Shown: positions 1 through 64,000 of the stretch, in pieces
Numbering within the stretch: position 1 is the first letter of the stretch
Layout of the letters: every line of letters begins with the position of its first letter
DNA from: Terriglobia bacterium
GTDB taxonomy: Bacteria > Acidobacteriota > Terriglobia > JAJPHL01 > JAPKYU01
Direction of reading: 5' to 3'
Assembly (NCBI GenBank): GCA_965206645.1
Contig: CBDBKE010000004.1
Span: 2,016,001-2,080,000 of the forward strand
Length of the DNA: 64,000 bases
The notes under the pieces: model-generated
What the model saw: only the letters and a program-made list of their open reading frames with translations
Told to the model about the DNA's origin: nothing
Databases searched by the model: none
Program-made: the position numbers and the translations under genes

Positions 1-13
1 CAAGAACTTCGAG

Positions 14-538
14 ATGAGCCTCATCGGCTTCGACAAGGACAAGGAGAAGCACCTGATTGCGGCCAAGTCACCCTTTGAATTCAGCATGGTCAACGAACGC
101 ACCATCCTGCGCATTCTCAAGCTGATTGCCTGCGACAACGGCAAGATCGGCACCTATACCAAGCTGGTGGACGATCGCAACAAAACCGTCCACCCAAATG
201 GAAATATTTTCTTCAGCACTCAGGCCGCCTTGGACATAAAGATCACAGAGATCATGCGCGTCGTTAACGAGATTCAGGTCCACTCGAAACCCGTGATTGA
301 GCGCTGCTATCGCGAGTTCCTGCTCAGCAGCCACGATCACGAAGAACGCGAGTACCCGGACGCGAACGACCAAATCCGAGAAATTCTAATTCATGGAAAC
401 CACATGTCTCAAATGGACATCAAACTTTGCCTTGCGCACGATCTTTCTGATCTTTGCGAGCGTGGTAATTTCGCCCAGATTGAAGAACTTCACAATTGCT
501 TCCAGGCCCCCTATGGGATGGAAATTGAGCGCGGGTGA
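14..538 (+). CDS. Hypothetical protein, HEPN-like; probably 5'-partial
   Basis: Frame is open back to the window start; contains an R-X4-H motif (RNKTVH) of the HEPN type. Confidence 0.5.
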   Translation: MSLIGFDKDKEKHLIAAKSPFEFSMVNERTILRILKLIACDNGKIGTYTKLVDDRNKTVHPNGNIFFSTQAALDIKITEIMRVVNEIQVHSKPVIERCYREFLLSSHDHEEREYPDANDQIREILIHGNHMSQMDIKLCLAHDLSDLCERGNFAQIEELHNCFQAPYGMEIERG

Positions 539-621
539 TATACTTTTCATAGCGGTTCAATACGGGTAAAGGACACTATAACTGTCGGAGCAGTACTCTA
601 GCTAGCACGACGGAAACCAAT

Positions 622-2076
622 ATGGGAATACGCATCCAATCCCCTGAAATCGATGTGCCTAAGAACGATCCCTTCGAGAACGACCTCCTCGGGCGAAAAG
701 AGTCGGTAGAGGTCCTCACCCAACTCATTGGTTCGATCGAAGGTCCATGCGTCCTGGCGGTCGATGCCGCGTGGGGAACCGGCAAGACGACGTTCCTCAG
801 AATCTGGGAGCAGCACCTTCGCAACCAGGGGTTTCCTGTTGTCAAGTTCAATGCCTGGGAAACCGATTTTTCCGGGGATTCATTTGTCGCTCTCTCCACG
901 GAACTGACGGAAGGCCTCCACGAATACGCAGACGCACCTCTGGCGAAGGAAAAGATCGACGATACGAAGAAGGTAGCGAAGGAGGTTATGCGACTAGCCT
1001 TTACGGGTGCTATCCGTCACGCAAGCGGAGGCATCCTGGATGTCGATTCACTGACGAAGAATTACGCCGAGAACGGATTGTCCCAACACCAGGAGGCCCA
1101 GAAATCAATCAAGAAATTCCGGGAAACCCTGCAAAACATGGCGAAGGAATTGTCGAAGCAGAAGGGGCCCCCTCTCATCGTGATGATTGATGAGCTGGAC
1201 CGGTGCCGCCCTTCGTATGCTGTCGAACTTCTTGAGGTCGCCAAGCACCTGTTTTCAGTGGACCACATTGTTTTCGTGCTGGCTGTCAATCGTTCTGAAC
1301 TCGCGCATTCGATCAAGGCACTCTACGGCGCGGACTTTGACGCGCAGGGCTATCTTCGCCGATTCTTTGACTTGGACTTCCGGCTTCCCTACCCGGAGCG
1401 AGAGAGGTTTGTCAAAGCGATGCTCGGAGCGATCCAGATCGACCAGTATTTCCAACGGACCATTGATGAGAACGCCCGGTTCGACAAAGAAGATGAAGTC
1501 GTTAGAGATTGGCTGCTGTGCTTCTTTCGTTCGCCGGACCTCAGCCTTCGGCGGATTGCGCAAGCCATCCACCGTCTGGGGTTGGTGTTCGCGTCGTTGC
1601 GCAGCGATCAACGATCGTTCGCCATAACGGCCGTTGTGGCGCTCATCGTTCGGACAATCGACTCAGACCTCTACCACCAGTTCGTCCGCAATGAGGCCAC
1701 GGACCTCCAGGTCGTGGACAAGGTGTTTGGCTGCGACGGGATAAAAACTCTGCAACGGGAGCATGAAGGGTGCATGTTTGAGGTAATGATCATTCTGGCC
1801 GCTTGCGAGGCGTCAGGTTCTAGTTGGCAATCAAGCGACTCGCCTCTGTTGAAGCGGTACGCGAAGCTGGTTGAGGCCAAAAATAAAACCCCTGCGCCAC
1901 CAGAGCAAGATATAAATCACGCAGAGGCCGTTATCGGGCAGTTTCAGCGTTTGCGAAATTTAGGGCATGGGTCACCTGCCAGACGCTTTGGATTCAGACA
2001 GACAGTTCAGCGGCTTGAATTGCTGTCTTCTAGTCTCATTGACGAACGATCAAGAGAAACTTCGCATGATTCTTGA
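622..2076 (+). CDS. KAP family P-loop NTPase
   Basis: N-terminal DLLGR, Walker A AAWGTGKT, FNAWE, Walker B MIDELDRC and YLRRFFD are KAP hallmarks. Confidence 0.9.
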   Translation: MGIRIQSPEIDVPKNDPFENDLLGRKESVEVLTQLIGSIEGPCVLAVDAAWGTGKTTFLRIWEQHLRNQGFPVVKFNAWETDFSGDSFVALSTELTEGLHEYADAPLAKEKIDDTKKVAKEVMRLAFTGAIRHASGGILDVDSLTKNYAENGLSQHQEAQKSIKKFRETLQNMAKELSKQKGPPLIVMIDELDRCRPSYAVELLEVAKHLFSVDHIVFVLAVNRSELAHSIKALYGADFDAQGYLRRFFDLDFRLPYPERERFVKAMLGAIQIDQYFQRTIDENARFDKEDEVVRDWLLCFFRSPDLSLRRIAQAIHRLGLVFASLRSDQRSFAITAVVALIVRTIDSDLYHQFVRNEATDLQVVDKVFGCDGIKTLQREHEGCMFEVMIILAACEASGSSWQSSDSPLLKRYAKLVEAKNKTPAPPEQDINHAEAVIGQFQRLRNLGHGSPARRFGFRQTVQRLELLSSSLIDERSRETSHDS

Positions 2077-2136
2077 GGTCTCCAGCCGCCGAGAGGTCGG
2101 GACTGCCCGGCCTTCCGGGGCGCAGTGAAGGCCCCA

Positions 2137-2315
2137 GAAGCAGCCGGGCGTCTTCCACGAATTTCTCCCAACTCCTTCCTTTCGTCGCTCTTACACGGTA
2201 TTGGGGCGTCTGCATTCGCTCGCAACGCCTACGGCTAGCCCGCTTGATGGGCGAGTTTTCTGACGGTTTCTTGACGGTAGTTGCTGTCACGGCCATGCTC
2301 TACTGGCTGTGCAGC
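2137..2315 (+). repeat. Repeat A copy 1, putative att end of an integrative element
   Basis: GGCGTCTTCCAC...GAGTTTTCTGACGGTTTCTTGACGGT...CTACTGGCTGTGCAGC; homology with copy 2 continues to about 2448. Confidence 0.85.
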
Positions 2316-2497
2316 TTGTTGTCGAGTGCGATCCAGTCGTTGCGATACCAGCGCTTGATGGCCTCCACCTGCTCCCGCAGCTCGCTCCCCGTTCTTCCTT
2401 CGATCCACTCCATCTCGGTTGGGATCCCGAGTTGGACGAGCTGGTCCTGAAGTGCCGCATCGAGCCGGCAGGCCGCTCTGTCTTCACCGGGAGCCAC
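2300..2497 (-). pseudogene. 3' remnant of the element's terminal gene (...AIKRWYRNDWIALDNKLHSQ*)
   Basis: A homologous C-terminus abuts repeat A copies 2, 4 and 5, with internal stops or deletions. Confidence 0.5.
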
Positions 2498-2690
2498 TTC
2501 CCAGCCCAGTCCTGGAGCTGTTCCTGATGCTAGACAAAGTTCTTGACGGCAATGAAGATCGGCTTGCAGCGTTCACCTTGGCGGCACTACATCACCCTCT
2601 TCGATCAGGTGGTGGTTCCTATATGGCCTACTGTGGTAAGCGAATTTCCTGTGGTTCTTGCCTTGGGGGCGTGGGAGAATAGGAGGAAGC

Positions 2691-2849
2691 ATGAGCGGCG
2701 AGCTAATCAGCGTCTTGATTGCGGTGCTGGCATGGGGAGTAGTCTTGGCCGGGGTGATCCTGACCATCAGGCGCGGCCTGCACCAGGACATACGGCAAGA
2801 TATGGCGCAGCTGAAAGCGCGGCTGGATAGGAGAATCAGTTTTTACTGA
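2691..2849 (+). CDS. Small membrane-anchored coiled-coil protein, possibly truncated
   Basis: RBS AGGAGG; hydrophobic N-terminus followed by QDIRQDMAQLKARL; a C-terminal fragment of similar style lies at about 42755-42900 (-). Confidence 0.5.
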   Translation: MSGELISVLIAVLAWGVVLAGVILTIRRGLHQDIRQDMAQLKARLDRRISFY

Positions 2850-2942
2850 ACAATCTGTTGAGAGTTCACAAACTAGCCGTCCATGCGTGGTTCGGTTTGG
2901 CTTGGAGACCGGTTTTGAAGGGGAAGTAGAGGCGATCCGAAA

Positions 2943-3236
2943 ATGGCATATCGGATCTCTCTAACGGAAAGTGCAAAGCAAGACCTCGGTCATTTCGACG
3001 TACACGACCAGCGCATCATTGTCGCGGGAATATTGACTCACCTGAGAGTGGATGCGGAGGTCAGTACGCGAAAGAAGAAGCCGCTTCAACCAAATTCGGT
3101 CTCCCCGTGGGAACTCCGGATTGATAGATTTCGTGTTTTCTACTCGGTCGGAGAAGACAACGAAGTGAAAGTTGTTGCCGTGGGCCACAAAGAACACAAT
3201 GTGCTGTTCATCCGAGGAGAGAAGGTTGAGCTATGA
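2943..3236 (+). CDS. RelE/ParE family toxin
   Basis: 97 aa; YRISLTESAKQDL...WELRIDRFRVFY...VVAVGHK pattern. Confidence 0.85.
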   Translation: MAYRISLTESAKQDLGHFDVHDQRIIVAGILTHLRVDAEVSTRKKKPLQPNSVSPWELRIDRFRVFYSVGEDNEVKVVAVGHKEHNVLFIRGEKVEL

Positions 3237-3487
3237 AAACCATAAACTTAGATAAGAAAGCCCCTTCGGTGGACGAGCTCCTCGCCATCGCTCGCCGTGA
3301 GGTTGTCTTGCTCATCTCACACGATGGCACTCGCTTCGTTTTGGAAGAGGCCGACGACTTCGAGCGCGAAGCGGCCCAACTCGGCAATAGTGAAAAGTTC
3401 ATGAAGTTTCTCGAGGAGCGTTCATGCGAAAAAAGCGTCACTTCAATTGGGCAGTTCGCTGACGAGCTCAATTCAACAGATGCATAA
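3233..3487 (+). CDS. Cognate antitoxin (toxin-first TA pair)
   Basis: 84 aa, acidic, 4-nt overlap (ATGA) with the toxin stop. Confidence 0.7.
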   Translation: MKTINLDKKAPSVDELLAIARREVVLLISHDGTRFVLEEADDFEREAAQLGNSEKFMKFLEERSCEKSVTSIGQFADELNSTDA

Positions 3488-3570
3488 CACGTGGCTGCAA
3501 GCGGGCGGCAGCCACGGTATTTGAGTTCTCTAGGTAGTGGCCGCCGCAAGCGAGCCACAATCCGTCCGGC
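3482..3570 (+). other. Degenerate attC-like site
   Basis: GCATAAC overlaps the stop codon; TGGCTGC...GCGGC.CCAC and GTGGCCGC...GAGCCA form a stem; ends in GTCCGGC, a degenerate GTTRRRY. Confidence 0.5.
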
Positions 3571-3659
3571 ACATTCAGCCGCATCATAGACCATCAAATC
3601 TTCTTGAGCTACGCGGCCCCTGACCAGGATCTGGTCGAGAACTTCGCTGACCCGACTGG

Positions 3660-4193
3660 ATGAAACTCATGTTCGCCATTGGCTACCACGTCGGCGCCCG
3701 GGCGGGCTCGATCCTTGCTACGACGTGGAAGCAGGTCGATTGGGAGAAGAAGGTCATCCGGCCGCCGGCCAATCAGCCGAAGAACAAGAAGGTCGGCTTC
3801 TGGCCCATCTACGGCAACCTCGAGAAGCGCTTGAGAGAGGCTGAGTTCTGTCACCAAGAGTACTGGCCGCATGTCCCGTGGGTTATCCACAAAAGCGGAC
3901 GGCCGCTCAAGGGCGCTGAGGACTACCGCCACTACTGGAGCAAGGCCGTGAAACTTGCCGGGCTCAATGGACTACTGTTTCACGACCTGCGCCGGACGGC
4001 GGCCCGGAATCTGTTGACTTCCGGCATCGAACCCATAACGGTCTGCCGAATTGTCGGGTGGGAAACCTCGGCCATGCTCCATCGCTATCGCATCGTCGAT
4101 GAGATTGACGTCGTCCGCGCGGGCGATAGGGCGGAAAAATACCTTCAGTCGCTGGATGCGAGCGCCGCCGATCTAGAGGAGCCGCTGCAATGA
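3660..4193 (+). pseudogene. Tyrosine integrase, catalytic-domain fragment
   Basis: GAR, K, HDLRR, VGW and RY motifs; N-terminal domains missing; followed by the direct repeat CATTTGGAC twice (4202-4222), like arm-type sites. Confidence 0.8.
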
Positions 4194-4222
4194 TCGACAA
4201 ACATTTGGACAAGCATTTGGAC

Positions 4223-4353
4223 GGTACTGTCAAGTTAAGCAGTTTGGCGGCATTCTCGCCGCCCGCCGCCACCGTTAAGTCATTGATTCTCGGTCTCTGA
4301 TCCAGCAGAATCCTTCCGCAAAACGGGCGGATTCTGCTCAACTTGACAGTACC
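4223..4353. mobile_element. 131-bp MITE copy 1
   Basis: Terminal inverted repeats GGTACTGTCAAGTT / AACTTGACAGTACC; near-identical copies at 49062 and 57393. Confidence 0.9.
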
Positions 4354-5370
4354 CCACTTGCTATCACCCGCTGCTTTTGTTCAATCGAGACGGCGACTGT
4401 CTGGCGGCCCAGCTCCGTCCGGGCAACGTGCACAGTGCCGAGGGTTGGGAGAAACTCCTGTTACCCGAGATTGAGCGCCAGCAAAGAATGGGAAAAGAGA
4501 TTGCGTTTCGGGCGGACGCGGCCTTTGCCAAGCCGGAGGTGTAGGAGGCATTGGAGGAACGGGGTGTGAAGTACGCAATTCGCATCCCGGCCAACGATAT
4601 TCTGCAGCGAGACATCGAAGAGCTACTGAAACGCCCCGTAGGAAGGCCCACCAAGAAACCGCTGGTCGAGTACAAGGGGTTCTTGTACCAGGCAGCCGGT
4701 TGGAAGACGGCTCGAAGGGTGGTGGCGAAAGTAGAGCATCATTCCGGGGAGTTGTTCCCGCGAGTGGGGTTCATTGTAACGAATCTGACGCTGCCGAATC
4801 GGGCGGTGGTGCGGTTCTATAACAAGCGCGGCACCGCGGAACAGTGGATCAAGGAAGGCAAGCAGGCGGTGAAGATGACGCGGCTCAGTTGCCACAAGTT
4901 CCGATCTAACGAGGTACGGCTTTGGCTGACGATCATCGCCTACAACCTGGGCAACCTGTGGCGACGGCTAGTGCTGCCACAGAGAATCGAGAAATGGTCC
5001 TTGACGAGCCTCCAGCAGCGGCTGGTGAAAACCGGAGGACGGCTCCTAAAACACGCACGGTACTACTGGCTCCTGCTGGCCGAGGGCCATTTGACCCGAC
5101 GGCTGTTTGCCAGCATGCTGGGGCGGATCGATGGATTGGCACTCCCGTCGGGATAGCCCGGGCTACGGCACACAAGAAAACGATGCCGCTATCCCCCAGG
5201 TATGGAGAGTTGTCTGAAAAAGCTGGGTTTGGATGCTGATTGGACGGTTTCAGGGGACCCCGAAAGGGACGCTCGGAGCTGATGGTCCTCTCGGAGAAAA
5301 CATTGTGCTCGCTGGGACGCAGATGCGTGTATATTTTCAATCGCCGCAAGGCCAAAAAGGAAATTCCGGT
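4354..5370 (+). mobile_element. IS1380-family remnant (transposase pseudogene)
   Basis: FRADAAF and YNKRGTAEQWIKEGK motifs; in-frame TAG at 4542; 5' part lost at the MITE; right end GGAAATTCCGG. Confidence 0.85.
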
Positions 5371-5909
5371 TCAATCATCTTCAGCGAGACGTTCTGGCTC
5401 GTCCAGAAGGTGTTGTAGACCACGATTCCTATGTCTGCGGCTTCTGCTGCCGCCACTGCGTATTCGTAAAAATCTTCCTCCGTGTGCATGTGGTAATAGG
5501 GCGGCGAAATCTGCACATACTCGGCACCGAGCCGTTCGACAGGGCGGACCAGTTCAACCAGCTCCCGAGTATTTGTTGTCTGCGCACCCATCACAACGGC
5601 AATCCTGCCATCCGTTTCCTCGATAATCGCCTCGGCCACTCGCAAGCTCTCATCGAAACTCATCACGGGAAAATCGCCCGCCGCCCCGACAGCGAGTATG
5701 ACGCCGGTGCTTTCATTAATGCCTCCATCAATCAGAAACCGGACATGCTGCCGGGTGGCCTCCAGGTCCACTGCCAGATCTTCGTCGCGGAACATGGTTG
5801 GAACCGTCACGTAGCACCCGGAAAGGCGATTTCGGGTCAAAGGTCCATCCGACGTATAAGACCATATGGAGTGACCGCTCGCTATCGTACCGTCGGAGTG
5901 CGTGAGCAC
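5371..5909 (-). pseudogene. DapA/dihydrodipicolinate synthase family, 3'-truncated by the IS1380 remnant
   Basis: GAAGDF, SPPYY and IVVYN motifs of the DapA family. Confidence 0.8.
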
Positions 5910-6244
5910 TCGACAAGGTGGCCGACGCCACCGAGATCGCGAGTTAACCCCTTGCGGTGTCAGAGCCGCAGACGAGCGTCTTGTCGGCGAGCAGCTTGCC
6001 CCCTCTTACCGGGGAACACGAGTGGATTGCCGCCGGCGCCGAGCGGGCAGGCCGCCTCGAGGACCTCCAGCGCGCGCCCACACAACGGCACGCGATGGTC
6101 GCGCTGCATCACCAAAGAGATATCAAGTAGTTGATTCTAATAGGCAGGTTGTGATGTGAACTCCCTCAATTCTCCCGACATCGCCACAGTGGTTCGGAGT
6201 AGGCTGGCGACGTCCAGAGGCAGGTGCGGGGTGTCAAATCGGGC

Positions 6245-6892
6245 ATGAAGAAACCGTCCCTCAGCTCTCACGGCACCGCACGCGTCCGCGCGCTCTTAGA
6301 CCACGCTGTCTGTCCCACGGCATTCCCCGTCGTACGCACGCGCTTCCTCGGCAACATCGCGACGCCCCGGCTTGACGCATCGCCCGTCCAGACGGTCACC
6401 AACTTGTGGGGAGGTCAGCTGCCGACGTTCGACACGGCTGCGGCGGCCAACGAACTGTTCGACGCGCTCATGGGCCTCTGGAACGATCTGGCAACCCATC
6501 AATCGGAAAGCACGCCGTTTCGGTTGACGCGAATAGCCACCCAGGCGGAGCCAGAGGACTTGCGACGTCTGTGCCAGATCCGTATCGACGAGCTGGAAGG
6601 CTTCATCGACGGCCTGTTCGGTGACGAGGAGGCCATCGAGCTCCCCGAACGAGCCCACGAGGCACTGGAGCATCTGAGGGAGATCAACGCCATGCTGCAC
6701 GGCATCGTCGAGCTCCTGGGCCGCCAGCCAGCACCGCCGGCGTCGGCAGACGACGTGGCGGGGACCCTCAGGAACGTGCGGGAACTCTCACGCATTGCGG
6801 AGCAGGAGTTGCACGCGGTTGTCCTGGTCTGCACGCGAGCCCGCCAACACCGGCTGGCGACGAGCGCGGTGACCAAGCCGACGATTCATTGA
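6245..6892 (+). CDS. Hypothetical protein
   Basis: 215-aa ORF with helical, acidic composition and coding-like codon usage. Confidence 0.65.
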   Translation: MKKPSLSSHGTARVRALLDHAVCPTAFPVVRTRFLGNIATPRLDASPVQTVTNLWGGQLPTFDTAAAANELFDALMGLWNDLATHQSESTPFRLTRIATQAEPEDLRRLCQIRIDELEGFIDGLFGDEEAIELPERAHEALEHLREINAMLHGIVELLGRQPAPPASADDVAGTLRNVRELSRIAEQELHAVVLVCTRARQHRLATSAVTKPTIH

Positions 6893-7063
6893 GTGCTCGG
6901 CGCGGTCGTGCGGGGAACGTCCTGTCAACGGGTGTAGACCCTGGAGGGTGGGCCAGTGGGACACCAGCCCACTGCTGAATGTTCGGTTCGCGCGGATGCA
7001 TCTCGTTCAGACGACGGAGAAACCGCGCGGCGGATGTCCCGCGCTGTCACCGATTACAAAGGG

Positions 7064-7444
7064 ATGAAAGCGATGATGCGAATCATACTAATCGGCGTGT
7101 CACTCGCGGTGCTCTCGGTTGGATGCCGACAGGACCCGTTGGCTGAGTTGCGAGAGGGGGCTCAGGGAATCGTGGACGACGCGCGAACGAGGGCCAACGA
7201 CGTGCGCGAGTTGTCGGCAGCAGAGCTCCAGGCTCTCTGGGCCATCGAATACACGTCACTCGAGGTGGCCCACGCTGATCTGGGAGACGTGGACGAACGG
7301 CTCAATGCGATGGGACGGGAGCGGTGGGAGTGCTATCACGTCAGTGAGCATGAGCAGGGACGGGTCTTCTACTTCAAGAGACGCACGTCGACCGCGGTCG
7401 CCTACCTGACCAATCTGCTGCGGGTCGGCGCGGTCGCGTTCTAG
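7064..7444 (+). CDS. Putative lipoprotein
   Basis: Signal peptide with lipobox LSVGC; C-terminal LNAMGRERWE...FYFKR resembles DUF4177-like domains. Confidence 0.7.
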   Translation: MKAMMRIILIGVSLAVLSVGCRQDPLAELREGAQGIVDDARTRANDVRELSAAELQALWAIEYTSLEVAHADLGDVDERLNAMGRERWECYHVSEHEQGRVFYFKRRTSTAVAYLTNLLRVGAVAF

Positions 7445-7515
7445 CGTGTGCAGCGTCAACGATGCGTGCCGGTGGGCGTCGACGGCGCGGTTCAGAGGAC
7501 GAGAGCCCCGGCGGG

Positions 7516-7905
7516 ATGTATCATGTCTCCATGACCAGCTTCCGGATGTCGGTGACGATGCTCGCGGTGATGCACGCGCTCTTCGCCGGCTTCACGGCCC
7601 TGGTGGGCGCATTCGCGAACGGTGGGGACATCTGGCAGTGGCTGCTGGTAGTCCTGCTGCATCCGCTTGGCGCCGCGGGTGTGCTGGTGCTCGTGTTGCG
7701 GCCCCGCCTCGTCACGACGACGATCCTCGCCCTCGCGGCACTCCTGACAGTGAACGTGGTCGCCGACCTGGGCCTTGCGCAGCTGATGGCTGCGGGCCGC
7801 GTGCGGGGCGATTGGGAGCTAGCGCTGGCTTTCTCAGTGGTTCCGGTCATCGGAGTGGTCTACGCGCTGGCGCTGCTGCGCACGGCCCGCGGAACGACCG
7901 GGTAA
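7516..7905 (+). CDS. Small membrane protein (about 4 TM helices)
   Basis: Four hydrophobic stretches. Confidence 0.65.
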   Translation: MYHVSMTSFRMSVTMLAVMHALFAGFTALVGAFANGGDIWQWLLVVLLHPLGAAGVLVLVLRPRLVTTTILALAALLTVNVVADLGLAQLMAAGRVRGDWELALAFSVVPVIGVVYALALLRTARGTTG

Positions 7906-8110
7906 GGCGCCTTCCGGAACTGGAGACGCGCTGGAGCCATGGGCACCAGCCGGGCTCGATAGGCCAGGGCGCCGGAACGCTCCTGCGCCGCGTCAGCGGG
8001 GCGGCGAATCGTCGGTTCCGTGCCGTCCGTTCAGATAGGCGGCCCACTCGTCCATCAGCTGGCGCCGGCGCGCGAACAGGTCGGAGAAGGACTCGATTCC
8101 ACAGGCGCTG

Positions 8111-8317
8111 TTGATCAAAGGTCACAACCCGCTGCGGCTGCTTCATTCCGCCCTCAGCGACGGATTGCATGACCGCGACGATGCCTACTGCCTCGAACAA
8201 GCGAGCAGTATTCGTGTTGTTCTTGCGGAACTGTCGGAGCGGCTGGCTCAAGCCCTCAAAGATGAGGCCGAATTAAATAGAGCGCTCTCGCATCTTCTAA
8301 ACCAAACAGATAGTTAA
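8111..8317 (+). pseudogene. C-terminal fragment of a hypothetical protein
   Basis: NPLRLLHSALSDGLH...; no convincing start codon. Confidence 0.45.
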
Positions 8318-8438
8318 CCTCGGCCTGCCATGGCGCGCGCCGGACTCCCGGCCGCGCGTGGTCCGCCTGAACGCGGCCGTCGATGCCCTCAACAGTCGCT
8401 ATTGACGCCCCCCTCATCGGCTACGGCCCGTGAAGGCG

Positions 8439-8745
8439 TGACGTGACCGGGGTTTTTTGTACCAGGTGAAATGAGAGAGAATTCACCTGAGAAGGAGCCC
8501 CGATCATGTCGACGAAGAGGTATAAGCCGGAGCAGGTTGTAAACCTCCTCTGGCAGATCGAAGTGGAGACTGCCAACGGGAAGACCACGCCGCAAGCCTG
8601 CCGGGATGCTCAGATCATGGTGCAGACGTACTATCGCTGGCGGAAGGAGTTTGGCGGGCTGAAGCTGGATCAGGCGAAACGGCTGAAGAAATTGGGGAAA
8701 GAGAACGCTCGCCTGAAGCGGTTGGTGGCGCAGTTGTCGCTGGAG
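8439..8745 (+). mobile_element. IS3-family left-end remnant (orfA only)
   Basis: IRL TGACGTGACCGG...TTTTTGTACCA; orfA from 8506 is homologous to 9481..9759. Confidence 0.8.
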
Positions 8746-8780
8746 ATAAAAGGTATTGTGAACGGCGGATTGGATGTTCA

Positions 8781-8960
8781 GGAAGCAGGCAGGCGTCTTC
8801 CACGGTTTTCTACCAACTCTTTCCTTTCGTTGCTCTTACACGGTTTTGGGGCGTCTGCTTTCGCTCGCAGCGCCTACGGCTAGCCCGCTTGATGGGCGAG
8901 TTTCCTGACGGTTTCTTTACGGTGGTTGCTGCCACCGCCATGCTCTACTGGCTGTGCAGC
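8781..8960 (+). repeat. Repeat A copy 2
   Basis: GGAAGCAGGCAGGCGTCTTCCACGG...; homology with copy 1 continues to about 9094. Confidence 0.85.
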
Positions 8961-9106
8961 TAGTTGTCGAACGCGATCCAGTCGTTGCAATACCAGCGCT
9001 TGATGGCCTCCACCTGCTCCCGCAGCTCGCTCCCCGTTCCTCCTCCGATCCACTCCGTCTAGGTTGGAATCTCGAGTTGGACGAGCCGGTCCTGGGCGCA
9101 TTCGCT

Positions 9107-9406
9107 ATGGAGAAGATGCTTCGGGTGGCATCCGACATCGTAGGATACGAGCCTGAAGCGGATACGCGCTACAGAACTGCTGGCCTGGCGGGAGAGTCGG
9201 AGGATATCGAGAGACTGGAATGGGTTTCCCGATGGCTGGGGCTCACGGAACCGGAAGCTGAAATCCTGTTCGATCTGAACAGGCCACCGTACACGCCTTC
9301 CGATATCACGGGGGAGCATCTGCTGGTGGTCCTGGAGGCGGTCCGCAAGGGTGAGCCAGTGGAACGGGATATCTGGGTCAGGAACGATCCGGCGCGGGAC
9401 CAGTAA
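9107..9406 (+). CDS. Hypothetical protein or fragment
   Basis: Acidic ORF with coding-like composition. Confidence 0.35.
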   Translation: MEKMLRVASDIVGYEPEADTRYRTAGLAGESEDIERLEWVSRWLGLTEPEAEILFDLNRPPYTPSDITGEHLLVVLEAVRKGEPVERDIWVRNDPARDQ

Positions 9407-10397
9407 AACACATTGACCTGACCGGCACTTTTTGTACCAAGTGAAAAGAGAGAGAATCCACTTGAGGAGGGAGTGAGGTCATGCCGACAAGGAGTTACAA
9501 GCCGGAGCAGATTGTAGCGGTGCTACGGCAGATAGAAGTGCAGATGGGGAACGGGAAGACTGCGCCCCAAGCCTGCAAAGAAGCTGGAATCCACACCCAA
9601 ACCTACTACCGGTGGCGGAAGGAATACGGCGGGCTGAAGGTGGTGCAGGCAAAACGGCTGAAGGAGTTGGAGAAGGAAAACACGCGGCTGAAGCGGTTGG
9701 TAGCGGAGCTTTCTCTGGAGAAGCAGGTGCTGCGGGATGTGGCACAGGGAAACTTCTGAGCCCTGAGCGGCGGCGTTGTGCGGTGGAGCGTGCGTGGGAG
9801 CAACACGGGTTGTCGGAACGGCATGCCTGCCGGCTGCTGGGGCAATGGCGAGGGACACAACGATACGAGCCGATTCATCGGGTGGACGAGGATGCTCTGA
9901 CCCGAGCGATCATTGCCCTGGGAGCGAAGTACGGGCGATATGGCTACCGGAGGATCACAGCGTTGCTGCGGAGTGCGGGCTGGGAAGTGGGCAAGGACCG
10001 GGTGCAGCGGATTTGGCGGCGGGAAGGGCTGAAAGTGCCGCAAAAACAAAGGCCGCGAGGACGGCTGTGGCTGAACGACGGTTCCTGTGTACGACTGAGG
10101 CCGGAGCGACCGAACCACGTGTGGAGCTACGACTTCATGAGTGCCAGAACGCACGAGGGGAGAACGCTGCGGCTGCTGACCTTGCTGGATGAGTACACGC
10201 GGGAATGCCTGGCGATCCGGGTGGAGCGGAGGATGGGCAGCCAACAAATCATTGAGGCGTTGTCGGACGTGATGTTGTGGCGAGGGATACCGGAACAGAT
10301 TCGATCCGACAATGGTCCCGAGTTCATCGCCAAACAACTGCGCCAGTGGTTGGCAAATCTAGGGACCGGGACACTGTACATCGAACCGGGCAGTCCC

Positions 10398-11836
10398 GAG
10401 AGTGTCTCACCTTTAGTTGAAAGTTGAGCGGCGGTTCGCTGACCTGGTTCCGTAGAATCGGGTTGGGAAACTTTCTGGAAAGGGGAACCGCCGTGCAGAG
10501 AAGCTACCACATCCTAGGCCGGAGCGATAGCCGAAGCTCCCGCAAACTGGCTGCCTACCTGGCTCGCCACGGGCAGTTTCTGCTGCCCTGGGTGGAGTTG
10601 ATCGAACAATCGCGGTTAGCCGTCGACGAGCTGATCGACGTGGTGGGTAGGGCGGCGATTGAAGCGGTGCTGGAGTTGTCGGCCGCGCAGGTGGCCGGTC
10701 CACGCCGTCAGGGCCGGCGGCGCCGTGGGGTGGGCTGGTATGGGCGCCAGCGGGGACGGGTGCGCCTGAAGGAGAGAAAGCTGGCCGTGCACAGGCCACG
10801 GCTCCGGCGGCCAGGCCGGGGAGCGGGGAAAGAAGTTCCCCTCCCGGCCTACGAAGCCATGCAGGAGGGCGAGGGTCTGGGGGCCCGGATGTTGGATATC
10901 TTGCTGCGGGGCGTCTCGACCCGGCAGTACCAGCGGGTGTTGCCGGAGATGGCGGACACCGTGGGTGTGTCGCGCTCCACGGTCAGCCGGGAAACGATGG
11001 AGGCTGCCGCAGCCGAGTTAGAACGTCTGTTGAACCGCCGCTTCGAGGAAGTAGAGTTGCTGATCCTCTACATCGACGGGATGGTGTTTGGCGACCATCA
11101 CGTGATTGCGGCTGTGGGCGTGGATGCGGAAGGGCACAAGCACGTGCTGGGGATTCAGCAGGGGGCTACGGAGAACGCCGCGGCCGTCCAGGACTTGCTG
11201 GAAGGTTTAGTGCGGCGAGGGGTGCAGCCGGCCCAGAAACGGCTGTTTGTGATCGACGGCTCGAAGGCCTTGCGGGCGGCGATCCGCGCCGTGTTCGGGG
11301 CCGAGCAGCCGGTGCAGCGCTGCCGCGCCCACAAGTTGCGCAACGTCCTGGACCGGTTGCCGGAGCCAGAGCGGGACCAGGTGCGGGCGGCGATGCGGGC
11401 CGCCTGGCGGTTGGATCCGAAGACCGGCAGGGCCAAGCTGGAGAAGTTGGCCCAATGGTTGGAGCGAGATTGTCCGGCCGCGGCGGCCAGCTTACGGGAG
11501 GGTCTGGAGGAATGTTTCACCATCAACCGGCTGGGGCTTCCGGCTTCGCTACATCGCTGTCTGGCCACCACCAATCTCATCGAGAGTCCGCAGGCGGGAG
11601 TGAGGTTGCGAACTCGCCGGGTGTGCCGCTGGCGGGATGCGGCCATGGTCCAGCGCTGGGTCGCCTCCAGCTTCCTGGCCACGGAGAAAAACTTCCGCCG
11701 CCTGATGGGGTGCCAGGACCTGTGGATGTTGAAAGCGATCCTCGAAGGATCAAAGTCGGCCACTCGACGGGAGGTGGCGTAGTATGATGGCTCCGAACCG
11801 CCGCTACGAACTTTTAACTGAGTTCAGGACACCCTC
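10398..11836 (+). mobile_element. IS256-family element
   Basis: Ends GAGAGTGTC / GACACCCTC; 8-bp target duplication GCAGTCCC (10390-10397 and 11837-11844). Confidence 0.95.
10493..11782 (+). CDS. IS256 transposase
   Basis: YIDG, VIDG, QRCRAHK and TTNLIES motifs. Confidence 0.93.
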   Translation: MQRSYHILGRSDSRSSRKLAAYLARHGQFLLPWVELIEQSRLAVDELIDVVGRAAIEAVLELSAAQVAGPRRQGRRRRGVGWYGRQRGRVRLKERKLAVHRPRLRRPGRGAGKEVPLPAYEAMQEGEGLGARMLDILLRGVSTRQYQRVLPEMADTVGVSRSTVSRETMEAAAAELERLLNRRFEEVELLILYIDGMVFGDHHVIAAVGVDAEGHKHVLGIQQGATENAAAVQDLLEGLVRRGVQPAQKRLFVIDGSKALRAAIRAVFGAEQPVQRCRAHKLRNVLDRLPEPERDQVRAAMRAAWRLDPKTGRAKLEKLAQWLERDCPAAAASLREGLEECFTINRLGLPASLHRCLATTNLIESPQAGVRLRTRRVCRWRDAAMVQRWVASSFLATEKNFRRLMGCQDLWMLKAILEGSKSATRREVA

Positions 11837-12110
11837 GCAGTCCCTGGGAGAACGGGTACTGCGAGAGTTTCAATGGGAAGCTGCGGGACGAATGCCTGAA
11901 TGGAGAGATCTTCTACTCGTTGAAGGAGGCACAGGTGGTGATTGAACAGTGGAGGGTGCAATACAACACGGTGCGGCCGCACTCGGCGCTCGGCTATAGG
12001 CCCCCGGCGCCGGGGGCCTATAGCCCTCCCCTGCCACTGAAACCAGTTTCACAGCCCCAGGCTGCGATGTGAACTCTCACTACGGTTGGTACAAAAAATC
12101 GGTCTGGTCA

Positions 12111-12478
12111 CCTTCGGCTCACCGTGCTGTAGTTGGGCACTGGGAGGTCGAGAGCCATGAGCGCCACGATGGATTGAAGGAACCCTTGAGTGGTCCGTAG
12201 GTTGAGGTGAAACACCGAATTCAGGACCAGCGCACATTGGATCGCCGCATCTGCGTAGACCTTGGGCCGGCCTCGCCCTTCGAAGGGTCCTGGATGACGC
12301 CAGGCAGCGACTGCCTCCGTGTCGAACCACAGTGTCAGCTGCCCACGTTTCACCAGAGCCCGGTTGTACTCCGGCCAGTTGCGAACCTTATATCGGAAGG
12401 TGTAGTCGCTTTTGCCCATCCCCTAGCCTATCAGGAGGGAGAGCGTTGGGGATGGAGTCAGATTTCTGCAACAACGCC
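12111..12478 (-). mobile_element. IS5-family (IS903-like) left-end fragment truncated by IS3
   Basis: Near-identical to the start of 18315-19376. Confidence 0.9.
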
Positions 12479-12638
12479 ATTCATAACGGTCACAGCCCTC
12501 CCTATCCGCCCTTGGCTTTCGGGACTTCTGTGGGCCGCTCGAAAGAGGTGCTATATGCTATACTTTGCCGAGGTTGGTGGCTTGAATCAACCCCTATTGA
12601 GTGGTGGTATGGGACTCTATCCGTGAGAAGACTGCGAA

Positions 12639-13610
12639 ATGGCGATTAATAGAGAGCTTATCGAGCAGAAGAAAGTCTTTTCTGAGTATCTAAGAAAGAA
12701 AAAACTAAAAATCACCCGACAACGCCAGGTCATCCTCGACACTTTCCTGAGAACTGAAGGACACATGGTCACGGATGAGCTCTATCAGAAGGTCCGGAAG
12801 AAGGACAGGACTATTGGATATGCAACGGTTTCGCGAACCATGAAGGCCTTGACCGGCGCGGGTCTGGCACGAGAGATCGACCTGGGTGACAGTCGTAGCC
12901 ATTTTGAACCCATCTACAAGCGTCCGCACCACCATCACATCATTTGTGTGGAGTGTCAGCAGACGATTGAATTCCTCAGCCCCGAGTTGGAGCAGCTTCA
13001 AAAACAGATTGTCTCACGATACCGCTTTCGACCTCTTCGACATCACTTTCAAGTGTTTGGCGTCTGTGGCGATTGCCAGAAGCAGCGTTCGCATCAACAT
13101 GAGGTCTTCGATTCAGATCTGGTCTTTGCGCGAGATGCCTTACAGATTGCCTTGCAGACAGAGAAAAATGGCGTCAACTTTTACCAGTCCTTGGCCAGAT
13201 CGGTCAGGAGCGAGCGGGGCCACGAGGCCTTCCTCAAGATGGCTTCTAAAGAGAAACAGCACCTTCGTGAACTCGAGACTGAATGGACTGCGTTTGTGAA
13301 ACGACACAAGAGAATCCTGAAGGCGCCCGTCTTTTTGCACTTCGAATACAGCGAGTTACAAAGACTGTTTCCAACCCCCAAAGAGTTGCAAAAAAAGAAC
13401 CTGAAACGACTAAGCCTGGAAGAGGCCCTGCAGTTGGCTATGTCCATCGAGAAAGAAGCTCATCATTTTTTCCACCGCTACGCAGAAAACTTCGGTGACA
13501 CCAAGGGGAAAGCCATTTTTCTGAAGTTTGCCGAAGATGAATTGGAGCACTACGATCTGATTCAACAAGAGTACAATCGTCTCAGGGACTCCGCAAGCCT
13601 TCCCGCCTGA
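12639..13610 (+). CDS. Fur-family regulator fused to a rubrerythrin/ferritin-like domain
   Basis: TRQR...IGYATVSRT...HHHHIICVEC...GVCGDC (Fur), followed by E...EKQH and E...ELEH diiron motifs. Confidence 0.88.
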   Translation: MAINRELIEQKKVFSEYLRKKKLKITRQRQVILDTFLRTEGHMVTDELYQKVRKKDRTIGYATVSRTMKALTGAGLAREIDLGDSRSHFEPIYKRPHHHHIICVECQQTIEFLSPELEQLQKQIVSRYRFRPLRHHFQVFGVCGDCQKQRSHQHEVFDSDLVFARDALQIALQTEKNGVNFYQSLARSVRSERGHEAFLKMASKEKQHLRELETEWTAFVKRHKRILKAPVFLHFEYSELQRLFPTPKELQKKNLKRLSLEEALQLAMSIEKEAHHFFHRYAENFGDTKGKAIFLKFAEDELEHYDLIQQEYNRLRDSASLPA

Positions 13611-13733
13611 AGCAAAAGATCCTGGATCTATTCGGAAAATACTGTCTGATAAACTGTACAGTAGGTGAAGGTTGTTCCCGCTGGAGTCTTCATCTCCTAG
13701 CGTTTGCGTCCCAGTCTAAAATAAATCCCGGCC

Positions 13734-13980
13734 ATGAAGAGGCGCGGGAGTCCCGACCGCGCTGAATTTTGGTGGGACCCCAAGCAGCCTGACGAGCCGG
13801 TGCTTCTTGACAGCAAGACCGAACGAGGCGAGAAGTTCTTCCAGGAGATCATCCGCCACTCCGTGCCGCTGGACATGCACATCCTCAAGGCGCTTGAAGC
13901 GATCCTCGCTAGGCCTCAATCCCTACCTCTGGCTCACCTACCGGACTTTCACGCTCAAGCGCCCTCAGCGCCTGTACCGC
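13734..13980 (+). pseudogene. RepA_C-type replication initiator fragment, frameshifted
   Basis: FWWDPKQPDEP...FFQEIIRHSVPLDM...KRSSLGL..YLWLTYRTF is homologous to 39686-41931. Confidence 0.8.
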
Positions 13981-14004
13981 ACTCGGGGAGGGTGAGCCAT
14001 TGCG

Positions 14005-15612
14005 TCACTGGCTGCGCCCCACGTGAATGGCTTCAATCAGATCGAAGTTGCTCCCGCCGGACGCACCGCCGATGACCAAAACGCTCTCGCCCATTGATGT
14101 GAGGCGATGGGCTACCCGGGGCGTCGAGCTACCCGCTTTCTCCCACGCTTGACCGGATTCGCTGAGGCGGAAAATCGATCCTTCGGAGACGCTCACGTAG
14201 AGTCGCTGGTCATGGACGACCACGGCCGGCGCGAACCCGGTGGTCTGGCCGACTTGAGGTAATGGGGGACCCTCGCTCCACGTGTCGCTCTGGGAATCGT
14301 AGATCGAAGCGTTGCGCACGACTTGATTCTGGTCGGTGAAGCCGCCAATGACGTACATTTTACCTTGGAAGGCTGCCGCCATGAGCGCTCTCCGGCGGAA
14401 GGGCTGCTGGACGGCGCGCCACGTCGGCTCCTCCGCTCCCAGATCCATCACGAGTATGGTCTCGGCCCATTCCTGCTCGTCGCCCTTCATGGTCCAGCCG
14501 CCCACCACGATGAGTTGCTCGTTCAACACCACCACGTCATGCGAGGAGCGCGGTTCCGGCAGCGCCGGCAACTCTTCCCACATCTTTGTACTCGTGTTGA
14601 AGCGTGCGACGTCGGCCACCGAATGATTGTCCGCGGCCTCGCCGGGAGCGTTCCTCGGTGCCATGCCGCCGACTCGATAGATGAAGCCGTCGTGAGCGGC
14701 AAGATTCATCCCTTGCAGACCACGTCCGCCGGGAAGCTCTTCCCAGTTCGTCTCGCCCTCCAGACGAATACGACTGAAGCGGCCGGATACGCCCTCGGTG
14801 GAGTAAACGTGGGTGGGCGAAATATGTCCCCCGTAGATGTAAAGCCACCCGTTCTCGGACGCGGCCCCGAAGCTCGAGGTCGCCTCCGGAAGCGTTGCAA
14901 AGTTCGACGCGGTACTCGACGTGTCCGGCGCGGCTTGAGACGATTCCGTCTCTGCGTCGAACACGAGCGTGGCGTAATGACGAACCTGCTCGTACCGGGT
15001 CCCATCCCGTTCACCTGCGGTCTCTTCCCAAAAACGCGCCCAGGCCCCGTAGCGGCCGGTCGCGGTGAACTTTTCCGTCCGGCCATGCTCGTCGGTCCTG
15101 ACGACCTTCGAGGTTCCGTCCGGCAAGATGACTGTGATTTCCGCGTTCGCGTGCGGTTTGCCGTGGGCAAGCAACTGTAGCGTCATGTCTCCCGCCCGTC
15201 CTACGGGGACGATTTCGACGACGGCCATCCCACCCACCTTCGTCTTCGAATCAAAGGCGTACCCGACGATTGCCTTCGGGTAATAGAGCAGGACGTGCGC
15301 TTTCCCGCGATTCATGACACCCAGGTCCGTCAGTCCATGGACAACGCGCGTTCCGCTGCCCGGCAGCGGCGCCGTGAACACTTCACCGGTACGGGTAAGC
15401 GAGAGAGGGGCTTCGCAGTTTTCTGCGTCGCGGACGAGCAGATCAGAGCCGCCGATGAGCCCGATGTCAATTTGAGGATCGGGATTGAGAGTCTCGCTCA
15501 TGATGATCCTGACGGTCGCCCCGGTCGCATCGGGGACGACGAATGTGAAATGTGCCTGCGCGGCGCAGGCGGCAGCTTGCCAGATCAGGACGGCGATTAG
15601 TAGATGTTTCAT
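14005..15612 (-). CDS. Secreted protein: DUF4198-like N-terminal domain plus Kelch beta-propeller
   Basis: Signal peptide followed by HF; EIVP, GKP, TDEHG and HYATLVF; about six Kelch repeats (YIYGG, YRVGG, IVVGG, YVIGG). Confidence 0.8.
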   Translation of the reverse strand: MKHLLIAVLIWQAAACAAQAHFTFVVPDATGATVRIIMSETLNPDPQIDIGLIGGSDLLVRDAENCEAPLSLTRTGEVFTAPLPGSGTRVVHGLTDLGVMNRGKAHVLLYYPKAIVGYAFDSKTKVGGMAVVEIVPVGRAGDMTLQLLAHGKPHANAEITVILPDGTSKVVRTDEHGRTEKFTATGRYGAWARFWEETAGERDGTRYEQVRHYATLVFDAETESSQAAPDTSSTASNFATLPEATSSFGAASENGWLYIYGGHISPTHVYSTEGVSGRFSRIRLEGETNWEELPGGRGLQGMNLAAHDGFIYRVGGMAPRNAPGEAADNHSVADVARFNTSTKMWEELPALPEPRSSHDVVVLNEQLIVVGGWTMKGDEQEWAETILVMDLGAEEPTWRAVQQPFRRRALMAAAFQGKMYVIGGFTDQNQVVRNASIYDSQSDTWSEGPPLPQVGQTTGFAPAVVVHDQRLYVSVSEGSIFRLSESGQAWEKAGSSTPRVAHRLTSMGESVLVIGGASGGSNFDLIEAIHVGRSQ

Positions 15613-15641
15613 GATGTAGTTCTCCTTCTGCGCTTGGTTTG

Positions 15642-18035
15642 TTAAAGGGCGTTGCTGTTGAAGATCAGGTCGATGCCAAAGCGGAAATCTCGCCCGGGTT
15701 GATGGACCGTCTCGAACAAGCCGAAGTAGGTCCGATTGCCGACGTTCTCCATTCCCGCATGGAAGTTGATCGCTGAAATTCCCGCGGGCAGGCGCGCCGC
15801 CAGACCTCGCTCGCCTCGCACCAAGTTGTAGCCGGTGCGCCAGCCAAAAGTCGTATAGCCGCGAATCGGGGTTGCTCCGGCAGGGACACGGTCACTGCCG
15901 CTGACCAGAAAGCTACCAAACTCGCTCCAGAGCCTCGTGCGTCTCGGCGCCCAGCGCAGTCTGGCTTGACCGATGAAGGGAGCGATCAACGAGAGCGGTT
16001 CGCCGCTGCCCCGGTTGTCGCCTCGCTGCCAGGCCGCGCTGAAAGTCAAAGCCCACTGCGAACCGAGTCCGCTCACAGAATATTCGGTGGTTGATTCGAT
16101 TCCCTGAATACGCGCTTCCAGAACGTTGATGTTCTGGAATACCGTCTGGCCTGATAAGTTTGGCGCTCCGTTGAACGTGCCGGGAGCCGAGCTAATCAAG
16201 TTGTTCAGGCTATTCAGAAAATAGTTCACTGAAATCTTCACGGGGGCGCTGCGAAAGTGCACGCCCGTATCGAGCTGAAGCGAGGTCTCCGGTTGCAGAG
16301 ACGGATTCGGGACGATAAATCCGCCAACGGAGCCGCGTCCGAAGAAGTATCGTTCGAATAGGTTCGGCGCTCGGAACGCCCGGCCCACGTTCCCGCTCAC
16401 CAGCCATCCGCGCCCGACATCGATGCTGGCTCCGATATTCCCACTGATCGCGTTTTCGGTTTCGCCACCGTCGACGGCTGCCGCCACGTCTGGATCGAAA
16501 CCCAGCGTATCGAACGTCTTGAGTTCAAAATGGTCGGCACGCAAGCCGGCGGTGATGCGCGCGCGGCTCGTGGCTTGAAACTGGTCCTGGAAGAAGAAGC
16601 CCGTACCGGAAAAAGACGAATCGGGAACGCTCGGCGCGGCGTCAAGCACCCTCGGCGACGGCCCGGCGCCGATCAGGGTTTGCAATCGAAAGTCGCGATT
16701 GCGGTCGCGATAGTAGGAGATGCCATAGGTCAGCACGTGCGTCGGTGCCGGCAAACTGGTCGCCTGGACGTCTAAGCCCGAGCTTTGCACATCCGTCTCC
16801 GTCGTGCTCAGAATCTTCACGGTAGGACCGGCGAGTATTCGGTTGGAGAAGTTACGACTCTGGTTCTGGGTGTAGAATTTGGCCTGGATCGACGACAACG
16901 CCGGCGAACGGAAGCTCTTTTGATAGCCGCCACTGTACTTGACTATCTTGCTGTAGGGGAACTCCGCTAAGAAAACTGGGTTCTCTTCGAAGCTCGGAAG
17001 GCCGAAGTTGTTGCCCGCTCGATGCAAGAACTGGAAGGAGAAAGTCTGATCCGACGGCACAAAGAAGCGGAGTGCGCCCACGGCGCTGTTCTTATCGACT
17101 CCGGAAAAAAAGATTTCCGAAGCCGGTGATCGGTAATTCTCCATACTACCTGTGCTGCCCTGCACCCATGCGCTAAACCAACGGTTTCCGGCGGATAGCT
17201 CGGTGTTCGCACGCACACCGTTGCTGTTGGGAAAGCTCGTCGCGCCTAGTCGGGCGCCGAATCCGATATCGTCTCTGGGCTGCGCGTTGCGCGTTCTGAT
17301 ATTGACGACGCCGCCAAACGCATCACTTCCATACAGCACGGAGCCGGGGCCCCGTACGACCTCCACCTGCTGGATATTCGACACATCCACTAGGGACGTC
17401 TCAATGCCGCCTTGGCCCGTCGAGGTACGGTTGTTGTTCAGCCGCTCGCCGTCCACTAGCACGAGGATGCGATTGCTGTCCAGTCCCCGAATCACCGGCC
17501 GGCTTCTGAAAGGGCCGGCGCCCCGCCAGGTTACGCCTGGAACCTCGGTCAGTGCCTGGGCCAGATTGGTCGGCATGTATTCGCCGAGCCGCCGGTCTGA
17601 GACGAGCGCGGTTGGCAGGGGCAATCGCGAAGTGTCGGTTTCTTGGCGAGCGGCGGTCACTACAATGCCTTCATGCAGCCCGGCTGGCTGTAGTTCTATC
17701 TGGAGATCGGTGCCCGCGTCCTCCACCTGCACCGTGACTGTCCGGCGCTCGAAGCCCGGCGAATAGGCCTCAAGTTCGTAGGTTCCCGAGGCCACGCCGT
17801 CGAAACGAAACTGGCCTAGGCTGTCGGTAGTCGTGGTTCGTCTTACGGGCGCCGTATCGTCCCCGGTTCGGACGGCAACTCGGACGCCGACTACCGTAAG
17901 GCCTTGCGTGTCCCGAATGGAGCCGGTCAACTCTGCCGCATCCAGCGGACTTGTGGCGAACGCTGCCAACATTACCCAAGCGACAACCGCCAGGGTAAGA
18001 GGGCAGGGCAGGGCGATTCTTCGGGTAAGTATCAC
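15642..18035 (-). CDS. TonB-dependent receptor (heme/iron type) with an N-terminal carboxypeptidase-regulatory-like domain
   Basis: RBS AAGGAGG before a GTG start; plug motifs IRGL..NRILVLVDG and VEVVRGPGSVLYGSDAFGGVVN; FRAP and NPSL motifs. Confidence 0.92.
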   Translation of the reverse strand: MILTRRIALPCPLTLAVVAWVMLAAFATSPLDAAELTGSIRDTQGLTVVGVRVAVRTGDDTAPVRRTTTTDSLGQFRFDGVASGTYELEAYSPGFERRTVTVQVEDAGTDLQIELQPAGLHEGIVVTAARQETDTSRLPLPTALVSDRRLGEYMPTNLAQALTEVPGVTWRGAGPFRSRPVIRGLDSNRILVLVDGERLNNNRTSTGQGGIETSLVDVSNIQQVEVVRGPGSVLYGSDAFGGVVNIRTRNAQPRDDIGFGARLGATSFPNSNGVRANTELSAGNRWFSAWVQGSTGSMENYRSPASEIFFSGVDKNSAVGALRFFVPSDQTFSFQFLHRAGNNFGLPSFEENPVFLAEFPYSKIVKYSGGYQKSFRSPALSSIQAKFYTQNQSRNFSNRILAGPTVKILSTTETDVQSSGLDVQATSLPAPTHVLTYGISYYRDRNRDFRLQTLIGAGPSPRVLDAAPSVPDSSFSGTGFFFQDQFQATSRARITAGLRADHFELKTFDTLGFDPDVAAAVDGGETENAISGNIGASIDVGRGWLVSGNVGRAFRAPNLFERYFFGRGSVGGFIVPNPSLQPETSLQLDTGVHFRSAPVKISVNYFLNSLNNLISSAPGTFNGAPNLSGQTVFQNINVLEARIQGIESTTEYSVSGLGSQWALTFSAAWQRGDNRGSGEPLSLIAPFIGQARLRWAPRRTRLWSEFGSFLVSGSDRVPAGATPIRGYTTFGWRTGYNLVRGERGLAARLPAGISAINFHAGMENVGNRTYFGLFETVHQPGRDFRFGIDLIFNSNAL

Positions 18036-18115
18036 GATATCCTCCTTAGAATCAGGGCCTATGAGGAAGAGGCACCAAAGGGTGCATTCCTGCAAAAGCG
18101 CTTACTGCTGGAAAT

Positions 18116-18144
18116 AGTATAATGAACATGAATATCACTTGCAA
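18116..18144 (-). promoter_or_regulatory. Sigma70 promoter with a Fur box in the spacer
   Basis: TTGCAA-17-TATACT; TGAACAT-G-AATATCA (18123-18137) matches 11 of 14 positions of the 7-1-7 Fur consensus. Confidence 0.75.
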
Positions 18145-18219
18145 GTTATTTAGTAGGGGTTCGGGATGCTGTGCTTCGTGGTCGTCATGCTCCTTCTCTT
18201 GGCCGCTGTCACCTACGCT

Positions 18220-18314
18220 CAGGTGCCGTGGTGACCAGCAACCTGCCGTTCAACGAATGGACGGAGGCCTTCGGATCGGAGCGGCTGACCGGAGCCCTGC
18301 TGGATTGTCTCACC
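18220..18314 (+). pseudogene. IS21 IstB fragment
   Basis: VVTSNLPFNEWTEAFGSERLTGALLD.LT motif. Confidence 0.75.
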
Positions 18315-19376
18315 GGCGTTGTTGCAGAAATCTGCCTCCATCCCCAACGCTCTCCCCCCTGATAGGCTAGGGGATGGGCAAAAGCGACTACACCTTCCGA
18401 TATAAGGTTCGCAACTGGCCGGAGTACAACCGGGCTCTGGTGAAACGTGGGCAGCTGACACTGTGGTTCGACACGGAGGCAGTCGCTGCCTGGCGTCATC
18501 CAGGACCCTTCGAAGGGCGAGGCCGGCCCAAGGTCTACGCAGATGCGGCGATCCAATGTGCGCTGGTCCTGAATTCGGTGTTTCACCTCAACCTACGGAC
18601 CACTCAAGGGTTCCTTCAATCCATCGTGGCGCTCATGGCTCTCGACCTCCCAGTGCCCAACTACAGCACGGTGAGCCGAAGGCAAAGCGCCGTCGACGTC
18701 CGACTGAGTGTAGGGCCCACGGATCGACCACGACATGTCGTCATCGATTCGACGGGCCTGAAGATCTACGGAGCCGGTGAGTGGCACATCAGAAAACACC
18801 GAACCCTCCGCCGTAGGACATGGCGAAAGCTCCACCTAGGCGTCGATGAGACGACGAAAGAGATCGTTGCGATGGACCTGACTGCGAGCAACGTCCACGA
18901 CGCCCGAAGGCTCTCTTCGTTGCTGTCTAAGACTCCTGGTTCGATCGGGCAAGTCTCCGCAGACCGGGCCTACGACACGGGTTCCTGCTACGAGGCCGTA
19001 CTCCAGCACGACGCTATCGTGACGATCTTGCCGCGACGCAATGCACGATGCAGCCGAGACTCTCATCCGCCTCCGTGGCGTGCGATGCGTGATACCCATC
19101 TCCGGCGTATTAGGACGCAGGGCCGTTATGAGTGGCGGAAGTCGAGTGGCTGCACTCGCCAGAGCGTGGCGGAGAATGCGGTCTCACGGTACAAGGCGAT
19201 ACTCGGGGTAAGCCTCTCGGCCCGCACGGTCAAGAACCAAAAAGTCGAAGCCGCGATCAAGTGCGCTGTGCTGAACCGGATGGCGGAGCTTGGAATGCCA
19301 CGATCGGAGCGCGTGTACTGAGGCGGATGAGCTTCTCGGCCCGGTTTGCCGCGAGCGCGAATTACGCAACAACGCC
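18315..19376 (+). mobile_element. IS5-family (IS903-like) element; transposase 18374-19321
   Basis: Ends GGCGTTGTTGC / GCAACAACGCC; NWPEYN, IDSTG, WRKLH and ADRAYD motifs. Confidence 0.93.
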
Positions 19377-19445
19377 GGTCCACAACCCGAGGGGCATCCT
19401 CACCACCTACCTGTAGACCGATCAGGTCCTGGTGACGGAGGAGCG

Positions 19446-19847
19446 ATGATTGAGCATCTCCAGGGACGCGAGAATCAACTGGAGCCTCTTAGCTGGACGG
19501 GCAAACAGGCCGAATGGATCGTCTTGGCCTGTCTGCACGGCGATGGGGTCTTCACCCGGGCACAACTTTCCTTCTATCTCCAGATGAGTCGCTGGCAGGC
19601 GCTTCGATTTGTCCGTTCCCTGGTCACCAAAGGGTTCGCCGCTGAGGACATTCTGGAGGACCAGAAAGTGTTCCGGATCTTCAGTCGGCGGATCTACCAG
19701 GCATTGGGCACCGAGGACATCCGCCACCGCCGGGTGGCGTCTAGGGAGATTCTCCTCAGGCGCCTGCTCTTGCTCGACTACGTGATCGAGCACACCGGTC
19801 TGCCGTGGCTGCGACCTTCTCCGCCTCGGTCGCCAGCCACGGCATGA
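19446..19847 (+). pseudogene. wHTH protein of the integrative element (replication-relaxation-like), truncated
   Basis: GVFTRAQL...FVRSLVTKG...IYQALGTEDIRHRR; the frame degrades after LPWL. Confidence 0.45.
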
Positions 19848-20044
19848 CCTATGAAGAGGAAGACTGGGTCGACCAGGACGCCACCGCGCATCGCGGTCCG
19901 AATGAATAGCAGCGATCCGGCTGATCAAGGACGCGCTTCCGTTTCTCCAGAAGGCCCTCTTTGAGGGCGTAATTTGTAATTCGCCAGCGACAGGTTGCCG
20001 AACCCCTTTATAGAGCAAACCAAAGATGTGGTGCTAGCAGCGTC

Positions 20045-20077
20045 TTGCATCTCCGGAGTATTACGTCTATCGTAATA
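20045..20077 (+). promoter_or_regulatory. higBA promoter/operator
   Basis: TTGCAT-17-TATCGT, overlapped by the palindrome TATTACG-N5-CGTAATA. Confidence 0.65.
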
Positions 20078-20085
20078 GAGATGGC

Positions 20086-20370
20086 ATGATCCGGTCCTTC
20101 GGCAACAAGCGCACCGCAAACGTCTTCAACGGCGTGAGAGATGTATCTTTCCCAACCTCGCTCGTGAAGCAGGCGCGGAGCAAGCTGGACCGGATCAACT
20201 ATGCGGCAAGTGTTAACGACCTCCGCATGCCTCCAGGCAACCGGCTTGAGCGGCTCCGGGGTGATCGCGATGGGCAATACAGTATTCGTGTCTCGCGCGG
20301 TTGGCGGATTTGCTTTGTCTGGAAAGATGGAGACGCGTTCGAGGTGGAGTTGACCAACCACTACGATTGA
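20086..20370 (+). CDS. higB: HigB toxin (plasmid maintenance killer)
   Basis: MIRSF...DLRMPPGNRLERLRGDRDGQYSIRV...WRICF. Confidence 0.92.
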   Translation: MIRSFGNKRTANVFNGVRDVSFPTSLVKQARSKLDRINYAASVNDLRMPPGNRLERLRGDRDGQYSIRVSRGWRICFVWKDGDAFEVELTNHYD

Positions 20371-20386
20371 GGAAGGGAGCAAGAGA

Positions 20387-20704
20387 ATGGCCCATGTGCC
20401 CACGAATCGGATCACCACGCATCCCGGCGCCCTGCTGCTTGAGCAGATCAGGGAGATGGGGTTGAGCGTCAACGGTGTGGCCCGGGATATCCACATCCCC
20501 GCAACGCGTCTTCATGAGATCGTTCACGAGCGACGTGGCGTAACGGCCGAGACGGCGATCGCGCTGGGCGCGTATTTCGGCCAGACCCCCGAGTTCTGGA
20601 TGAACGCGCAGACGGCCTATGAACTGTCAAAGGAACTAGTCGAGAACGGCGATGACATCCGCTCGCGTCTCCGCCGCCATGCCGAGGACCGTGCAATCAC
20701 TTAG
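20387..20704 (+). CDS. higA: HigA antitoxin
   Basis: HPGALL, XRE HTH and PEFWMNAQ. Confidence 0.92.
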   Translation: MAHVPTNRITTHPGALLLEQIREMGLSVNGVARDIHIPATRLHEIVHERRGVTAETAIALGAYFGQTPEFWMNAQTAYELSKELVENGDDIRSRLRRHAEDRAIT

Positions 20705-20713
20705 ATCAGACCC

Positions 20714-21607
20714 ATGTCCAACCAGGGAACTGATCGCACAAAGCTGACCTTCTCACAAGCGGAGGGAATCAATCCTCTTCCGAAACCTGCAGCCTTGGGT
20801 ACATTGTCCCAGGAAGCACGGGTTTCTCTTTGGAACACCACCTACCAGAGCCTCTTGACTGCGAAGAAGTCCTCAAGCGAGATATACCCACCCATAGAGG
20901 ACTGCATAACGGATCCGTGGAAAAAGATTCTGCACCACTACCACACATCCTACCTATACAAGCCGACGGATGAGTTTACTACTGATTTTGCGGTACACAA
21001 GAACGATCTAAAACATCTCTTCATGAAGGGCGAATACAACCGGGTATTCGATTTTCTCCAAGTCGTCCTCAGACATAGACCGTCCCCGTACAAATTCCGT
21101 GACGCCGTCGCATCCGTTTTGGAACATTGCATGTGTGCATATGCAGTCGTCGAGGATGGCCCCACAATTGTTCCAATGGCGCTGCCGGAACAACGGGAAT
21201 TTGTTCAAAAAGCCTTTCAGGTGTTGAAGTCCGGGCCGTTCGAAGGAGCACGGTCTCACCTTCGCAAGGCAGTCAAATGTATCAACGACGGTGATCCGGC
21301 CGGAAGCGTCCGTGAGAGCATTCACGCTGTCGAATCGGTAGCCAAGCGCCTCGACGCAGATGCGGCAACGTCATTGAAACCAGCACTCGATGCGCTGTCG
21401 CAGAAGGTAGCCCTTCATGGTGCATTCAAGAAGGGAATCGGGAATCTCTACGGCTATACCAGCAATGAAGATGGCATACGCCACGCTCTCCTTGACGAGC
21501 AGGCGAATGTCGATACAGACGACGCCGTCTTTATGTTTGGCGCTTGCACATCCTTCGCGGCCTACTTGGTCAACAAGGCGCGCAAGGTCGGGCTGCTCGA
21601 ACCATAG
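20714..21607 (+). CDS. AbiJ-NTD4-like putative defence protein
   Basis: TFSQAEG...SLWN N-terminus; ESIHAVES...LYGYTSNEDGIRH C-terminus. Confidence 0.65.
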   Translation: MSNQGTDRTKLTFSQAEGINPLPKPAALGTLSQEARVSLWNTTYQSLLTAKKSSSEIYPPIEDCITDPWKKILHHYHTSYLYKPTDEFTTDFAVHKNDLKHLFMKGEYNRVFDFLQVVLRHRPSPYKFRDAVASVLEHCMCAYAVVEDGPTIVPMALPEQREFVQKAFQVLKSGPFEGARSHLRKAVKCINDGDPAGSVRESIHAVESVAKRLDADAATSLKPALDALSQKVALHGAFKKGIGNLYGYTSNEDGIRHALLDEQANVDTDDAVFMFGACTSFAAYLVNKARKVGLLEP

Positions 21608-21646
21608 GTTTCAGACGCTTGAGAGGGCCGCACCGTTGTTATTTAT

Positions 21647-21825
21647 GAATCAGGCAGGCGTCTTCCACGGTTTTCTCCCAACTCCTTCCGTTCGTCGCAA
21701 TTACACGGTTTTGGGGCGTCCGCTTTCGCTCGCAACGCCTACGGCCTAGCCCGCTTGCTGGGCGAGTTTTCTGACGGTTTCTTGACGGTAGTTGCTGCCA
21801 CGGCCATGCTCTACGGGCTGCGCAG
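21647..21825 (+). repeat. Repeat A copy 3
   Basis: GAATCAGGCAGGCGTCTTCCACGG...; homology ends just before the IS481-like element. Confidence 0.85.
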
Positions 21826-21830
21826 TACCT

Positions 21831-23198
21831 TGTCCCTGGCGAATTGCTAGTTTACGGCCTAATTCCTGGGTTTAGCGGTTCTTGCTAAGATGCTGAGATA
21901 CGCAATCTCGTTATCCTTTTAGTCCATGTCATGGCTACTCTTACCCGGTTCTTGGGTCCGGGTGGCATTCGCTCTGTGATCGCCGAGTCCGTTCTCGCCA
22001 AGCAACAACTCCTGATCCTCAATCGTTCGCGACAGCGGTCACCCAATCTACGCACTTCAGATCGCCTCGTCGCCGGCCTGTGTGCTCTCCTCATCCGACC
22101 CGCCCGCCTGATCCGCTCAGCAATCGTGCTGAAACCTTCGACTCTCTTGAACTTCCACCAGGTTATGAGGAATCGAAAATATCGCCTGCTCTTCTCCTCC
22201 AAGTACAGAGGTAAGCCCGGACCAAAGGGGCCCAACAAAGAACTCATTGAAGCCGTCGTCCAGATGAAGCAACGCAATCCCGCCTGGGGCTGTCCGCGAA
22301 TTGCTAAACAGATTGCCTTGGCTTTCGACATCCCCATCGACAAAGACGTTGTTCGAAGGATTCTCGCCAGCCACTATCGGCCGAAAAAGGACTCCGGTGG
22401 TCCATCCTGGCTGACCTTCATTGGCCACATGAAGGACAGCCTCTGGAGTATAGATCTGTTCCGGTGCGAATCGGCCACGTTGCGGACCCGCTGGGTCTTG
22501 GTCGTCATGGATCAATACACCCGCCGGATCATTGGGTTCGGCGTCCACGCCGGAACCGTCAATGGCGTCGCACTTTGCCGCATGTTCAACCGCGCCATTC
22601 GATGGCTACCCTGTATGCCCAACTACCTCAGCTCCGACCATGATCCCCTGTATCGGTTTGGGCAGTGGCAAGCCAATCTGCGGATCCTGGAAGTGACCGA
22701 AATCAAAACCGTCCCCTATGTTCCCCTGTCCCATCCCTTTGTGGAACGGTTGATCGGCACGATTCGACGCGAGTATTTGGATCGCACGTTGTTCTGGACG
22801 ACGGCGGACCTGGAGAACAAGCTGCTCGATTTCAGGACATATTTCAATGCGTATCGCTCGCACACTGGACTGGAGGGGAGAACGCCTGATCCAGTCACGC
22901 CTATACCACGACCAGTCGCCAGGCTCCATTCCTATGGATGGCAACGCCACTGCAGAGGCCTCTATCACACCCCAATGACTGCCTGATTCTCCAAAGACTG
23001 GTGCTCCCTGTGTAACCGGCGGACATCGGTAGGCGGGCACTTCCTACGAAACCATTCGCTGTTTGAGCTTGTCAACGCGGAGCGGTTGTCTGATCTGATT
23101 GTTTCGCTGCTACCGAGGGTACTCCGCCAGTGTGCACTCGCCTCACTGGGGCAGCGGTCACGGGTAGAATCGCTCAACATATCAATTCGCAATGGACA
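21831..23198 (+). mobile_element. IS481-like (rve integrase core) element; CDS 21931-22986
   Basis: Ends TGTCCCTGGCGAATTG / CAATTCGCAATGGACA; WSIDLF, SDHD and VERLIGTIRRE motifs. Confidence 0.8.
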
Positions 23199-23365
23199 GG
23201 CTACCTCTCCTCTTCTCCTTTCACTCTCTCCCTTCTTTTCCATAGCTTTACACCCATTCAGGGACTCTGCTTTCGCTCAGCACATAACCCTTTTGGGCTG
23301 TTTGACTTGCATTTCTGACACATTTTCGGCACAGCAGGAGTGAAAGAGCCCTCCGGTCAAAATAT

Positions 23366-24580
23366 CTACGGAGCTTTCTCCGGAAATAATCCGGGCATCC
23401 ACCGCCAGGCTAGCGTTGCGGGGAACGTGAGGCGTAGTGGCGCGCGAGGGCTTTCGGAAACCAGCACTCCCTTATCCACCAGAGCCGAGACAATGCGGCG
23501 GGCTTGCCGCTCACCTGTGCCGACAACAGTGGCGGCGTCTCCGCGGGGCAGTTCCCCGCGGTAGAGGACTGCTTCCAGAATACTGCCGGATTTTAGAGGT
23601 AGGCTTCCCAGCCTGATTTCCTCTTCCGCCCACAACAGAATTCGGGTGCGGAGGCGGTCTGGCTGAACCAAGCCCTCCATGAAGGATACTTGGTCAATGC
23701 AGACGCTTAGAAAGAACCGAGTAAACTCAGCAATGGCTTCTTCACTTAAGGTGCCTCGCCCGTCCAGATCGTTGCGGCGTGTCAGATCGCAGTTGGCAAG
23801 ATGGGTTTTGTACTGCTCGACGTTGCGGGCAAGACCTCGTGCGACTGACCAGACCGCACCGGTATCAAGCAGCTCCAGCAACATACTATGCGACATCAGC
23901 CGCGCCACTCGGCCATTGCCATCCAGGAACGGGTGAATCCATAGCAGCCGATGGTGGGCCGCCGCCGTTGAGATAACCAACTCGGTCCTGCCGATACTCC
24001 CGTAAATCTCCTCGAAGCGTTTCAGAAAGCGCGGTACGGCGCCGGGGCTGATGGCGAGATGGCCTCCTACCCGAATGTCACGCTTCCTCAACTCACCCCG
24101 TACAAGGCGGATGCGCTCGTTGGTAACCGGTTCTTCGACCCAGAGGAGATCCTCGGGCAGCAACTCGCAAAAACGACGGTGGATTTCACATATCCCTTCG
24201 GCTCTGATGGAGTGGCCCCTTCGCAGGCCACCAGCATCGATCCATTGCTGAACGGAGATATGCGCCTTGGCTTCGAACTGCAGGTTGCGTTTGCGGGCAT
24301 CCTGGCTGTACTCGTTTTTGAGCGCCCTTTCGATTTCCACCGGATGCGTGTCATGTCCCTCAATGAGGTTGGAATAGTAACAGTTCATGGCCCGCACCAA
24401 ATCGGCGAGCGAGGCCAACAAACTTGGGGGCAGACTCCGACGAAAACCAGCGGTTTTCTGTGTGAGATCGAATGCGAGGTCGGTAATCGCCCCCCGGTGC
24501 CGGGAGCCCTGGCTGATCAGCAGAGGCTCCATAAGGGAGACGATCTCGCCTCGATCTTCCAGTTCTATGTCCGCTATCAT
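23366..24580 (-). CDS. Fic family protein with a C-terminal HTH
   Basis: HPFLDGNGRVAR motif; YSNLIEG. Confidence 0.92.
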   Translation of the reverse strand: MIADIELEDRGEIVSLMEPLLISQGSRHRGAITDLAFDLTQKTAGFRRSLPPSLLASLADLVRAMNCYYSNLIEGHDTHPVEIERALKNEYSQDARKRNLQFEAKAHISVQQWIDAGGLRRGHSIRAEGICEIHRRFCELLPEDLLWVEEPVTNERIRLVRGELRKRDIRVGGHLAISPGAVPRFLKRFEEIYGSIGRTELVISTAAAHHRLLWIHPFLDGNGRVARLMSHSMLLELLDTGAVWSVARGLARNVEQYKTHLANCDLTRRNDLDGRGTLSEEAIAEFTRFFLSVCIDQVSFMEGLVQPDRLRTRILLWAEEEIRLGSLPLKSGSILEAVLYRGELPRGDAATVVGTGERQARRIVSALVDKGVLVSESPRAPLRLTFPATLAWRWMPGLFPEKAP

Positions 24581-24775
24581 AACCGCCTCTCTTGCCGATA
24601 CAAGACATTATATAACAGATAGATAATGAGTCAATAGCGGCTATATTAGACCACTGGAATGTCCGCAACGATGTCCGCATGATATTGTGATCCACTAGCC
24701 AGCAGCAATGTCTAGGCAGTTCCTTATCACCTTAGAAATCCCCGGCCGGGTCAAGAGCATCATCTGGGAGAGTTG

Positions 24776-27423
24776 TGACCAGACCGATTTTTTGTACCAA
24801 CCGTAGTGAGAGTTCACATCGCAGCCTGGGGCTGTGAAACTGGTTTCAGTGGCAGGGGAGGGCTATAGAGTCTGTGTGAAAACCGCTCTTGCGAGTCACG
24901 TATAATGCGCCTTAAGGGGGCGCGATGAAATTCTTGACCTACAACCCGGAGCAAGCGTATCTGCTACCGCCCAGCGTGCGGGAGGTGCTGGGAGAAGATC
25001 ACATCTGTTTTTTTGTGCACCAAGTCGTGGAGCGGCTGGAACTGAGTGCGTTTGAGCAGGGCTACGTGGAAGAAGGCCGCCCGGCCTATCATCCGGCGCT
25101 GTTGCTGAAGGTGTGGCTGTATGCCTACGCGCTGGGCGTGACCTCGGCCCGCCGTCTGGAACAGCGGGTGCGGGAGGACCTGGCGTTCCGTTATCTGGCG
25201 GCCGGAGCGGGGCCGGACTTTTGGACGCTGAACCAGTTTCGGACGCGGCACGCCCGTGCCCTGAACGATCTGTTCACACAGGTGGTGGAGTTGGCGCGGT
25301 CGCTGGGGATGGGGCGGCTGGGACACGTGGCCATGGACTCGACGCGGGTGGCGGCCAACGCCTCGCAGGACCGGGTGGAGACGGTGGCCAAGTTGAGGGC
25401 AGAGCGAGCCAAAATTCGGCGGCAGATTCGTCGCTGGCAGAAACAATGTGACACGCAGTCCTGCGAGGAAGCGGCTGGCCAGCAACTGAGCGGCAAGCAG
25501 ATGGCAGCGCTGGAGAAGCGGCTGGAAGAAATCCCGCGATGCCTGGAGCGGTTGCGCAAAAGCGGGCTGAAGCGGCGTTCGGAAACCGATCCCGACAGCC
25601 GGTTTTTGCGCGACCGCAAGGGATTCACGCTGGGTTACACGGCGGAGGTGGCGGTCAGCGAAGATCATCTGATTGTCGAGCAGCACGTGGGGCAAAACGC
25701 CACCGACAACGCGACGCTGGTCCCTCTGGTGGAGGCGGTCGAGCGGCGCTGCCGGGAACGCCCGCAGAAGGTCAGCGCCGACAGCGGCTTCTTTTGCTTG
25801 GAGACCATCGTGGAACTGGCCCAGCGTGGCCTGGACGTCTATGTGCCCGACTCGAACTTGGCGCGGGAACTGAACCGAGGCCAACGCGCGCCCGGAGCAC
25901 CTGCTGTACGGCATCCGGAACATCGGCGAATGCGACGCAAGCTGCGCGACCCGGCCGGCCGGGCGGTTTATCAGCGGCGCAAGGCGATCGTGGAACCAGT
26001 GATCGGGGTTTTGAAAGAACAGCGTGGAATGCGGCAGTTCCGGCGGCGGGGCCTGGAGAAGGTCGCGGTGGAGTTCGCGCTGGCCGCAACGGCCTTCAAC
26101 CTCACCCGCCTGTGGCGCAACAAACCGAAGCTAAATCAGGAAGGCTAGTTCAGCAGACTCCCGGACCGGCGACTCGGCGAAGATCGAAACACCAGAATTC
26201 TGGAGCGAATCATGATCCCTTTTGATTTCCAGCCAGCTAAACCGAGTTTCCACACAGGCTCTATAGGCCCCCGGCGCCGGGGGCCTATAGGCGAGCGCCG
26301 AGTGCGGCCGCACCGTGTTGTATTGCACCCTCCACTGTTCAATCACCACCTGTGCCTCCTTCAACGAGTAGAAGATCTCTCCATTCAGGCATTCGTCCCG
26401 CAGCTTCCCATTGAAACTCTCGCAGTACCCGTTCTCCCAGGGACTGCCCGGTTCGATGTACAGTGTCCCGGTCCCTAGATTTGCCAACCACTGGCGCAGT
26501 TGTTTAGCGATGAACTCGGGACCATTGTCGGATCGAATCTGTTCCGGTATCCCTCGCCACAACATCACGTCCGACAACGCCTCAATGATTTGTTGGCTGC
26601 CCATCCTCCGCTCCACCCGGATCGCCAGGCATTCCCGCGTGTACTCATCCAGCAAGGTCAGCAGCCGCAGCGTTCTCCCCTCGTGCGTTCTGGCACTCAT
26701 GAAGTCGTAGCTCCACACGTGGTTCGGTCGCTCCGGCCTCAGTCGTACACAGGAACCGTCGTTCAGCCACAGCCGTCCTCGCGGCCTTTGTTTTTGCGGC
26801 ACTTTCAGCCCTTCCCGCCGCCAAATCCGCTGCACCCGGTCCTTGCCCACTTCCCAGCCCGCACTCCGCAGCAACGCTGTGATCCTCCGGTAGCCATATC
26901 GCCCGTAGTTCGCTCCCAGGGCAATGATCGCTCGGGTCAGAGCATCCTCGTCCACCCGATGAATCGGCTCGTATCGTTGTGTCCCTCGCCATTGCCCCAG
27001 CAGCCGGCAGGCATGCCGTTCCGACAACCCGTGTTGCTCCCACGCACGCTCCACCGCACAACGCCGCCGCTCAGGGCTCAGAAGTTTCCCTGTGCCACAT
27101 CCCGCAGTACCTGCTTCTCCAGAGAAAGCTCCGCTACCAACCGCTTCAGCCGCGTGTTTTCCTTCCCCAACTCCTTCAGCCGTTTTGCCTGCACCACCTT
27201 CAGCCCGCCGTATTCCTTCCGCCACCGGTAGTAGGTTTGGGTGTGGATTCCAGCTTCTTTGCAGGCTTGGGGCGCAGTCTTCCCGTTCCCCATCTGCACT
27301 TCTATCTGCCGTAGCACCGCTACAATCTGCTCCGGCTTGTAACTCCTTGTCGGCATGACCTCACTTCCTCCTCAAGTGGATTCTCTCTCTTTCCACTTGG
27401 TACAAAAAGTGCCGGTCAGGTCA
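24776..27423 (-). mobile_element. IS3-family element, interrupted by IS1182
   Basis: Near-identical to 28847-30096 in reverse orientation; orfA 27078-27356. Confidence 0.95.
24868..26261 (+). mobile_element. IS1182-family element; transposase 24925-26148
   Basis: Ends GAGTCTGTGTGAAAAC / GTTTCCACACAGGCTC; TATA duplication; GRPAYHP, MDST, ADSG and RKAIVEPV motifs. Confidence 0.93.
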
Positions 27424-28342
27424 AGATGACTCGCTCCTCAGTCCCAGCCAGCTTGCCACCGTAAGGCGGCACGCCGACAGGTTGTTGCGCGACGCATCAG
27501 CCCATGGCCGGTTTCCGACGCCGATTGATGACCTGATGGACGCGGCGAAGCTGACCATTGTGGACGACGAGGTGCTGAACAAAAGCCTGCTGCGTCAATT
27601 TGTCAGAAAAGCGAAATTCGGCGTCGCGACGGTCAAATCTGCGTTGAGCAAGGTATTGGGGCTCTTCGAGTCTCATGACCGACTCGTCGTCATCGACAAG
27701 AACACTCCCAAGCCCCGCAAACCCTTCATTAAACTGCATGAAGCCGGCCATGGCTCACTGCCGCACCAGTCCAAGGTCTACCGTCTGATTCACGACTGTG
27801 AAAAGACGCTCGACGCCGAAATCACCGACCTGTTCGAGAGAGAGGCGAATGTCTTCGCGTCGGAGGCCTTGTTTCAGGGCGAAGTCTTCGCCAAGAAAGC
27901 CCAGGAGTTAAACTTCGGCATCAAGACTCCCATAGCGCTTGCACGCAAATTCGGTGCTTCCAACTACGCGACCTTCCGCCGCTTCGTCACCACGAATCCC
28001 TGCGCCTGTTGTGTCGTCGTTCTGGAGCCGCCAGGCTATGACTCCGAGGGCGAATTGAGCGCCGACGTACGGCGCGTCGTTATGTCCAAATCCTTCGCGA
28101 CGATATACGACGACAAGAGGCTCTGCGCCACCGTGACCGAGGACCACCCGCTCGTGCCGGTTGTCTCCGTCAACGGGCGTCGCATGACTTTTGAACAGGA
28201 GATCCTGCTAATGGACCGTAACCACGAGGAAAGGGTCTGTATCGCCGAAGCCTTCAATACCACTCACCAGACACTGGTTCTCATCCGAGACACAGGGTTC
28301 CGGAGGCGGGCCGGCATCGTTATTCCACAGGTCGCTTTTTAG
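27424..28342 (+). pseudogene. ImmA/IrrE (CapP-like) metallopeptidase, 5'-truncated by IS3
   Basis: HEAGH, EREANVFA, an HTH (LARKFGAS) and a GAF-like C-terminus; the frame runs back to the IS3 end. Confidence 0.75.
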
Positions 28343-28346
28343 TTGC

Positions 28347-28570
28347 TTGGTACAGCACGGGTTTCGTTCCTTCGTTTCCTCTTCCTTGTCTAGGATCCAT
28401 CCGCCTGGAGATGGGAATACCCACTCCGATCGGATCGAGTGTTCTCCGACCTCAACCAGAGTCTCCAGCGCCCAGGCCGACAATGGCACCCTGCACTCCC
28501 GCTTGTGCTCCATCCGTTCCACCGAAACTCTCCACTTTCTGGACTCCAGGTCGATGTCGGCTCGACTCCG
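28347..28570 (-). pseudogene. P4-like integrase fragments
   Basis: DIDL...RM...RVPLS..AL...VFPS on the minus strand; HGFRS on the plus strand. Confidence 0.5.
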
Positions 28571-28612
28571 CGGCGTTAAGTTGACATTCTTATGACTGAA
28601 GGGCGAATCATC

Positions 28613-28846
28613 ATGAGCGACCAAGACGCGTTCGAGCGCATCCTGGCGTCGTTGTACGACGCCAGGATGGAGGATACCCGCTGGCCGGCCACCTCGGCCC
28701 TGATTGACGAGGCCTGCGGCCTGACGGGCAATGCCCTCCTGGTCGGCGAAGGCCCGAAGAACGATATCCGGGTCCTCTTCGTCGGGCTCTACTACCGGGG
28801 GCAGCGCCGCACCGATCTGGAGCGTGAGTACCTCAAAGTCTACCAT
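28613..28846 (+). pseudogene. N-terminus of a sensor/LuxR-type regulator, truncated by IS3
   Basis: FERILASLYDA...RWPATSALIDEACG pattern; ends at the IS3 IRL. Confidence 0.55.
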
Positions 28847-30096
28847 TGACCTGACCGGCACTTTTTGTACCAAGTGGAAAGAGAGAGAATCCACTTGAGG
28901 AGGAAGTGAGGTCATGCCGACAAGGAGTTACAAGCCGGAGCAGATTGTAGCGGTGCTACGGCAGATAGAAGTGCAGATGGGGAACGGGAAGACTGCGCCC
29001 CAAGCCTGCAAAGAAGCTGGAATCCACACCCAAACCTACTACCGGTGGCGGAAGGAATACGGCGGGCTGAAGGTGGTGCAGGCAAAACGGCTAAAGGAGT
29101 TGGAGAAGGAAAACACGCGGCTGAAGCGGTTGGTAGCGGAGCTTTCTCTGGAGAAGCAGGTGCTGCGGGATGTGGCACAGGGAAACTTCTGAGCCCTGAG
29201 CGGCGGCGTTGTGCGGTGGAGCGTGCGTGGGAGCAACACGGGTTGTCGGAACGGCATGCCTGCCGGCTGCTGGGGCAATGGCGAGGGACACAACGATACG
29301 AGCCGATTCATCGGGTGGACGAGGATGCTCTGACCCGAGCGATCATTGCCCTGGGAGCGAACTACGGGCGATATGGCTACCGGAGGATCACAGCGTTGCT
29401 GCGGAGTGCGGGCTGGGAAGTGGGCAAGGACCGGGTGCAGCGGATTTGGCGGCGGGAAGGGCTGAAAGTGCCGCAAAAACAAAGGCCGCGAGGACGGCTG
29501 TGGCTGAACGACGGTTCCTGTGTACGACTGAGGCCGGAGCGACCGAACCACGTGTGGAGCTACGACTTCATGAGTGCCAGAACGTACGAGGGGAGAACGC
29601 TGCGGCTGCTGACCTTGCTGGATGAGTACACGCGGGAATGCCTGGCGATCCGGGTGGAGCGGAGGATGGGCAGCCAACAAATCATTGAGGCGTTGTCGGA
29701 CGTGATGTTGTGGCGAGGGATACCGGAACAGATTCGATCCGACAATGGTCCCGAGTTCATCGCCAAACAACTGCGCCAGTGGTTGGCAAATCTAGGGACC
29801 GGGACACTGTACATCGAACCGGGCAGTCCCTGGGAGAACGGGTACTGCGAGAGTTTCAATGGGAAGCTGCGGGACGAATGCCTGAATGGAGAGATCTTCT
29901 ACTCGTTGAAGGAGGCACAGGTGGTGATTGAACAGTGGAGGGTGCAATACAACACGGTGCGGCCGCACTCGGCGCTCGGCTATAGGCCCCCGGCGCCGGG
30001 GGCCTATAGCCCTCCCCTGCCACTGAAACCAGTTTCACAGCCCCAGGCTGCGATGTAAACTCTCACTACGGTTGGTACAAAAAATCGGTCTGGTCA
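28847..30096 (+). mobile_element. IS3-family element, intact (orfA 28914-29192, orfB to 30058, -1 frameshift at GGGAAAC)
   Basis: TG...CA terminal repeats; complete DDE motif. Confidence 0.95.
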
Positions 30097-30147
30097 CTAT
30101 CTGCCCCTCGATTATTCCTATTGGAGAGCGAAGGAGGCGGGCAGATT

Positions 30148-31113
30148 ATGAGCGCCGCGAGTGGCCTGGAACACCTGAAACCATTTCTACCGGGCTTAGA
30201 GAGCGCTCTGGAAGATTCCGAAGTCAGCGAGATCATGATTAACGGCCCCGGCAATGTCTGGGTCGAGCGGGCCGGGCGGTTGACGGCACATGACGCGCCG
30301 GACCTGGACGAATCGGCCCTCCTACGGGCAGCCATCCACATCGCGCGTCCGTTGGGCCTGGACCCGGCGAGCTCGCCGATTGTCGATGCGCGCCTGGACG
30401 ACGGCTCGCGGGTTGCCATCTGTGTTCCGCCCGCGAGCCCCACGGTGGCGATCACCATGCGGCGCTTTGGCAAGCGGGCGTTCTCGGCGGATGATCTCGT
30501 GAAGCAAGGCGCACTCTCTGAAAACGTACGGGCGGAAGCCGAGCGGGTGTTGCGCTCCCGGCGCAACATCCTGGTTTCAGGCGGCACCGGATCGGGCAAG
30601 ACCACCCTGCTTAACGCACTTATTGAATTGCTTCCCGACGACGAGCGCATCGTCGCCATCGAGGACACCCTGGAGCTTCGCATTGAGCGCTCGAATTGCG
30701 TCCGCTTCGAGGCTCGGGGGATCGACAGCGGCTCGGTGACGATCCGCGATCTTGTGCGCCATGCGCTGCGTCACCGCCCGGATCACATCGTGGTGGGCGA
30801 GGTGCGCGGCGGGGAGGCGGCGGACCTGCTGCAAGCCTTGAACACCGGACACGGCGGCTCCCTCACCACCGTACACGCCAACAACGCCGAGTCGGCCTTG
30901 TCGCGCATCGCCAGTTGCGCCATGCAGGGCGGCGGTGAGCTTCCCTGGGAAGTCACCTGCCGGGGCGTGGTGGACGGCATCGCTATGGTGATTCACATGA
31001 CCCGCCGAGAGGGACGTCGGTTCGTGGAGGAAGCGCTGCTCGTCCAGGGCTATGACGCGCCACAGAACCACTGGATCATCAAGCCGATCTGGAGGGAACA
31101 CGATGACGGATGA
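30148..31113 (+). CDS. VirB11/TrbB/CpaF family ATPase (module A)
   Basis: SEIMIN, Walker A GGTGSGKT, IEDTLEL, IVVGEVRG and NTGHGGSLTTVH. Confidence 0.92.
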   Translation: MSAASGLEHLKPFLPGLESALEDSEVSEIMINGPGNVWVERAGRLTAHDAPDLDESALLRAAIHIARPLGLDPASSPIVDARLDDGSRVAICVPPASPTVAITMRRFGKRAFSADDLVKQGALSENVRAEAERVLRSRRNILVSGGTGSGKTTLLNALIELLPDDERIVAIEDTLELRIERSNCVRFEARGIDSGSVTIRDLVRHALRHRPDHIVVGEVRGGEAADLLQALNTGHGGSLTTVHANNAESALSRIASCAMQGGGELPWEVTCRGVVDGIAMVIHMTRREGRRFVEEALLVQGYDAPQNHWIIKPIWREHDDG

Positions 31114-31301
31114 AGACTCTCGAGGACTTCGACCGGGAGCTCGGCCGGGGCGGTGAGGAGACGCTGGAAGTCCCGGCCTGGATCGCCGAACAATACGGCG
31201 TCTTTCCCGAAGACGCAGGCCGCCGGACTCGCCGATCCGGGACGGAAGGTGGATCTGAAGGAGCGCTCGGTCCGGCGTGGAGAGTAGGGAGGGAAAGATG
31301 A
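31110..31301 (+). CDS. Small hypothetical protein (module A)
   Basis: ATGA overlaps on both sides; paralog at 34494-34772. Confidence 0.6.
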   Translation: MKTLEDFDRELGRGGEETLEVPAWIAEQYGVFPEDAGRRTRRSGTEGGSEGALGPAWRVGRER

Positions 31302-31516
31302 GCCTTGACGGAGAAGCGCCAGATGCCCCGATCACGGTGAAGGCCGCCGCCCGTTTCCTGGGCGTCAGCCCCTCGCTGGTGTATGCTTACGTCGAGCGAA
31401 AGCAGATTCCCCATTACCGCATGATGGGCCGCTCGATCCGCTTCCGACGGTCGGAGTTAGCCGGGTGGCGCCAGCAATTTCATGTGAATGGAGGAATCGA
31501 TGAACAAGACAGGTAG
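31298..31516 (+). CDS. Excisionase-like HTH_17 protein (module A)
   Basis: TVKAAARFLGVSPSLVY...IPHYR..RSIRFRRSEL. Confidence 0.85.
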   Translation: MSLDGEAPDAPITVKAAARFLGVSPSLVYAYVERKQIPHYRMMGRSIRFRRSELAGWRQQFHVNGGIDEQDR

Positions 31517-32660
31517 ACCGAGAAATACCGCTGGTAGCCTGTACCTCCGGCGCAATTCACGCGTCTGGTGGATGAGCTATCGAGAGCAGAACGGGAGGTG
31601 GAGACAGCCCTCGACAGGGCAGAGAGAAAAAGGGGAAGCCGAGAAGGTGATGCGCAAACGGTTGGTGGCCCGCGATGAGGGGTTGCTGCCGAGCGCCGCG
31701 CCGGGCGGGGAGATCAGGTTCAACGAGTGGGCGGACTGGTTCCTTGAGAACCGATCCAAACCACCCTTCCGGAGCGAGAAGACTCACTTGCAGAACCTCG
31801 GCGCGTTGAAGTTCCTGAGGCCCCGGTTCGGCAAGAACAGACTATCGGACATCACACCGGAAGATATCGAATCGTACCTGATGACCAGATTGAATACAGG
31901 CAAGCGGGTGCATACCAAGTTGGGGCTGCAACTTCGCGGCAGGCTCAAACCTGCCACCGTGCATCAGGAGTTTCGCGTCCTGAGACGCATCCTGAACGTG
32001 GCGGTGAAGAAGCGACGGCTGGCGGTCAATCCGTGTAATGGGGTGGAGTTTCCGGTCGCGTTGGCTGGTGCGACGCGCAAGCCTCACTATCTGACCGCCT
32101 CGAAGCAGGCCTGGCTGGAAGCCTGCGCGCCCCTGTACCTGCGCAACATCATCGCGATCATGGTGGAGATGGGGCTGCGGCCCTATCGCGAGTTGATCCC
32201 GATGCGAAAGGGACAGGTCGATCTGGAGAACGGGATCGTACATCTGCCGGATTCCAAGACGGTGAACGGCATCGCGGACATGCCGATGACCGACAGAACC
32301 CGCGAGGCGTTCGCCTCGCAGATGAAGCAGAGCGGCGATTCCAACTACCTGTTCCCGAGCCCGCGGATGGACTCGAGCAAGCCGCACATCACGACGGTGC
32401 AAAAGCTGTGGAACCGGACGCTCCAGCGCGCCGGGCTGCCGCATTTTTCGCTATACGAGCTGCGCCACACGTTTGCGACCCGGCTCAGCGCCGGGGGCGT
32501 AGCGGATCATTTCGTGACGCAGATGCTCCGACAAGGCGACGCCTCGGTGTTCAAGCGCTACAGCCAGGCGAAGCTCAACATGATGCGGGAAGCGCTGTCC
32601 AAGCTCGACCGACAGGCGAACGAGCACGGCGCGAGTTCCTTTACAGCGCTGGCCATCTAG
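31500..32660 (+). CDS. Tyrosine recombinase/integrase A
   Basis: RBS GGAGG; arm-binding-type N-terminus (GSLY...WWMSY); GLR, DSKT, YELRH and KRY. Confidence 0.92.
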   Translation: MNKTGRPRNTAGSLYLRRNSRVWWMSYREQNGRWRQPSTGQREKGEAEKVMRKRLVARDEGLLPSAAPGGEIRFNEWADWFLENRSKPPFRSEKTHLQNLGALKFLRPRFGKNRLSDITPEDIESYLMTRLNTGKRVHTKLGLQLRGRLKPATVHQEFRVLRRILNVAVKKRRLAVNPCNGVEFPVALAGATRKPHYLTASKQAWLEACAPLYLRNIIAIMVEMGLRPYRELIPMRKGQVDLENGIVHLPDSKTVNGIADMPMTDRTREAFASQMKQSGDSNYLFPSPRMDSSKPHITTVQKLWNRTLQRAGLPHFSLYELRHTFATRLSAGGVADHFVTQMLRQGDASVFKRYSQAKLNMMREALSKLDRQANEHGASSFTALAI

Positions 32661-32745
32661 AGCCAGTTTTTTGACAGTTTCTTTACAGTTCCGTCTTCGG
32701 CAACGAGACGCAAGGCAGACGGGTGATGAAAACAAATAAGTTAAA
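32661..32745 (+). other. att arm between integrase A and the tRNA 3' end
   Basis: AGTTTTTTGACAGTTTCTTTACAGT tandem motif shared with repeat A; IHF-like AAACAAATAAGTTA. Confidence 0.65.
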
Positions 32746-32822
32746 TGGTGGGCGGTGGAGGGCTCGAACCTCCGACCTCCTGCTTGTAAGGCAGGCGCTC
32801 TGACCAACTGAGCTAACCGCCC
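32746..32822 (-). tRNA. tRNA-Val (anticodon TAC), CCA encoded
   Basis: GGGCGGTTAGCTCAGTTGGTCAGAGCGCCTGCCTTACAAGCAGGAGGTCGGAGGTTCGAGCCCTCCACCGCCCACCA folds as a cloverleaf. Confidence 0.97.
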
Positions 32823-32923
32823 GACTGAAATCACTCTATTGATTCTAAACCACTTCCGAATTTCGAAAAACTCCAGAACGCCCCCAGAGAGGGCCAAATA
32901 CCCCTCGACCGTGACAAAACCCC

Positions 32924-34066
32924 TCAATTTGGTCGCTCCGTGACAAAACTCCGGTTGGCCTCGTTTGCCATCCGGTTCAGCTTTTGTAAAGCCTCACGCT
33001 TCATTTGCAGCTTCATTTGCGAATATTTCTTGAACACTTTCGCGTCCCCTTGACGGAGAAGCTGCGTAACCCACTCGTCCGCCACTCCGCCGGCGCTCAA
33101 CCGTGTCGCGTACGTCGAGCGCAGATCGTAGATGCGGAAGTAAGGGACCTTGGCCCTTCGCGAAACGGCGTGCCAGACTGTCTTCAGAGTCTTTTGGTGC
33201 GTGCTTGGGTTATTGTGACTCGGGAAAAGCCAAGGGCCAGGCCCCGAGATTCGAATCTGACCACGAAACGCTTCAAGAGCAACGTTGGTCAGTGGGACCT
33301 CCGAGATTCCGTTGGGCGTCTTTGAATCCGCAATCCAGACCACCGCATTGTCCAGGTCCACCTGATCCTTTTTCATCGGCAGCAGCTCCTTGTATATGCG
33401 GAGTCCGGTCTCGGTGATGATCCGAATAATGTTTTGCAGATACTCGGGCGCTTGAAGTTCAACTCTCTGTTGTTCGGACCAGGATATGTAGTGCGGCCGG
33501 AAGAGCCCCTTGACTTTGACGGGGAACTCGACTCCCAGACACGGATTTGCCGGAAGCAGTTTCTTCCGCACCGCGACATTCAGCATTCGGCGAAGTACCC
33601 GCAATTCCTGATGCACCGTTGCGGGCTTGAGCCGCCCGCGCTGAACGACACCTACGGCAGTTCGGACTGGCACTCGATCCTGCAGCCGGCGCCGCAAGTA
33701 GAGCTCCACATCGTCGGCTGTGAGATCGCCCAAATTCCGGTCCTCGAAAGCCTTCTTAAGATGCGCGCTGCACCGCAGATTAGCTTCGTGGGTCCGGTGC
33801 GCGCGAATCGGAGGCTGCGAGTAATTCTCCAAGAAAAACTCCACCCAATCAGCAAATCGAAAATGCTCTCCTTTCCGGACGATGTCCAAGATCCTATCGT
33901 CCCTTGCCTGAAGGCGCTCTCGGAGCTTCCGCTGCGCCTCGTCCCAATTCTCGGTGAACGTCGACTCTCGGATCCGCTTACCGCTACGGTCCCGATAGGA
34001 CATCCAGAGAATCCTGCCGTCATTGCGTTTATAAACGGCGCCATCGTGTTTACTCGGCCTTGCCAT
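32924..34066 (-). CDS. Tyrosine recombinase/integrase B
   Basis: Paralog of integrase A; GLR, DSKT, YDLRS and KKY; direct repeats CCGTGACAAAAC at 32909 and 32938. Confidence 0.92.
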   Translation of the reverse strand: MARPSKHDGAVYKRNDGRILWMSYRDRSGKRIRESTFTENWDEAQRKLRERLQARDDRILDIVRKGEHFRFADWVEFFLENYSQPPIRAHRTHEANLRCSAHLKKAFEDRNLGDLTADDVELYLRRRLQDRVPVRTAVGVVQRGRLKPATVHQELRVLRRMLNVAVRKKLLPANPCLGVEFPVKVKGLFRPHYISWSEQQRVELQAPEYLQNIIRIITETGLRIYKELLPMKKDQVDLDNAVVWIADSKTPNGISEVPLTNVALEAFRGQIRISGPGPWLFPSHNNPSTHQKTLKTVWHAVSRRAKVPYFRIYDLRSTYATRLSAGGVADEWVTQLLRQGDAKVFKKYSQMKLQMKREALQKLNRMANEANRSFVTERPN

Positions 34067-34271
34067 TCTCCACCTCCTGTCTGAAGCTTGCGCGGAAGGG
34101 CTCGAGATCCGATTTGAGAAACCGGATGTTCCGGCCCATCACGCGGAGATGGGGAATCTGCTTTCGCTCGACCCAAAGATACACGGTTTGAGGGCTAACA
34201 CCAAGGTACATGGAAGCATCTCTAACGGTCAGGGGAAAATCCGTATTTCGCTGCTCTGCGCTCCCCGGCAT
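34050..34271 (-). CDS. Excisionase-like HTH_17 protein (module B)
   Basis: LTVRDASMYLGVSPQTVY...IPHLRVMGRNIRF. Confidence 0.85.
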   Translation of the reverse strand: MPGSAEQRNTDFPLTVRDASMYLGVSPQTVYLWVERKQIPHLRVMGRNIRFLKSDLEPFRASFRQEVENGKAE

Positions 34272-34493
34272 CAACTCTCCCCGTCCTTCCTCATGGCTGG
34301 TCCGGGCCATATTTGCCTTCCCTTAAGAGTCCAGAAAAAACGATTAGCGACCTGGGTGAAAGCTTGCCACGACGATTGCCCCACGCTGAAAACTCAGTCG
34401 CATCAGCGCTACACGCAGGTTGAAGTTCCGCTCTTGGGGCTTTGTTAAGTAGGGTCGCGCTGTCCGATCCGACCTCCGGAAAGGTGTTATGGC

Positions 34494-34772
34494 TTATCGC
34501 AGCACAGGGGAGCCACGAAAAATTTGAACGTGGTCTTGGGAAGGAGCGACGCGAACCCCCGTCCTCTCCCCTCTCCACGCCGGACCGAGCGCTTTACCAG
34601 ATCCACCTTCCGCCCCGGATCGGCGAGTCCGGCGGCCTGCGTCTTCGGGAAAGACGCCGTATTCCTCGGCGATCCAGGCCGGGACTTCCCGCGTCTCCTC
34701 ACCGCCCCGGCCGAGCTCCCGTTCGAAGTCTTCCAGAGTCTTCACTCGTATGATTTTTTCTTCATCCGTCAT
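34494..34772 (-). CDS. Small hypothetical protein (module B)
   Basis: KTLEDFERELGRGGEET.EVPAWIAE.YGVFPED is shared with 31110-31301. Confidence 0.6.
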   Translation of the reverse strand: MTDEEKIIRVKTLEDFERELGRGGEETREVPAWIAEEYGVFPEDAGRRTRRSGAEGGSGKALGPAWRGERTGVRVAPSQDHVQIFRGSPVLR

Positions 34773-35490
34773 CGTGTTCCCTCCAGATCGGCTTGATAAG
34801 CCAGCGGTTTTGCGGCGCGTCGTAACCCTGGACGAGCAGCGCTTCCTCCACGAACCGACGTCCCTCTCGCCGGGTCATGTGAATCACCATAGCGATGCCG
34901 TCCACCACGCCCCGGCAGGTCACCTCCCAGGGAAGCTCGCCGCCGCCCTGCATGGCGCAACTGGCGATGCGCGACAAGGCCGACTCGGCGTTGTTGGCGT
35001 GTACGGTCGTGAGGGAGCCGCCGTGTCCGGTATTGAGGGCTTGCAATAGATCAGCGGCCTCCCCGCCCCGGACCTCGCCCACCACGATGTGATCCGGGCG
35101 GTGGCGAAGCGCGTGGCGCACCAGGTTGCGGATCGTCACCGCGCCGGTTTCCAGCCCGCGAGCCTCGAAGCGGACGCAATTAGAGCGATCAATGCGAAGC
35201 TCCAGCGTGTCCTCGATGGCGACAATTCGCTCGTCATCCGGTAGTAGTTCGATCAGCGCATTGAGCAAGGTGGTCTTGCCCGAGCCGGTGCCGCCTGAAA
35301 CCAGAACGTTGCGTCGGGAGCACAACACCCGCTCGGCTTCCGCCCGCACGTTTTCGGGGAGTGCGCCTTGCCCCACCAGATCATCGGCGGAAAACGAGCG
35401 CTTGCCAAAGCGCCGCACCGTAATAGCCACGCGAGGACTTGCGGGCGGCACACAGATTGCAACCCGCGAGCCATCCTCCAAGCGGGCGGC
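34762..35490 (-). pseudogene. VirB11/TrbB ATPase (module B), 5'-truncated by repeat A copy 4
   Basis: Very similar to 30148-31113 from ARLEDGSR onward; the N-terminal part is replaced by repeat A. Confidence 0.88.
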
Positions 35491-35657
35491 GACTTTCCAC
35501 GGTTTTCTCCCAACTCTTTCCTCTCGTTGCTCTTACACGGTTTTGGGGCGTCTGCTTTCGCTCGCACGCCTACAGCCTAGCCCGCTTGATGGGCGAGTTT
35601 CCTGACGGTTTCTTGACGGTGGTTACTTCTACGGCCATGCTCTACTGGCTGCGCAGC
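35479..35657 (+). repeat. Repeat A copy 4
   Basis: Homology with copy 5 continues to about 35744. Confidence 0.85.
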
Positions 35658-36009
35658 ACGTTGTTGCAGTAATGGTTTTTGATCTGCTATAGCCCGGCTC
35701 GTCGTGAGGACCGTTTTGTCGAGCCATGGAATCTACTTTCCCTATTATCAATCGGGGCCAGGAGAGGAAACGATGCCGCGATTCAAGGAACATCAATTAC
35801 AACTAGTGGGCTTGATAGGTCGTTTTGAGACTGATTCATCATCGACTCACGTCCGTAACGCGCTCGCGGCGATAGGGCGCTTGAAGGATGCCGGAGCCAA
35901 AGTTTGGAATGAGGATCCCCAGAAACTACGCCGATGGCAAGAATATTGCGCCACTTTGTGGACGTTTCTCAACAGCAGTTTGCGACAACGCCGGCATCTT
36001 AAGAAGCAA

Positions 36010-36291
36010 GATTTGGCTACGATCAATCGTCACGACGTGCCGTCCAGTCTGCACCGTTGCGTGGCGACGACGAATGTGATCGAGAGTCCGCAATCGGGGG
36101 TGCGGAAAAAGACGGGCAATGTTTGCCGCTGGCGCGACGGGGAGATGATCTTGCGCTGGGCAGCGGGAGCGTTCCTGCTGACTGAAAAGAAGTTTCGTAG
36201 AACCATGGGCTATCAGGACCTGTGTGCCTTGGCCGGCATTCTCGGCCGAACGAGTATCGCTACTGCCGCTGAGAAGGAGAAAGGGACGTAA
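36010..36291 (+). pseudogene. IS256 transposase C-terminal fragment
   Basis: TINR...SLHRCVATTNVIESPQ...EKKFRR is homologous to 10493-11782. Confidence 0.8.
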
Positions 36292-36292
36292 C

Positions 36293-38219
36293 ATGAACCT
36301 GCAAAGTAGTTTAAGACACCCTCACCTCAAGATTCCGCGGGCAATGATGCGGATGCAGACCCGCTGGCTTAGAAGATTCTACGACGAGGGCGAAGAGCAC
36401 TTCGACTTCGGGTTCAATAAACTGAAGGCCGAGACAGACCACCTTACGCCCGAGGAATGGGAGAAGGACGAGGATTTTTACCTCGAACAGCGCTACGACT
36501 TGAAGTCTTTGCGGGAGCTGAAAAGGCACTTCTCAATTGTTGGACTGTTCACGGTGTTCGAGATTGCCAGCTCAACCGGTCGATGCAACACAAGCGTTAA
36601 ATCGTTCTGCCGGAGTTTCAAACTCCAGCGTCTGACGGGGCCGTTCGTTCAGCTGACGTGCCACCTTGTTCAGATGCGCCTGAGAGTGCACCGACAAGTC
36701 CGTTCCCTTGGGGAAGTACTGTCGAAGTAGACCGTTGGTGTTCTCATTCGAACCGCGCTGCCATGGACTCTGAGGATCACAGAAGTATACGTCAATGTCG
36801 GTCGCCAACGTGAACCGTCGATGCTCGGCGAGCTCCAGGCCTCGATCCCAAGTCAGAGATTTGTACAGTTCCGTCGGCAGCTTCTTCGCGTGCTTGATGA
36901 GCGCCGACACGACCGTCTCCGTTTTCTTGCTGGATACTTTCGTAAGCATCACGTAGCGCGTATGACGTTCGACCAGAGTCGCAATGTGGCTGTTCTTCGA
37001 TCCGGACAGCAGATCGCCTTCCCAATGACCGGGCACGGCACGATCTTCGACCGAGGCCGGGCGCTCACGGATCGATACGATGTCGGTGATCTGTCCTCGT
37101 CCATGGCCTCTCAGACTTGCATGTCGGGATCGACGAATCGTCCGCTTTGACCGCAGATGCTGCATCAGCTCTGCCTTCAGCGCACCGCGGGCTTGAACAA
37201 ACAGGCTGCGGTAGATGGTCTCGTGAGACACGTGATAGGACGGATCCTTCGGATAGGCTCGTTTCAGCCAGCTGGCGATCTGCTCAGGCGACCAGTTTAT
37301 GCTGAGCTTTCTGGCCACTACCCGTCGTAGTTGTGGATGCTTGACCAGCTGACACCGCTTCGGCCGGCGGGCCCTCTCCCCGGCTTGCTCATCGGCCTCC
37401 GCTGCTCGATAGTCATTATCGCCGCCATTCCGCCGAATCTCCCGGCTCACCGTCGATGGTGAGCGACCCAGCAACCCGGCGATGGATCGTATCGATTGAT
37501 GTGCCGCAATGCCTCGAGAGATCTCTTCGCGCTCCGACAACGTCAGTGCCCAACATGAACGGCGTGGTGGCCGAGGACGGATGCCTCCGTACGGAGCAAG
37601 CTGATGGTAAACAGACGATGGCTGCTTACAAAACACTCGTCCAATCGACTTGAGCGACTCCCCTCGTTTCCACCGATCCCACACCTCCTCCAGTTCCGCC
37701 AGCGTGTAACCGCGACGAGCTCTTTGCTTCATCCGCATACACTCCACCTCCTCCTTTCAAGGCAAAGTGTTGCGTCGATGGGTTGAGACCACCATGTTTA
37801 TCCGGAATACGCTGCAGGAGCTTTACTTGGCGGGTGCGGATGTGCCAAAGCTGAATAAGCGCTGGTGTCTCGACAAGATGAAGGAGATATTCAAGGCAGC
37901 AGGCGTGCCCATAACGGAACCCGATCGTGACTGGAATTCCATCAAGAAATTACAGGCCATCCGAAACTGCATAACCCACCTCGACGGCCGACCTGACGAG
38001 GAAACCGTGCGGCAGCTTAAAGGCTATAACTGTCACGTAATCAAGGGCGTGTGGATGAAACTTCCTGCTAGCTATTTTGAGGAGAGCGCCGACTTGGTCG
38101 AACGAATCTGCGAGTGCATCGTCGAGGACTGCCAGAACGCCGTGAAGGAAAAGCGTGTCAAGGCGCGTGCCCGCAAGGCCCGAGGCGAGAAGACGACATC
38201 ATCCGCACGTTCCTCTTAG
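36293..38219 (+). pseudogene. HEPN-domain protein interrupted by IS30
   Basis: Removing IS30 and one AT restores the frame FTVFE-MFIRN; contains the R-X4-H motif RNCITH. Confidence 0.75.
36565..37793 (-). mobile_element. IS30-family element; transposase 36572-37747
   Basis: WSPEQI, GHWEGD, TWDRG and QRGSNENTN motifs; 2-bp AT duplication. Confidence 0.95.
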
Positions 38220-38594
38220 CGTATGAGGACACATACTGGAGCAGCATCGAGCCGACGTTTCGCCTTTTCTTGGACCCCGTGTTGAAGACCCCCCTGTCCC
38301 ATAGTCCGAGCTTCAAGGTGAAGTGGCCCGTATGCGAGCGGAAGAAGTTTCCCGGCGGCGCGCCTTATCTGTCATCACTGTCCGCTTGAGGGGTGTTATT
38401 GGTGCGCCGCGCCCGCACGGTCTCTCCGAGGTCGTCGTTCCGGCGCCGCCAGACTGACCTCCACGGAGCCGCACTGAAACCACTAAGGACACCAGGCGAC
38501 GCCCCGTAGCGTTGGATTTTGCCCCGTTGCTATCGTAACCCCGAATGGGTCCGGCTTTTCGAGGGTACCGACCAGATTCGTGTTGAAATACACG

Positions 38595-38735
38595 CTAACG
38601 GCTCGGCCTGAGCCCTCGGGCGCGCATGAAGCTGTAGAGGGTGGTACGGGACACGCCCGTGATCTTGGCGATGGCGGTCTTGGAAACGCCCAGCTCGAGG
38701 AAACGTCGGATTTCGTCGTTACGATCACCGCTGCT
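38595..38735 (-). pseudogene. Resolvase C-terminal HTH fragment
   Basis: EIRRFLELGVSKTAIAKITGVSRTTLY. Confidence 0.55.
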
Positions 38736-38736
38736 T

Positions 38737-39057
38737 TCACGGCGCCTGGCGATCCGCTTCCAGAATCCGGTCGATGCGCGGCCGCACCGGCCTCAGCTTG
38801 CCCGGCCGTCGCTCCGGTTTCTTGCGCCGAGGAGGCACGGCCTGCGCAATCGCCTCCCGCACTATCCGCCGGTGTACTCCCAGCTTCCGCGCTACCCCAC
38901 GGATCGTTCCCACCCCGAACTCGTACTCCCGTCGAATCTCTTCAAATAGTTCCACCCTCGATCTCCTCGTCACCCGTCCCCTCCGTTCCAACTCCAAACT
39001 TGAAACAGACTCTCCTGGTCAGTTGTCAGGGGTGGGCCAATTGAGAGTAGCGAAATC
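38737..39057 (-). mobile_element. IS21 IstA N-terminal remnant with the element end
   Basis: [11 protein letters not shown]...[13 protein letters not shown]...IDRILEAD. Confidence 0.75.
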
Positions 39058-39062
39058 ACCAC

Positions 39063-39401
39063 GTGTGCTTCGATGTAACGAACGTGGGAGAACGGCCCGT
39101 AATCATCACCACAGTAGGTTGGGTTGTCGGAAAGCGAAAGAAGCGCAGGTACTGTGTTCAGCCCCTATTGGCGTCCAGGTCGCAGCATTGCCCTGTTGAA
39201 CTCACGCACGAGAAAAATGCCAAGCTCATGGTTTCGCTGACCGAAGCGCCGAGCTGGGTAAGTGATTTCAAGAAGTTCCTCGATGACACCTCAGACCAGT
39301 CACTGAAGACGCTCAGGGCGCAGGTCTTTACATCGGTAGGACAAACCTTCGAAATCAAACCCGAAAGCGAGCTGATTGGTCGGCTTCGTTGGGGTTGCTG
39401 A
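39063..39401 (+). pseudogene. Hypothetical protein, 5'-truncated
   Basis: VTNVGERPVIIT; abuts the IS21 remnant. Confidence 0.45.
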
Positions 39402-39685
39402 AACGGTGCCTTGAGCCGTTTTGATTTTTCTGGTCGGTTTTGCATAGTAGTCGTCGCTCCTACTACTTGTTCTTTAACTACATGTCTTCTATTTGTATGG
39501 TCTTCCCGAAACAGCGAAGAATCGGCCCGGCGAGTCTTCCTGAAACGGCGTGGAAAACTCCCTCGATTCACCGGCCCTTGTGGAAAAATATCGTCACAGG
39601 AAGTCCCAGGAGCGATTTTCAGCGTCCGGAGGCCCTGCAACCTTCGGGCAAACGCAAGAAGCCGTCAGAGGCGAGCTTTGCGGTT

Positions 39686-41931
39686 CTAGCTTGCTAGCTG
39701 AGGATGATCCGAAGGTGGAATGGTGGGCCGTGAGGGGTGAAGGATCAGGACGCCCGGCGCGGTTGTGTAGTTCAGGCCGGACCAGGCTAGCTTGATCTTC
39801 TTCAACTCCCGGATCACCTTGCGTTGGAAGTTGCGGACGGTGACTCTGTCGCTGGCCTTGTCCGGGTGTGCTCCGAACTGGCGGTACACCTGTCGCCAGG
39901 AGAGACGCTGCGGAGCGGGAAGGTGCGGTAGACCAACCAGAGGTAGAGGTCGAGGCCCAGCGAAGAGCGTTTGAGCGCCGTGAGGGTGTTCATATCGAGC
40001 GGTACAGGGTGGCGGATTGACCTGCCTGGCGATTTCCGGACCAGCTGAAGCCTGAGAGAATGGCGCCCTCGGAGAAACGAGGGAGCCATGAAGAAGACCC
40101 GGTTTACCGAAGAGCAGATGGTGACGATCCTCCGCGAGGCCGATCAGCGGCCCGTTCCGGAGGTGGCCAAAAAGAACGGCGTCAGCGCCCAGACGCTCTA
40201 CGCCTGGCGGAAACACTTCGGCACGTTGGAGCCCGCCGATGTGAAGCGGCTGCGGCAGCTCGAGCAGGAGAACGGCCGGCTGAAAAAGATGGTGGCCGAT
40301 CGAGATCTGGAGATCGACGTGCTCAAGGAGATCACCCGAAAAAAATGGTAGGCGCACGCGTGCGCCGGCCGCAGGTCGCGTATGCACGTGCACGCGGTCT
40401 GTCGGGTCGCCGCGCGTGCGCCTTGCTCTCCGTCGCACGGTCCACGCTGGGCTACCAGTCGCGGCTGGTCGACCGGGATGCCCCGGCGCTGGCCGCGATG
40501 CGTCGTCTGGCGGCGCAGTATCCGTGGTACGGCTATCGCCGGATTCGGATTTTCCTAAAACGCGAAGGGCACACGATGAGCACGGACCGGACCCATCGCC
40601 TCTGGCGCCAGGCGGGGTTGCAGGTGCCTCGGCGGCGGCCGCGGCGCCGGGTCGCCCTGAGCCGGCCCCGCCCGGTGCCCGCCACTGCGGTCAATCACGT
40701 CTGGGCGTACGACTTCGTGTTCGACACCTGCGCGAATGGGCAGACGCTCAAGTGCCTCACCGTCGTCGACGAATGGACCCGCGAGTCACTCGCGATCGAC
40801 GTGGCCGGCGGCATTCGGTTCGGGCGCGTTATCGAGGTGCTCACGCAGCTCGTGAGCCTCCACGGAGCCCCACGTTACCTCCGGTCCGACAACGGCCCCG
40901 AGTTTGTCGCGGGTGCGATTCTCCGGTGGCTGCTCCAGGCGCAGATCGAAACCGCGCTCATCGAGCCGGGGAAGCCGTGGCAGAATGCGACCGACGAATC
41001 GTTCAACGGGAAGTTCCGCGACGAGTATCTGAGCCTGCAGTGGTTTCGGAACCGCGTGGACGCGAAGGTGGGGATCGAGCAATGGCGACGGCACTACAAC
41101 GACGTGCGACCGCACTTGAGCCTTGGCTATCTGACGCCAGCCGAGTTCAAAGCGCAGCTCCGTGCTGGCTCGGATGACGGTGGGCGCTCGCCGGCGATGC
41201 CGGCTCACGCTGACCAAGAAGAACACGAGAGCGACTTAACCATGCCGACTGGCGCTGTTCTCCAGTAATCGGTGGTCCGAAGAAAGCCGGCAGGTCAGGA
41301 TGATCTCGTTGAAGAACGCCTCAGCTAAATAAATCTTGCTGTCCCACAGCATCGGCTCGTCAGGCTTACGCTCGTTCCACCAAAAATCAGTAAGGTCGGC
41401 AATCAGAGCGGTGGCGGTCGTTTCGCGCCGCGCATCCCCATAGACCAGCGAGACGCTGCAACCAAACAGCCGCTTCATCTGGTTGCGGAGGCGGGTGTAC
41501 TTTCCGCCGCTGGTGCTGTAAACACCGAGCGCTCGCATGAAGTCCGCCAGCGATTTCCCCAGAACCAGCTCGCGGTTTTGGGTTCGTACCGCTTCGGTGC
41601 AGAGCCAGGCCAGGATCAAACGCGGCAGGTTGCCGAAGGGGAGCTTGTTGCCGCCCGTCACCGTCATGTAGAGGGTGAATGGCCCGTTGACGCGTTTGTA
41701 TTGAAGCCGGTTGCCGGGGTTGCTCCGGGGCAACGAGCAGAGCGCCATCGTTCGCGCCATAAAACCCCAGTCGGGGTCCGCTTCGCTGGCCCCGACCAAC
41801 TGGTTTACCTGATCGGCGAGGGTGAAGCCCCGCCGCGCCGGTGGTGGGGTTTCGCGGAGCGCCTTGACCGGCCCGTCCAGATCGGCGATGACTTCACCGA
41901 CGGGAACCAACTCGCCGCGTTGACGCTGCAT
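39686..41931 (-). pseudogene. RepA_C-type replication initiator interrupted by IS3
   Basis: GFMARTMALCSLP, LPFGNLPRLILAW and RLRNQMKRLF; rejoins as FFNEII-RHPVPLDM. Confidence 0.85.
40018..41297 (+). mobile_element. IS3-family element of a second type; orfA 40088-40351, orfB to 41268
   Basis: TGACCTGCC / GGCAGGTCA ends; GGAT duplication; A-run frameshift site; WAYDF and SDNGPEF. Confidence 0.95.
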
Positions 41932-42003
41932 GCCCTATTCTCCCATGCCCCTCAGACAAGACAGGGACACCACTCATCACAACCAGAGAAAGCGACAGAG
42001 AAA

Positions 42004-42744
42004 TCAAAACCGGAATCGGATGCCTGACTCAATCTGGTCGGCATCGATCGGCCCACCTCGGCTGGAGCGAAAGCGATAGCCAAAGCGGAACTCCACGCGT
42101 TTGGAGACCCGAGCCGAAAGGCCCCCCATGATCTGATAGGCAAACCGGGAATCCTCGTATGCGGTGGTATTGAGGGCTTCGGTGGGGATGCCGCCTGGTC
42201 CAATGATGATGTCGCCTAGTCCAATGACGCCGGACGGGAGGGGGCCGAACTCAATGGAGACGGTAGAGGTTTTATCGTGGAAGAAAGCTCCCAGGCCGAA
42301 CCCAACATAGGGACTCACTCTCCATTTGGGATAGCGGTAGTAGACATTGCCCATGAGGGACTGGGTCTTGATTTCTCCGTCGAACCCTATGACGGGCGTG
42401 ATGATGGTGGCATCTGGTTGGGAGACTTGTCCGTCTGGCTCGGAGAAGGTGAGGGGCGGGATGTTCCGAGAGGAATTTTCAATACGATTGCCAATCCCGG
42501 CTTTCTGGTATCCCCATTCAATCTCGGTGGAGAAACCCTCTTTGAAGGCGTACCCGAAAGCCGCCGTAAAACCAGGGCCAGCTTTCAAACCGAGGCCCGC
42601 TAGGGGATTCGGGTCGTATGGAAAAACGGCTGATCCAGCAAAACCGAGGAAGAACTTGTCGTCTTCGTCAGTCTCCTGCGCACTCAGAGGGCTAGACAGG
42701 GGCAAAACGACAAGCAGGGTGAAAAAATATCGACGGAGATTCAT
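42004..42744 (-). CDS. Outer-membrane beta-barrel protein (OmpA/opacity-like)
   Basis: Signal peptide; SLMGNVYY, SPYVGFGLG, FAYQ and a terminal RFRF. Confidence 0.85.
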   Translation of the reverse strand: MNLRRYFFTLLVVLPLSSPLSAQETDEDDKFFLGFAGSAVFPYDPNPLAGLGLKAGPGFTAAFGYAFKEGFSTEIEWGYQKAGIGNRIENSSRNIPPLTFSEPDGQVSQPDATIITPVIGFDGEIKTQSLMGNVYYRYPKWRVSPYVGFGLGAFFHDKTSTVSIEFGPLPSGVIGLGDIIIGPGGIPTEALNTTAYEDSRFAYQIMGGLSARVSKRVEFRFGYRFRSSRGGPIDADQIESGIRFRF

Positions 42745-42918
42745 ACCGCGCTCGGCCCTAGCTGGCCGTGGCCCGCCCGCTGATAGCCTCGCGTAATCCT
42801 TCCAGCAAGCATTCCAGGTGCGCCATGCGTTCGCGCGGTTGAGCAACTTCGGCGCGAATCTCTGCGATCTCGCCGCGCAGTCCCGCGATCTCGCCAATGG
42901 GTCTCAGTCCGTCTTTAC

Positions 42919-43494
42919 TCATGGGTTGCACCAAGCGGCGATTGCGCTAGCGACGGCAGCCGTGGCGGCTACCACCGCAGCCGCTACGACAATCCAAGCT
43001 ATGATCTTTTCCTGCCGTCCCAGGCTAAGCCCCGCCGTTGTCGCAGTTAGCGAGGTGAGCGAGGAAAGTGAATCTTTGTTCCACCCTGCGTTGAACTCGC
43101 CGTCGGCGTTTCCGACTTGTTGCCAACTCTCGCTCTCAAGAATCAACGCTGGGAGTAGTTGACCTGTTCTGACTGGGTTGCCGTCAATTCGTCCTACTCG
43201 TTGGCATGCTTCTCCCCAGTCACCGACGGGTAGTTGAATTTCGATTTTGTGTTTGGGGGACTGGCCAACCTCATGCTCACCTTGGGCCTCTTGGGCAACC
43301 TCCTCGCAGCGCTTTCTTATGTTCTTTACAGCCTCTGGATTCTTGCGGATCTGATCAATTCCTTCGAGGATGACATCCCTAGCTGGTTTCTTGCCCCGGC
43401 CTTGCACCCAGTGGCTCCATGCGTTATCAGGCATCTCCCAACACAGGGTTGTCGTTTCTTTCGAGCTTGGCCTTCCAGCAAGCATGGCTGTCAC
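42919..43494 (-). CDS. Hypothetical protein with a C-terminal TM helix
   Basis: 191-aa ORF with a hydrophobic tail. Confidence 0.45.
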   Translation of the reverse strand: MTAMLAGRPSSKETTTLCWEMPDNAWSHWVQGRGKKPARDVILEGIDQIRKNPEAVKNIRKRCEEVAQEAQGEHEVGQSPKHKIEIQLPVGDWGEACQRVGRIDGNPVRTGQLLPALILESESWQQVGNADGEFNAGWNKDSLSSLTSLTATTAGLSLGRQEKIIAWIVVAAAVVAATAAVASAIAAWCNP

Positions 43495-43600
43495 CCGTCT
43501 CTTTTATGCTTCACAGCTTTTCATTCTCCCATGTTCCTCAGACAAGACAGGGGTGGCTACGTCACTTGGCGGGCGCGGCGGTTTTTAGCTCAGCGCCAGG

Positions 43601-43813
43601 TCATGAAGCAGCTTCGACGTACTCGGCGGTGCTCGTAGGTTCCGGAATGGGATCTCCAGTCTCTCGCATGCCCTTGAGATGTAACTGGATGCCCTCGTGG
43701 ATAAGTTCTCGGACCTCTTCTTCGGTTTCACCAGCGGCCACACACCCCGGAAGGTCCGGCACGTAAGCAGAGCAGCCCTTACCGCCCTTTTCTATGATGA
43801 TCAGATATTTCAT
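43601..43813 (-). CDS. hicB: HicB-like antitoxin
   Basis: AYVPDLPGCVAAGET..E...EGI..HL. Confidence 0.9.
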   Translation of the reverse strand: MKYLIIIEKGGKGCSAYVPDLPGCVAAGETEEEVRELIHEGIQLHLKGMRETGDPIPEPTSTAEYVEAAS

Positions 43814-43998
43814 CTCTTTAACCCTGCCTGACGCCTGACTGAGGCCACGGTCCCTTTCTTCATTTCCGCTCCGAGACGCCCGCTGATGGTTACTTTGCCT
43901 TTTTTGACAGAATGATGGTACTGCCGATGACTACCACGAGTCCCCACTAAATACCACCCGTCGTTTTCGATCATCCTGATAACATCCCGCACCTTCAC
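43810..43998 (-). CDS. hicA: HicA toxin
   Basis: DGWY...RGSHRQY...KGKVTI. Confidence 0.88.
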   Translation of the reverse strand: MKVRDVIRMIENDGWYLVGTRGSHRQYHHSVKKGKVTISGRLGAEMKKGTVASVRRQAGLKR

Positions 43999-44002
43999 GA
44001 CG

Positions 44003-44148
44003 CATGCTCAAGGGCGGTGGCGATCTGGTCCACTTGGATCAAGTGGTGAAGCGCCTGGGGCGTGGCGTCGTGGATTGCCTTCACCGGCGCGTCCAGGTCG
44101 GAGAGGGCATCACCGATGGGAACCAACTCGCCGCGTTTACGCTGCATG
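44003..44148 (-). pseudogene. RepA N-terminal fragment
   Basis: MQRKRGELVPIGDALSDLDAPVKA matches the start of the gene beginning at 41931. Confidence 0.7.
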
Positions 44149-44579
44149 GCTTCTCATAGTCCTGAGCGCCGATGGCCCTATTCGTCACCACCAGGCTCTT
44201 TAGGGAGCAGAACATCAAGGGCATCATGTGCATCCTTGCCCGTCTTCCCGATGGCATGCGAGCTCACCGTCTTCGGTAAAGCCATCAATGCCAATGATCT
44301 GAACGGCCCCATAACTCTTACGAATCCGCTCCGCGAGCGCGGGGGCTTCGTAGACGACCATCACGGCGCTGTGAACTGTAAATTCTGAAAACTCAAACAA
44401 GCTTGGCTCACCTGGAGCCCCCGTCGGCGTCATGTCTTGAAGAACCGAATCTCAAGAAGTTCTTGCGCTTCTTTGTCGCCCTTCTTGGCCTCAGAGATGG
44501 TGTGTAAAATCTGCTCAAGCTCATATTCCCATCCGCCGTGTGTCAAGGGCGGAGTAAAACTAGACCACTCCGGCGAGAT

Positions 44580-45431
44580 TTACTTGTCCTTCAGTAGCTC
44601 CCGGGTCTTTGGTTGCCATTCCCGCGCCAACCGCTGGGCTTCGGCGATTTGTGAAGCAGTCATCTGCTCTGCCAGTTCGTCTCTTCCTGATCGGTAGCTC
44701 TCCGCCAATTTCCCCGTAGTCGTTCGTAAAGCGGCCAAGTTAATCCACTTGTGGGCTTGGACATAGTCCTGGGGAACGCCCTCACCAAGGGCGTACATAA
44801 ACCCGAGGCGGTATTGGGCGTCGGCATCCCCCTGCTCGGCGGCCTTGCGATACCAACCCACGGCCTCTTGGTAGTCCCGGGGAACGCCCACACCGTTGTC
44901 GTACCTGAGCCCGAGGTTGTATTGGGCGTCGGCTTGCCCCTGCTCGGCGGCCAGGCGGTACCACTTCACGGCCTCCTGATAGTCCTGGGGAACGCCATCG
45001 CCGTTGTCGTACATGTCCCCGAGGTTGAATTGGGCGTCGGCTTGCCCCTGCTCGGCCGCCAGCCGGAACCACCTCACGGCCTCCTGGTAGTCCTGGGGTA
45101 CGCCATCGCCGTTAGCGTACATGACCCCGAGGTTGAATTGGGACATGGCGTCTCCCTGCTCGGCGGCCAGGCGGTGCCACTTCACGGCCTCATGGTAGTC
45201 CTGAGGAACACCCTCGCCGTTGTCGTACTGGACCCCGAGGCTGAATTGGGCGTCGGCTTGCCCCTGCTCGGCGGCCAGGCAGTACCATTTCGCGGCCTCC
45301 TGGTAGTCCTGGGGAACACCCTCGCCGTTGTAGTACCTGCGCCCGAGGAGGAATTGGGCGTCGGCGTCTCCCTGCTCCGCATTCAAACACAGTTGTTCGA
45401 CTTCTGTGGTATGTTTCATCTGGGTCTCCAT
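44580..45431 (-). CDS. SEL1-like repeat protein
   Basis: About six 36-aa repeats AQFNLG.MY.NG.GVPQDY.EAVKWY.LAAEQG. Confidence 0.93.
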   Translation of the reverse strand: METQMKHTTEVEQLCLNAEQGDADAQFLLGRRYYNGEGVPQDYQEAAKWYCLAAEQGQADAQFSLGVQYDNGEGVPQDYHEAVKWHRLAAEQGDAMSQFNLGVMYANGDGVPQDYQEAVRWFRLAAEQGQADAQFNLGDMYDNGDGVPQDYQEAVKWYRLAAEQGQADAQYNLGLRYDNGVGVPRDYQEAVGWYRKAAEQGDADAQYRLGFMYALGEGVPQDYVQAHKWINLAALRTTTGKLAESYRSGRDELAEQMTASQIAEAQRLAREWQPKTRELLKDK

Positions 45432-45774
45432 TTCGTCCCTTCCCCCGGCTTTCCTCCCAATCCGTTCTGCCCATTCTCCCACGTCCCAAGACAAGAATCA
45501 CCGGAAACGACCAGAGAAAGGGGGCGAACGGATCAGCCGGGTGATCTACAATCCAATGGCGTTTCACGCGGATCGAGCCGCTGTCGCGGAGCAACCCTCA
45601 ATCATCGAGCATCTGGACGACGGCCCCCTCGAAGCCCTCCTGGCTGATGAATCGGTAACTGAGGTGAATCCGGAGACCGGCGAAGAATTGCTTTCGATCC
45701 GATTCGCCAATAGCGATGATAATGTGCTCCTAAGCCGGTCCTACACGCTGCGCCATGATCAGCTGGCGCTGGCC

Positions 45775-45875
45775 CGCGCGCTGAAGTTCCTGAGGCCCCG
45801 GTTCGGCAAGCAGAAACTATCGGACATCACACCGAAGGATATCGAATCGTACCTGATGACCAGATTGAACACAGT
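45775..45875 (+). pseudogene. Internal fragment of an integrase A paralog, cut by repeat A copy 5
   Basis: ALKFLRPRFGKQKLSDITPKDIESYLMTRLNT matches about 31803-31898. Confidence 0.85.
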
Positions 45876-46051
45876 CAGGATGGCGTCTTCCACGGTTTTC
45901 ACCCAACTCCTTCCTCTCGTTTCTCTTGCACAACTTCGGGGCGTCTGCTTTCGCTCGCAACGCCTACGGCCCAGCCCCCTTGATGGGCGAGTTTTCTGAC
46001 AGTTTCTTGACAGTCGTTGCTGCCACGGTCATGCTCTACGGGCTGCGCAGC
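45875..46051 (+). repeat. Repeat A copy 5
   Basis: Contains GAGTTTTCTGACAGTTTCTTGACAGT; homology with copy 4 continues to about 46139. Confidence 0.85.
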
Positions 46052-46553
46052 ACGTTGTTGCAGTAATGGTTTTTGATCTGCAATAGCCCGGCTCCTCGTT
46101 AGGACGCGCTTTGTCGAGCCGGGGGAACTACTTTCCCTAACCCACCACCCTCTGCGTCGGGGTCCACAACGAAGCTGTAGTGACCGCTCTCTATTTTCTT
46201 CTTCGCCTTTGCAAATCATTTATCCGGAGGCGTCAATTTCTCCTTTTCTCCGCAACCCACGAGTGATTGGGCAAGCGCTTTTTCCGCCAGGGATCGGCCG
46301 ATACGTCCCTTTCCATCCTCAGAAGGGATGGATGTGCGATCCTGGCCCAAGTCAGAGCAGACCCCCTGTCCGGCATGGCTGCGACCCGACCGTATCATGC
46401 GATGAAACGATCCATCCTCCGCCGTTATTCGGTTGGACGGTGGCGCTTCGTAGTGGACCCTCTGCTAGTGAGTTGGGGGCACCGGGCCGGCAACCACCAA
46501 TACCTTTTCCCATGGAGAGGACATTCAGGAACCCGGCCTTGGGTGAGGACGGA

Positions 46554-46880
46554 TCAGGCTGTGACTTGGACGCTGTGCGCCGGCACCTGATCGAGCCTGT
46601 CGGCCAGGCGATCCTGTTCCCTCTCCAGGTCGTACTGGCTCTGGAGGCCCATCCAGAACTCTGCAGAGTTGCCAAAGAAGCGCGAGAACAGTAGGGCTGT
46701 CTCCGCCGTGATCGACCGCTGACCGTGGATGATCGCATGGATCCGGCGAGCATCCACACCGATTACCTGAGCCAGTCGGTACTGGCTGATCTTCAGAGGG
46801 CCGAGAAACTCCTCATTAAGAATCTCACCGGGGTGAATGGGGGGTAGTTTTTTGCGGCTACGCGCCACTGATCTGCTCAT
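46554..46880 (-). CDS. higA: HigA antitoxin
   Basis: HPGEILNEEFL...SAEFWMGLQSQYDL. Confidence 0.92.
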   Translation of the reverse strand: MSRSVARSRKKLPPIHPGEILNEEFLGPLKISQYRLAQVIGVDARRIHAIIHGQRSITAETALLFSRFFGNSAEFWMGLQSQYDLEREQDRLADRLDQVPAHSVQVTA

Positions 46881-46917
46881 GTCTTTGACTCCTTCTTGCT
46901 CTCAGGTCCTTGCGCTC

Positions 46918-47199
46918 TCAATGGTAATCCACGATCTCGACCTGATAGGCATTCCCTGGCTTCCAGAAAAAGCAGATCCGCCACTGGTCGTTGATACGAA
47001 TGCTGTGCTGACCTTTTCGGTCTTCTAAAAGCGCCTCCAGACGGTTCCCTGGAGGCACCCGCAGATCGTTCAAGTTCTTGGCGTTGTTCAAGATCATCAG
47101 TTTGGCCTGGGCACGGCGCTGGATGTCCGCGGGAAATGTCCTGCACCGTTCGCGGTTTGCAACCGCTTCGGTATCGAGGTTCTTGTAACTCTGGATCAC
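46918..47199 (-). CDS. higB: HigB toxin
   Basis: DLRVPPGNRLEAL...QHSIRINDQWRICF...VEIVDYH. Confidence 0.92.
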   Translation of the reverse strand: MIQSYKNLDTEAVANRERCRTFPADIQRRAQAKLMILNNAKNLNDLRVPPGNRLEALLEDRKGQHSIRINDQWRICFFWKPGNAYQVEIVDYH

Positions 47200-47205
47200 C
47201 TCTCA

Positions 47206-47234
47206 GCTATAGTGTGATCCACTAATAGTGTCAA
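47206..47234 (-). promoter_or_regulatory. Sigma70 promoter of the second higBA
   Basis: TTGACA-17-TATAGC. Confidence 0.7.
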
Positions 47235-47908
47235 GAGCTATTATCGATCGAAATTATGATCCGCCGGTCGAGTTCGAGCAGCAGGCGGAAGGACTGCTAA
47301 TGATGTCGCTCCGCGACGACATGCTTGCTTGGCCCCCCCGACTCTCGGGACTTGCCGCTTTCGGGCCAGAATTGATGCCTCCAGATGTTGTCTGAGCTAT
47401 GGGTACTTGATCGAAGCTCGCATATTCGTAGCTAGAAAGTAGGATCGGAAGCGTCGGGAACTGTCCCCCCGTTGATGCGCGTGTTGCCCTGGCGAGGCTT
47501 CCTGCTGAAATGAAGCTTGTGGCCCCATACCGTTCACTTTGGCAAGAATACATCCTGTAATTTCCTTCGCACTGCGGTCCATTCGCCGGGGGATAACGGT
47601 CCGGTTCCAGGTGCCCCGTCCCGGCTGCGATTCCCCAAGCAGGCTTGCCGCCTACGACCGGAGAACGGGTGTGAGGTTGCGCCATTTGCCGCTGGCCTTC
47701 GCTGGTTCCGCTTTGTTCCGACGCAAGGCTCGCGCCAGAACGGTCCCCTCGCCTGGGGGCGTCTGTCACTCCCTCTTGCCCTTGTCGGCCCTGCCCGTCA
47801 CTGGCTTCGTCGGCGCTGTTCCTCCCGTGTCAGGGTTTGGCCGTTTCCGCCATTTGCGGGTGAGCGGAAACGCTCACAAACCCTTAAACTTTCAGGAGGA
47901 AACACATC

Positions 47909-48157
47909 ATGGCTAACCCCAAACCCATCTCTGAAGTCCGCATCGGTCGCGTCAAGGCTGCGATTTGGCCGAACGGAACCGACGGCCGCACGCGGCACAA
48001 TGTCACCTTCTCCCGTCTCTACGAGGACGGCGATGAATGGAAGAACACGCAGAGCTTCAGTCGCAACGACCTGTTGCTGCTTGCCAAAGTGGCCGATCAG
48101 GCCCACTCGCGCATCTTCGAGCTTCAGCAGGAAGAAGAGCCTCAGGCAGAATCCTAG
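47909..48157 (+). CDS. Small putative ssDNA-binding protein (PC4/SpoVG-like fold, inferred)
   Basis: RBS AGGAGG; VKAAIW.N...VTFSRLY..GDEWK.T.SF...DL pattern. Confidence 0.7.
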   Translation: MANPKPISEVRIGRVKAAIWPNGTDGRTRHNVTFSRLYEDGDEWKNTQSFSRNDLLLLAKVADQAHSRIFELQQEEEPQAES

Positions 48158-48171
48158 TGCGACGCGCATCA

Positions 48172-48202
48172 GAGAGCGGCGGGGCCGGTCCCCGCCGCTC
48201 TC
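48172..48202 (+). terminator. 13-bp perfect hairpin without a U-tract
   Basis: GAGAGCGGCGGGG-CCGGT-CCCCGCCGCTCTC. Confidence 0.45.
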
Positions 48203-48312
48203 CGCTCCTTATCGTGAGTGAAGTTTACGAGGCGCTCCGCGAGATTGGAGCGAGCAAAGAAACGGCCAAGGCCAGCAACTGAGACCAAACCTTAAGCCGA
48301 CAATGAAATCTC

Positions 48313-48355
48313 TTGATTCAGTGTTTCATCTAGTCTATACTAGAATAGTCTAGAT
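48313..48355 (+). promoter_or_regulatory. phd-vapC promoter/operator
   Basis: TTGATT-17-TATACT, overlapped by the inverted repeat ATCTAGTCTAT-N6-ATAGTCTAGAT. Confidence 0.7.
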
Positions 48356-48370
48356 CGATTAGAGGGTATT

Positions 48371-48646
48371 ATGACCGCCCAACATGCTAAGCCTCACCGT
48401 GTATGGACCGTCGCCGAGGCCAAGGCGCGCCTGTCTGAAATCCTGCGGCTTGCCGAAGAGGAGGGGCCGCAGCACATCGGCACACGCAGGCCGTTCGTTG
48501 TTGTGCCCGCCCCTGCATGGCATGCAAAAATGCGAACACGGAAACCTCTCGGCCAGTGGCTGGCCGACAACATGCCGCGTGGGATAGAGCTGAAAACCCC
48601 GAGCCGGCGCGAGCCAGGACGAGAGATTCCATTCGTTGACGGGTAA
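48371..48646 (+). CDS. Phd/YefM family antitoxin
   Basis: WTVAEAKARLSEIL..AEEEGPQ.I. Confidence 0.88.
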   Translation: MTAQHAKPHRVWTVAEAKARLSEILRLAEEEGPQHIGTRRPFVVVPAPAWHAKMRTRKPLGQWLADNMPRGIELKTPSRREPGREIPFVDG

Positions 48647-48651
48647 GGCGC

Positions 48652-49077
48652 GTGACTGGATTTCTGCTGGACACCAACGTGGTCTCGGAGCTGACGAAAG
48701 AGTCGCCGGACCCAGGGGTCATTGCGTTTCTGTCGGAACAGGACGACCTGTGGCTATCGGCGGTCGTGCTGCATGAGTTGGAGTTCGGTTTGCAACTCCT
48801 TCCGCGGGGACGCCGTCGAGACGGCTTGCGGCAAGCTCTATCGGAACTCATAGCGGAGTACGAAGACCGGATCCTCCCGCTGGTGCGTAACGAGGCGGAG
48901 TGGGCTGCGCGGCTTCGAGCGCAAGCTCATCTGTCCGGGCGCGTGCTGCACCTGGGCGATGCGCTAATCGCAGGAACAGCCAAAGCTCACAGCCTCTCGA
49001 TCGCAACGCGGAATATAGGGGATTTCAACGGACTGGACATCAACGTCATCAACCCCTGGGAGGTACTGTCAAGTTAA
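48652..49077 (+). CDS. vapC: VapC PIN-domain toxin; last codons supplied by the MITE
   Basis: LLDTNVVSEL, ELEFG, DALIAGTA, ATRN..DF and NPW. Confidence 0.92.
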   Translation: MTGFLLDTNVVSELTKESPDPGVIAFLSEQDDLWLSAVVLHELEFGLQLLPRGRRRDGLRQALSELIAEYEDRILPLVRNEAEWAARLRAQAHLSGRVLHLGDALIAGTAKAHSLSIATRNIGDFNGLDINVINPWEVLSS

Positions 49078-49192
49078 GCAGTTTGGCGGCATTCTCGCCG
49101 CCCGCCGCCACCGCTAAGTCATTGATTCTCAGCCTCTGATCCAGCAGAATCCTTCCGCAAAACGGGCAGATTCTGCTCAACTTGACAGTACC
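49062..49192. mobile_element. 131-bp MITE copy 2
   Basis: Same terminal repeats as copy 1. Confidence 0.9.
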
Positions 49193-49251
49193 CTCCTGAT
49201 ACCTCTTCGAATATGGTCTTTTGCTGGCCAGTTATCAGCAGCGGCCTTGAC

Positions 49252-51597
49252 CTACTTCCGGCTCTGCTCCGGGAGCTTATCCGCTTTCTTCTTCTTTTTC
49301 TGCGTCTTCAAGGACTGCTGGATTACGTCATTCACCGGTCGCTCATATAGGTTCTCTTTGAACATGTTGAGGGTATTGCCGCTCGGCAGGATGCGGCGAA
49401 GGCGTCTGTCCTGTTTGCGCATGAGCTTGGTGCGTTCCTTGACATTCTTGCCCTCGTGCCAGAGCGCTAACTGGAGGTCGACGGGCAAGTCCTCCTGAAT
49501 TCGTCTCAGCATGAAGTCAAATGTCTCGCCCTCGCCGATATCGATGTGCGCGACGTTAAGGAAAAATAACGCATACGCCTTCGTCTCGTCCTCCAGCGAT
49601 GAGTCGTCGATTCGCAGCGCCGCATCCTCAAAGGCCTTGGCGAAGAACGGATACGAGTAGCCTTCCCTGATGAACATCTGGAGGAGGTAGAGCAAGTGCA
49701 TCTGCGGTAGGTTACTGAACCACATCTCCGAGCCTTGCTTGACAATCTTTTGATAGAGCTCCGCCGCCGTCACTGCTACGTTCCGTACGCCTTCCGCAAC
49801 CACCTGGTACGGCGTCGTATACGCCGCCAATAGGTAATTGGAGACGCTCACAATCTTCAGCCATTCTTCCAGTTCAGAACCGGTCGGCATCTTGAATATC
49901 GCCTGGAGATCGTTGGGACAGTCCTTGCGCAGCCCGAGATAGAAAAAGAACGTGTTCATCCAGTAAACGTTGAACACCCGGCTATCGACGACGAGCGACT
50001 GGTCCTGGATAAAGGACTTGGCGTAGAAAAACTCCGTGAAACTCCGGTGCTTGAACCCGAGTGTTTGGGAATTGCTATCCAAGAGGACGATTTCGCAACG
50101 GTTGACCATCTTGTTGAATAGTTGGTCCGCATCTATTTCGAGGTTGCGCTGGTCCAGGTAGTCATTGAACGCGTCCTTGACCTCATCCACTGATATGAAT
50201 AGCCGTTGTTCGTCAATCATCTGCCGGGCCAGCCGCATCAGGATGTTGTCGAGCGCTTGGTATTCTTTCTGCGACTGGAGACCCTTCTTTTCATCCCACC
50301 TGCCAAGCATCAGCTCCGAATACTTCGCATATAGCTCCGTCATGTTTGACGGTATTTCCTGCTGGCTTTCGTTCAGCAGACGCGCCAGGAGGATGGCCAA
50401 CATCGGGCTCCGGGGCAGGTCCCGAAAGAGGGCTGACTTCTTGAGATCTTCGAGGATACGGTCCGTAATATTGACCTTCGCGCAAATCTTGGTGATGATT
50501 TCTATGGTGCGCTGCATCGAGAGGTGATGCAGCTCGCAGCGGGAAATGTCCGGCTGCAAGACATCGCTCCGCTCGACGCCTTGAAGGAACCGGCTCGTCA
50601 CCACGACGCGAATATGGTTCTCTTCCGACGCTTGGCTGAAGAGTGCGTTGAGCTCGTCGGCTTGGCAGTTGATCTCCATCCGCCGCTCGTCGAAGGCGTC
50701 AATCAGAACCAGGTATTCGCTATCGCGGCATGCCTCCCTGACCGCCACTGGCACCCGCTGCTCAATGAGCTTCTTCAGGTCGCCTGAGTGTTTCTCCATC
50801 AGCTCCGTGTAGCTGACGCTAAGCGGAATTACCTTGGTCTTGCTGAAGTCCTCCGGGGTAGTGGCTCTGGCGATTAGCCGCCAGAGCAATTTCGATTTCC
50901 CGGAACCGACGCTGCCCTCAATGAGAATGCAGCGGTGTGACTCAGCAACGTGGTCGACATCGACCTTCTCCGGCAGGAGACGGCCCTTCCTCTTATAGCG
51001 GTATTCTATGTCGGGAATGTGATACAGGTCCTGCTTAACGTAGAAGGACTTGTCAGACATCTGCAATAGGCTGACGCTCTTGTCATGCTCTTCTGTCCGT
51101 ACCCGCAAGTCCTGCAGATAGTCACCGACGACAATCGGCAGCCCCGACCAAGCCAGAGGCGCATAACGGTCGACCAGCTTTTCAAGGGCGGCACCATCGA
51201 TAAACTCAATCTTCCGAGTGCTGTATTTTTCGAAGATCTTTGCCTTGGCGCCCTGCGTTATGTGCTTAGTGGCGACGACCCATATTTCGGTAATGCGGAT
51301 CTTCTGTTTGCCACCTTGAAAATACCGGGGCAATTTGCACTCATAGATCTGGCCCTCAATGTCCGCGAAGTCCTGGACGATCCTGCCGACCTTGGCGATG
51401 ACGCCGATATACTCAATGTCGCCGAAGATATCTTTGGTCCGGCTGATAACAAAATCAGCACCCATCTCGCCGCCGCCGTGGTGGTACTCCACGTTTTGGA
51501 CCCTCGGGAGCTTCGGCAGCACCGCGTTGAGCAGCGGATGGAGGTCCTTGATCTCCCGCTTAATCGAATCGAGCTTTTCGTTAGCAATTTGCGCCAT
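49252..51597 (-). CDS. REase-like nuclease fused to a NACHT/STAND NTPase (putative defence protein)
   Basis: N-terminal EMGADF...VIAK (PD-(D/E)XK-like); Walker A GSVGSGKS; Walker B LIDAFDE; VTSR, SPML and FKHRSFTEFF. Confidence 0.82.
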   Translation of the reverse strand: MAQIANEKLDSIKREIKDLHPLLNAVLPKLPRVQNVEYHHGGGEMGADFVISRTKDIFGDIEYIGVIAKVGRIVQDFADIEGQIYECKLPRYFQGGKQKIRITEIWVVATKHITQGAKAKIFEKYSTRKIEFIDGAALEKLVDRYAPLAWSGLPIVVGDYLQDLRVRTEEHDKSVSLLQMSDKSFYVKQDLYHIPDIEYRYKRKGRLLPEKVDVDHVAESHRCILIEGSVGSGKSKLLWRLIARATTPEDFSKTKVIPLSVSYTELMEKHSGDLKKLIEQRVPVAVREACRDSEYLVLIDAFDERRMEINCQADELNALFSQASEENHIRVVVTSRFLQGVERSDVLQPDISRCELHHLSMQRTIEIITKICAKVNITDRILEDLKKSALFRDLPRSPMLAILLARLLNESQQEIPSNMTELYAKYSELMLGRWDEKKGLQSQKEYQALDNILMRLARQMIDEQRLFISVDEVKDAFNDYLDQRNLEIDADQLFNKMVNRCEIVLLDSNSQTLGFKHRSFTEFFYAKSFIQDQSLVVDSRVFNVYWMNTFFFYLGLRKDCPNDLQAIFKMPTGSELEEWLKIVSVSNYLLAAYTTPYQVVAEGVRNVAVTAAELYQKIVKQGSEMWFSNLPQMHLLYLLQMFIREGYSYPFFAKAFEDAALRIDDSSLEDETKAYALFFLNVAHIDIGEGETFDFMLRRIQEDLPVDLQLALWHEGKNVKERTKLMRKQDRRLRRILPSGNTLNMFKENLYERPVNDVIQQSLKTQKKKKKADKLPEQSRK

Positions 51598-51649
51598 GTG
51601 TATCGCCCCCAATTTTCTGGTCAGAGTGAACTCACTATAATCAAGCCGC

Positions 51650-52080
51650 CGACTCAAGTGCAAGACGTTGTTGATCCTGAACCGAGGATTGAAAGTCGAT
51701 GCGCTCGGCGTCGATGTGGACGACATCCTTCACATGGTCTTTCGTCCGCCGGACTCGCCGGAAGTGACGGCGCTCCGAGAGGAGTTGGTAGAACTGAAAC
51801 ATACTCGCACCGACCGGGATTTGTTGGATCTCGCAATAGCCGCATCCTACAACGGGCAGGCTGATTGGCTTGAAACCGTAATCAGGAAAGACCGTGCATC
51901 GAAATTCGCTTGGCAACGCCACCGCGCTACGGTCCTCGCGGGCTTCACTGCGAACAACGAATTGCCCGTCGCCGGTGCCTGGCCTGACGGCGAGATTAAA
52001 ACCAATCATGCCGGACTTTTCCATCGATCAGCCCGCTATAGGTGGCGAGAGGCGTGCGCTCGTCATTGGTGCCGGGTTTT
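51650..52080 (+). pseudogene. Internal fragment of an unknown large protein, cut by IS5
   Basis: Coding-like frame without a clear start; ends at the IS end. Confidence 0.4.
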
Positions 52081-53142
52081 GGCGTTGTTGCAGAAATCTG
52101 ACTCCATCCCCAACGCTCTCGCCCCTGATAGGCTAGGGGAGGGGCAAAAGCGACTACACCTTCCGATATAAGGTTCGCAACTGGCCGGAGTACAACCGGG
52201 CTCTGGTGAAACGTGGGCAGCTGACACTGTGGTTCGACACGGAGGCAGTCGCTGCCTGGCGTCATCCAGGACCCTTCGGAGGGCGAGGCCGGCCCAAGGT
52301 CTACGCAGATGCGGCGATCCAATGTGCGCTGGTCCTGAATTCGGTGTTTCACCTCAACCTACGGACCACTGAAGGGTTCCTTCAATCCATCGTGGCGCTC
52401 ATGGCTCTCGACCTCCCAGTGCCCAACTACAGCACGGTGAGCCGAAGGCAAAGCGCCGTCGACGTCCGACTGAGTGTAGGGCCCACGGATCGACCACGAC
52501 ATGTCGTCATCGATTCGACGGGCCTGAAGATCTACGGAGCCGGTGAGTGGCACATCAGAAAACACCGAACCCTCCGCCGTAGGACATGGCGAAAGCTCCA
52601 CCTAGGCGTCGATGAGACGACGAAAGAGATCGTTGCGATGGACCTGACTGCGAGCAACGTCCACGACGCCCGAAGGCTCTCTTCGTTGCTGTCTAAGACT
52701 CCTGGTTCGATCGGGCAAGTCTCCGCAGACCGGGCCTACGACACGGGTTCCTGCTACGAGGCCGTGCTCCAGCACGACGCTATCGTGACGATCTTGCCGC
52801 GACGCAATGCACGATGCAGCCGAGACTCTCATCCGCCTCCGTGGCGTGCGATGCGTGATACCAATCTCCGGCGTATTAGGACGCAGGGCCGTTATGAGTG
52901 GCGGAAGTCGAGTGGCTGCACTCGCCAGAGCGTGGCGGAGAATGCGGTCTCACGGTACAAGGCGATACTCGGGGTAAGCCTCTCGGCCCGCACGGTCAAG
53001 AACCAAAAAGTCGAAGCCGCGATCAAGTGCGCTGTGCTGAACCGGATGGCGGAGCTTGGAATGCCACGATCGGAGCGCGTGTACTGAGGCGGATGAGCTT
53101 CTCCGCCCGGTTCGCCGCGAGCGCGAATTACGCAACAACGCC
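52081..53142 (+). mobile_element. IS5-family (IS903-like) element; transposase start mutated ATG to AGG
   Basis: Near-identical to 18315-19376. Confidence 0.93.
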
Positions 53143-53212
53143 CTGCAGCCGTACCAGTGCCGAATGAAAATCCGAGCTCTAACAACTTTCTTCGTGTTTC
53201 TTCGTGTCAATT

Positions 53213-53340
53213 ATGCCATTCCGCTTCGTTCACACCGCCGATATTCACCTTGACTCCCCGCTGCGATCTCTCGCCCTTCGAGATTCCGCACTTGCCGAAT
53301 TAATTGGTGGCGCGACCCGCCTCGCCTTCGAGCAGACCAT
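53213..53340 (+). pseudogene. SbcD/Mre11-like metallophosphoesterase N-terminal fragment
   Basis: MPFRFVHTADIHLDSPL; cut near a solo IS481-like end (CAATTCACCAGGGACA, 53361-53376). Confidence 0.75.
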
Positions 53341-53664
53341 AGCGCATAAACGCGTTTTAGCAATTCACCAGGGACAAGCGTCAGCGTCGAGCAACCGCCA
53401 GTGTCAGCGGTCCGTCTATCGAAGAACTGGAAGAGTTTGCGGAGAATGAGGAAGCCGCTTAGTCGTCGAGAGTGTATGGCTATTTCAAAATGCGAGCGTT
53501 GTGGTAGGCCGCGTGGCGCGAACGTTAAGCCACCGGGCTACGCCGATGATCAAAACTGATCTCAGTTTGTGCGCGTGCGGTGCGATAGCCTCATGTTACG
53601 GGCGGGTCCCTATGCTCCGTACTCAGCGTTCCCACCCGCGAGAATCGTCCTGTCTTGATCGGGA

Positions 53665-54235
53665 CTATTCGCTCGACTCCATAGTGAATTGCTCAACTGC
53701 TTCAAGCGTCTCCCGCACATCGTCCCATGTCGTGTTGTGGTTCACGATACACAGCCGCAGGACGAATTGCTTGTTGACCATAGTGGACGACAGGAATGCC
53801 CGCTCGCCCCAGAACACGCGTGCCAGCACCTTGCGGTTCAGGTCGGCCAGGGTGTCCTCGCCGACGCCGCCGGGGTTGACACGGAAGCACACCATGCTAA
53901 GTAACACTGATAGCAGCTCCAGTTTCGGGCTCCGTCTGGCGTACTCCGCAGCTTGGGCGGCCAAGTCGAGCCCGTTCTCGATTGCCGCACGAAACGCCGC
54001 CATCCCGAAAGTCTGAATCGACATCCAGATCTTTAGCGCGCGGAAACTGCGACTCAGTTGGATGCCCTGGTCCGCCAGGTTGGTGTGCTTCGCGCCCCAC
54101 ACCGAATCCTGCAGCACATCGTGCTGAATCGAGAAGGCGCGTTCAAGGGTGTTGACGTCGCGGACCAGGATGCAACCGGCCTCGTACGGCTGGAACAGCC
54201 ACTTGTGTGGGTCGACGTTGAGGGAGTCGTGTGTC
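53665..54235 (-). pseudogene. PLP-dependent (group II) decarboxylase, C-terminal half
   Basis: DSLNVDPHKWL, QLSRSFRALKIW, VCFR and LRLCIVN. Confidence 0.85.
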
Positions 54236-54584
54236 CAGAGCCCAGAAAAAGGGAAAAATGGAGCCAACGCAAAGCCCCATAGGTCTATGAAAGCTGCTGA
54301 AAGGTTCCCAGGAACAGAGAATCTTTATTTTTTCTGCCTTTTTCAGCAACCTGCTAGTACCACATCAGGCACCCACCTCGCACTGCTTTCATGCCCCTGG
54401 AATAGCCCGGCCCGCTACAATTGGCCCCATGATTACCGTGGCCCTACTGGTGGCGTCCGTGGCTCTGCTAGCTGCACTGCTGGACACACCCAGAAGAGTC
54501 TAGGGGCAATCCTTCAGCACCCTTTCCAGCGCATCCCGTTCCCGACGGTCAACCGTCAGTCCGTACTTGCGCTTGACCTTGACC

Positions 54585-54800
54585 ACGTGCTGGCAAACCA
54601 GCAGCGGTTGATGTTGGGCATCCAGCCCGTGGCATCCTTGCCACGTTTGATCTGACGACTGACACTGAGGCTTGCCAGGGTGAAGTTCAGTAGGTCGTGG
54701 CTGAACCGGCGGCGCGTCTCCATTTCGGCATCGCGCAGGCCGGAATCACGCACCTCGCTCAGGGCGACGATGTGCTCGATGTCGGTCTTCTTCAGGCTGT
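54585..54800 (-). pseudogene. DUF1524/HNH-like nuclease fragment
   Basis: DIEHIVALSE...DLLNFTLA...K.GKDA..W.P. Confidence 0.6.
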
Positions 54801-55089
54801 CAAACGTCCGTCCGGACCGATCGGTAGGAACCGATCGGCCAAGCCCAAGGCAACCCCTACCGTTTCAGGGAATGCCTGCAGTCTGAAAAAGTATTAGGAG
54901 CCAGGTGGGTTGGAGGCGGCACATAGACCAGACAATTCCACTTCCCGACGCAATCATTATACGAGTACGAGGTAACCCCGGCGGGGTGGGGCACGTCCCA
55001 CGTTTGACACTGTAGGGGGGCACCTGCCCGCGCCGGTCGCGGGACCGCGCGAGGGGTTTCAGGGAGACAAAGGCCCAAAGGAAGGTGCA

Positions 55090-56379
55090 ATGCGAAGGCT
55101 AGTTTCTGCATTGGTCCTTGTGGGTTGGTTCACTGGCCCAGCGTTGGCCCAGGATTTCTTGATTTCTCCGGACAACTCCAAGGGTGTAAAGCTGCAACGC
55201 CGGGCAGGTCCGTCAGCAGGGAGCGAGCCCGCAGACAGGGGAAACGAGCCTGCAGACAGTTGGAAGAATCTGAGGCAGTTGCCGGTGTGGAAGAAGATTC
55301 GGATGGTGGATGCAAGTTTCAAGAGATTCAAGGGCCAATTAGTAAAGGTCTCGGAAAATGCCCTGACGCTTAGATCAAGAACGAACGGGCGTACAGAACT
55401 ACTGACCTTTCCGCGATATGAAATCCGTACGGTGAGCATTAGGAATTCCAAGGCCAAGCGGATCTTGTTACTGGCTCTGGCAGGCGCATTGCAGGGCGCG
55501 ACGGCAGCAATGAACACCGAACGGGCTGGATCTTTCTGCAAATTCCCTGATGACAAGCGCCCCTCCGCTAAACAGGTTGCCGTCGGTGCCGGGGTCGGAG
55601 CGGCGGCGATGGCCTTAACCGGTGCGTTTTCGGATTCATCCGAAGAGCTAGTCTACTTCCAGGATTCCTCCACCCTCGAGAAGTTGGCTGCCGAGGCCAA
55701 GATCTCCCCTTGGCGCCCGGCGGCGGCTCCCACTGCTTTTTTGCCGGTCAGCAGCGAGATTCGGCGTCAACTGATGGGGGGGAGAGTTGGACGCGACGTG
55801 ATTTCGATCCAACTCGATCGCCCCGTCAACATTTCTGGAACCGCCCTGAACCCTGGCCGCTACCGGCTCGTGCTACTCAAACGCCACGGAAGTGCGGGCG
55901 ATCTGTACTTCTTCCCGAGCAAGCGAGTCAGGACCAAGCAGGTCATGGCGGTGGTGCCCGTCCAGGTGGCGCCTCAAGCGGAGGCTGAGAATGCTCCACG
56001 TGTCGCCTACGTGGATGAAGATGGAACCACACGCATCTCGGCGATTCGAGCCTCAGGAAAGGTAATGCGGTTTCAGCCTCCGGCACGGATGGGTAAGAAC
56101 CGTCAATCGGGTCCCGTAAGGCATATATTGACGGCGGTCGAACCCGGTTCGGGCAAGCCGGGCGAGACCGCCACCGCTTGGGGCGAAAACCTGGCTGACT
56201 CCAGTGTCGTCGCCGTCTTCCTTTCTGATACCAAATCCGACTACAAGGTGATGGTGCTCGAACAGACGCCTGAGAAAATCGTCTTCAAGGTACCCTCGGT
56301 GGAGCCGGCCAGCTATAACGTCTCCCTGCAAGTGCGCAGCAATATTTATATTCACCCCGTTCGCTTCAAGATAGAGTAG
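55090..56379 (+). CDS. Secreted/membrane protein with a C-terminal IPT/TIG-like domain
   Basis: Signal peptide, glycine-zipper TM pair, and AVEPGSGKPGET...GENL...FKVP. Confidence 0.7.
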   Translation: MRRLVSALVLVGWFTGPALAQDFLISPDNSKGVKLQRRAGPSAGSEPADRGNEPADSWKNLRQLPVWKKIRMVDASFKRFKGQLVKVSENALTLRSRTNGRTELLTFPRYEIRTVSIRNSKAKRILLLALAGALQGATAAMNTERAGSFCKFPDDKRPSAKQVAVGAGVGAAAMALTGAFSDSSEELVYFQDSSTLEKLAAEAKISPWRPAAAPTAFLPVSSEIRRQLMGGRVGRDVISIQLDRPVNISGTALNPGRYRLVLLKRHGSAGDLYFFPSKRVRTKQVMAVVPVQVAPQAEAENAPRVAYVDEDGTTRISAIRASGKVMRFQPPARMGKNRQSGPVRHILTAVEPGSGKPGETATAWGENLADSSVVAVFLSDTKSDYKVMVLEQTPEKIVFKVPSVEPASYNVSLQVRSNIYIHPVRFKIE

Positions 56380-56659
56380 GCCGACTCTGGAAGGTGTGGA
56401 GGGTTCTGTCTACGTTTTTACAAAGGCCCAAGAAACGATTGCTGGTCGGAGGCGAAATTGCCTTTGGTTGGGTCCTAGGTCAGAAAAACGGTCTCGGCCC
56501 CGAAGGCCGGTCGGCTCGCCCCGCCACTCCCCGGTGCTTGTACCGGCGATACCAGCCGCAGGATCTGCTGCGCGGGGGACTCCCAACTCCCGCAGTGTCG
56601 CCGGCACCGACAACTCCGAGTCTTCGACCAGCCGGATTGTTTCCAGCTTTTCGGCCTCC

Positions 56660-57040
56660 TCAGGACTGGAGTCCGATAAGCAGGAGGAACGCGGCATCCT
56701 CCGCGGCCGAAACCCGGTGCTTTTCGCCTTGTCCGATGAATAGCGTCCGGCCCGAGCCCAGCGTGAGAGATTGACGGTTCTTGAGTCCCTCGACAGTGAC
56801 TGCCCCGGTGACCGGCACGATGACGACGGGGCCCGGCGCCGCGTGTTCGTGAATCTCTCCCCCCGCCCGGACGGCGGTGAGTACGGCCGTCATTCCTTTG
56901 CCCTTCGCCAGCGTGCGCGCCGAGCGGCCGTTGCGGGCGAGCTCTTCGGAGCCCAGCAAGTCGTGAGCGACCGCCGCCACGTCGAGAGATTCGAGCGTGA
57001 TGGCTCCGAAGTCAAGCGGTGCGTCCCGTTGCGTGGCCAT
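56660..57040 (-). CDS. Cupin domain protein
   Basis: IHEHAAPG...G...EKHRVSA.ED.AFLL. Confidence 0.8.
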   Translation of the reverse strand: MATQRDAPLDFGAITLESLDVAAVAHDLLGSEELARNGRSARTLAKGKGMTAVLTAVRAGGEIHEHAAPGPVVIVPVTGAVTVEGLKNRQSLTLGSGRTLFIGQGEKHRVSAAEDAAFLLLIGLQS

Positions 57041-57187
57041 CGATTTACTCCATTCTTGAGCCGGTGAACCGTCCCGGGTTGACCAGGCCGAAGTTTTGCA
57101 CCAATCGTTGCGAGAGAGTTTACATTACTGTACGTCGTCAGAGTAATTTGGACAGAAGTACGCCTTTTCTAAGAGACGGTTTTCAAG

Positions 57188-57392
57188 TTATAGCACTCCA
57201 GTCCTGAGATTGGCAATCCGGCGGTGAGCCAGAGTTCGCTGTTTGATCCTCTCCCTACGGGAGAGGATTTCCTGCTGACGGCCAAAGAACACATCCGCCG
57301 GGGTTACGTTGTTGAGCGATTCGTGATATCGGCGGTGGTTGTAGTGCTCGACGAAGCTGGAGATGGCGCCTTGGAGCTCCCACGGATAATAG
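57188..57392 (-). pseudogene. IS3-family transposase C-terminal fragment
   Basis: FVEHYNHRRYHESLNNVTPAD. Confidence 0.75.
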
Positions 57393-57523
57393 GGTACTGT
57401 CAAGTTAAGCAGTTTGGCGGCATTCTCGCCGCCCGCCGCCACCGCTAAGTCATTGATTCTCAGTCTCTGATCCAGCAGAATCCTTCCGCAAAACGGGCAG
57501 ATTCTGCTCAACTTGACAGTACC
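57393..57523. mobile_element. 131-bp MITE copy 3
   Basis: Same terminal repeats as copy 1. Confidence 0.9.
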
Positions 57524-57636
57524 ATCCGCCGCCCACCGGAGATGATGTTCCCTGACGGGTTCAATATGCCAACTAACCAAGGACCACGCTAGCTGTTGGG
57601 CTCCCTAAAGGAATTGCCATTCATACCCATCTCCGG

Positions 57637-58461
57637 CTACGGGCTTACCGGAAGTGCCGGATGTCTAGGATCTTCCCACAGTGCGTAGAAGCATTTGGGC
57701 AGCTTCGGTGGTGGCGGTGTAGTTTGAAATCGGCTCACCATTACGATTTTGCTCCACTGTTCTCTGCCGTCTCCTTCTTGCACTCTCACTTTGATTGTTG
57801 CCCGCTCATCTCCTCCCAACACTCTAATGGGCGCTCTGAGAATTTCATCATCAAAGACCAACCACCACCGTCCATATTTCCTTGACCGTTTGCCCCGTCG
57901 AATCTTGTTGGTTTTCTCCCCCACACAAGCAACGATCCGCTCGGCCAGTATTGGCCCGACCAAATAGCCTCTGTCCACACTAAGCCCCGAGAAGCTTCCT
58001 TCGTTGCTCGCCGGTACCAAATTCAAATACACTCCGCATCCTCGCATCCTCCCTGGAGACAATAACTGAAAGTTCCCTCCTGCTCCCGGGGTTCGGAGTG
58101 CTTGTCGGACTTTTCCCTTCCATCCTTCGCAATCAGATCTTGGCGGTCGGGGCTCTCTGGGGTCGTACTCACAGCGCGAGTGCCATCTCGGGGCGTTCAC
58201 CTCTTCCATCGACACCTCTTCGATCAAGTGCCTAAGCTTCCGCTCGAAGGCACATTCTTCTGTTTTGCTCCATCCTTCAGAATCATGCAAGAGAGTTACT
58301 TCCACTGCAATTTCTTCATCCGCGTACTTCATTAAAAAGTCAGGAGGACCACCTCCTTCTTCGTCACCGACATACCGAATCTCCGTTGCCCCGATTTGTT
58401 TGAGCCATTCCTTTATCGAAACTTCGCTTCCTCTTGGGCCTTCCTGTTGTTTTCCTGCCAT
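57637..58461 (-). CDS. Hypothetical protein, PD-(D/E)XK-like
   Basis: PPDFLM...IAVEVT motif; RBS GGAGG upstream. Confidence 0.6.
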   Translation of the reverse strand: MAGKQQEGPRGSEVSIKEWLKQIGATEIRYVGDEEGGGPPDFLMKYADEEIAVEVTLLHDSEGWSKTEECAFERKLRHLIEEVSMEEVNAPRWHSRCEYDPREPRPPRSDCEGWKGKVRQALRTPGAGGNFQLLSPGRMRGCGVYLNLVPASNEGSFSGLSVDRGYLVGPILAERIVACVGEKTNKIRRGKRSRKYGRWWLVFDDEILRAPIRVLGGDERATIKVRVQEGDGREQWSKIVMVSRFQTTPPPPKLPKCFYALWEDPRHPALPVSP

Positions 58462-58580
58462 CGTTCGCTTCCTGGTTCCTCCCAAAGAGACCGTCATTCT
58501 ACAACCTGAGAAGCAGCTTTATTGTCCTGTTTCACCACTTGTGAAGGTCCGCCGGTGCAATCTGTCTGGATTCTACGGCG

Positions 58581-58659
58581 CTCCGAACAATGGGGTGCCC
58601 CTGTCGTCCGGTTGGCAAGCTAACTTGCAGCCGGTCGGGCACTCAACTAAACTTTCGCC
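58581..58659 (+). other. Degenerate attC-like hairpin directly before the ATG at 58660
   Basis: CCGAAC...GGGTGCCC..CCGGTTGGCAAG-CTAA-CTTGCAGCCGG..GGGCACTC...TTTCGCC. Confidence 0.4.
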
Positions 58660-59247
58660 ATGAACATTTTTCAGTCGCTCAAGAATGATCGCGTGACGCT
58701 CGTCAAGAAGGACGGCCAACGGTTCGAGAATCTGCCCGCTTCAGTTCAGTCCGGTTTGATATTGACGGACAACACGAAAATCCCGATTGAGGATGGCGAC
58801 CAGTTTGAGCGACAACTGCCGAGCGGGATTGTTGACGTCTTCACGGTGGTGGACTCGGAGTTTCAGCAAAGTTTTCACGGCACTCCGCCGCACTATCAGT
58901 CGAAGGTGCGAAAGAACACCGCCGGGTCTCGACCAGCGGCGGGACCGCAAGTCGTCTACAACCTCATTGGCCCGAACGCACGCGTCAACATTCAATCATC
59001 GGACTCGTCCACAAATGTGGTCAGCGTCGAATCTGCCGTTCTGTTCGACAACTTGCGAGAAGTAATCCGAAAATCCTCGCTAGATTCCATCGTCGAGCGG
59101 CAGCTCATCCAAAACGTCAGCGCGATGCAATCGGCGGTCGGGACAAAGACGTTCGGCGAACGCTACAAGGAGTTTATCGCGGTAGCGGCTGACCACATGA
59201 CGCTCGTCGCTCCGTTCCTCCCGGCGTTGACACAACTGCTGCTGTAA
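58660..59247 (+). CDS. Hypothetical protein
   Basis: 195-aa ORF; beta-rich N-terminal region and helical C-terminal region. Confidence 0.75.
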   Translation: MNIFQSLKNDRVTLVKKDGQRFENLPASVQSGLILTDNTKIPIEDGDQFERQLPSGIVDVFTVVDSEFQQSFHGTPPHYQSKVRKNTAGSRPAAGPQVVYNLIGPNARVNIQSSDSSTNVVSVESAVLFDNLREVIRKSSLDSIVERQLIQNVSAMQSAVGTKTFGERYKEFIAVAADHMTLVAPFLPALTQLLL

Positions 59248-59867
59248 GGGTAGCGGGCAGAAGTTGGCAGACTGGGCGGGGCAGGATTGACTCGACGGCG
59301 CGATTTACTTCGCATCTCGTTCTGACGCTGAGGCGCTCACCTACATCAAGGACATGCCGAAGTATGTGCTTGCCATTTTTCGGGCCGCTGTGGACGAGCA
59401 CTGCCAAGGCCAAGCGGTAGGCTCACTGAGGGGAGCTTGGTTTCCGGCGCCGACGGCTCCATGGTGAAGGTTCCGTCGTTTCCTCCGCAGGCGTCCAGGC
59501 GGTATTACTCGCAGACGTAGGGGCCGCCGGTCGGCTTAGGGTTCCACCATGCGCCGCCCGCCCGCTACCAAAGGGCGTCACGGATTCGGTTAATGTGACT
59601 TTGATCAGGGAAAATTATGGGTTACGCACTACCGGTTGCTGAAAGCTGCGAACAGACGACATGCAGTCGGCATGAGACTACCATCTTAGGTACAGCCCGA
59701 ATGGGTTTACGTTTCCATGTGCGCGCCGCCGACATCTGTTCATCAGTCTCCTTGACAGGCGTGTCAACCGTGGCACGTCGTGGGCAGCTGACTCACGAAG
59801 CTCGCTCCTCCAACAGTGTCACTCCCTCCTGACCTGCCCCTAGTTATTGGTCCACTTTTTATGTTAG

Positions 59868-59933
59868 TCCATAAGCCGTTGCAGCCGGGTGGAGCGGAGC
59901 GGAACCCGGCGGTAACGGCAAGATCGTTTCCGG
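59868..59933 (+). other. Degenerate attC-like site
   Basis: TAAGCCGTTGCAGCCGGGT...ACCCGGCGGTAACGGCAAGATCGTTTCC. Confidence 0.45.
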
Positions 59934-60170
59934 GGCTGGCGACCACTAAGGCCGAAAGGGAACCTTGGGATCTGTACTGTCGGATTCAGCATCATCGGCA
60001 CGGTCCTTACTGGCATCGGGATTGCGAGCGACATCTCCATCCGGGTATTAAGCTAATACGCATCGCGGCCCCTTCGCCGGGTCATTCCCGGAGCTTGCAT
60101 CCAGTTATGCGGCAGGGGGCAACGGTGGCCGGTTCGATCTCTTCTAGCTTTAAACGTAAAAAGGTCTTTT

Positions 60171-60236
60171 CCGGCTTCAGGATCGTCTCTGAGCGCCATT
60201 CGCGGATTCACAGGCACCGGAACACCCGCCGATCCG
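60171..60236 (+). repeat. 66-bp direct repeat, copy 1
   Basis: 64 of 66 positions identical to 61001-61066. Confidence 0.9.
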
Positions 60237-60274
60237 GCAGGGACACGCGAGCGACGCCGGGTGCACCGCCAGGC

Positions 60275-60994
60275 TTAGTTGCCCTCTTGTTCCTGAGCAC
60301 GTGCCGGAACTACGAGGTCAGCGACGAAAGGATCCATCGCATCGCCATCTAGGCCGAACTCCTTGAAGACATAGTGAGCCAGATGAACTGTGTGAAGCAC
60401 CGGCGTTACTGCAACGTCGTCCGGCGTCAGCGATGAGTCCACAGAGACTGCCCAGTCACCGTCTCCGTAAACCAGATGTCCGCCGATCGTCGTCAAGTTC
60501 GCATGGCCAGAGACGAGCGACTCGTAGCCGTAGGTCACATCATAACCAGTGACTCCTGCTGGACCATCGACCGATTCTCGTTCGCGGAGTAGCTCAAGCA
60601 TGCGGTCGTACAGTTTCTTGTAGTTCAGTTTCGCGAGCCTTCCATCCCAGTCCGGATGATAGTCATCTCGTTCCAGCCGGAGCGCCTTGGATAGGCGGCG
60701 CTTCCAGTAGATGTCGTCACCAGCGATGACTTGCAGAGCTTCGTCTCCAGCCAAGAGAACGTAGAGCGAAACGAGCCAGGCTTCCCAGTGCTGCCGAGCA
60801 AGGATGCTTGCCAGCGCTGGCATTCTGGCCTCGTCGAGCACAAGAATGCCCTTCAGCAACGCGCAGCACCGCATGAGTCCTGCCGCAGCGAATTGTTTCG
60901 CTGGCCGTGGCGGTCTCGCCCTGAATGCGTCTACATGCCCGTAGACGTGGGCAAGGATCCGATCGGCAGCCTCCTTTGCCTTCATGGGTTGCAT
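60275..60994 (-). CDS. Hypothetical protein, DUF5677/HEPN-like
   Basis: ASILARQHWEA...Y...S..H pattern; RBS GGGAG. Confidence 0.6.
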   Translation of the reverse strand: MQPMKAKEAADRILAHVYGHVDAFRARPPRPAKQFAAAGLMRCCALLKGILVLDEARMPALASILARQHWEAWLVSLYVLLAGDEALQVIAGDDIYWKRRLSKALRLERDDYHPDWDGRLAKLNYKKLYDRMLELLRERESVDGPAGVTGYDVTYGYESLVSGHANLTTIGGHLVYGDGDWAVSVDSSLTPDDVAVTPVLHTVHLAHYVFKEFGLDGDAMDPFVADLVVPARAQEQEGN

Positions 60995-61000
60995 CTTCTC

Positions 61001-61066
61001 CCGGCTTCAGGATCGTCTCTGAGCGCCATTCGCGGATTCACAGGCACCAGGACACCCGCCGATCCG
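61001..61066 (+). repeat. 66-bp direct repeat, copy 2
   Basis: Matches copy 1; IS30 begins at 61074. Confidence 0.9.
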
Positions 61067-61073
61067 CTGACAG

Positions 61074-62302
61074 GGTGGTCTCAACCCATCGACGCAACAC
61101 TTTGCCTTGAAAGGAGGAGGTGGAGTGTATGCGGATGAAGCAAAGAGCTCGTCGCGGTTACACGCTGGCGGAACTGGAGGAGGTGTGGGATCGGTGGAAA
61201 CGAGGGGAGTCGCTCAAGTCGATTGGACGAGTGTTTTGTAAGCAGCCATCGTCTGTTTACCATCAGCTTGCTCCGTACGGAGGCATCCGTCCTCGGCCAC
61301 CACGCCGTTCATGTTGGGCACTGACGTTGTCGGAGCGCGAAGAGATCTCTCGAGGCATTGCGGCACATCAATCGATACGATCCATCGCCGGGTTGCTGGG
61401 TCGCTCACCATCGACGGTGAGCCGGGAGATTCGGCGGAATGGCGGCGATAATGACTATCGAGCAGCGGAGGCCGATGAGCAAGCCGGGGAGAGGGCCCGC
61501 CGGCCGAAGCGGTGTCAGCTGGTCAAGCATCCACAACTACGACGGGTAGTGGCCAGAAAGCTCAGCATAAACTGGTCGCCTGAGCAGATCGCCAGCTGGC
61601 TGAAACGAGCCTATCCGAAGGATCCGTCCTATCACGTGTCTCACGAGACCATCTACCGCAGCCTGTTTGTTCAAGCCCGCGGTGCGCTGAAGGCAGAGCT
61701 GATGCAGCATCTGCGGTCAAAGCGGACGATTCGTCGATCCCGACATGCAAGTCTGAGAGGCCATGGACGAGGACAGATCACCGACATCGTATCGATCCGT
61801 GAGCGCCCGGCCTCGGTCGAAGATCGTGCCGTGCCCGGTCATTGGGAAGGCGATCTGCTGTCCGGATCGAAGAACAGCCACATTGCGACTCTGGTCGAAC
61901 GTCATACGCGCTACGTGATGCTTACGAAAGTATCCAGCAAGAAAACGGAGACGGTCGTGTCGGCGCTCATCAAGCACGCGAAGAAGCTGCCGACGGAACT
62001 GTACAAATCTCTGACTTGGGATCGAGGCCTGGAGCTCGCCGAGCATCGACGGTTCACGTTGGCGACCGACATTGACGTATACTTCTGTGATCCTCAGAGT
62101 CCATGGCAGCGCGGTTCGAATGAGAACACCAACGGTCTACTCCGACAGTACTTCCCCAAGGGAACGGACTTGTCGGTGCACTCTCAGGCGCATCTGAACA
62201 AGGTGGCACGTCAGCTGAACGAACGGCCCCGTCAGACGCTGGAGTTTGAAACTCCGGCAGAACGATTTAACGCTTGTGTTGCATCGACCGGTTGAGCTGG
62301 CA
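61074..62302 (+). mobile_element. IS30-family element; transposase 61120-62295
   Basis: Protein identical to that of 36572-37747; no flanking duplication. Confidence 0.95.
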
Positions 62303-63635
62303 CTGGGTTTAGTGGTTCTTGCTAAGATGCTGAGATGCGCAATCTCGTTATCCTTGTTGTCCATGTCATGGCTACTCTTGCCCGGCTCTTGGGTCCGGGT
62401 GGCATTCGCTCTGTGATCGCCGAGTCCGTTCTTGTCAAGCAACAACTCCTGATCCTCAATCGTTCGCGACAGCGATCTCCCAATCTACGCACTTCAGATC
62501 GCCTCGCCGCCGGCCTGTGTGCTCTCCTCATCCGCCCCGCCCGCCTGATCCGCTCAGCAATCGTGCTGAAGCCTTCGACTCTTTTGGGCCTCCACCGGGC
62601 TCTGAGGAACCGAAAATATTGCCTGCTCTTTTCATCCAAGCACCGGCGTAAGCCCGGACCAAACGGACCCAACAAAGAACTCATCGACGCTGTTGTCCAG
62701 ATGAAGCAGCGCAATCCCACCTGGGGCTGCCCGTGAATCGCTCAGCAGATTGCCTTGGCTTTCGACATCCCCATCGACAAAGACGTTGTTCGAAGGATTC
62801 TCGCCAGCCACTATCGGCCGAAAAAGGACTCCGGTGGTCCATCCTGGCTGACCTTCATTGGCCACATGAAGGACAGCCTCTGGAGTATAGATCTGTTCCG
62901 GTGCGAATCGGCCACGTTGCGGACCCGCTGGGTCTTGGTCGTCATGGATCAATACACCCGCCGGATCATTGGGTTCGGCGTCCACGCCGGAACCGTCAAT
63001 GGCGTGGCACTTTGCCGCATGTTCAACTGCGCCATTCGATGGCAACCCTGTATGCCCAACTACCTCAGCTCCGACCATGATCCCCTGTATCGGTTTGGGC
63101 AGTGGCAAGCCAATCTGCGGATCCTGGAGGTAATCGAAATCAAAACCGTCCCCTATGTTCTCCTGTCCCATCCCTTTGTGGAACGGTTGATCGGCACGAT
63201 TCGACGCGAGTATTTGGATCGCAGGTTGTTCTGGACGACGGCGGACCTGGAGAACAAGCTGCTCGATTTCAGGACATATTTCAATGCGTATCGCTCGCAC
63301 ACTGGACTGGAGGGGAGAACGCCTGATCCAGTCACGCCTATACCACGACCAGTCGCCAGGCTCCATTCCTATGGATGGCAACGCCACTGCAGAGGCCTCT
63401 ATCACACCCCAATGACTGCCTGATTCTCCAAAGACTGGTGCTCCCTGTGTAACCGGCGGACATCGGCAGGCGGGCACTTCCTACGAAACCATTCGCTGTT
63501 TTAGCTTGTCAACGCGGAGCGGTTGTCTGATCTGATTGTTTCGCTGCTACCGAGGGTACTCCGCCAGTGTGCACTCGCCTCACTGGGGCAGCGGTCACGG
63601 GTAGAATCGCTCAACATATCAATTCGCAATGGACA
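62303..63635 (+). mobile_element. IS481-like element copy 2 (left end lost; premature TGA at 62734)
   Basis: Homologous to 21831-23198. Confidence 0.85.
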
Positions 63636-63874
63636 GGCGGCCCGATTCGCGCCGGAGCCTGAAGTGCTGCATAAAACTGGTGGGCTTCGCCAGTCCCAGG
63701 GTCCGATCGACGATTCAATATCTCGCCCGTCACACAATCAACCATTGCTATCTGCTGAAAACGTGTGTGAAAATCGCATCCGATTAAGTGGATCGCTCAG
63801 TTCCTCCCTTCCAAGCCTGGGGCGTTCCATCACGACCCAGTCTACTCGGTCTCAAGAAGCCAACGCCTTCATCT

Positions 63875-63914
63875 AATCACTCACTAGGGTTGGTACAAAA
63901 AATCGGTCTGGTCA
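63875..63914 (+). mobile_element. IS3-family right end (IRR) remnant
   Basis: GGTTGGTACAAAAAATCGGTCTGGTCA is identical to the IRR at 12110 and 30096. Confidence 0.75.
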
Positions 63915-64000
63915 GTCTCAGTACTGGAGGCTTGAATGGACAGAAACTATTGGCAGATTGCAGCGGGTTCTAAAGGACGTGATAACGCGGAGAACTTTCT

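Follow-up and report, generated by a model that had tools for sequence, protein, structure and literature searches.

The attP sites of lambda-type integrases combine arm-type and core-type sites. Of the 3919 genomic islands counted by Hudson et al. 2015 (PMC4383910), 2083 have an anticodon-centred site (class A of Islander); 3760 carry a 3' fragment and 159 a 5' fragment. The tRNA fragment in attP is described there as letting integration rebuild the gene, and a displaced fragment marks the far end. According to Guedon et al. 2017 (PMC5704250), ICEs, IMEs and decayed cis-mobilizable elements accrete at one att site. For the tycheposons of Prochlorococcus, the account of Hackl et al. (10.1101/2020.12.28.424599) gives one tRNA per integrase clade and 1-2 elements per genome. 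Here we describe a 64-kb stretch of DNA (the window) holding five copies of a repeat (repeat A), which we take, with a probability of about 0.85, to be one attP arm (~185 bp) of integrative elements sharing a tyrosine integrase, integrase A.

The five repeats listed in the first-pass annotation were all recovered on the plus strand, at 2137, 8781, 21647, 35479 and 45875, with the sharp left edge that it had described. The copies, with the gene remnants beside two of them, are as follows.

2137..2322, plus strand: repeat A copy 1, subfamily I; left flank unique, located downstream of a KAP NTPase gene
8781..8966, plus strand: repeat A copy 2, subfamily I; to its left a 36-nt filler (8745-8780), then an IS3-family orfA broken at CTGGAG
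21647..21833, plus strand: repeat A copy 3; left flank unique, located downstream of an AbiJ-like gene; IS inserted ~30 nt right of the repeat
34762..35481, minus strand: truncated VirB11-like gene; target, or deletion end-point, of copy 4
35479..35664, plus strand: repeat A copy 4, subfamily II; joined to the VirB11-like ATPase gene, which lacks its 5' part
45776..45888, plus strand: sibling integrase gene fragment, equivalent to 31801-31917; target of copy 5
45875..46060, plus strand: repeat A copy 5, subfamily II; adjoining the 5' portion of the sibling integrase gene

The copies share a core of ~185 nt, followed on the right by an extension of 60-150 nt in two subfamilies (I and II), past which the cargo is unrelated from copy to copy. 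The terminal gene into which four copies had been thought to run proved not to be a gene: the frames of the extension are short and variably truncated (4-124 aa), and a Pfam search of the frames right of repeat A gave no match at the family cut-off (best E-value 0.024, 15 bits). The common orientation holds within the window, where the chance of five copies lying alike is 1 in 16, but not genome-wide, the 15 copies of this genome (G000) comprising 7 on the plus and 8 on the minus strand. Copies ~90% identical are present in 6 of 60 related genomes, and G054, a genome from another family, has 33 of them dispersed over both strands. The mean column identity of 25 copies from five genomes is 90%, equal to the level of the integrase gene; almost no variation is seen in the blocks CTTCCACGGTTTTCT, TTACACGGTTTTGGGGCGTCTGCTTTCGCTCGC and GCCCGCTTGATGGGCGAG, in contrast to the variable first 12 columns. 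Integrase-A relatives and repeat A were found together in G000, G001, G003, G017 and G054. G044 has one repeat A, but no integrase-A relative was found there at E<=1e-20.

Only one integrase-proximal arm lies in the window (genome-wide, 15 repeat A copies stand against 5 integrase-proximal ends). Its surroundings, together with a fragment of a second repeat, are the following.

23199..23339, plus strand: 'repeat B' fragment, a distal arm joined elsewhere to integrase-B ends; weakly collinear with repeat A
30121..31113, plus strand: VirB11-like ATPase, the last type IV secretion backbone remnant next to integrase A
31488..32660, plus strand: integrase A, tyrosine recombinase; aa 1-77 unassigned, SAM-like matches (weak) at aa 78-183, catalytic domain at aa 212-361
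32661..32745, plus strand: integrase-proximal att arm, 85 nt, kept in 10/10 aligned ends; tandem motif at 32672-32689
32746..32822, minus strand: tRNA-Val(tac), of which the 3' half to the anticodon loop is carried by integrase-A elements
32924..34066, minus strand: integrase B (50% identity with integrase A), flanking this tRNA-Val on its 5' side

Integrase-B elements carry the 5' half of tRNA-Val(tac) together with its upstream region. Six occurrences of the tandem motif TGACRGTTTCTTKACRGT were counted in the window, all on the plus strand: once in each repeat A copy and once at 32672-32689, just past the integrase A stop. None was found in 100 shuffles of the window, and the earlier observation of a near-identical motif at these two places is borne out at both ends. 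In a related integrase family, located at tRNA-Val(cac), the tandem motif is another one, GGTTTTGATACGG (two copies), which likewise is present both next to the integrase and in the distal arm. The backbone next to the integrase comprises VirB11, coupling protein, VirB8, VirB10, VirB9, VirB4, VirB3, VirB2 and ArdC, and on the strength of this type IV secretion backbone the G000 elements are classed as conjugative. In the window, homology of the 30121..31113 region to sibling elements ends at ~30095, at an IS3 end.

The decisive case for repeat A as the integrase-distal att arm of integrase-A elements is a 36-kb segment on contig C1 of G000, bounded on one side by repeat A and on the other by integrase A, the 85-nt arm and the tRNA-Val 3' half. 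Its left junction reads IS...CTGATTGTCGAGCAG/GCTGGCGTCTTCC (repeat A); at the right junction integrase A (97% identical), the 85-nt arm and the tRNA-Val 3' half are followed by ...CTGCTTGTCGAGCAG/CGCGTGGGGC... (IS). This element, flanked by an 11-bp direct repeat, interrupts an IS of which an intact copy in the window (25600-25760) reads straight through. The search for empty sites proposed with the first-pass annotation thus yielded one:

25669..25683, plus strand: CTGATTGTCGAGCAG within the intact IS transposase gene, the empty-site equivalent of the 36-kb insertion point

The half-site used by this element is imperfect (CTGA), and weak sites are therefore used in true integrations. In G054, four of five candidate repeat A/integrase pairs have 10-17-bp direct repeats at both junctions, delimiting elements of 15.1-32.6 kb; the fifth (L033) has no direct repeat at its junctions. 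A nested 13.4-kb element has an 8-bp direct repeat, and intact integrase genes read through its target. The four G054 elements compared are alike only in repeat A (~180 nt) and in the integrase plus arm (~1.1-1.4 kb), with no conserved excisionase-like gene between these shared parts; overall, the G054 elements (13-33 kb) have only the integrase and two arms in common. A co-oriented repeat A lies on the expected side within 62 kb of 19 of the 21 G054 integrase genes, against 2/21 on the wrong side (binomial P = 6e-11). Repeat A occurs on both strands and is linked to the integrase A family, and its assignment as the integrase-distal end of that family is supported by the filled and empty site, the direct repeats, this pairing and the shared motif.

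A logo of the 31 unique left junctions has YGC at offset -22 in 20 of them, compared with 0-7 at 36 other offsets, and GCAG at -12 to -9 in 26-30. On these two features, the conserved crossover core is CTGC-N7-GCAG, a mimic of an anticodon stem-loop. Together with the direct repeats of complete elements, the logo places the exchange region at the 7 nt directly left of GCAG(G/C)C. The core had previously been set in the wrong register: it lies ~10 nt further left, and the GTCTTCC then assigned to it falls within the element arm. The YGC (CTGC) half-site is found at 0/5 window junctions versus 20/26 of the remaining unique junctions, and at 3/11 G000 junctions overall versus 17/20 in other genomes (Fisher P = 0.004). 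Seven copies have in common GAA directly left of GCAG, instead of the full 7-nt exchange region.

Three of the five integrase-proximal ends in G000 adjoin complete tRNA genes (Val-tac, Ala-ggc, Pro-ggg), and one repeat A adjoins a displaced 47-nt 3' fragment of tRNA-Arg(tct) beginning within the anticodon loop. For the integrase-A element at tRNA-Pro, a displaced fragment of 45 nt lies 36.8 kb away, but the DNA beside it is something other than repeat A. Anticodon loops of tRNA genes are the primary targets, and look-alike non-tRNA sites are used too; the use of degenerate non-tRNA targets, suggested earlier, stands, with the correction that they are not the primary ones. The elements resemble the class A islands of Hudson et al. 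(PMC4383910), as described there, in having a tyrosine integrase at one end, a tRNA fragment in attP that lets integration restore the gene, a displaced fragment at the far end and a crossover in the anticodon loop. Unlike the islands of that description, they often occupy look-alike sites (0/20 integrase-proximal ends in G054 adjoin a tRNA gene), their copy number rises to 21 integrase genes and 33 distal arms in the 4-Mb genome of G054, and their tRNA-half cassette varies between near-identical integrases.

On this reading an integrated element, in window orientation, consists of target, 7-nt exchange region, repeat A (starting GCAG(G/C)C), variable cargo, integrase gene, 85-nt arm, a ~45-nt cassette, the 7-nt exchange region again and target DNA. 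The cassette, which ends in CTGC, is or resembles a tRNA 3' half, and in a circular form it would join repeat A to create CTGC-N7-GCAG; no such circle junction was seen in the assembled contigs. The integrase would exchange strands within the N7 of this anticodon mimic, so that integration into a matching tRNA would rebuild the tRNA, its old 3' half being displaced next to repeat A; sites merely like CTGC-N7-GCAG also serve as targets. Each arm has, ~100-140 bp away from the exchange region, the tandem repeats TTTCTGACGG/TTTCTTGACGG, which are candidate arm-type binding sites for the integrase. The arrangement recalls lambda attP in the long arms that flank a short exchange region, in the tandem repeats (here putative arm sites) far from the core, and in the inverted core half-sites around a 7-nt spacer. 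Unlike in lambda, the G054 elements have no conserved excisionase gene, and the N-terminal region of integrase A, where an arm-binding domain would be expected, has no match in Pfam or PDB (pLDDT <50 at aa 1-49 of the structure model).

No partner end was found for any of the five window copies, and copy 3 and the integrase-A end have no direct repeat in common. Lacking both the CTGC half-site and a partner, the window copies are therefore orphan ends of decayed or rearranged elements. The earlier view of five sibling elements stands as to their distal att ends; that they record five primary integrations is less secure. The copies may instead be products of secondary rearrangement, repeat A remaining an att arm, a reading that we rate at somewhat below even odds. 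They could have arisen by integrase-mediated deletion between the repeat A core and weak look-alike sites located in cis, by recombination of sibling integrase genes within nested elements of like orientation, or by IS-mediated deletion, each of which would strip integrase ends and original left half-sites. The missing half-site at all five junctions, the five distal arms against one integrase-proximal end, the GAA shared by seven copies in place of the full exchange region, the 36-nt filler at copy 2 and the density of IS elements in the window agree with such an origin, and deletion between directly repeated sites would leave the co-orientation. However, the proven C1 integration likewise has no perfect half-site. 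Copies 4 and 5 break genes at points where, in the intact paralogues, the sequence (GCGGGC, GCAAGCG) is similar to the core's right half; at copy 4 the VirB11-like paralogue is 96.7% identical across the breakpoint, and the copy 5 junction also occurs at G000 C4:1068391. Moreover, when the window copies were compared with a sample of 7 other G000 copies and with those of other genomes, four of the five were nearer to the latter, as would be expected had they arrived separately.

The strong conservation of repeat A could reflect a second function beside that of an att arm, such as an outward expression signal (on the minus strand, GGAAGGAG, then 14 nt and a GTG at the extreme edge), a transfer origin or a platform binding a putative directionality factor. 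The near invariance of the three blocks while the first 12 columns vary, and the lack of a conserved excisionase-like gene in the G054 elements, speak for this; dense protein binding in the intasome alone could account for the conservation, and we consider a second function unlikely. Far less credible is a structured non-coding RNA, guide-like at a transposon end or a regulatory small RNA, conserved for its RNA function. The 90% identity of the 25 copies, on par with the integrase gene, and the minus-strand layout (frame end, ~165 nt, sharp element end), which recalls RNAs encoded at transposon ends, would suit it. Rfam, however, gave no match up to E = 1, and the covariation that would have pointed to an RNA was not seen by RNAalifold (covariation term +0.08; compensatory change in 1/36 pairs, at low power), the variation mostly breaking pairs. 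Nor is any nuclease or transposase gene linked to it, the frames to its right (4-124 aa) have no convincing family match, and its boundary behaves as a site-specific recombination junction. In a further reading, in our estimate the least probable of all, repeat A would be the terminus of an IS, MITE or composite transposon that is moved by a transposase and has no relation to integrase A. Against it stand the flanking repeats, which are specific in sequence and vary in length (8-17 bp), unlike a fixed-length duplication. Repeat A is indeed multi-copy, dispersed on both strands (33 in G054) and often inside other mobile genes; but the two ends differ in sequence (repeat A versus integrase, arm and cassette), the tyrosine integrase is the only gene common to the elements, and the repeat A/integrase pairing is tight and oriented.

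With repeat A read as an att arm, the locus is like the accretions described by Guedon et al. (PMC5704250) in that a common integration module serves both conjugative and smaller non-conjugative elements, att ends persist in decayed elements, and composite islands grow by successive site-specific events. It departs from that description in that the orphan ends, reduced to the distal arm, adjoin unrelated cargo, IS or sibling genes and form no clean tandem at the tRNA. Compared by description, tycheposons (10.1101/2020.12.28.424599) are likewise cargo-carrying tyrosine-recombinase elements at tRNA genes, with partial tRNAs and fragmented integrases scattered through the islands so built; unlike them, near-identical integrases here occupy three tRNAs and many non-tRNA sites. 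The window is an accretion of decayed elements, with five orphan distal arms and one intact integrase-A end at tRNA-Val, and it also holds integrase and VirB11-like gene fragments and many insertion sequences. Since the repeats are far-end arms of elements entering tRNA anticodon loops and their look-alikes, the region is not a new kind of system but a graveyard of integrating, partly conjugative elements.

Repeat A is present in five copies in the window (positions 2137, 8781, 21647, 35479 and 45875; copies 1 to 5), all on the + strand and each about 185 nt long. Its left edge is sharp, and its right edge lies at about +186, beyond which two subfamilies extend for a further 60–150 nt and look like relics. 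There are six occurrences of the motif TGACRGTTTCTTKACRGT within the window, always on the + strand: one in each copy of repeat A and one at 32672-32689, 12 nt past the stop codon of the integrase A gene (31488-32660, + strand). None is expected by chance (100 shuffles of the window). A genome-wide BLAST search with copy 3 (4.4 Mb, 4 contigs) retrieved 15 copies of repeat A, seven on the + strand and eight on the - strand; the common orientation of the five window copies is therefore a local property. The first-pass annotation was right about the + copies, their left boundary and their motif, but not about the register of the core or a terminal gene on the right.

Repeat A was found in seven of the 61 genomes searched, including the genome of the window itself (G000). 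The other six are two members of the same genus and four members of three other families of the class, with 86–95% identity. Since the genome search scored at most 13 candidates per genome, copy numbers were taken from a scan with the central 33-mer of the repeat (up to 3 mismatches), which gave 11 matches in G000 and 6, 33, 18 and 3 matches in the related genomes G003, G054, G033 and G017, respectively. The reversed control pattern gave zero matches. Across an alignment of 25 copies from five genomes, the columns average 90% identity, and variability is greatest in the first 12.

Integrase A is a tyrosine recombinase (PF00589, E-value = 8e-18), of which G000 possesses four full-length copies with 90–100% identity, plus fragments. 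The layout downstream of the gene is identical in all ten integrase ends aligned (G000 and G054): an 85-nt arm, a segment of about 45 nt, and the point where the sequences diverge. The arm is conserved and contains the tandem motif. The segment is variable, starts with TGG and resembles a tRNA 3' half read in reverse (hereafter the cassette). The integrase gene thus lies 85 plus about 45 nt from the right junction in 10/10 ends. Three of the five integrase-proximal ends of G000 run into complete tRNA genes (Val-tac, Ala-ggc and Pro-ggg). The end on contig C1 exhibits a tRNA-Val 3' half and then the latter half of an IS transposase gene, whose first half lies 36 kb away and abuts the left edge of a repeat A copy. 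An intact IS in the window (25600-25760) is continuous across this join and serves as the equivalent of the empty site, and both C1 junctions have TTGTCGAGCAG in common, a direct repeat of 11 bp. This comparison of the filled and empty sites establishes that repeat A forms the integrase-distal end of the element. The same right junction, in which this IS adjoins a tRNA-Val 3' half, was also observed in G003, of the same genus (C2:216487-216937); that insertion may be either inherited or recurrent.

Four of the five candidate pairs of repeat A and integrase in G054 are bounded by direct repeats of 10–17 bp, delimiting elements of 15.1, 17.9, 18.4 and 32.6 kb; the fifth pair (locus L033) exhibits no direct repeat at its junctions. 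A further element of 13.4 kb is nested in the integrase gene of the 32.6-kb element with an 8-bp repeat (GCTTGCGC), and intact integrase genes are continuous at its target site. The four G054 elements compared are alike only in repeat A and in about 1.1–1.4 kb of integrase and arm. A co-oriented repeat A lies on the expected side within 62 kb for 19 of the 21 G054 integrase genes listed and on the wrong side for two, against a chance expectation of about 4.7 for the pairing (binomial P = 6e-11). The filled and empty sites, the direct repeats and the integrase pairing all bear out the initial proposal that repeat A is the integrase-distal att end.

To define the crossover core, we aligned on repeat A the 31 unique left junctions among 37 retrieved with a regular expression, which missed some copies, the junction of the C1 element among them. 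The trinucleotide YGC is present at offset -22 in 20 of the 31 junctions, and only 0–7 times at 36 other offsets. Positions -23 to -20 are C, T, G and C in 18–24 junctions, and positions -12 to -9 are G, C, A and G in 26–30. This logo yields the core CTGC-N7-GCAG, with inverted half-sites around a 7-nt exchange region, and the direct repeats span N7 in all six complete elements. The stretch of tRNA-Val(tac) that matches the core is the anticodon stem and loop. The earlier core (variable half-site, spacer and GTCTTCC) was drawn in a shifted register; the direct repeats and the junction logo place GTCTTCC inside the arm. Repeat A provides the right half of the core; the left half comes from the target and, in the circular form, would come from the end of the cassette. 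We also observed that, in the outward direction on the minus strand, the least variable part of repeat A is GGAAGGAGTTGGGAGAAAACCGTGGAAGAC (21658-21690 in copy 3, and the same place in every copy). It resembles a ribosome-binding site with a GTG after it, right at the element's edge. Any frame starting there would cross the exchange region; in copy 4 the outward GTG is out of frame with the truncated gene beyond.

Fragments of tRNA genes accompany these ends. At C4:551471, a repeat A copy to which no integrase-proximal end could be matched adjoins 47 nt that are identical to the 3' part of tRNA-Arg(tct) and start in the anticodon loop, apparently the arrangement expected of a displaced fragment. 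The tRNA-Pro element has a 45-nt displaced fragment, without repeat A beside it. A fragment carried by the element rebuilds the tRNA at the three G000 tRNA ends, and the C1 element carries a tRNA-Val 3' half despite its location in an IS. None of 20 integrase-proximal ends of G054 abuts a tRNA gene (six ends plus 14 of 15 further loci, the fifteenth being left out as it has no arm motif), and all 20 retain a tRNA-half-like cassette.

The five window copies are joined to various sequences. In copy 5, the repeat is fused to a sibling integrase gene after its first ~130 codons; intact genes read ...ATACAGGCA|AGCGGG there, and this junction recurs at C4:1068391. Copy 4 is joined to a VirB11-like gene without its 5' part, of which a paralogue (96.7% identity over 209 nt) continues ...CAAGCGGGC|ATCCACG. 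Copy 2 is joined to an IS3 orfA that breaks off at CTGGAG (intact copies go on AAGCAGGT); a 36-nt filler (8745-8780) separates the broken orfA from the repeat. The repeat A copy at C4:1961848 exhibits the same orfA break without the filler. Copies 1 and 3 have unique left flanks. The YGC half-site is present in none of the five window copies, compared with 20 of the 26 other unique junctions; by genome, 3 of 11 G000 junctions have it, compared with 17 of 20 junctions from other genomes (Fisher P = 0.004). The window contains a single integrase-proximal arm against five distal arms, and for four of the five copies, a copy in another genome is a closer match than each of the seven other G000 copies aligned. 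From the missing YGC, the single proximal arm and the closer foreign copies, we read the window copies as distal arms orphaned from at least five elements, each acquired separately. Their present junctions may reflect either primary integration into a poor site or later deletion ending at the repeat A core. The segment from copy 3 to integrase A was considered as an intact 11-kb element and rejected: its junctions agree at 5 of 11 positions and have no direct repeat, and the only displaced 3' fragment of tRNA-Val(tac) in the genome is the C1 cassette.

In repeat A, the tandem motif lies at a distance of 118–143 nt from the exchange region; on the integrase side it has the same orientation, and the distance is about 100–125 nt. 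At tRNA-Val(cac), a related integrase (52% identity) exhibits a different tandem motif, GGTTTTGATACGG, just past its stop codon. A 50-nt displaced 3' fragment of this tRNA is found 66.6 kb away, adjoining a distal arm that is laid out like repeat A and bears the same GGTTTTGATACGG pair. This change of the tandem motif with the integrase family at both ends is the best evidence here for arm-type sites. We regard the tandem motifs as putative arm-type sites to which the integrase is predicted to bind. No separate N-terminal arm-binding domain, as in heterobivalent (lambda-type) integrases, was recognised in integrase A: its first 77 residues exhibit no Pfam match up to E = 5, a PDB profile search with the protein gave matches only from residue 81 onwards, and the AlphaFold model (alignment of 8 sequences) has pLDDT below 50 at residues 1-49. 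At the tRNA-Val(cac) locus (G000 C4:433305-569073), the tRNA gene lies between two integrases of the 52–53% class; on its other side a displaced 42-nt 5' fragment is found 69 kb away, and the two distal arms are 75% alike.

The other side of the window tRNA-Val(tac) is occupied by a second integrase, integrase B, 50% identical to integrase A (tRNA and gene together at 32746-34066). Downstream of the integrase B gene come three copies of a tandem repeat of its own (GTTTTGTCACGG), a conserved stretch of about 100 nt and the tRNA-Val(tac) 5' half up to the anticodon loop. In three other copies of integrase B, at C3:8573-9859, C4:1073427-1074617 and C4:1973730-1975027 of G000, this sequence is joined to a different conserved arm, the distal arm repeat B, and not to a tRNA 3' half. 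The window tRNA-Val thus seems to be assembled from two halves, the 3' half supplied by an integrase-A element and the 5' half, along with its upstream region, by an integrase-B element.

Integrase genes of the family are themselves targets. The near-palindromic sequence (C/T)GC-TTGCGCA, at about codons 50–57, is a recurrent insertion point of sibling elements in both orientations. Five of the 21 G054 integrase genes are cut at this site by an inverted repeat A located 24–68 nt away:

G054 integrase genes cut at the codon ~50–57 site
1137146, integrase gene cut by inverted repeat A
1325343, integrase gene cut by inverted repeat A
1677456, integrase gene cut by inverted repeat A
2548871, integrase gene cut by inverted repeat A
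3526253, integrase gene cut by inverted repeat A

Right junctions matching these insertions are also present. The site is intact in integrase A of the window, at about 31640-31660, and was also seen at four individual loci (L033, L038, L045 and L050). Four public runs with neighbouring unique DNA, all as assembled contigs, were compared over window positions 19500-36500. Contigs of all four join integrase position 31657 (codon 57) to a repeat A copy. The joints among the matches listed, which also include IS 25683|repeat A and integrase 31899|repeat A (codon 137), are paralogous junctions of kinds already seen in the genomes. No joint of the tRNA loop to repeat A, as expected of a circle, was found among the matches listed in these contigs.

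Other readings of repeat A were weighed. The layout on the minus strand, in which a frame ends and about 165 nt then run up to a sharp edge, led us to consider an RNA at a transposon end; the idea was dropped, in part because the frames are short and variously cut (see below). No copy of the repeat has an Rfam match up to E = 1, and RNAalifold found one compensatory pair out of 36 with a covariation term of +0.08, a calculation of little power at 90% identity; nothing supports a structured non-coding RNA. The terminal gene into which four copies were first said to run dissolves into frames of 4–124 aa that end at a TAG inside the repeat and are cut at differing points. The five longest have no Pfam match at the family cut-off (best E-value = 0.024, 15 bits). 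A transposase-driven IS or MITE would account for dispersed copies, but the two ends are unlike each other, the flanking repeats are of variable length (8–17 bp) and sequence-specific, and the integrase is the sole gene in common.

The cargo of the elements differs between genomes. Beside the integrase at tRNA-Pro, G000 encodes VirB11, a TraG/VirD4-like coupling protein, VirB8, TrbI/VirB10 and CagX/VirB9, together with a VirB4-like ATPase, VirB3, TrbC/VirB2 and ArdC. This backbone has about 16 kb in common with the tRNA-Ala element, about 5 kb with the C1 element and only 2.7 kb with the copy in the window, which is cut by an IS3 end at ~30095. No relaxase family was found among the 43 frames scanned at E-value≤1e-4. 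By their gene content, the integrase-A elements of G000 are putative conjugative elements at varied stages of decay. In G054 the elements are smaller, and their cargo includes restriction-modification genes among others.

Several other repeated or disrupted sequences were noted in this region. One IS3-family element (9411-10427, 26131-27225 and 28844-30100 in the window) has roughly a hundred genomic copies, as estimated from ~95 BLAST matches to a 166-nt piece of orfA, and the integrative elements are repeatedly cut by it. A RepA_C-type plasmid gene (39814-41931) is split by an IS (rve-type transposase, 40060-41268), and a second partial copy lies near 44051-44148; together they suggest remnants of integrated plasmids in the same island. 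A Sel1-repeat protein gene (44580-45494, - strand) contains six tandem 108-nt units (44656-45488). A 135-nt repeat is found in three copies of 96–99% identity (4223-4357, 49062-49196 and 57393-57527), the first of which comes after an integrase fragment of another family (3660-4193).

A tyrosine integrase, crossover in the anticodon loop and the accretion of elements are already well known. The Islander study (PMC4383910) reports an anticodon-centred attP in 2083 of 3919 tRNA-linked islands and a 5' fragment, a rare case, in 159 of 3919; on these counts the mechanism here and its integrase-B variant are of known kinds. The review PMC5704250 describes how conjugative, mobilizable and decayed elements accrete in tandem at att sites that they share, and the tycheposon preprint (10.1101/2020.12.28.424599) describes tRNA-targeting cargo elements whose remnants build islands. 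The high copy number, the many non-tRNA look-alike sites, the differing tRNA-half cassettes behind near-identical integrases and the recurrent hit in sibling integrase genes are particular to the present case. Among the titles listed by broad literature searches, none concerned this family.

A bolder reading, with a probability of about one in four for the whole taken jointly, is that the integrase and its two arms form a minimal transposon-like module, which is the conserved unit. Its exchangeable cassette (about 45 nt, the 3' half of a tRNA) would set the primary tRNA target; the module would reach 20–33 copies per genome at non-tRNA CTGC-N7-GCAG sites, and would prefer TTGCGCA at codons ~50–57 of sibling integrase genes, in either orientation. 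The analysis yields the exact boundaries and the core logo of a family of mobile elements, found at about 90% nucleotide identity in several families of one class. It explains the 64-kb mosaic region by accretion of decayed conjugative and smaller integrative elements with defence-type cargo. The non-tRNA sites form a natural series of pseudo-sites in which to study the limits of relaxing an attachment site that mimics a tRNA. If the minimal-module reading is true, incoming elements would disable resident integrases, fix the residents in place and seed nested islands like that of the window.

Follow-up and report, generated by a model that had tools for sequence, protein, structure and literature searches.

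How does a tRNA gene come to lie between two related integrase modules that face it from opposite sides? Integrative elements follow a near-universal rule: they take over the 3' portion of a tRNA gene and spare its promoter. Bacterial exceptions are very few, according to PMC8371274. The question arises at a tRNA-Val(TAC) gene within a 64,000-nt stretch of DNA from a Terriglobia bacterium, hereafter the window. The window holds two mirror-image modules, each with a VirB11-type ATPase, a small ORF, an excisionase and a tyrosine integrase (IntA and IntB; Table 1).

Table 1. Features around tRNA-Val(TAC), with window coordinates
Feature	Coordinates	Strand	Remarks
Multi-copy IS3-family insertion sequence	28845..30104		Abuts element A and truncates it upstream of its VirB11 gene
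VirB11-type (T2SSE) ATPase A	30121-31113	+	PF00437, E 1.9e-49
Small ORF A, 63 aa	31110-31301	+	58-91% conservation across 9 further copies of the module
Excisionase-like HTH_17 protein A	31277-31516	+	PF12728, E 3.8e-13
Tyrosine integrase A, 390 aa, intact	31488-32660	+	3'-side (classical) lineage; PF00589, E 8.2e-18
P arm of element A, 85-nt spacer	32661..32745		3' flank of tRNA-Val(TAC); repeat family D10
tRNA-Val(TAC)	32746-32822	-	Only tRNA gene within the window
P arm of element B, 101-nt spacer	32823..32923	-	5' flank of tRNA-Val(TAC)
Tyrosine integrase B, 380 aa, intact	32924-34066	-	5'-side (reversed) lineage; PF00589, E 2e-15
Excisionase-like HTH_17 protein B	34050-34310	-	PF12728, E 7.8e-12
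95-aa ORF	34291-34578	-	B lineage only; 93-94% identical in just two other B-type copies
Small ORF B	34494..34772	-	tblastn vs small ORF A: 88% over 58 aa at 34572-34745
VirB11-type ATPase B, residues 88-330 only	34762-35481/35493	-	First 87 codons missing
~190-bp unit interrupting ATPase B	35481..35664	+	P' arm (left end) of A-type element; families D3, D9, D10

The coordinates and the Pfam domains (ATPase, HTH_17 and integrase) on both strands confirm the mirror-image layout that the preliminary description had pointed out. Its claim of one gene order on both strands holds for the ATPase, small ORF, excisionase and integrase, but module B contains an extra 95-aa ORF and its ATPase gene is truncated at the 5' end. 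The stop codon of IntA lies 85 nt from the tRNA gene's 3' end and that of IntB 101 nt from its 5' end. Identity between the modules drops toward the tRNA, from 93% for the ATPase and 88% for the small ORF to 48-58% for the excisionase and 50% for the integrase. The mirror-image arrangement is far beyond chance, and the module is present at 11 sites in the genome.

The true start of ATPase A is likely to be the ATG near 30148. Neither of the small ORFs nor the 95-aa ORF of the B lineage gave a Pfam match. The motifs ETGLR, DSKT, LR(H/S)T and KxYSQ are aligned and conserved in both integrases, and we take them to be the catalytic Arg, Lys, Arg and nucleophilic Tyr of tyrosine recombinases; both intact genes are predicted to encode active enzymes. 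Arm-type repeats TTGACAGTTTCTTTACAGT are found in the P arm of element A at 32671-32689. The direct repeats previously noted beside IntB are present as two copies of CCGTGACAAAAC, at 32909-32920 and 32938-32949, the second within the last codons of IntB. The P arm of element B further contains AATCAATAGAGTG (32832-32844, minus strand) and a terminator-like hairpin 3' of IntB at 32871-32889.

Both modules are truncated right ends of about 2.6-2.7 kb each, in comparison to a conserved backbone of 14-17 kb in other copies. The genome contains 11 copies of VirB11, and the backbone shared between copies extends over 13.7-17 kb at 92-95% identity. Intact copies encode ArdC, VirB3, a VirB4-like ATPase, VirB9/CagX, VirB10/TrbI, VirB6/TrbL, VirB8, a coupling protein and VirB11, followed by the excisionase and integrase; the intact copy at tRNA-Val(CAC) has VirB3, the VirB4-like ATPase, VirB6, VirB8, VirB9, VirB10, VirB11 and a TraG/TrwB-type coupling protein. 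The two stumps of the window keep VirB11 alone of the type IV secretion genes. Judged by gene content, the family is one of integrative elements with a predicted type IV secretion system and a tyrosine integrase. A Pfam scan of 20 element ORFs, several of which had no match at all and which cover the left part incompletely, found no relaxase, so the label 'conjugative' rests solely on the secretion and coupling genes.

On the element A side, homology to the backbone starts only at 30094, beside the IS3-family copy. This copy carries an ORF (29045-30058) with rve, rve_3 and HTH_21 domains, and its repeat families D2 and D7 match 9411-9710 and 11837-12118 at 99% identity. The unit that interrupts ATPase B is one of five A-type P' arm units of about 190 bp in the window, and in two sister genomes the same unit follows a displaced 3' fragment of tRNA-Val(TAC) (nt 27-77).

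The tRNA gene itself is composed of two matches. Nucleotides 1 to ~36-42 correspond to the half found in B-type elements, and nt ~27-36 to 77 to the half found in A-type elements. Because the two blocks overlap at the anticodon stem-loop, tRNA-Val(TAC) is a hybrid that lies wholly inside mobile DNA. This bears out the earlier suggestion that two related elements occupy opposite sides of one embedded, hybrid gene, with B-type copies elsewhere carrying nt 1-40 and an A-type copy nt 36-77.

Nucleotides 1-40 are present at three IntB-type sites (the copies at C3:8.7 kb and C4:1.97 Mb and an IntB fragment at C3:425 kb) and at one site of a D-like integrase. They sit behind the integrase's own spacer at three of these four sites, namely those with the spacer inspected, and in the two IntB-type copies with inspected flank they follow the same spacer as in the window; the 101-nt spacer recurs in B-type copies on C3 and at C4:1.97 Mb. 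Beyond nt 40 all four sites switch to the arm of another element. IntB-type copies hence have the reverse orientation, with the 5' part of the tRNA next to int. Copies of IntA (90-97% identical) adjoin tRNA-Pro(ggg) and tRNA-Ala(ggc) at their 3' ends and, on C1, the 3' half of Val(tac). The C1 copy has nt 36-77 of Val(TAC) behind the 85-nt spacer, which is the attP geometry of classical 3'-side integrators; the copies at Pro-ggg and Ala-ggc likewise have the 3' part beside int, and the spacer is nearly identical in all three.

The tRNA-Val(tac) gene is the sole copy among the 50 tRNAs of the genome, and the search for a second one, as had been proposed, found none. The accompanying search for displaced pieces succeeded on one side: 5' fragments (nt 1-42) were found, but this genome lacks a 3' fragment with a P' arm and, with it, the far-end repeat of the window's element A. 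Since there is no 3'-side partner site in the genome and both elements are truncated, excision of element A is not expected. The 5' fragment occurs twice on C3, each time with GTTTTGTCACGGTTTTGTCACGG, the repeat beside IntB, about 100 nt later, and the displaced 5' fragments adjoin GTTTTGTCACGG arm repeats. At C3:689641-689682 the fragment is followed by B-type arm repeats, as at the far end of a 5'-side integrator, though on another contig. The fragments are thus not beside the window, and a later rearrangement must be assumed. The flank adjoining C3:689641-689682 is conserved at 97% and 80% in two same-genus genomes, where, once more, it leads into the 5' fragment alone and an element arm.

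Far ends of A-type elements with nt 27-77 of Val(TAC) were found in two sister genomes, and a mismatch at nt 32 in these places the crossover 3' of nt 32. For tRNA-Pro(ggg) a displaced fragment of nt 33-77 lies 36.8 kb downstream. The exact crossover would fall between nt 33 and 42. A parallel case is provided by tRNA-Val(CAC) (C4:499984-500060), which is flanked by integrases 5' and 3'. Two displaced fragments of this gene lie on the same contig, the 5' fragment (nt 1-42) at a distance of 69 kb in the 5' direction and the 3' fragment (nt 28-77) at 66.6 kb in the 3' direction, each adjoining matching GTTTTGATAC repeats.

We then surveyed 80 loci of other genomes with 81 IntB homologues, the most IntB-similar of 480 confirmed relatives. 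Sixty of the 81 homologues are located upstream of a same-strand tRNA, at a distance of 58-130 nt, a proportion that, coming from the best 80 of 480 loci, is not a frequency for the whole family. The possibility that IntB homologues never flank tRNA 5' ends is thereby refuted. The others face a tRNA 3' end (16/81), have no tRNA (3/81) or lie at a contig end (2/81), and at five of the 80 loci the tRNA is flanked both 5' and 3' by an integrase or the remnant of one. In four of five large genomes checked there is a second copy of tRNA-Pro nt 1-42, not a full tRNA, followed by an element arm; it is situated 188, 62 and 180 kb upstream in three genomes and on other contigs in the fourth. In a sister genome (G008), tRNA-Val(TAC) lies between a different 5'-side integrase and an IntA that is 96% identical to that of the window.

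On a 95-row tree from a quick tree search, the side of integration is clade-bound, with a minimum of three changes. IntB is placed within a large 5'-side clade that is almost confined to records labelled Acidobacteriota, and the 3'-side clade comprises 18 rows. One 3'-side locus, at a tRNA-Ala (L053), is nested in a 5'-side clade.

A consensus promoter scan between IntB and tRNA-Val(TAC) returned no sigma-70-type sites. The spacer of element B contains a -10-like TAGAAT at 32842-32847, 19 nt before the +1 of the tRNA gene, and 58 of the 60 5'-side loci, regardless of which tRNA is present, have a TAnA(A/C)T hexamer whose end lies 17-19 nt upstream of the tRNA. An IntB-type element brought the front half of the tRNA-Val(TAC) gene and probably its promoter as well, and the gene would be transcribed from an element promoter.

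It is highly probable, in our judgement, that two members of one element family have taken the tRNA-Val(UAC) gene as their attachment site, one from each side. Both lineages would recombine within the anticodon stem-loop. Elements of the IntA lineage carry the 85-nt spacer and the 3' part of the tRNA (about nt 27 to 77) beside int and would insert downstream, in the classical orientation. Elements of the IntB lineage combine nt 1-42 of the tRNA with a spacer of about 100 nt that has a promoter-like -10 box, and would insert upstream, replacing the front half of the gene and the promoter region. Each insertion would restore an intact anticodon stem-loop, leaving the site open to an element of the opposite kind, and one element of each kind would give the mirror-image sandwich. 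Both elements would later have been trimmed to their present stumps by IS copies and further elements inserting into them.

A misjoin at a repeated element might instead have placed the two modules around tRNA-Val(TAC), given a module present 11 times, a window rich in repeats and public short-read contigs that are short and of which none spans IntA, the tRNA and IntB. Such an artefact is extremely improbable, as the mirror layout recurs at tRNA-Val(CAC) in this genome, tRNA-Val(TAC) is sandwiched likewise in the separately assembled sister genome, five of the 80 loci of other genomes are two-sided, and the B-type spacer with its 5' half-gene is intrinsic to other B copies. These half-genes also bear on a history in which two classical 3'-side integrators stood in tandem and an inversion then occurred between their 93%-identical backbones, with IntB having no real link to tRNA 5' ends. 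Rearrangements are indeed numerous in the window and the two modules make up long inverted repeats, but B-type copies elsewhere carry the tRNA's 5' half and not the 3' half, and the displaced 5' fragments adjoin B-type arm repeats. With the geometry of IntB shared by 60 of the 81 homologues at the best 80 loci, and far-end 5' fragments in four of the five large genomes checked, we regard this history as very unlikely.

It is similarly hard to credit that element B recombines outside the tRNA, either targeting the upstream intergenic DNA or carrying the whole tRNA as cargo. An integrase gene beside a tRNA 5' end can be a chance adjacency; the blocks of identity, however, end inside the gene at nt 40-42, in tandem and far-end junctions alike, and aragorn found no full tRNA at the fragments. 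Use of the gene from both sides by related elements remains our preferred explanation.

Integration on the 5' side is already known but rare. A single reversed element is said to have been described by Zhao and Williams in 2002. That element reportedly resembles the IntB type in that it carries the 5' part of the tRNA, lies upstream and must supply a promoter (Zhao & Williams 2002; cited in PMC6563490 and PMC1635311). Here, in contrast, there is an integrase clade (60 of the 81 surveyed homologues), a backbone in common with 3'-side sisters, and both kinds on one gene. In Thermococcales plasmids, pTN3-like integrases (Cossu et al. 2017) have the tRNA 5' half as attB, a situation termed 'seldomly encountered in bacteria' in PMC8371274. 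They are like the IntB type in targeting the 5' half, and the rebuilt gene is, for the pTN3-like case, expressed from element DNA. As described there, they are set apart by belonging to archaeal plasmids or viruses, whereas the present elements have bacterial hosts and type IV secretion genes, and the DNA that parts int from the tRNA has a -10-like box of its own and a terminator-like hairpin. Classical anticodon-loop ICEs (Williams 2002; cited in PMC1635311 and PMC8371274) carry the 3' part of the tRNA beside int, with a 3' fragment remaining as the direct repeat, as do IntA, IntC and the 18-row 3'-side clade; PMC8371274 also states in general terms that the anticodon stem is a symmetric core around a 7-nt loop. 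Unlike these ICEs, element A of the window is without its far end and most of its genes, and IntA-type enzymes with 90-97% identity occupy three tRNAs (Val-tac, Pro-ggg and Ala-ggc). A limited literature search found no description of two-sided occupancy or of the 5'-side clade described here, and a large bacterial clade using 5'-side integration, together with two-sided occupancy of one gene, appears to be new.

Collectively, the data may allow a wider reading, which we offer tentatively. A large, almost Acidobacteriota-only integrase clade would have the reversed orientation as its rule, replacing the promoter and front half of the tRNA. With backbone and attP layout in common with 3'-side sisters, a switch of side would need no more than swapping the half-gene that lies between the arm repeats and the palindromic anticodon core. 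Rather than compete, the two kinds would partition one site, and in essential single-copy tRNA genes either half, the promoter and the 3' flank could all come to derive from elements, whose remnants could not be lost because the native promoter had been carried away.

Genome-island finders limited to 3' tRNA fragments will miss the whole 5'-side class. Closely related elements of both orientations occur here in one genome, with the same tRNA, backbone and arm layout, and this natural A/B pair could be used to test why the 3'-side rule exists and what breaks it. Furthermore, an essential single-copy tRNA gene can come to owe its whole sequence, and probably its transcription, to mobile DNA.

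The only tRNA gene in the window, tRNA-Val(tac), is the only Val(tac) gene among the 50 tRNA genes of this 4.41-Mb, four-contig genome; a second copy, for which the preliminary description had proposed a search, is absent. Its picture of mirror-image modules around this gene is borne out, with the same order of VirB11-type ATPase, small ORF, excisionase (Xis) and integrase (Int) on both strands and the gaps given in the table, and the direct repeats and motif that it quoted were both found. Identity between modules A and B drops toward the tRNA (ATPase 93%, small ORF 88%, Xis 48-58%, integrase 50%), and ATPase B is without its first 87 codons. The window retains 2.7 kb of element A, on the 3' side, and about 2.7 kb of element B, on the 5' side; both are dead stumps with intact integrase genes. 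Public read contigs (four runs) over 30100-35600, in the listed pieces of 89-830 nt, are too short to bridge IntA, the tRNA and IntB. A loose contig end among them, at 32781, matches the junction of 5' fragment and P' (far) arm known from contig C3.

Positions of features in the window
Feature	Position	Strand	Remarks
T2SSE/VirB11-type ATPase A	30121-31113	+	
63-aa ORF, then HTH_17 excisionase-like protein		+	module A, between ATPase and IntA
IntA	31488-32660	+	390-aa tyrosine integrase; runs toward tRNA 3' end, stops 85 nt short
tRNA-Val(tac)	32746-32822	-	
Quoted motif	32832-32844		
Quoted direct repeats	32909-32920, 32938-32949		
IntB	32924-34066	-	380 aa; gene order as in module A; runs toward tRNA 5' end, stops 101 nt short
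Multi-copy IS3-family element	28845-30104		interrupts element A
190-bp unit (~190 bp), five copies	2140-2330, 8785-8975, 21650-21833, 35481-35664, 45875-46058		interrupts element B at 35493
Integrase gene fragment	45697-45875		interrupted by a 190-bp unit
Far arm ('GGCTACCTCTCC...') of third, 5'-side element type	23199-23340		inverted relative to tRNA; no tRNA fragment attached
Dense transposase genes	18374-19321, 21931-22986, 24925-26148, 26131-27225, 29045-30058, 36572-37747, 40060-41268		DDE_Tnp_1, DDE_Tnp_1_5, DUF772, rve/rve_3, HTH_38+rve
AbiJ_NTD4, Fic, Peptidase_M78 (IrrE-like) and RepA_C domain genes	20714-21607, 23366-24580, 27482-28342, 41236-41931		amid element debris
Sel1-repeat protein gene	44580-45494		108-bp tandem repeats, six copies (family D1)

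The sequence downstream of ten integrase copies was compared. The same 85-nt spacer is present in all three other IntA-type copies; next comes a tRNA 3' end, that of tRNA-Pro(ggg) in one copy and of tRNA-Ala(ggc) in another, and in the copy on contig C1 just nt 36-77 of tRNA-Val(TAC). Two other IntB-type copies and one D-like copy (a further integrase type of the family) are followed by their own spacer and then by nt 1-40 of tRNA-Val(TAC), past which the sequence switches to 'GGCTACCTCTCC...'. The genome-wide check for displaced tRNA-Val(TAC) fragments yielded six 5' fragments (nt 1-40 in four, nt 1-42 in two) and one 3' fragment (nt 36-77). Searches within the window, with up to 3 mismatches, returned only the gene itself, the fragments being located elsewhere in the genome. 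About 100 nt past both nt 1-42 fragments, which lie on C3, stands GTTTTGTCACGGTTTTGTCACGG, the same repeat as beside IntB. The contents of these fragments and copies indicate that the gene's front half and upstream region come with B-type elements and its back half with A-type elements, the two blocks overlapping at the anticodon stem-loop. This supports the earlier proposal of two related elements on one tRNA with a hybrid gene between them.

Two other origins of the arrangement were considered. A later inversion between two tandem 3'-side elements, which would also give a mirror image, is rejected because B-type copies elsewhere carry the tRNA 5' half, and transport of the whole tRNA as cargo is rejected because the identity blocks end inside the gene, at nt 40-42. 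Both halves of the only tRNA-Val(UAC) gene, and the flanks around them, derive from elements, and the gene's native 5' flank is on another contig. Three IntA-type integrases of 90-97% identity (C4:1015000-1016169, C4:1637932-1639101 and IntA itself) share the 85-nt spacer at three different tRNAs (Ala-ggc, Pro-ggg, Val-tac), and a swap of the half-gene appears to be all that target switching requires in this type.

The outer flank of the 5' fragment at C3:689641-689682 recurs in two sister genomes of the same genus, at 97% over 2.36 kb in G006 and 80% over 0.7 kb in G008, where once more nt 1-40/42 alone stands between it and an element arm (D-like in G006, 'GGCTACC' in G008). This identifies the flank as the native chromosomal DNA 5' of tRNA-Val(TAC), and all three genomes have the 5' side of the site occupied. 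The 'GGCTACC...' sequence is the far arm of another 5'-side element type, and junctions of IntB spacer, nt 1-40 and GGCTACC arm would be the outcome expected if a 5'-side element stacks on another. G008 has a complete, sandwiched tRNA-Val(TAC): upstream, on the same strand, are Xis and an integrase 62% identical to IntA and 52% to IntB, and its downstream side holds, on the opposite strand, Xis, small ORF, VirB11 and an IntA of 96% identity. In two relatives from other genera of the family, tRNA-Val(tac) has no integrase within 1.5 kb. As a marker of the native 3' flank we tried tRNA-Asp, which follows tRNA-Val in one relative; no tRNA-Val remnant was found upstream of tRNA-Asp in the present genome.

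Displaced 3' fragments of nt 27-77 are present in both sister genomes, followed by the 190-bp unit, which is thus the far arm of A-type elements. These fragments mismatch at nt 32, which would place the crossover 3' of that position; since the 5' block runs to nt 42, the exchange would fall within nt 33-42. Each of the five 190-bp units in the window keeps only ~8-10 nt resembling the anticodon stem before unrelated DNA, and one of them interrupts VirB11 B; this suggests repeated insertion at secondary sites, or nested elements.

The elements belong to a larger family, for which tblastn finds the VirB11 gene at 11 places in the genome and full-length integrases of the IntA/IntB family at ten. 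Upstream of VirB11-Xis-Int, an intact copy beside tRNA-Val(CAC) encodes ArdC, VirB3, a VirB4-like ATPase, VirB9/CagX, VirB10/TrbI, VirB6/TrbL, VirB8 and a TraG/TrwB-type coupling protein; the 20 element ORFs scanned gave no relaxase hit. A backbone of 13.7-17 kb is common to five copies at 92-95% identity. Left ends drawn from pairwise BLAST landed at IS copies and inside a surface-protein gene rich in repeats; these were dropped as not being true ends, and ends were set by tRNA fragments instead. IS copies and element fragments fill the window throughout, and many of its transposase genes are near-identical repeats, both there and genome-wide.

A second mirror-image sandwich, outside the window, surrounds tRNA-Val(cac) (C4:499984-500060, minus strand; whole arrangement C4:497407-502830). 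Its elements are intact, one integrase pointing toward the 3' end and another toward the 5' end, each backed by Xis, small ORF and VirB11, and both displaced fragments lie on the same contig. Ahead of the 5' fragment (nt 1-42), which is 69 kb off on the 5' side, stands a TGGTATAAT box, and after the fragment comes GTTTTGATACAGTTTTGATACA, a repeat also found next to the 5'-side integrase. The 3' fragment (nt 28-77), 66.6 kb off on the 3' side, adjoins CCGTATCAAAAC repeats matching those beside the 3'-side integrase. Another M78 gene adjoins the far arm of the 5'-side element at tRNA-Val(cac) (L092).

An alignment of four of these integrases was then run against a set holding a single genome for each species; 548 stretches matched, 480 were confirmed, and the 80 nearest IntB (66-81% identity) were kept, nearly all from Acidobacteriota assemblies by record title. 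The proposed survey of IntB homologues for adjacency to tRNA 5' ends gave a positive answer: in this best 80 of 480, 60 of 81 integrases in query orientation lie 58-130 nt upstream of a same-strand tRNA (Pro-tgg 53, Val-cac 2, Val-tac 2, Arg-tct 2, Pro-ggg 1); of the others, 16 have an opposite-strand tRNA, 3 have none close by and 2 sit at a contig end. A second integrase or integrase remnant occupies the tRNA's other side at 5/80 of these best-matching loci, and sandwiches or scars may be commoner than this. At four 3'-side loci in other genomes (L039, L041, L051, L059), the 60 nt upstream of the tRNA contain an element-type box, AAGTGGTTTA(A/G)AAT, and the DNA examined holds no second integrase.

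In five large genomes we looked for a further occurrence of tRNA-Pro nt 1-38. Four of them hold an extra copy that aragorn does not call as a tRNA; it stops at nt 42 and gives way to a conserved arm ('ggggaatctgcttttcgctc' and arm repeats). Its distance upstream is 188, 62 and 180 kb in three of these genomes, and in the fourth it is on other contigs. The fifth has a full second tRNA gene.

A quick maximum-likelihood tree of 95 rows, with two distant integrases as outgroup and with partial matches and one row with an in-frame stop excluded, requires a minimum of 3 side changes. All three IntB-type rows fall in a group of 67, which by the tree's labels comprises 62 5'-side rows, four without a called tRNA and one 3'-side (L053, tRNA-Ala). 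A clade of 18 (support 100) holds 17 3'-side rows and one without a called tRNA, and IntA clusters with the Val-cac pair.

The attP layout is alike in both kinds of element: int, arm repeats, spacer with half-tRNA, anticodon stem-loop, ~100-130 nt, and arm repeats in the same direction. Around its 7-nt loop the anticodon stem forms an inverted repeat, a layout that a passage of PMC8371274 gives in general terms for tyrosine-recombinase core sites. The landing side would be set by which half-gene sits between arm repeats and core. Several target tRNAs share the stem CCTGC/GCAGG, which may explain near-identical integrases at different tRNAs.

In 58/60 5'-side loci (from the best 80 of 480) a TAnA(A/C)T hexamer has its end 17-19 nt upstream of tRNA +1, usually preceded by AAGTG(G/C)TT regardless of the tRNA; such a box stands at 17-19 nt in 6 of the genome's 50 tRNAs, ordinary-looking ones included. 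The window has this box 19 nt ahead of the tRNA, and a terminator-like hairpin after IntB; a consensus promoter scan of 32600-33000 gave 0 sites and no full promoter. We infer that the element may supply the promoter of the rebuilt tRNA gene. According to a passage of PMC8371274, a rebuilt bacterial tRNA gene keeps its original promoter, with very few exceptions.

Integration on the 5' side is as such already known, as passages of PMC8371274 and the precedents cited in the literature (Zhao & Williams 2002 and four archaeal studies) indicate. Those passages describe pTN3-like integrases of Thermococcales, which resemble the IntB type in targeting the tRNA 5' half, and call such use seldom met in bacteria. 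The literature searched, with partial coverage and without the texts of Zhao & Williams 2002 and Williams 2002, holds no description of three features that appear to be new: a large bacterial clade in which 5'-side integration is the norm, the close relationship of this clade to 3'-side lineages with the same backbone, and the recurrent occupation of a single tRNA gene from both sides.
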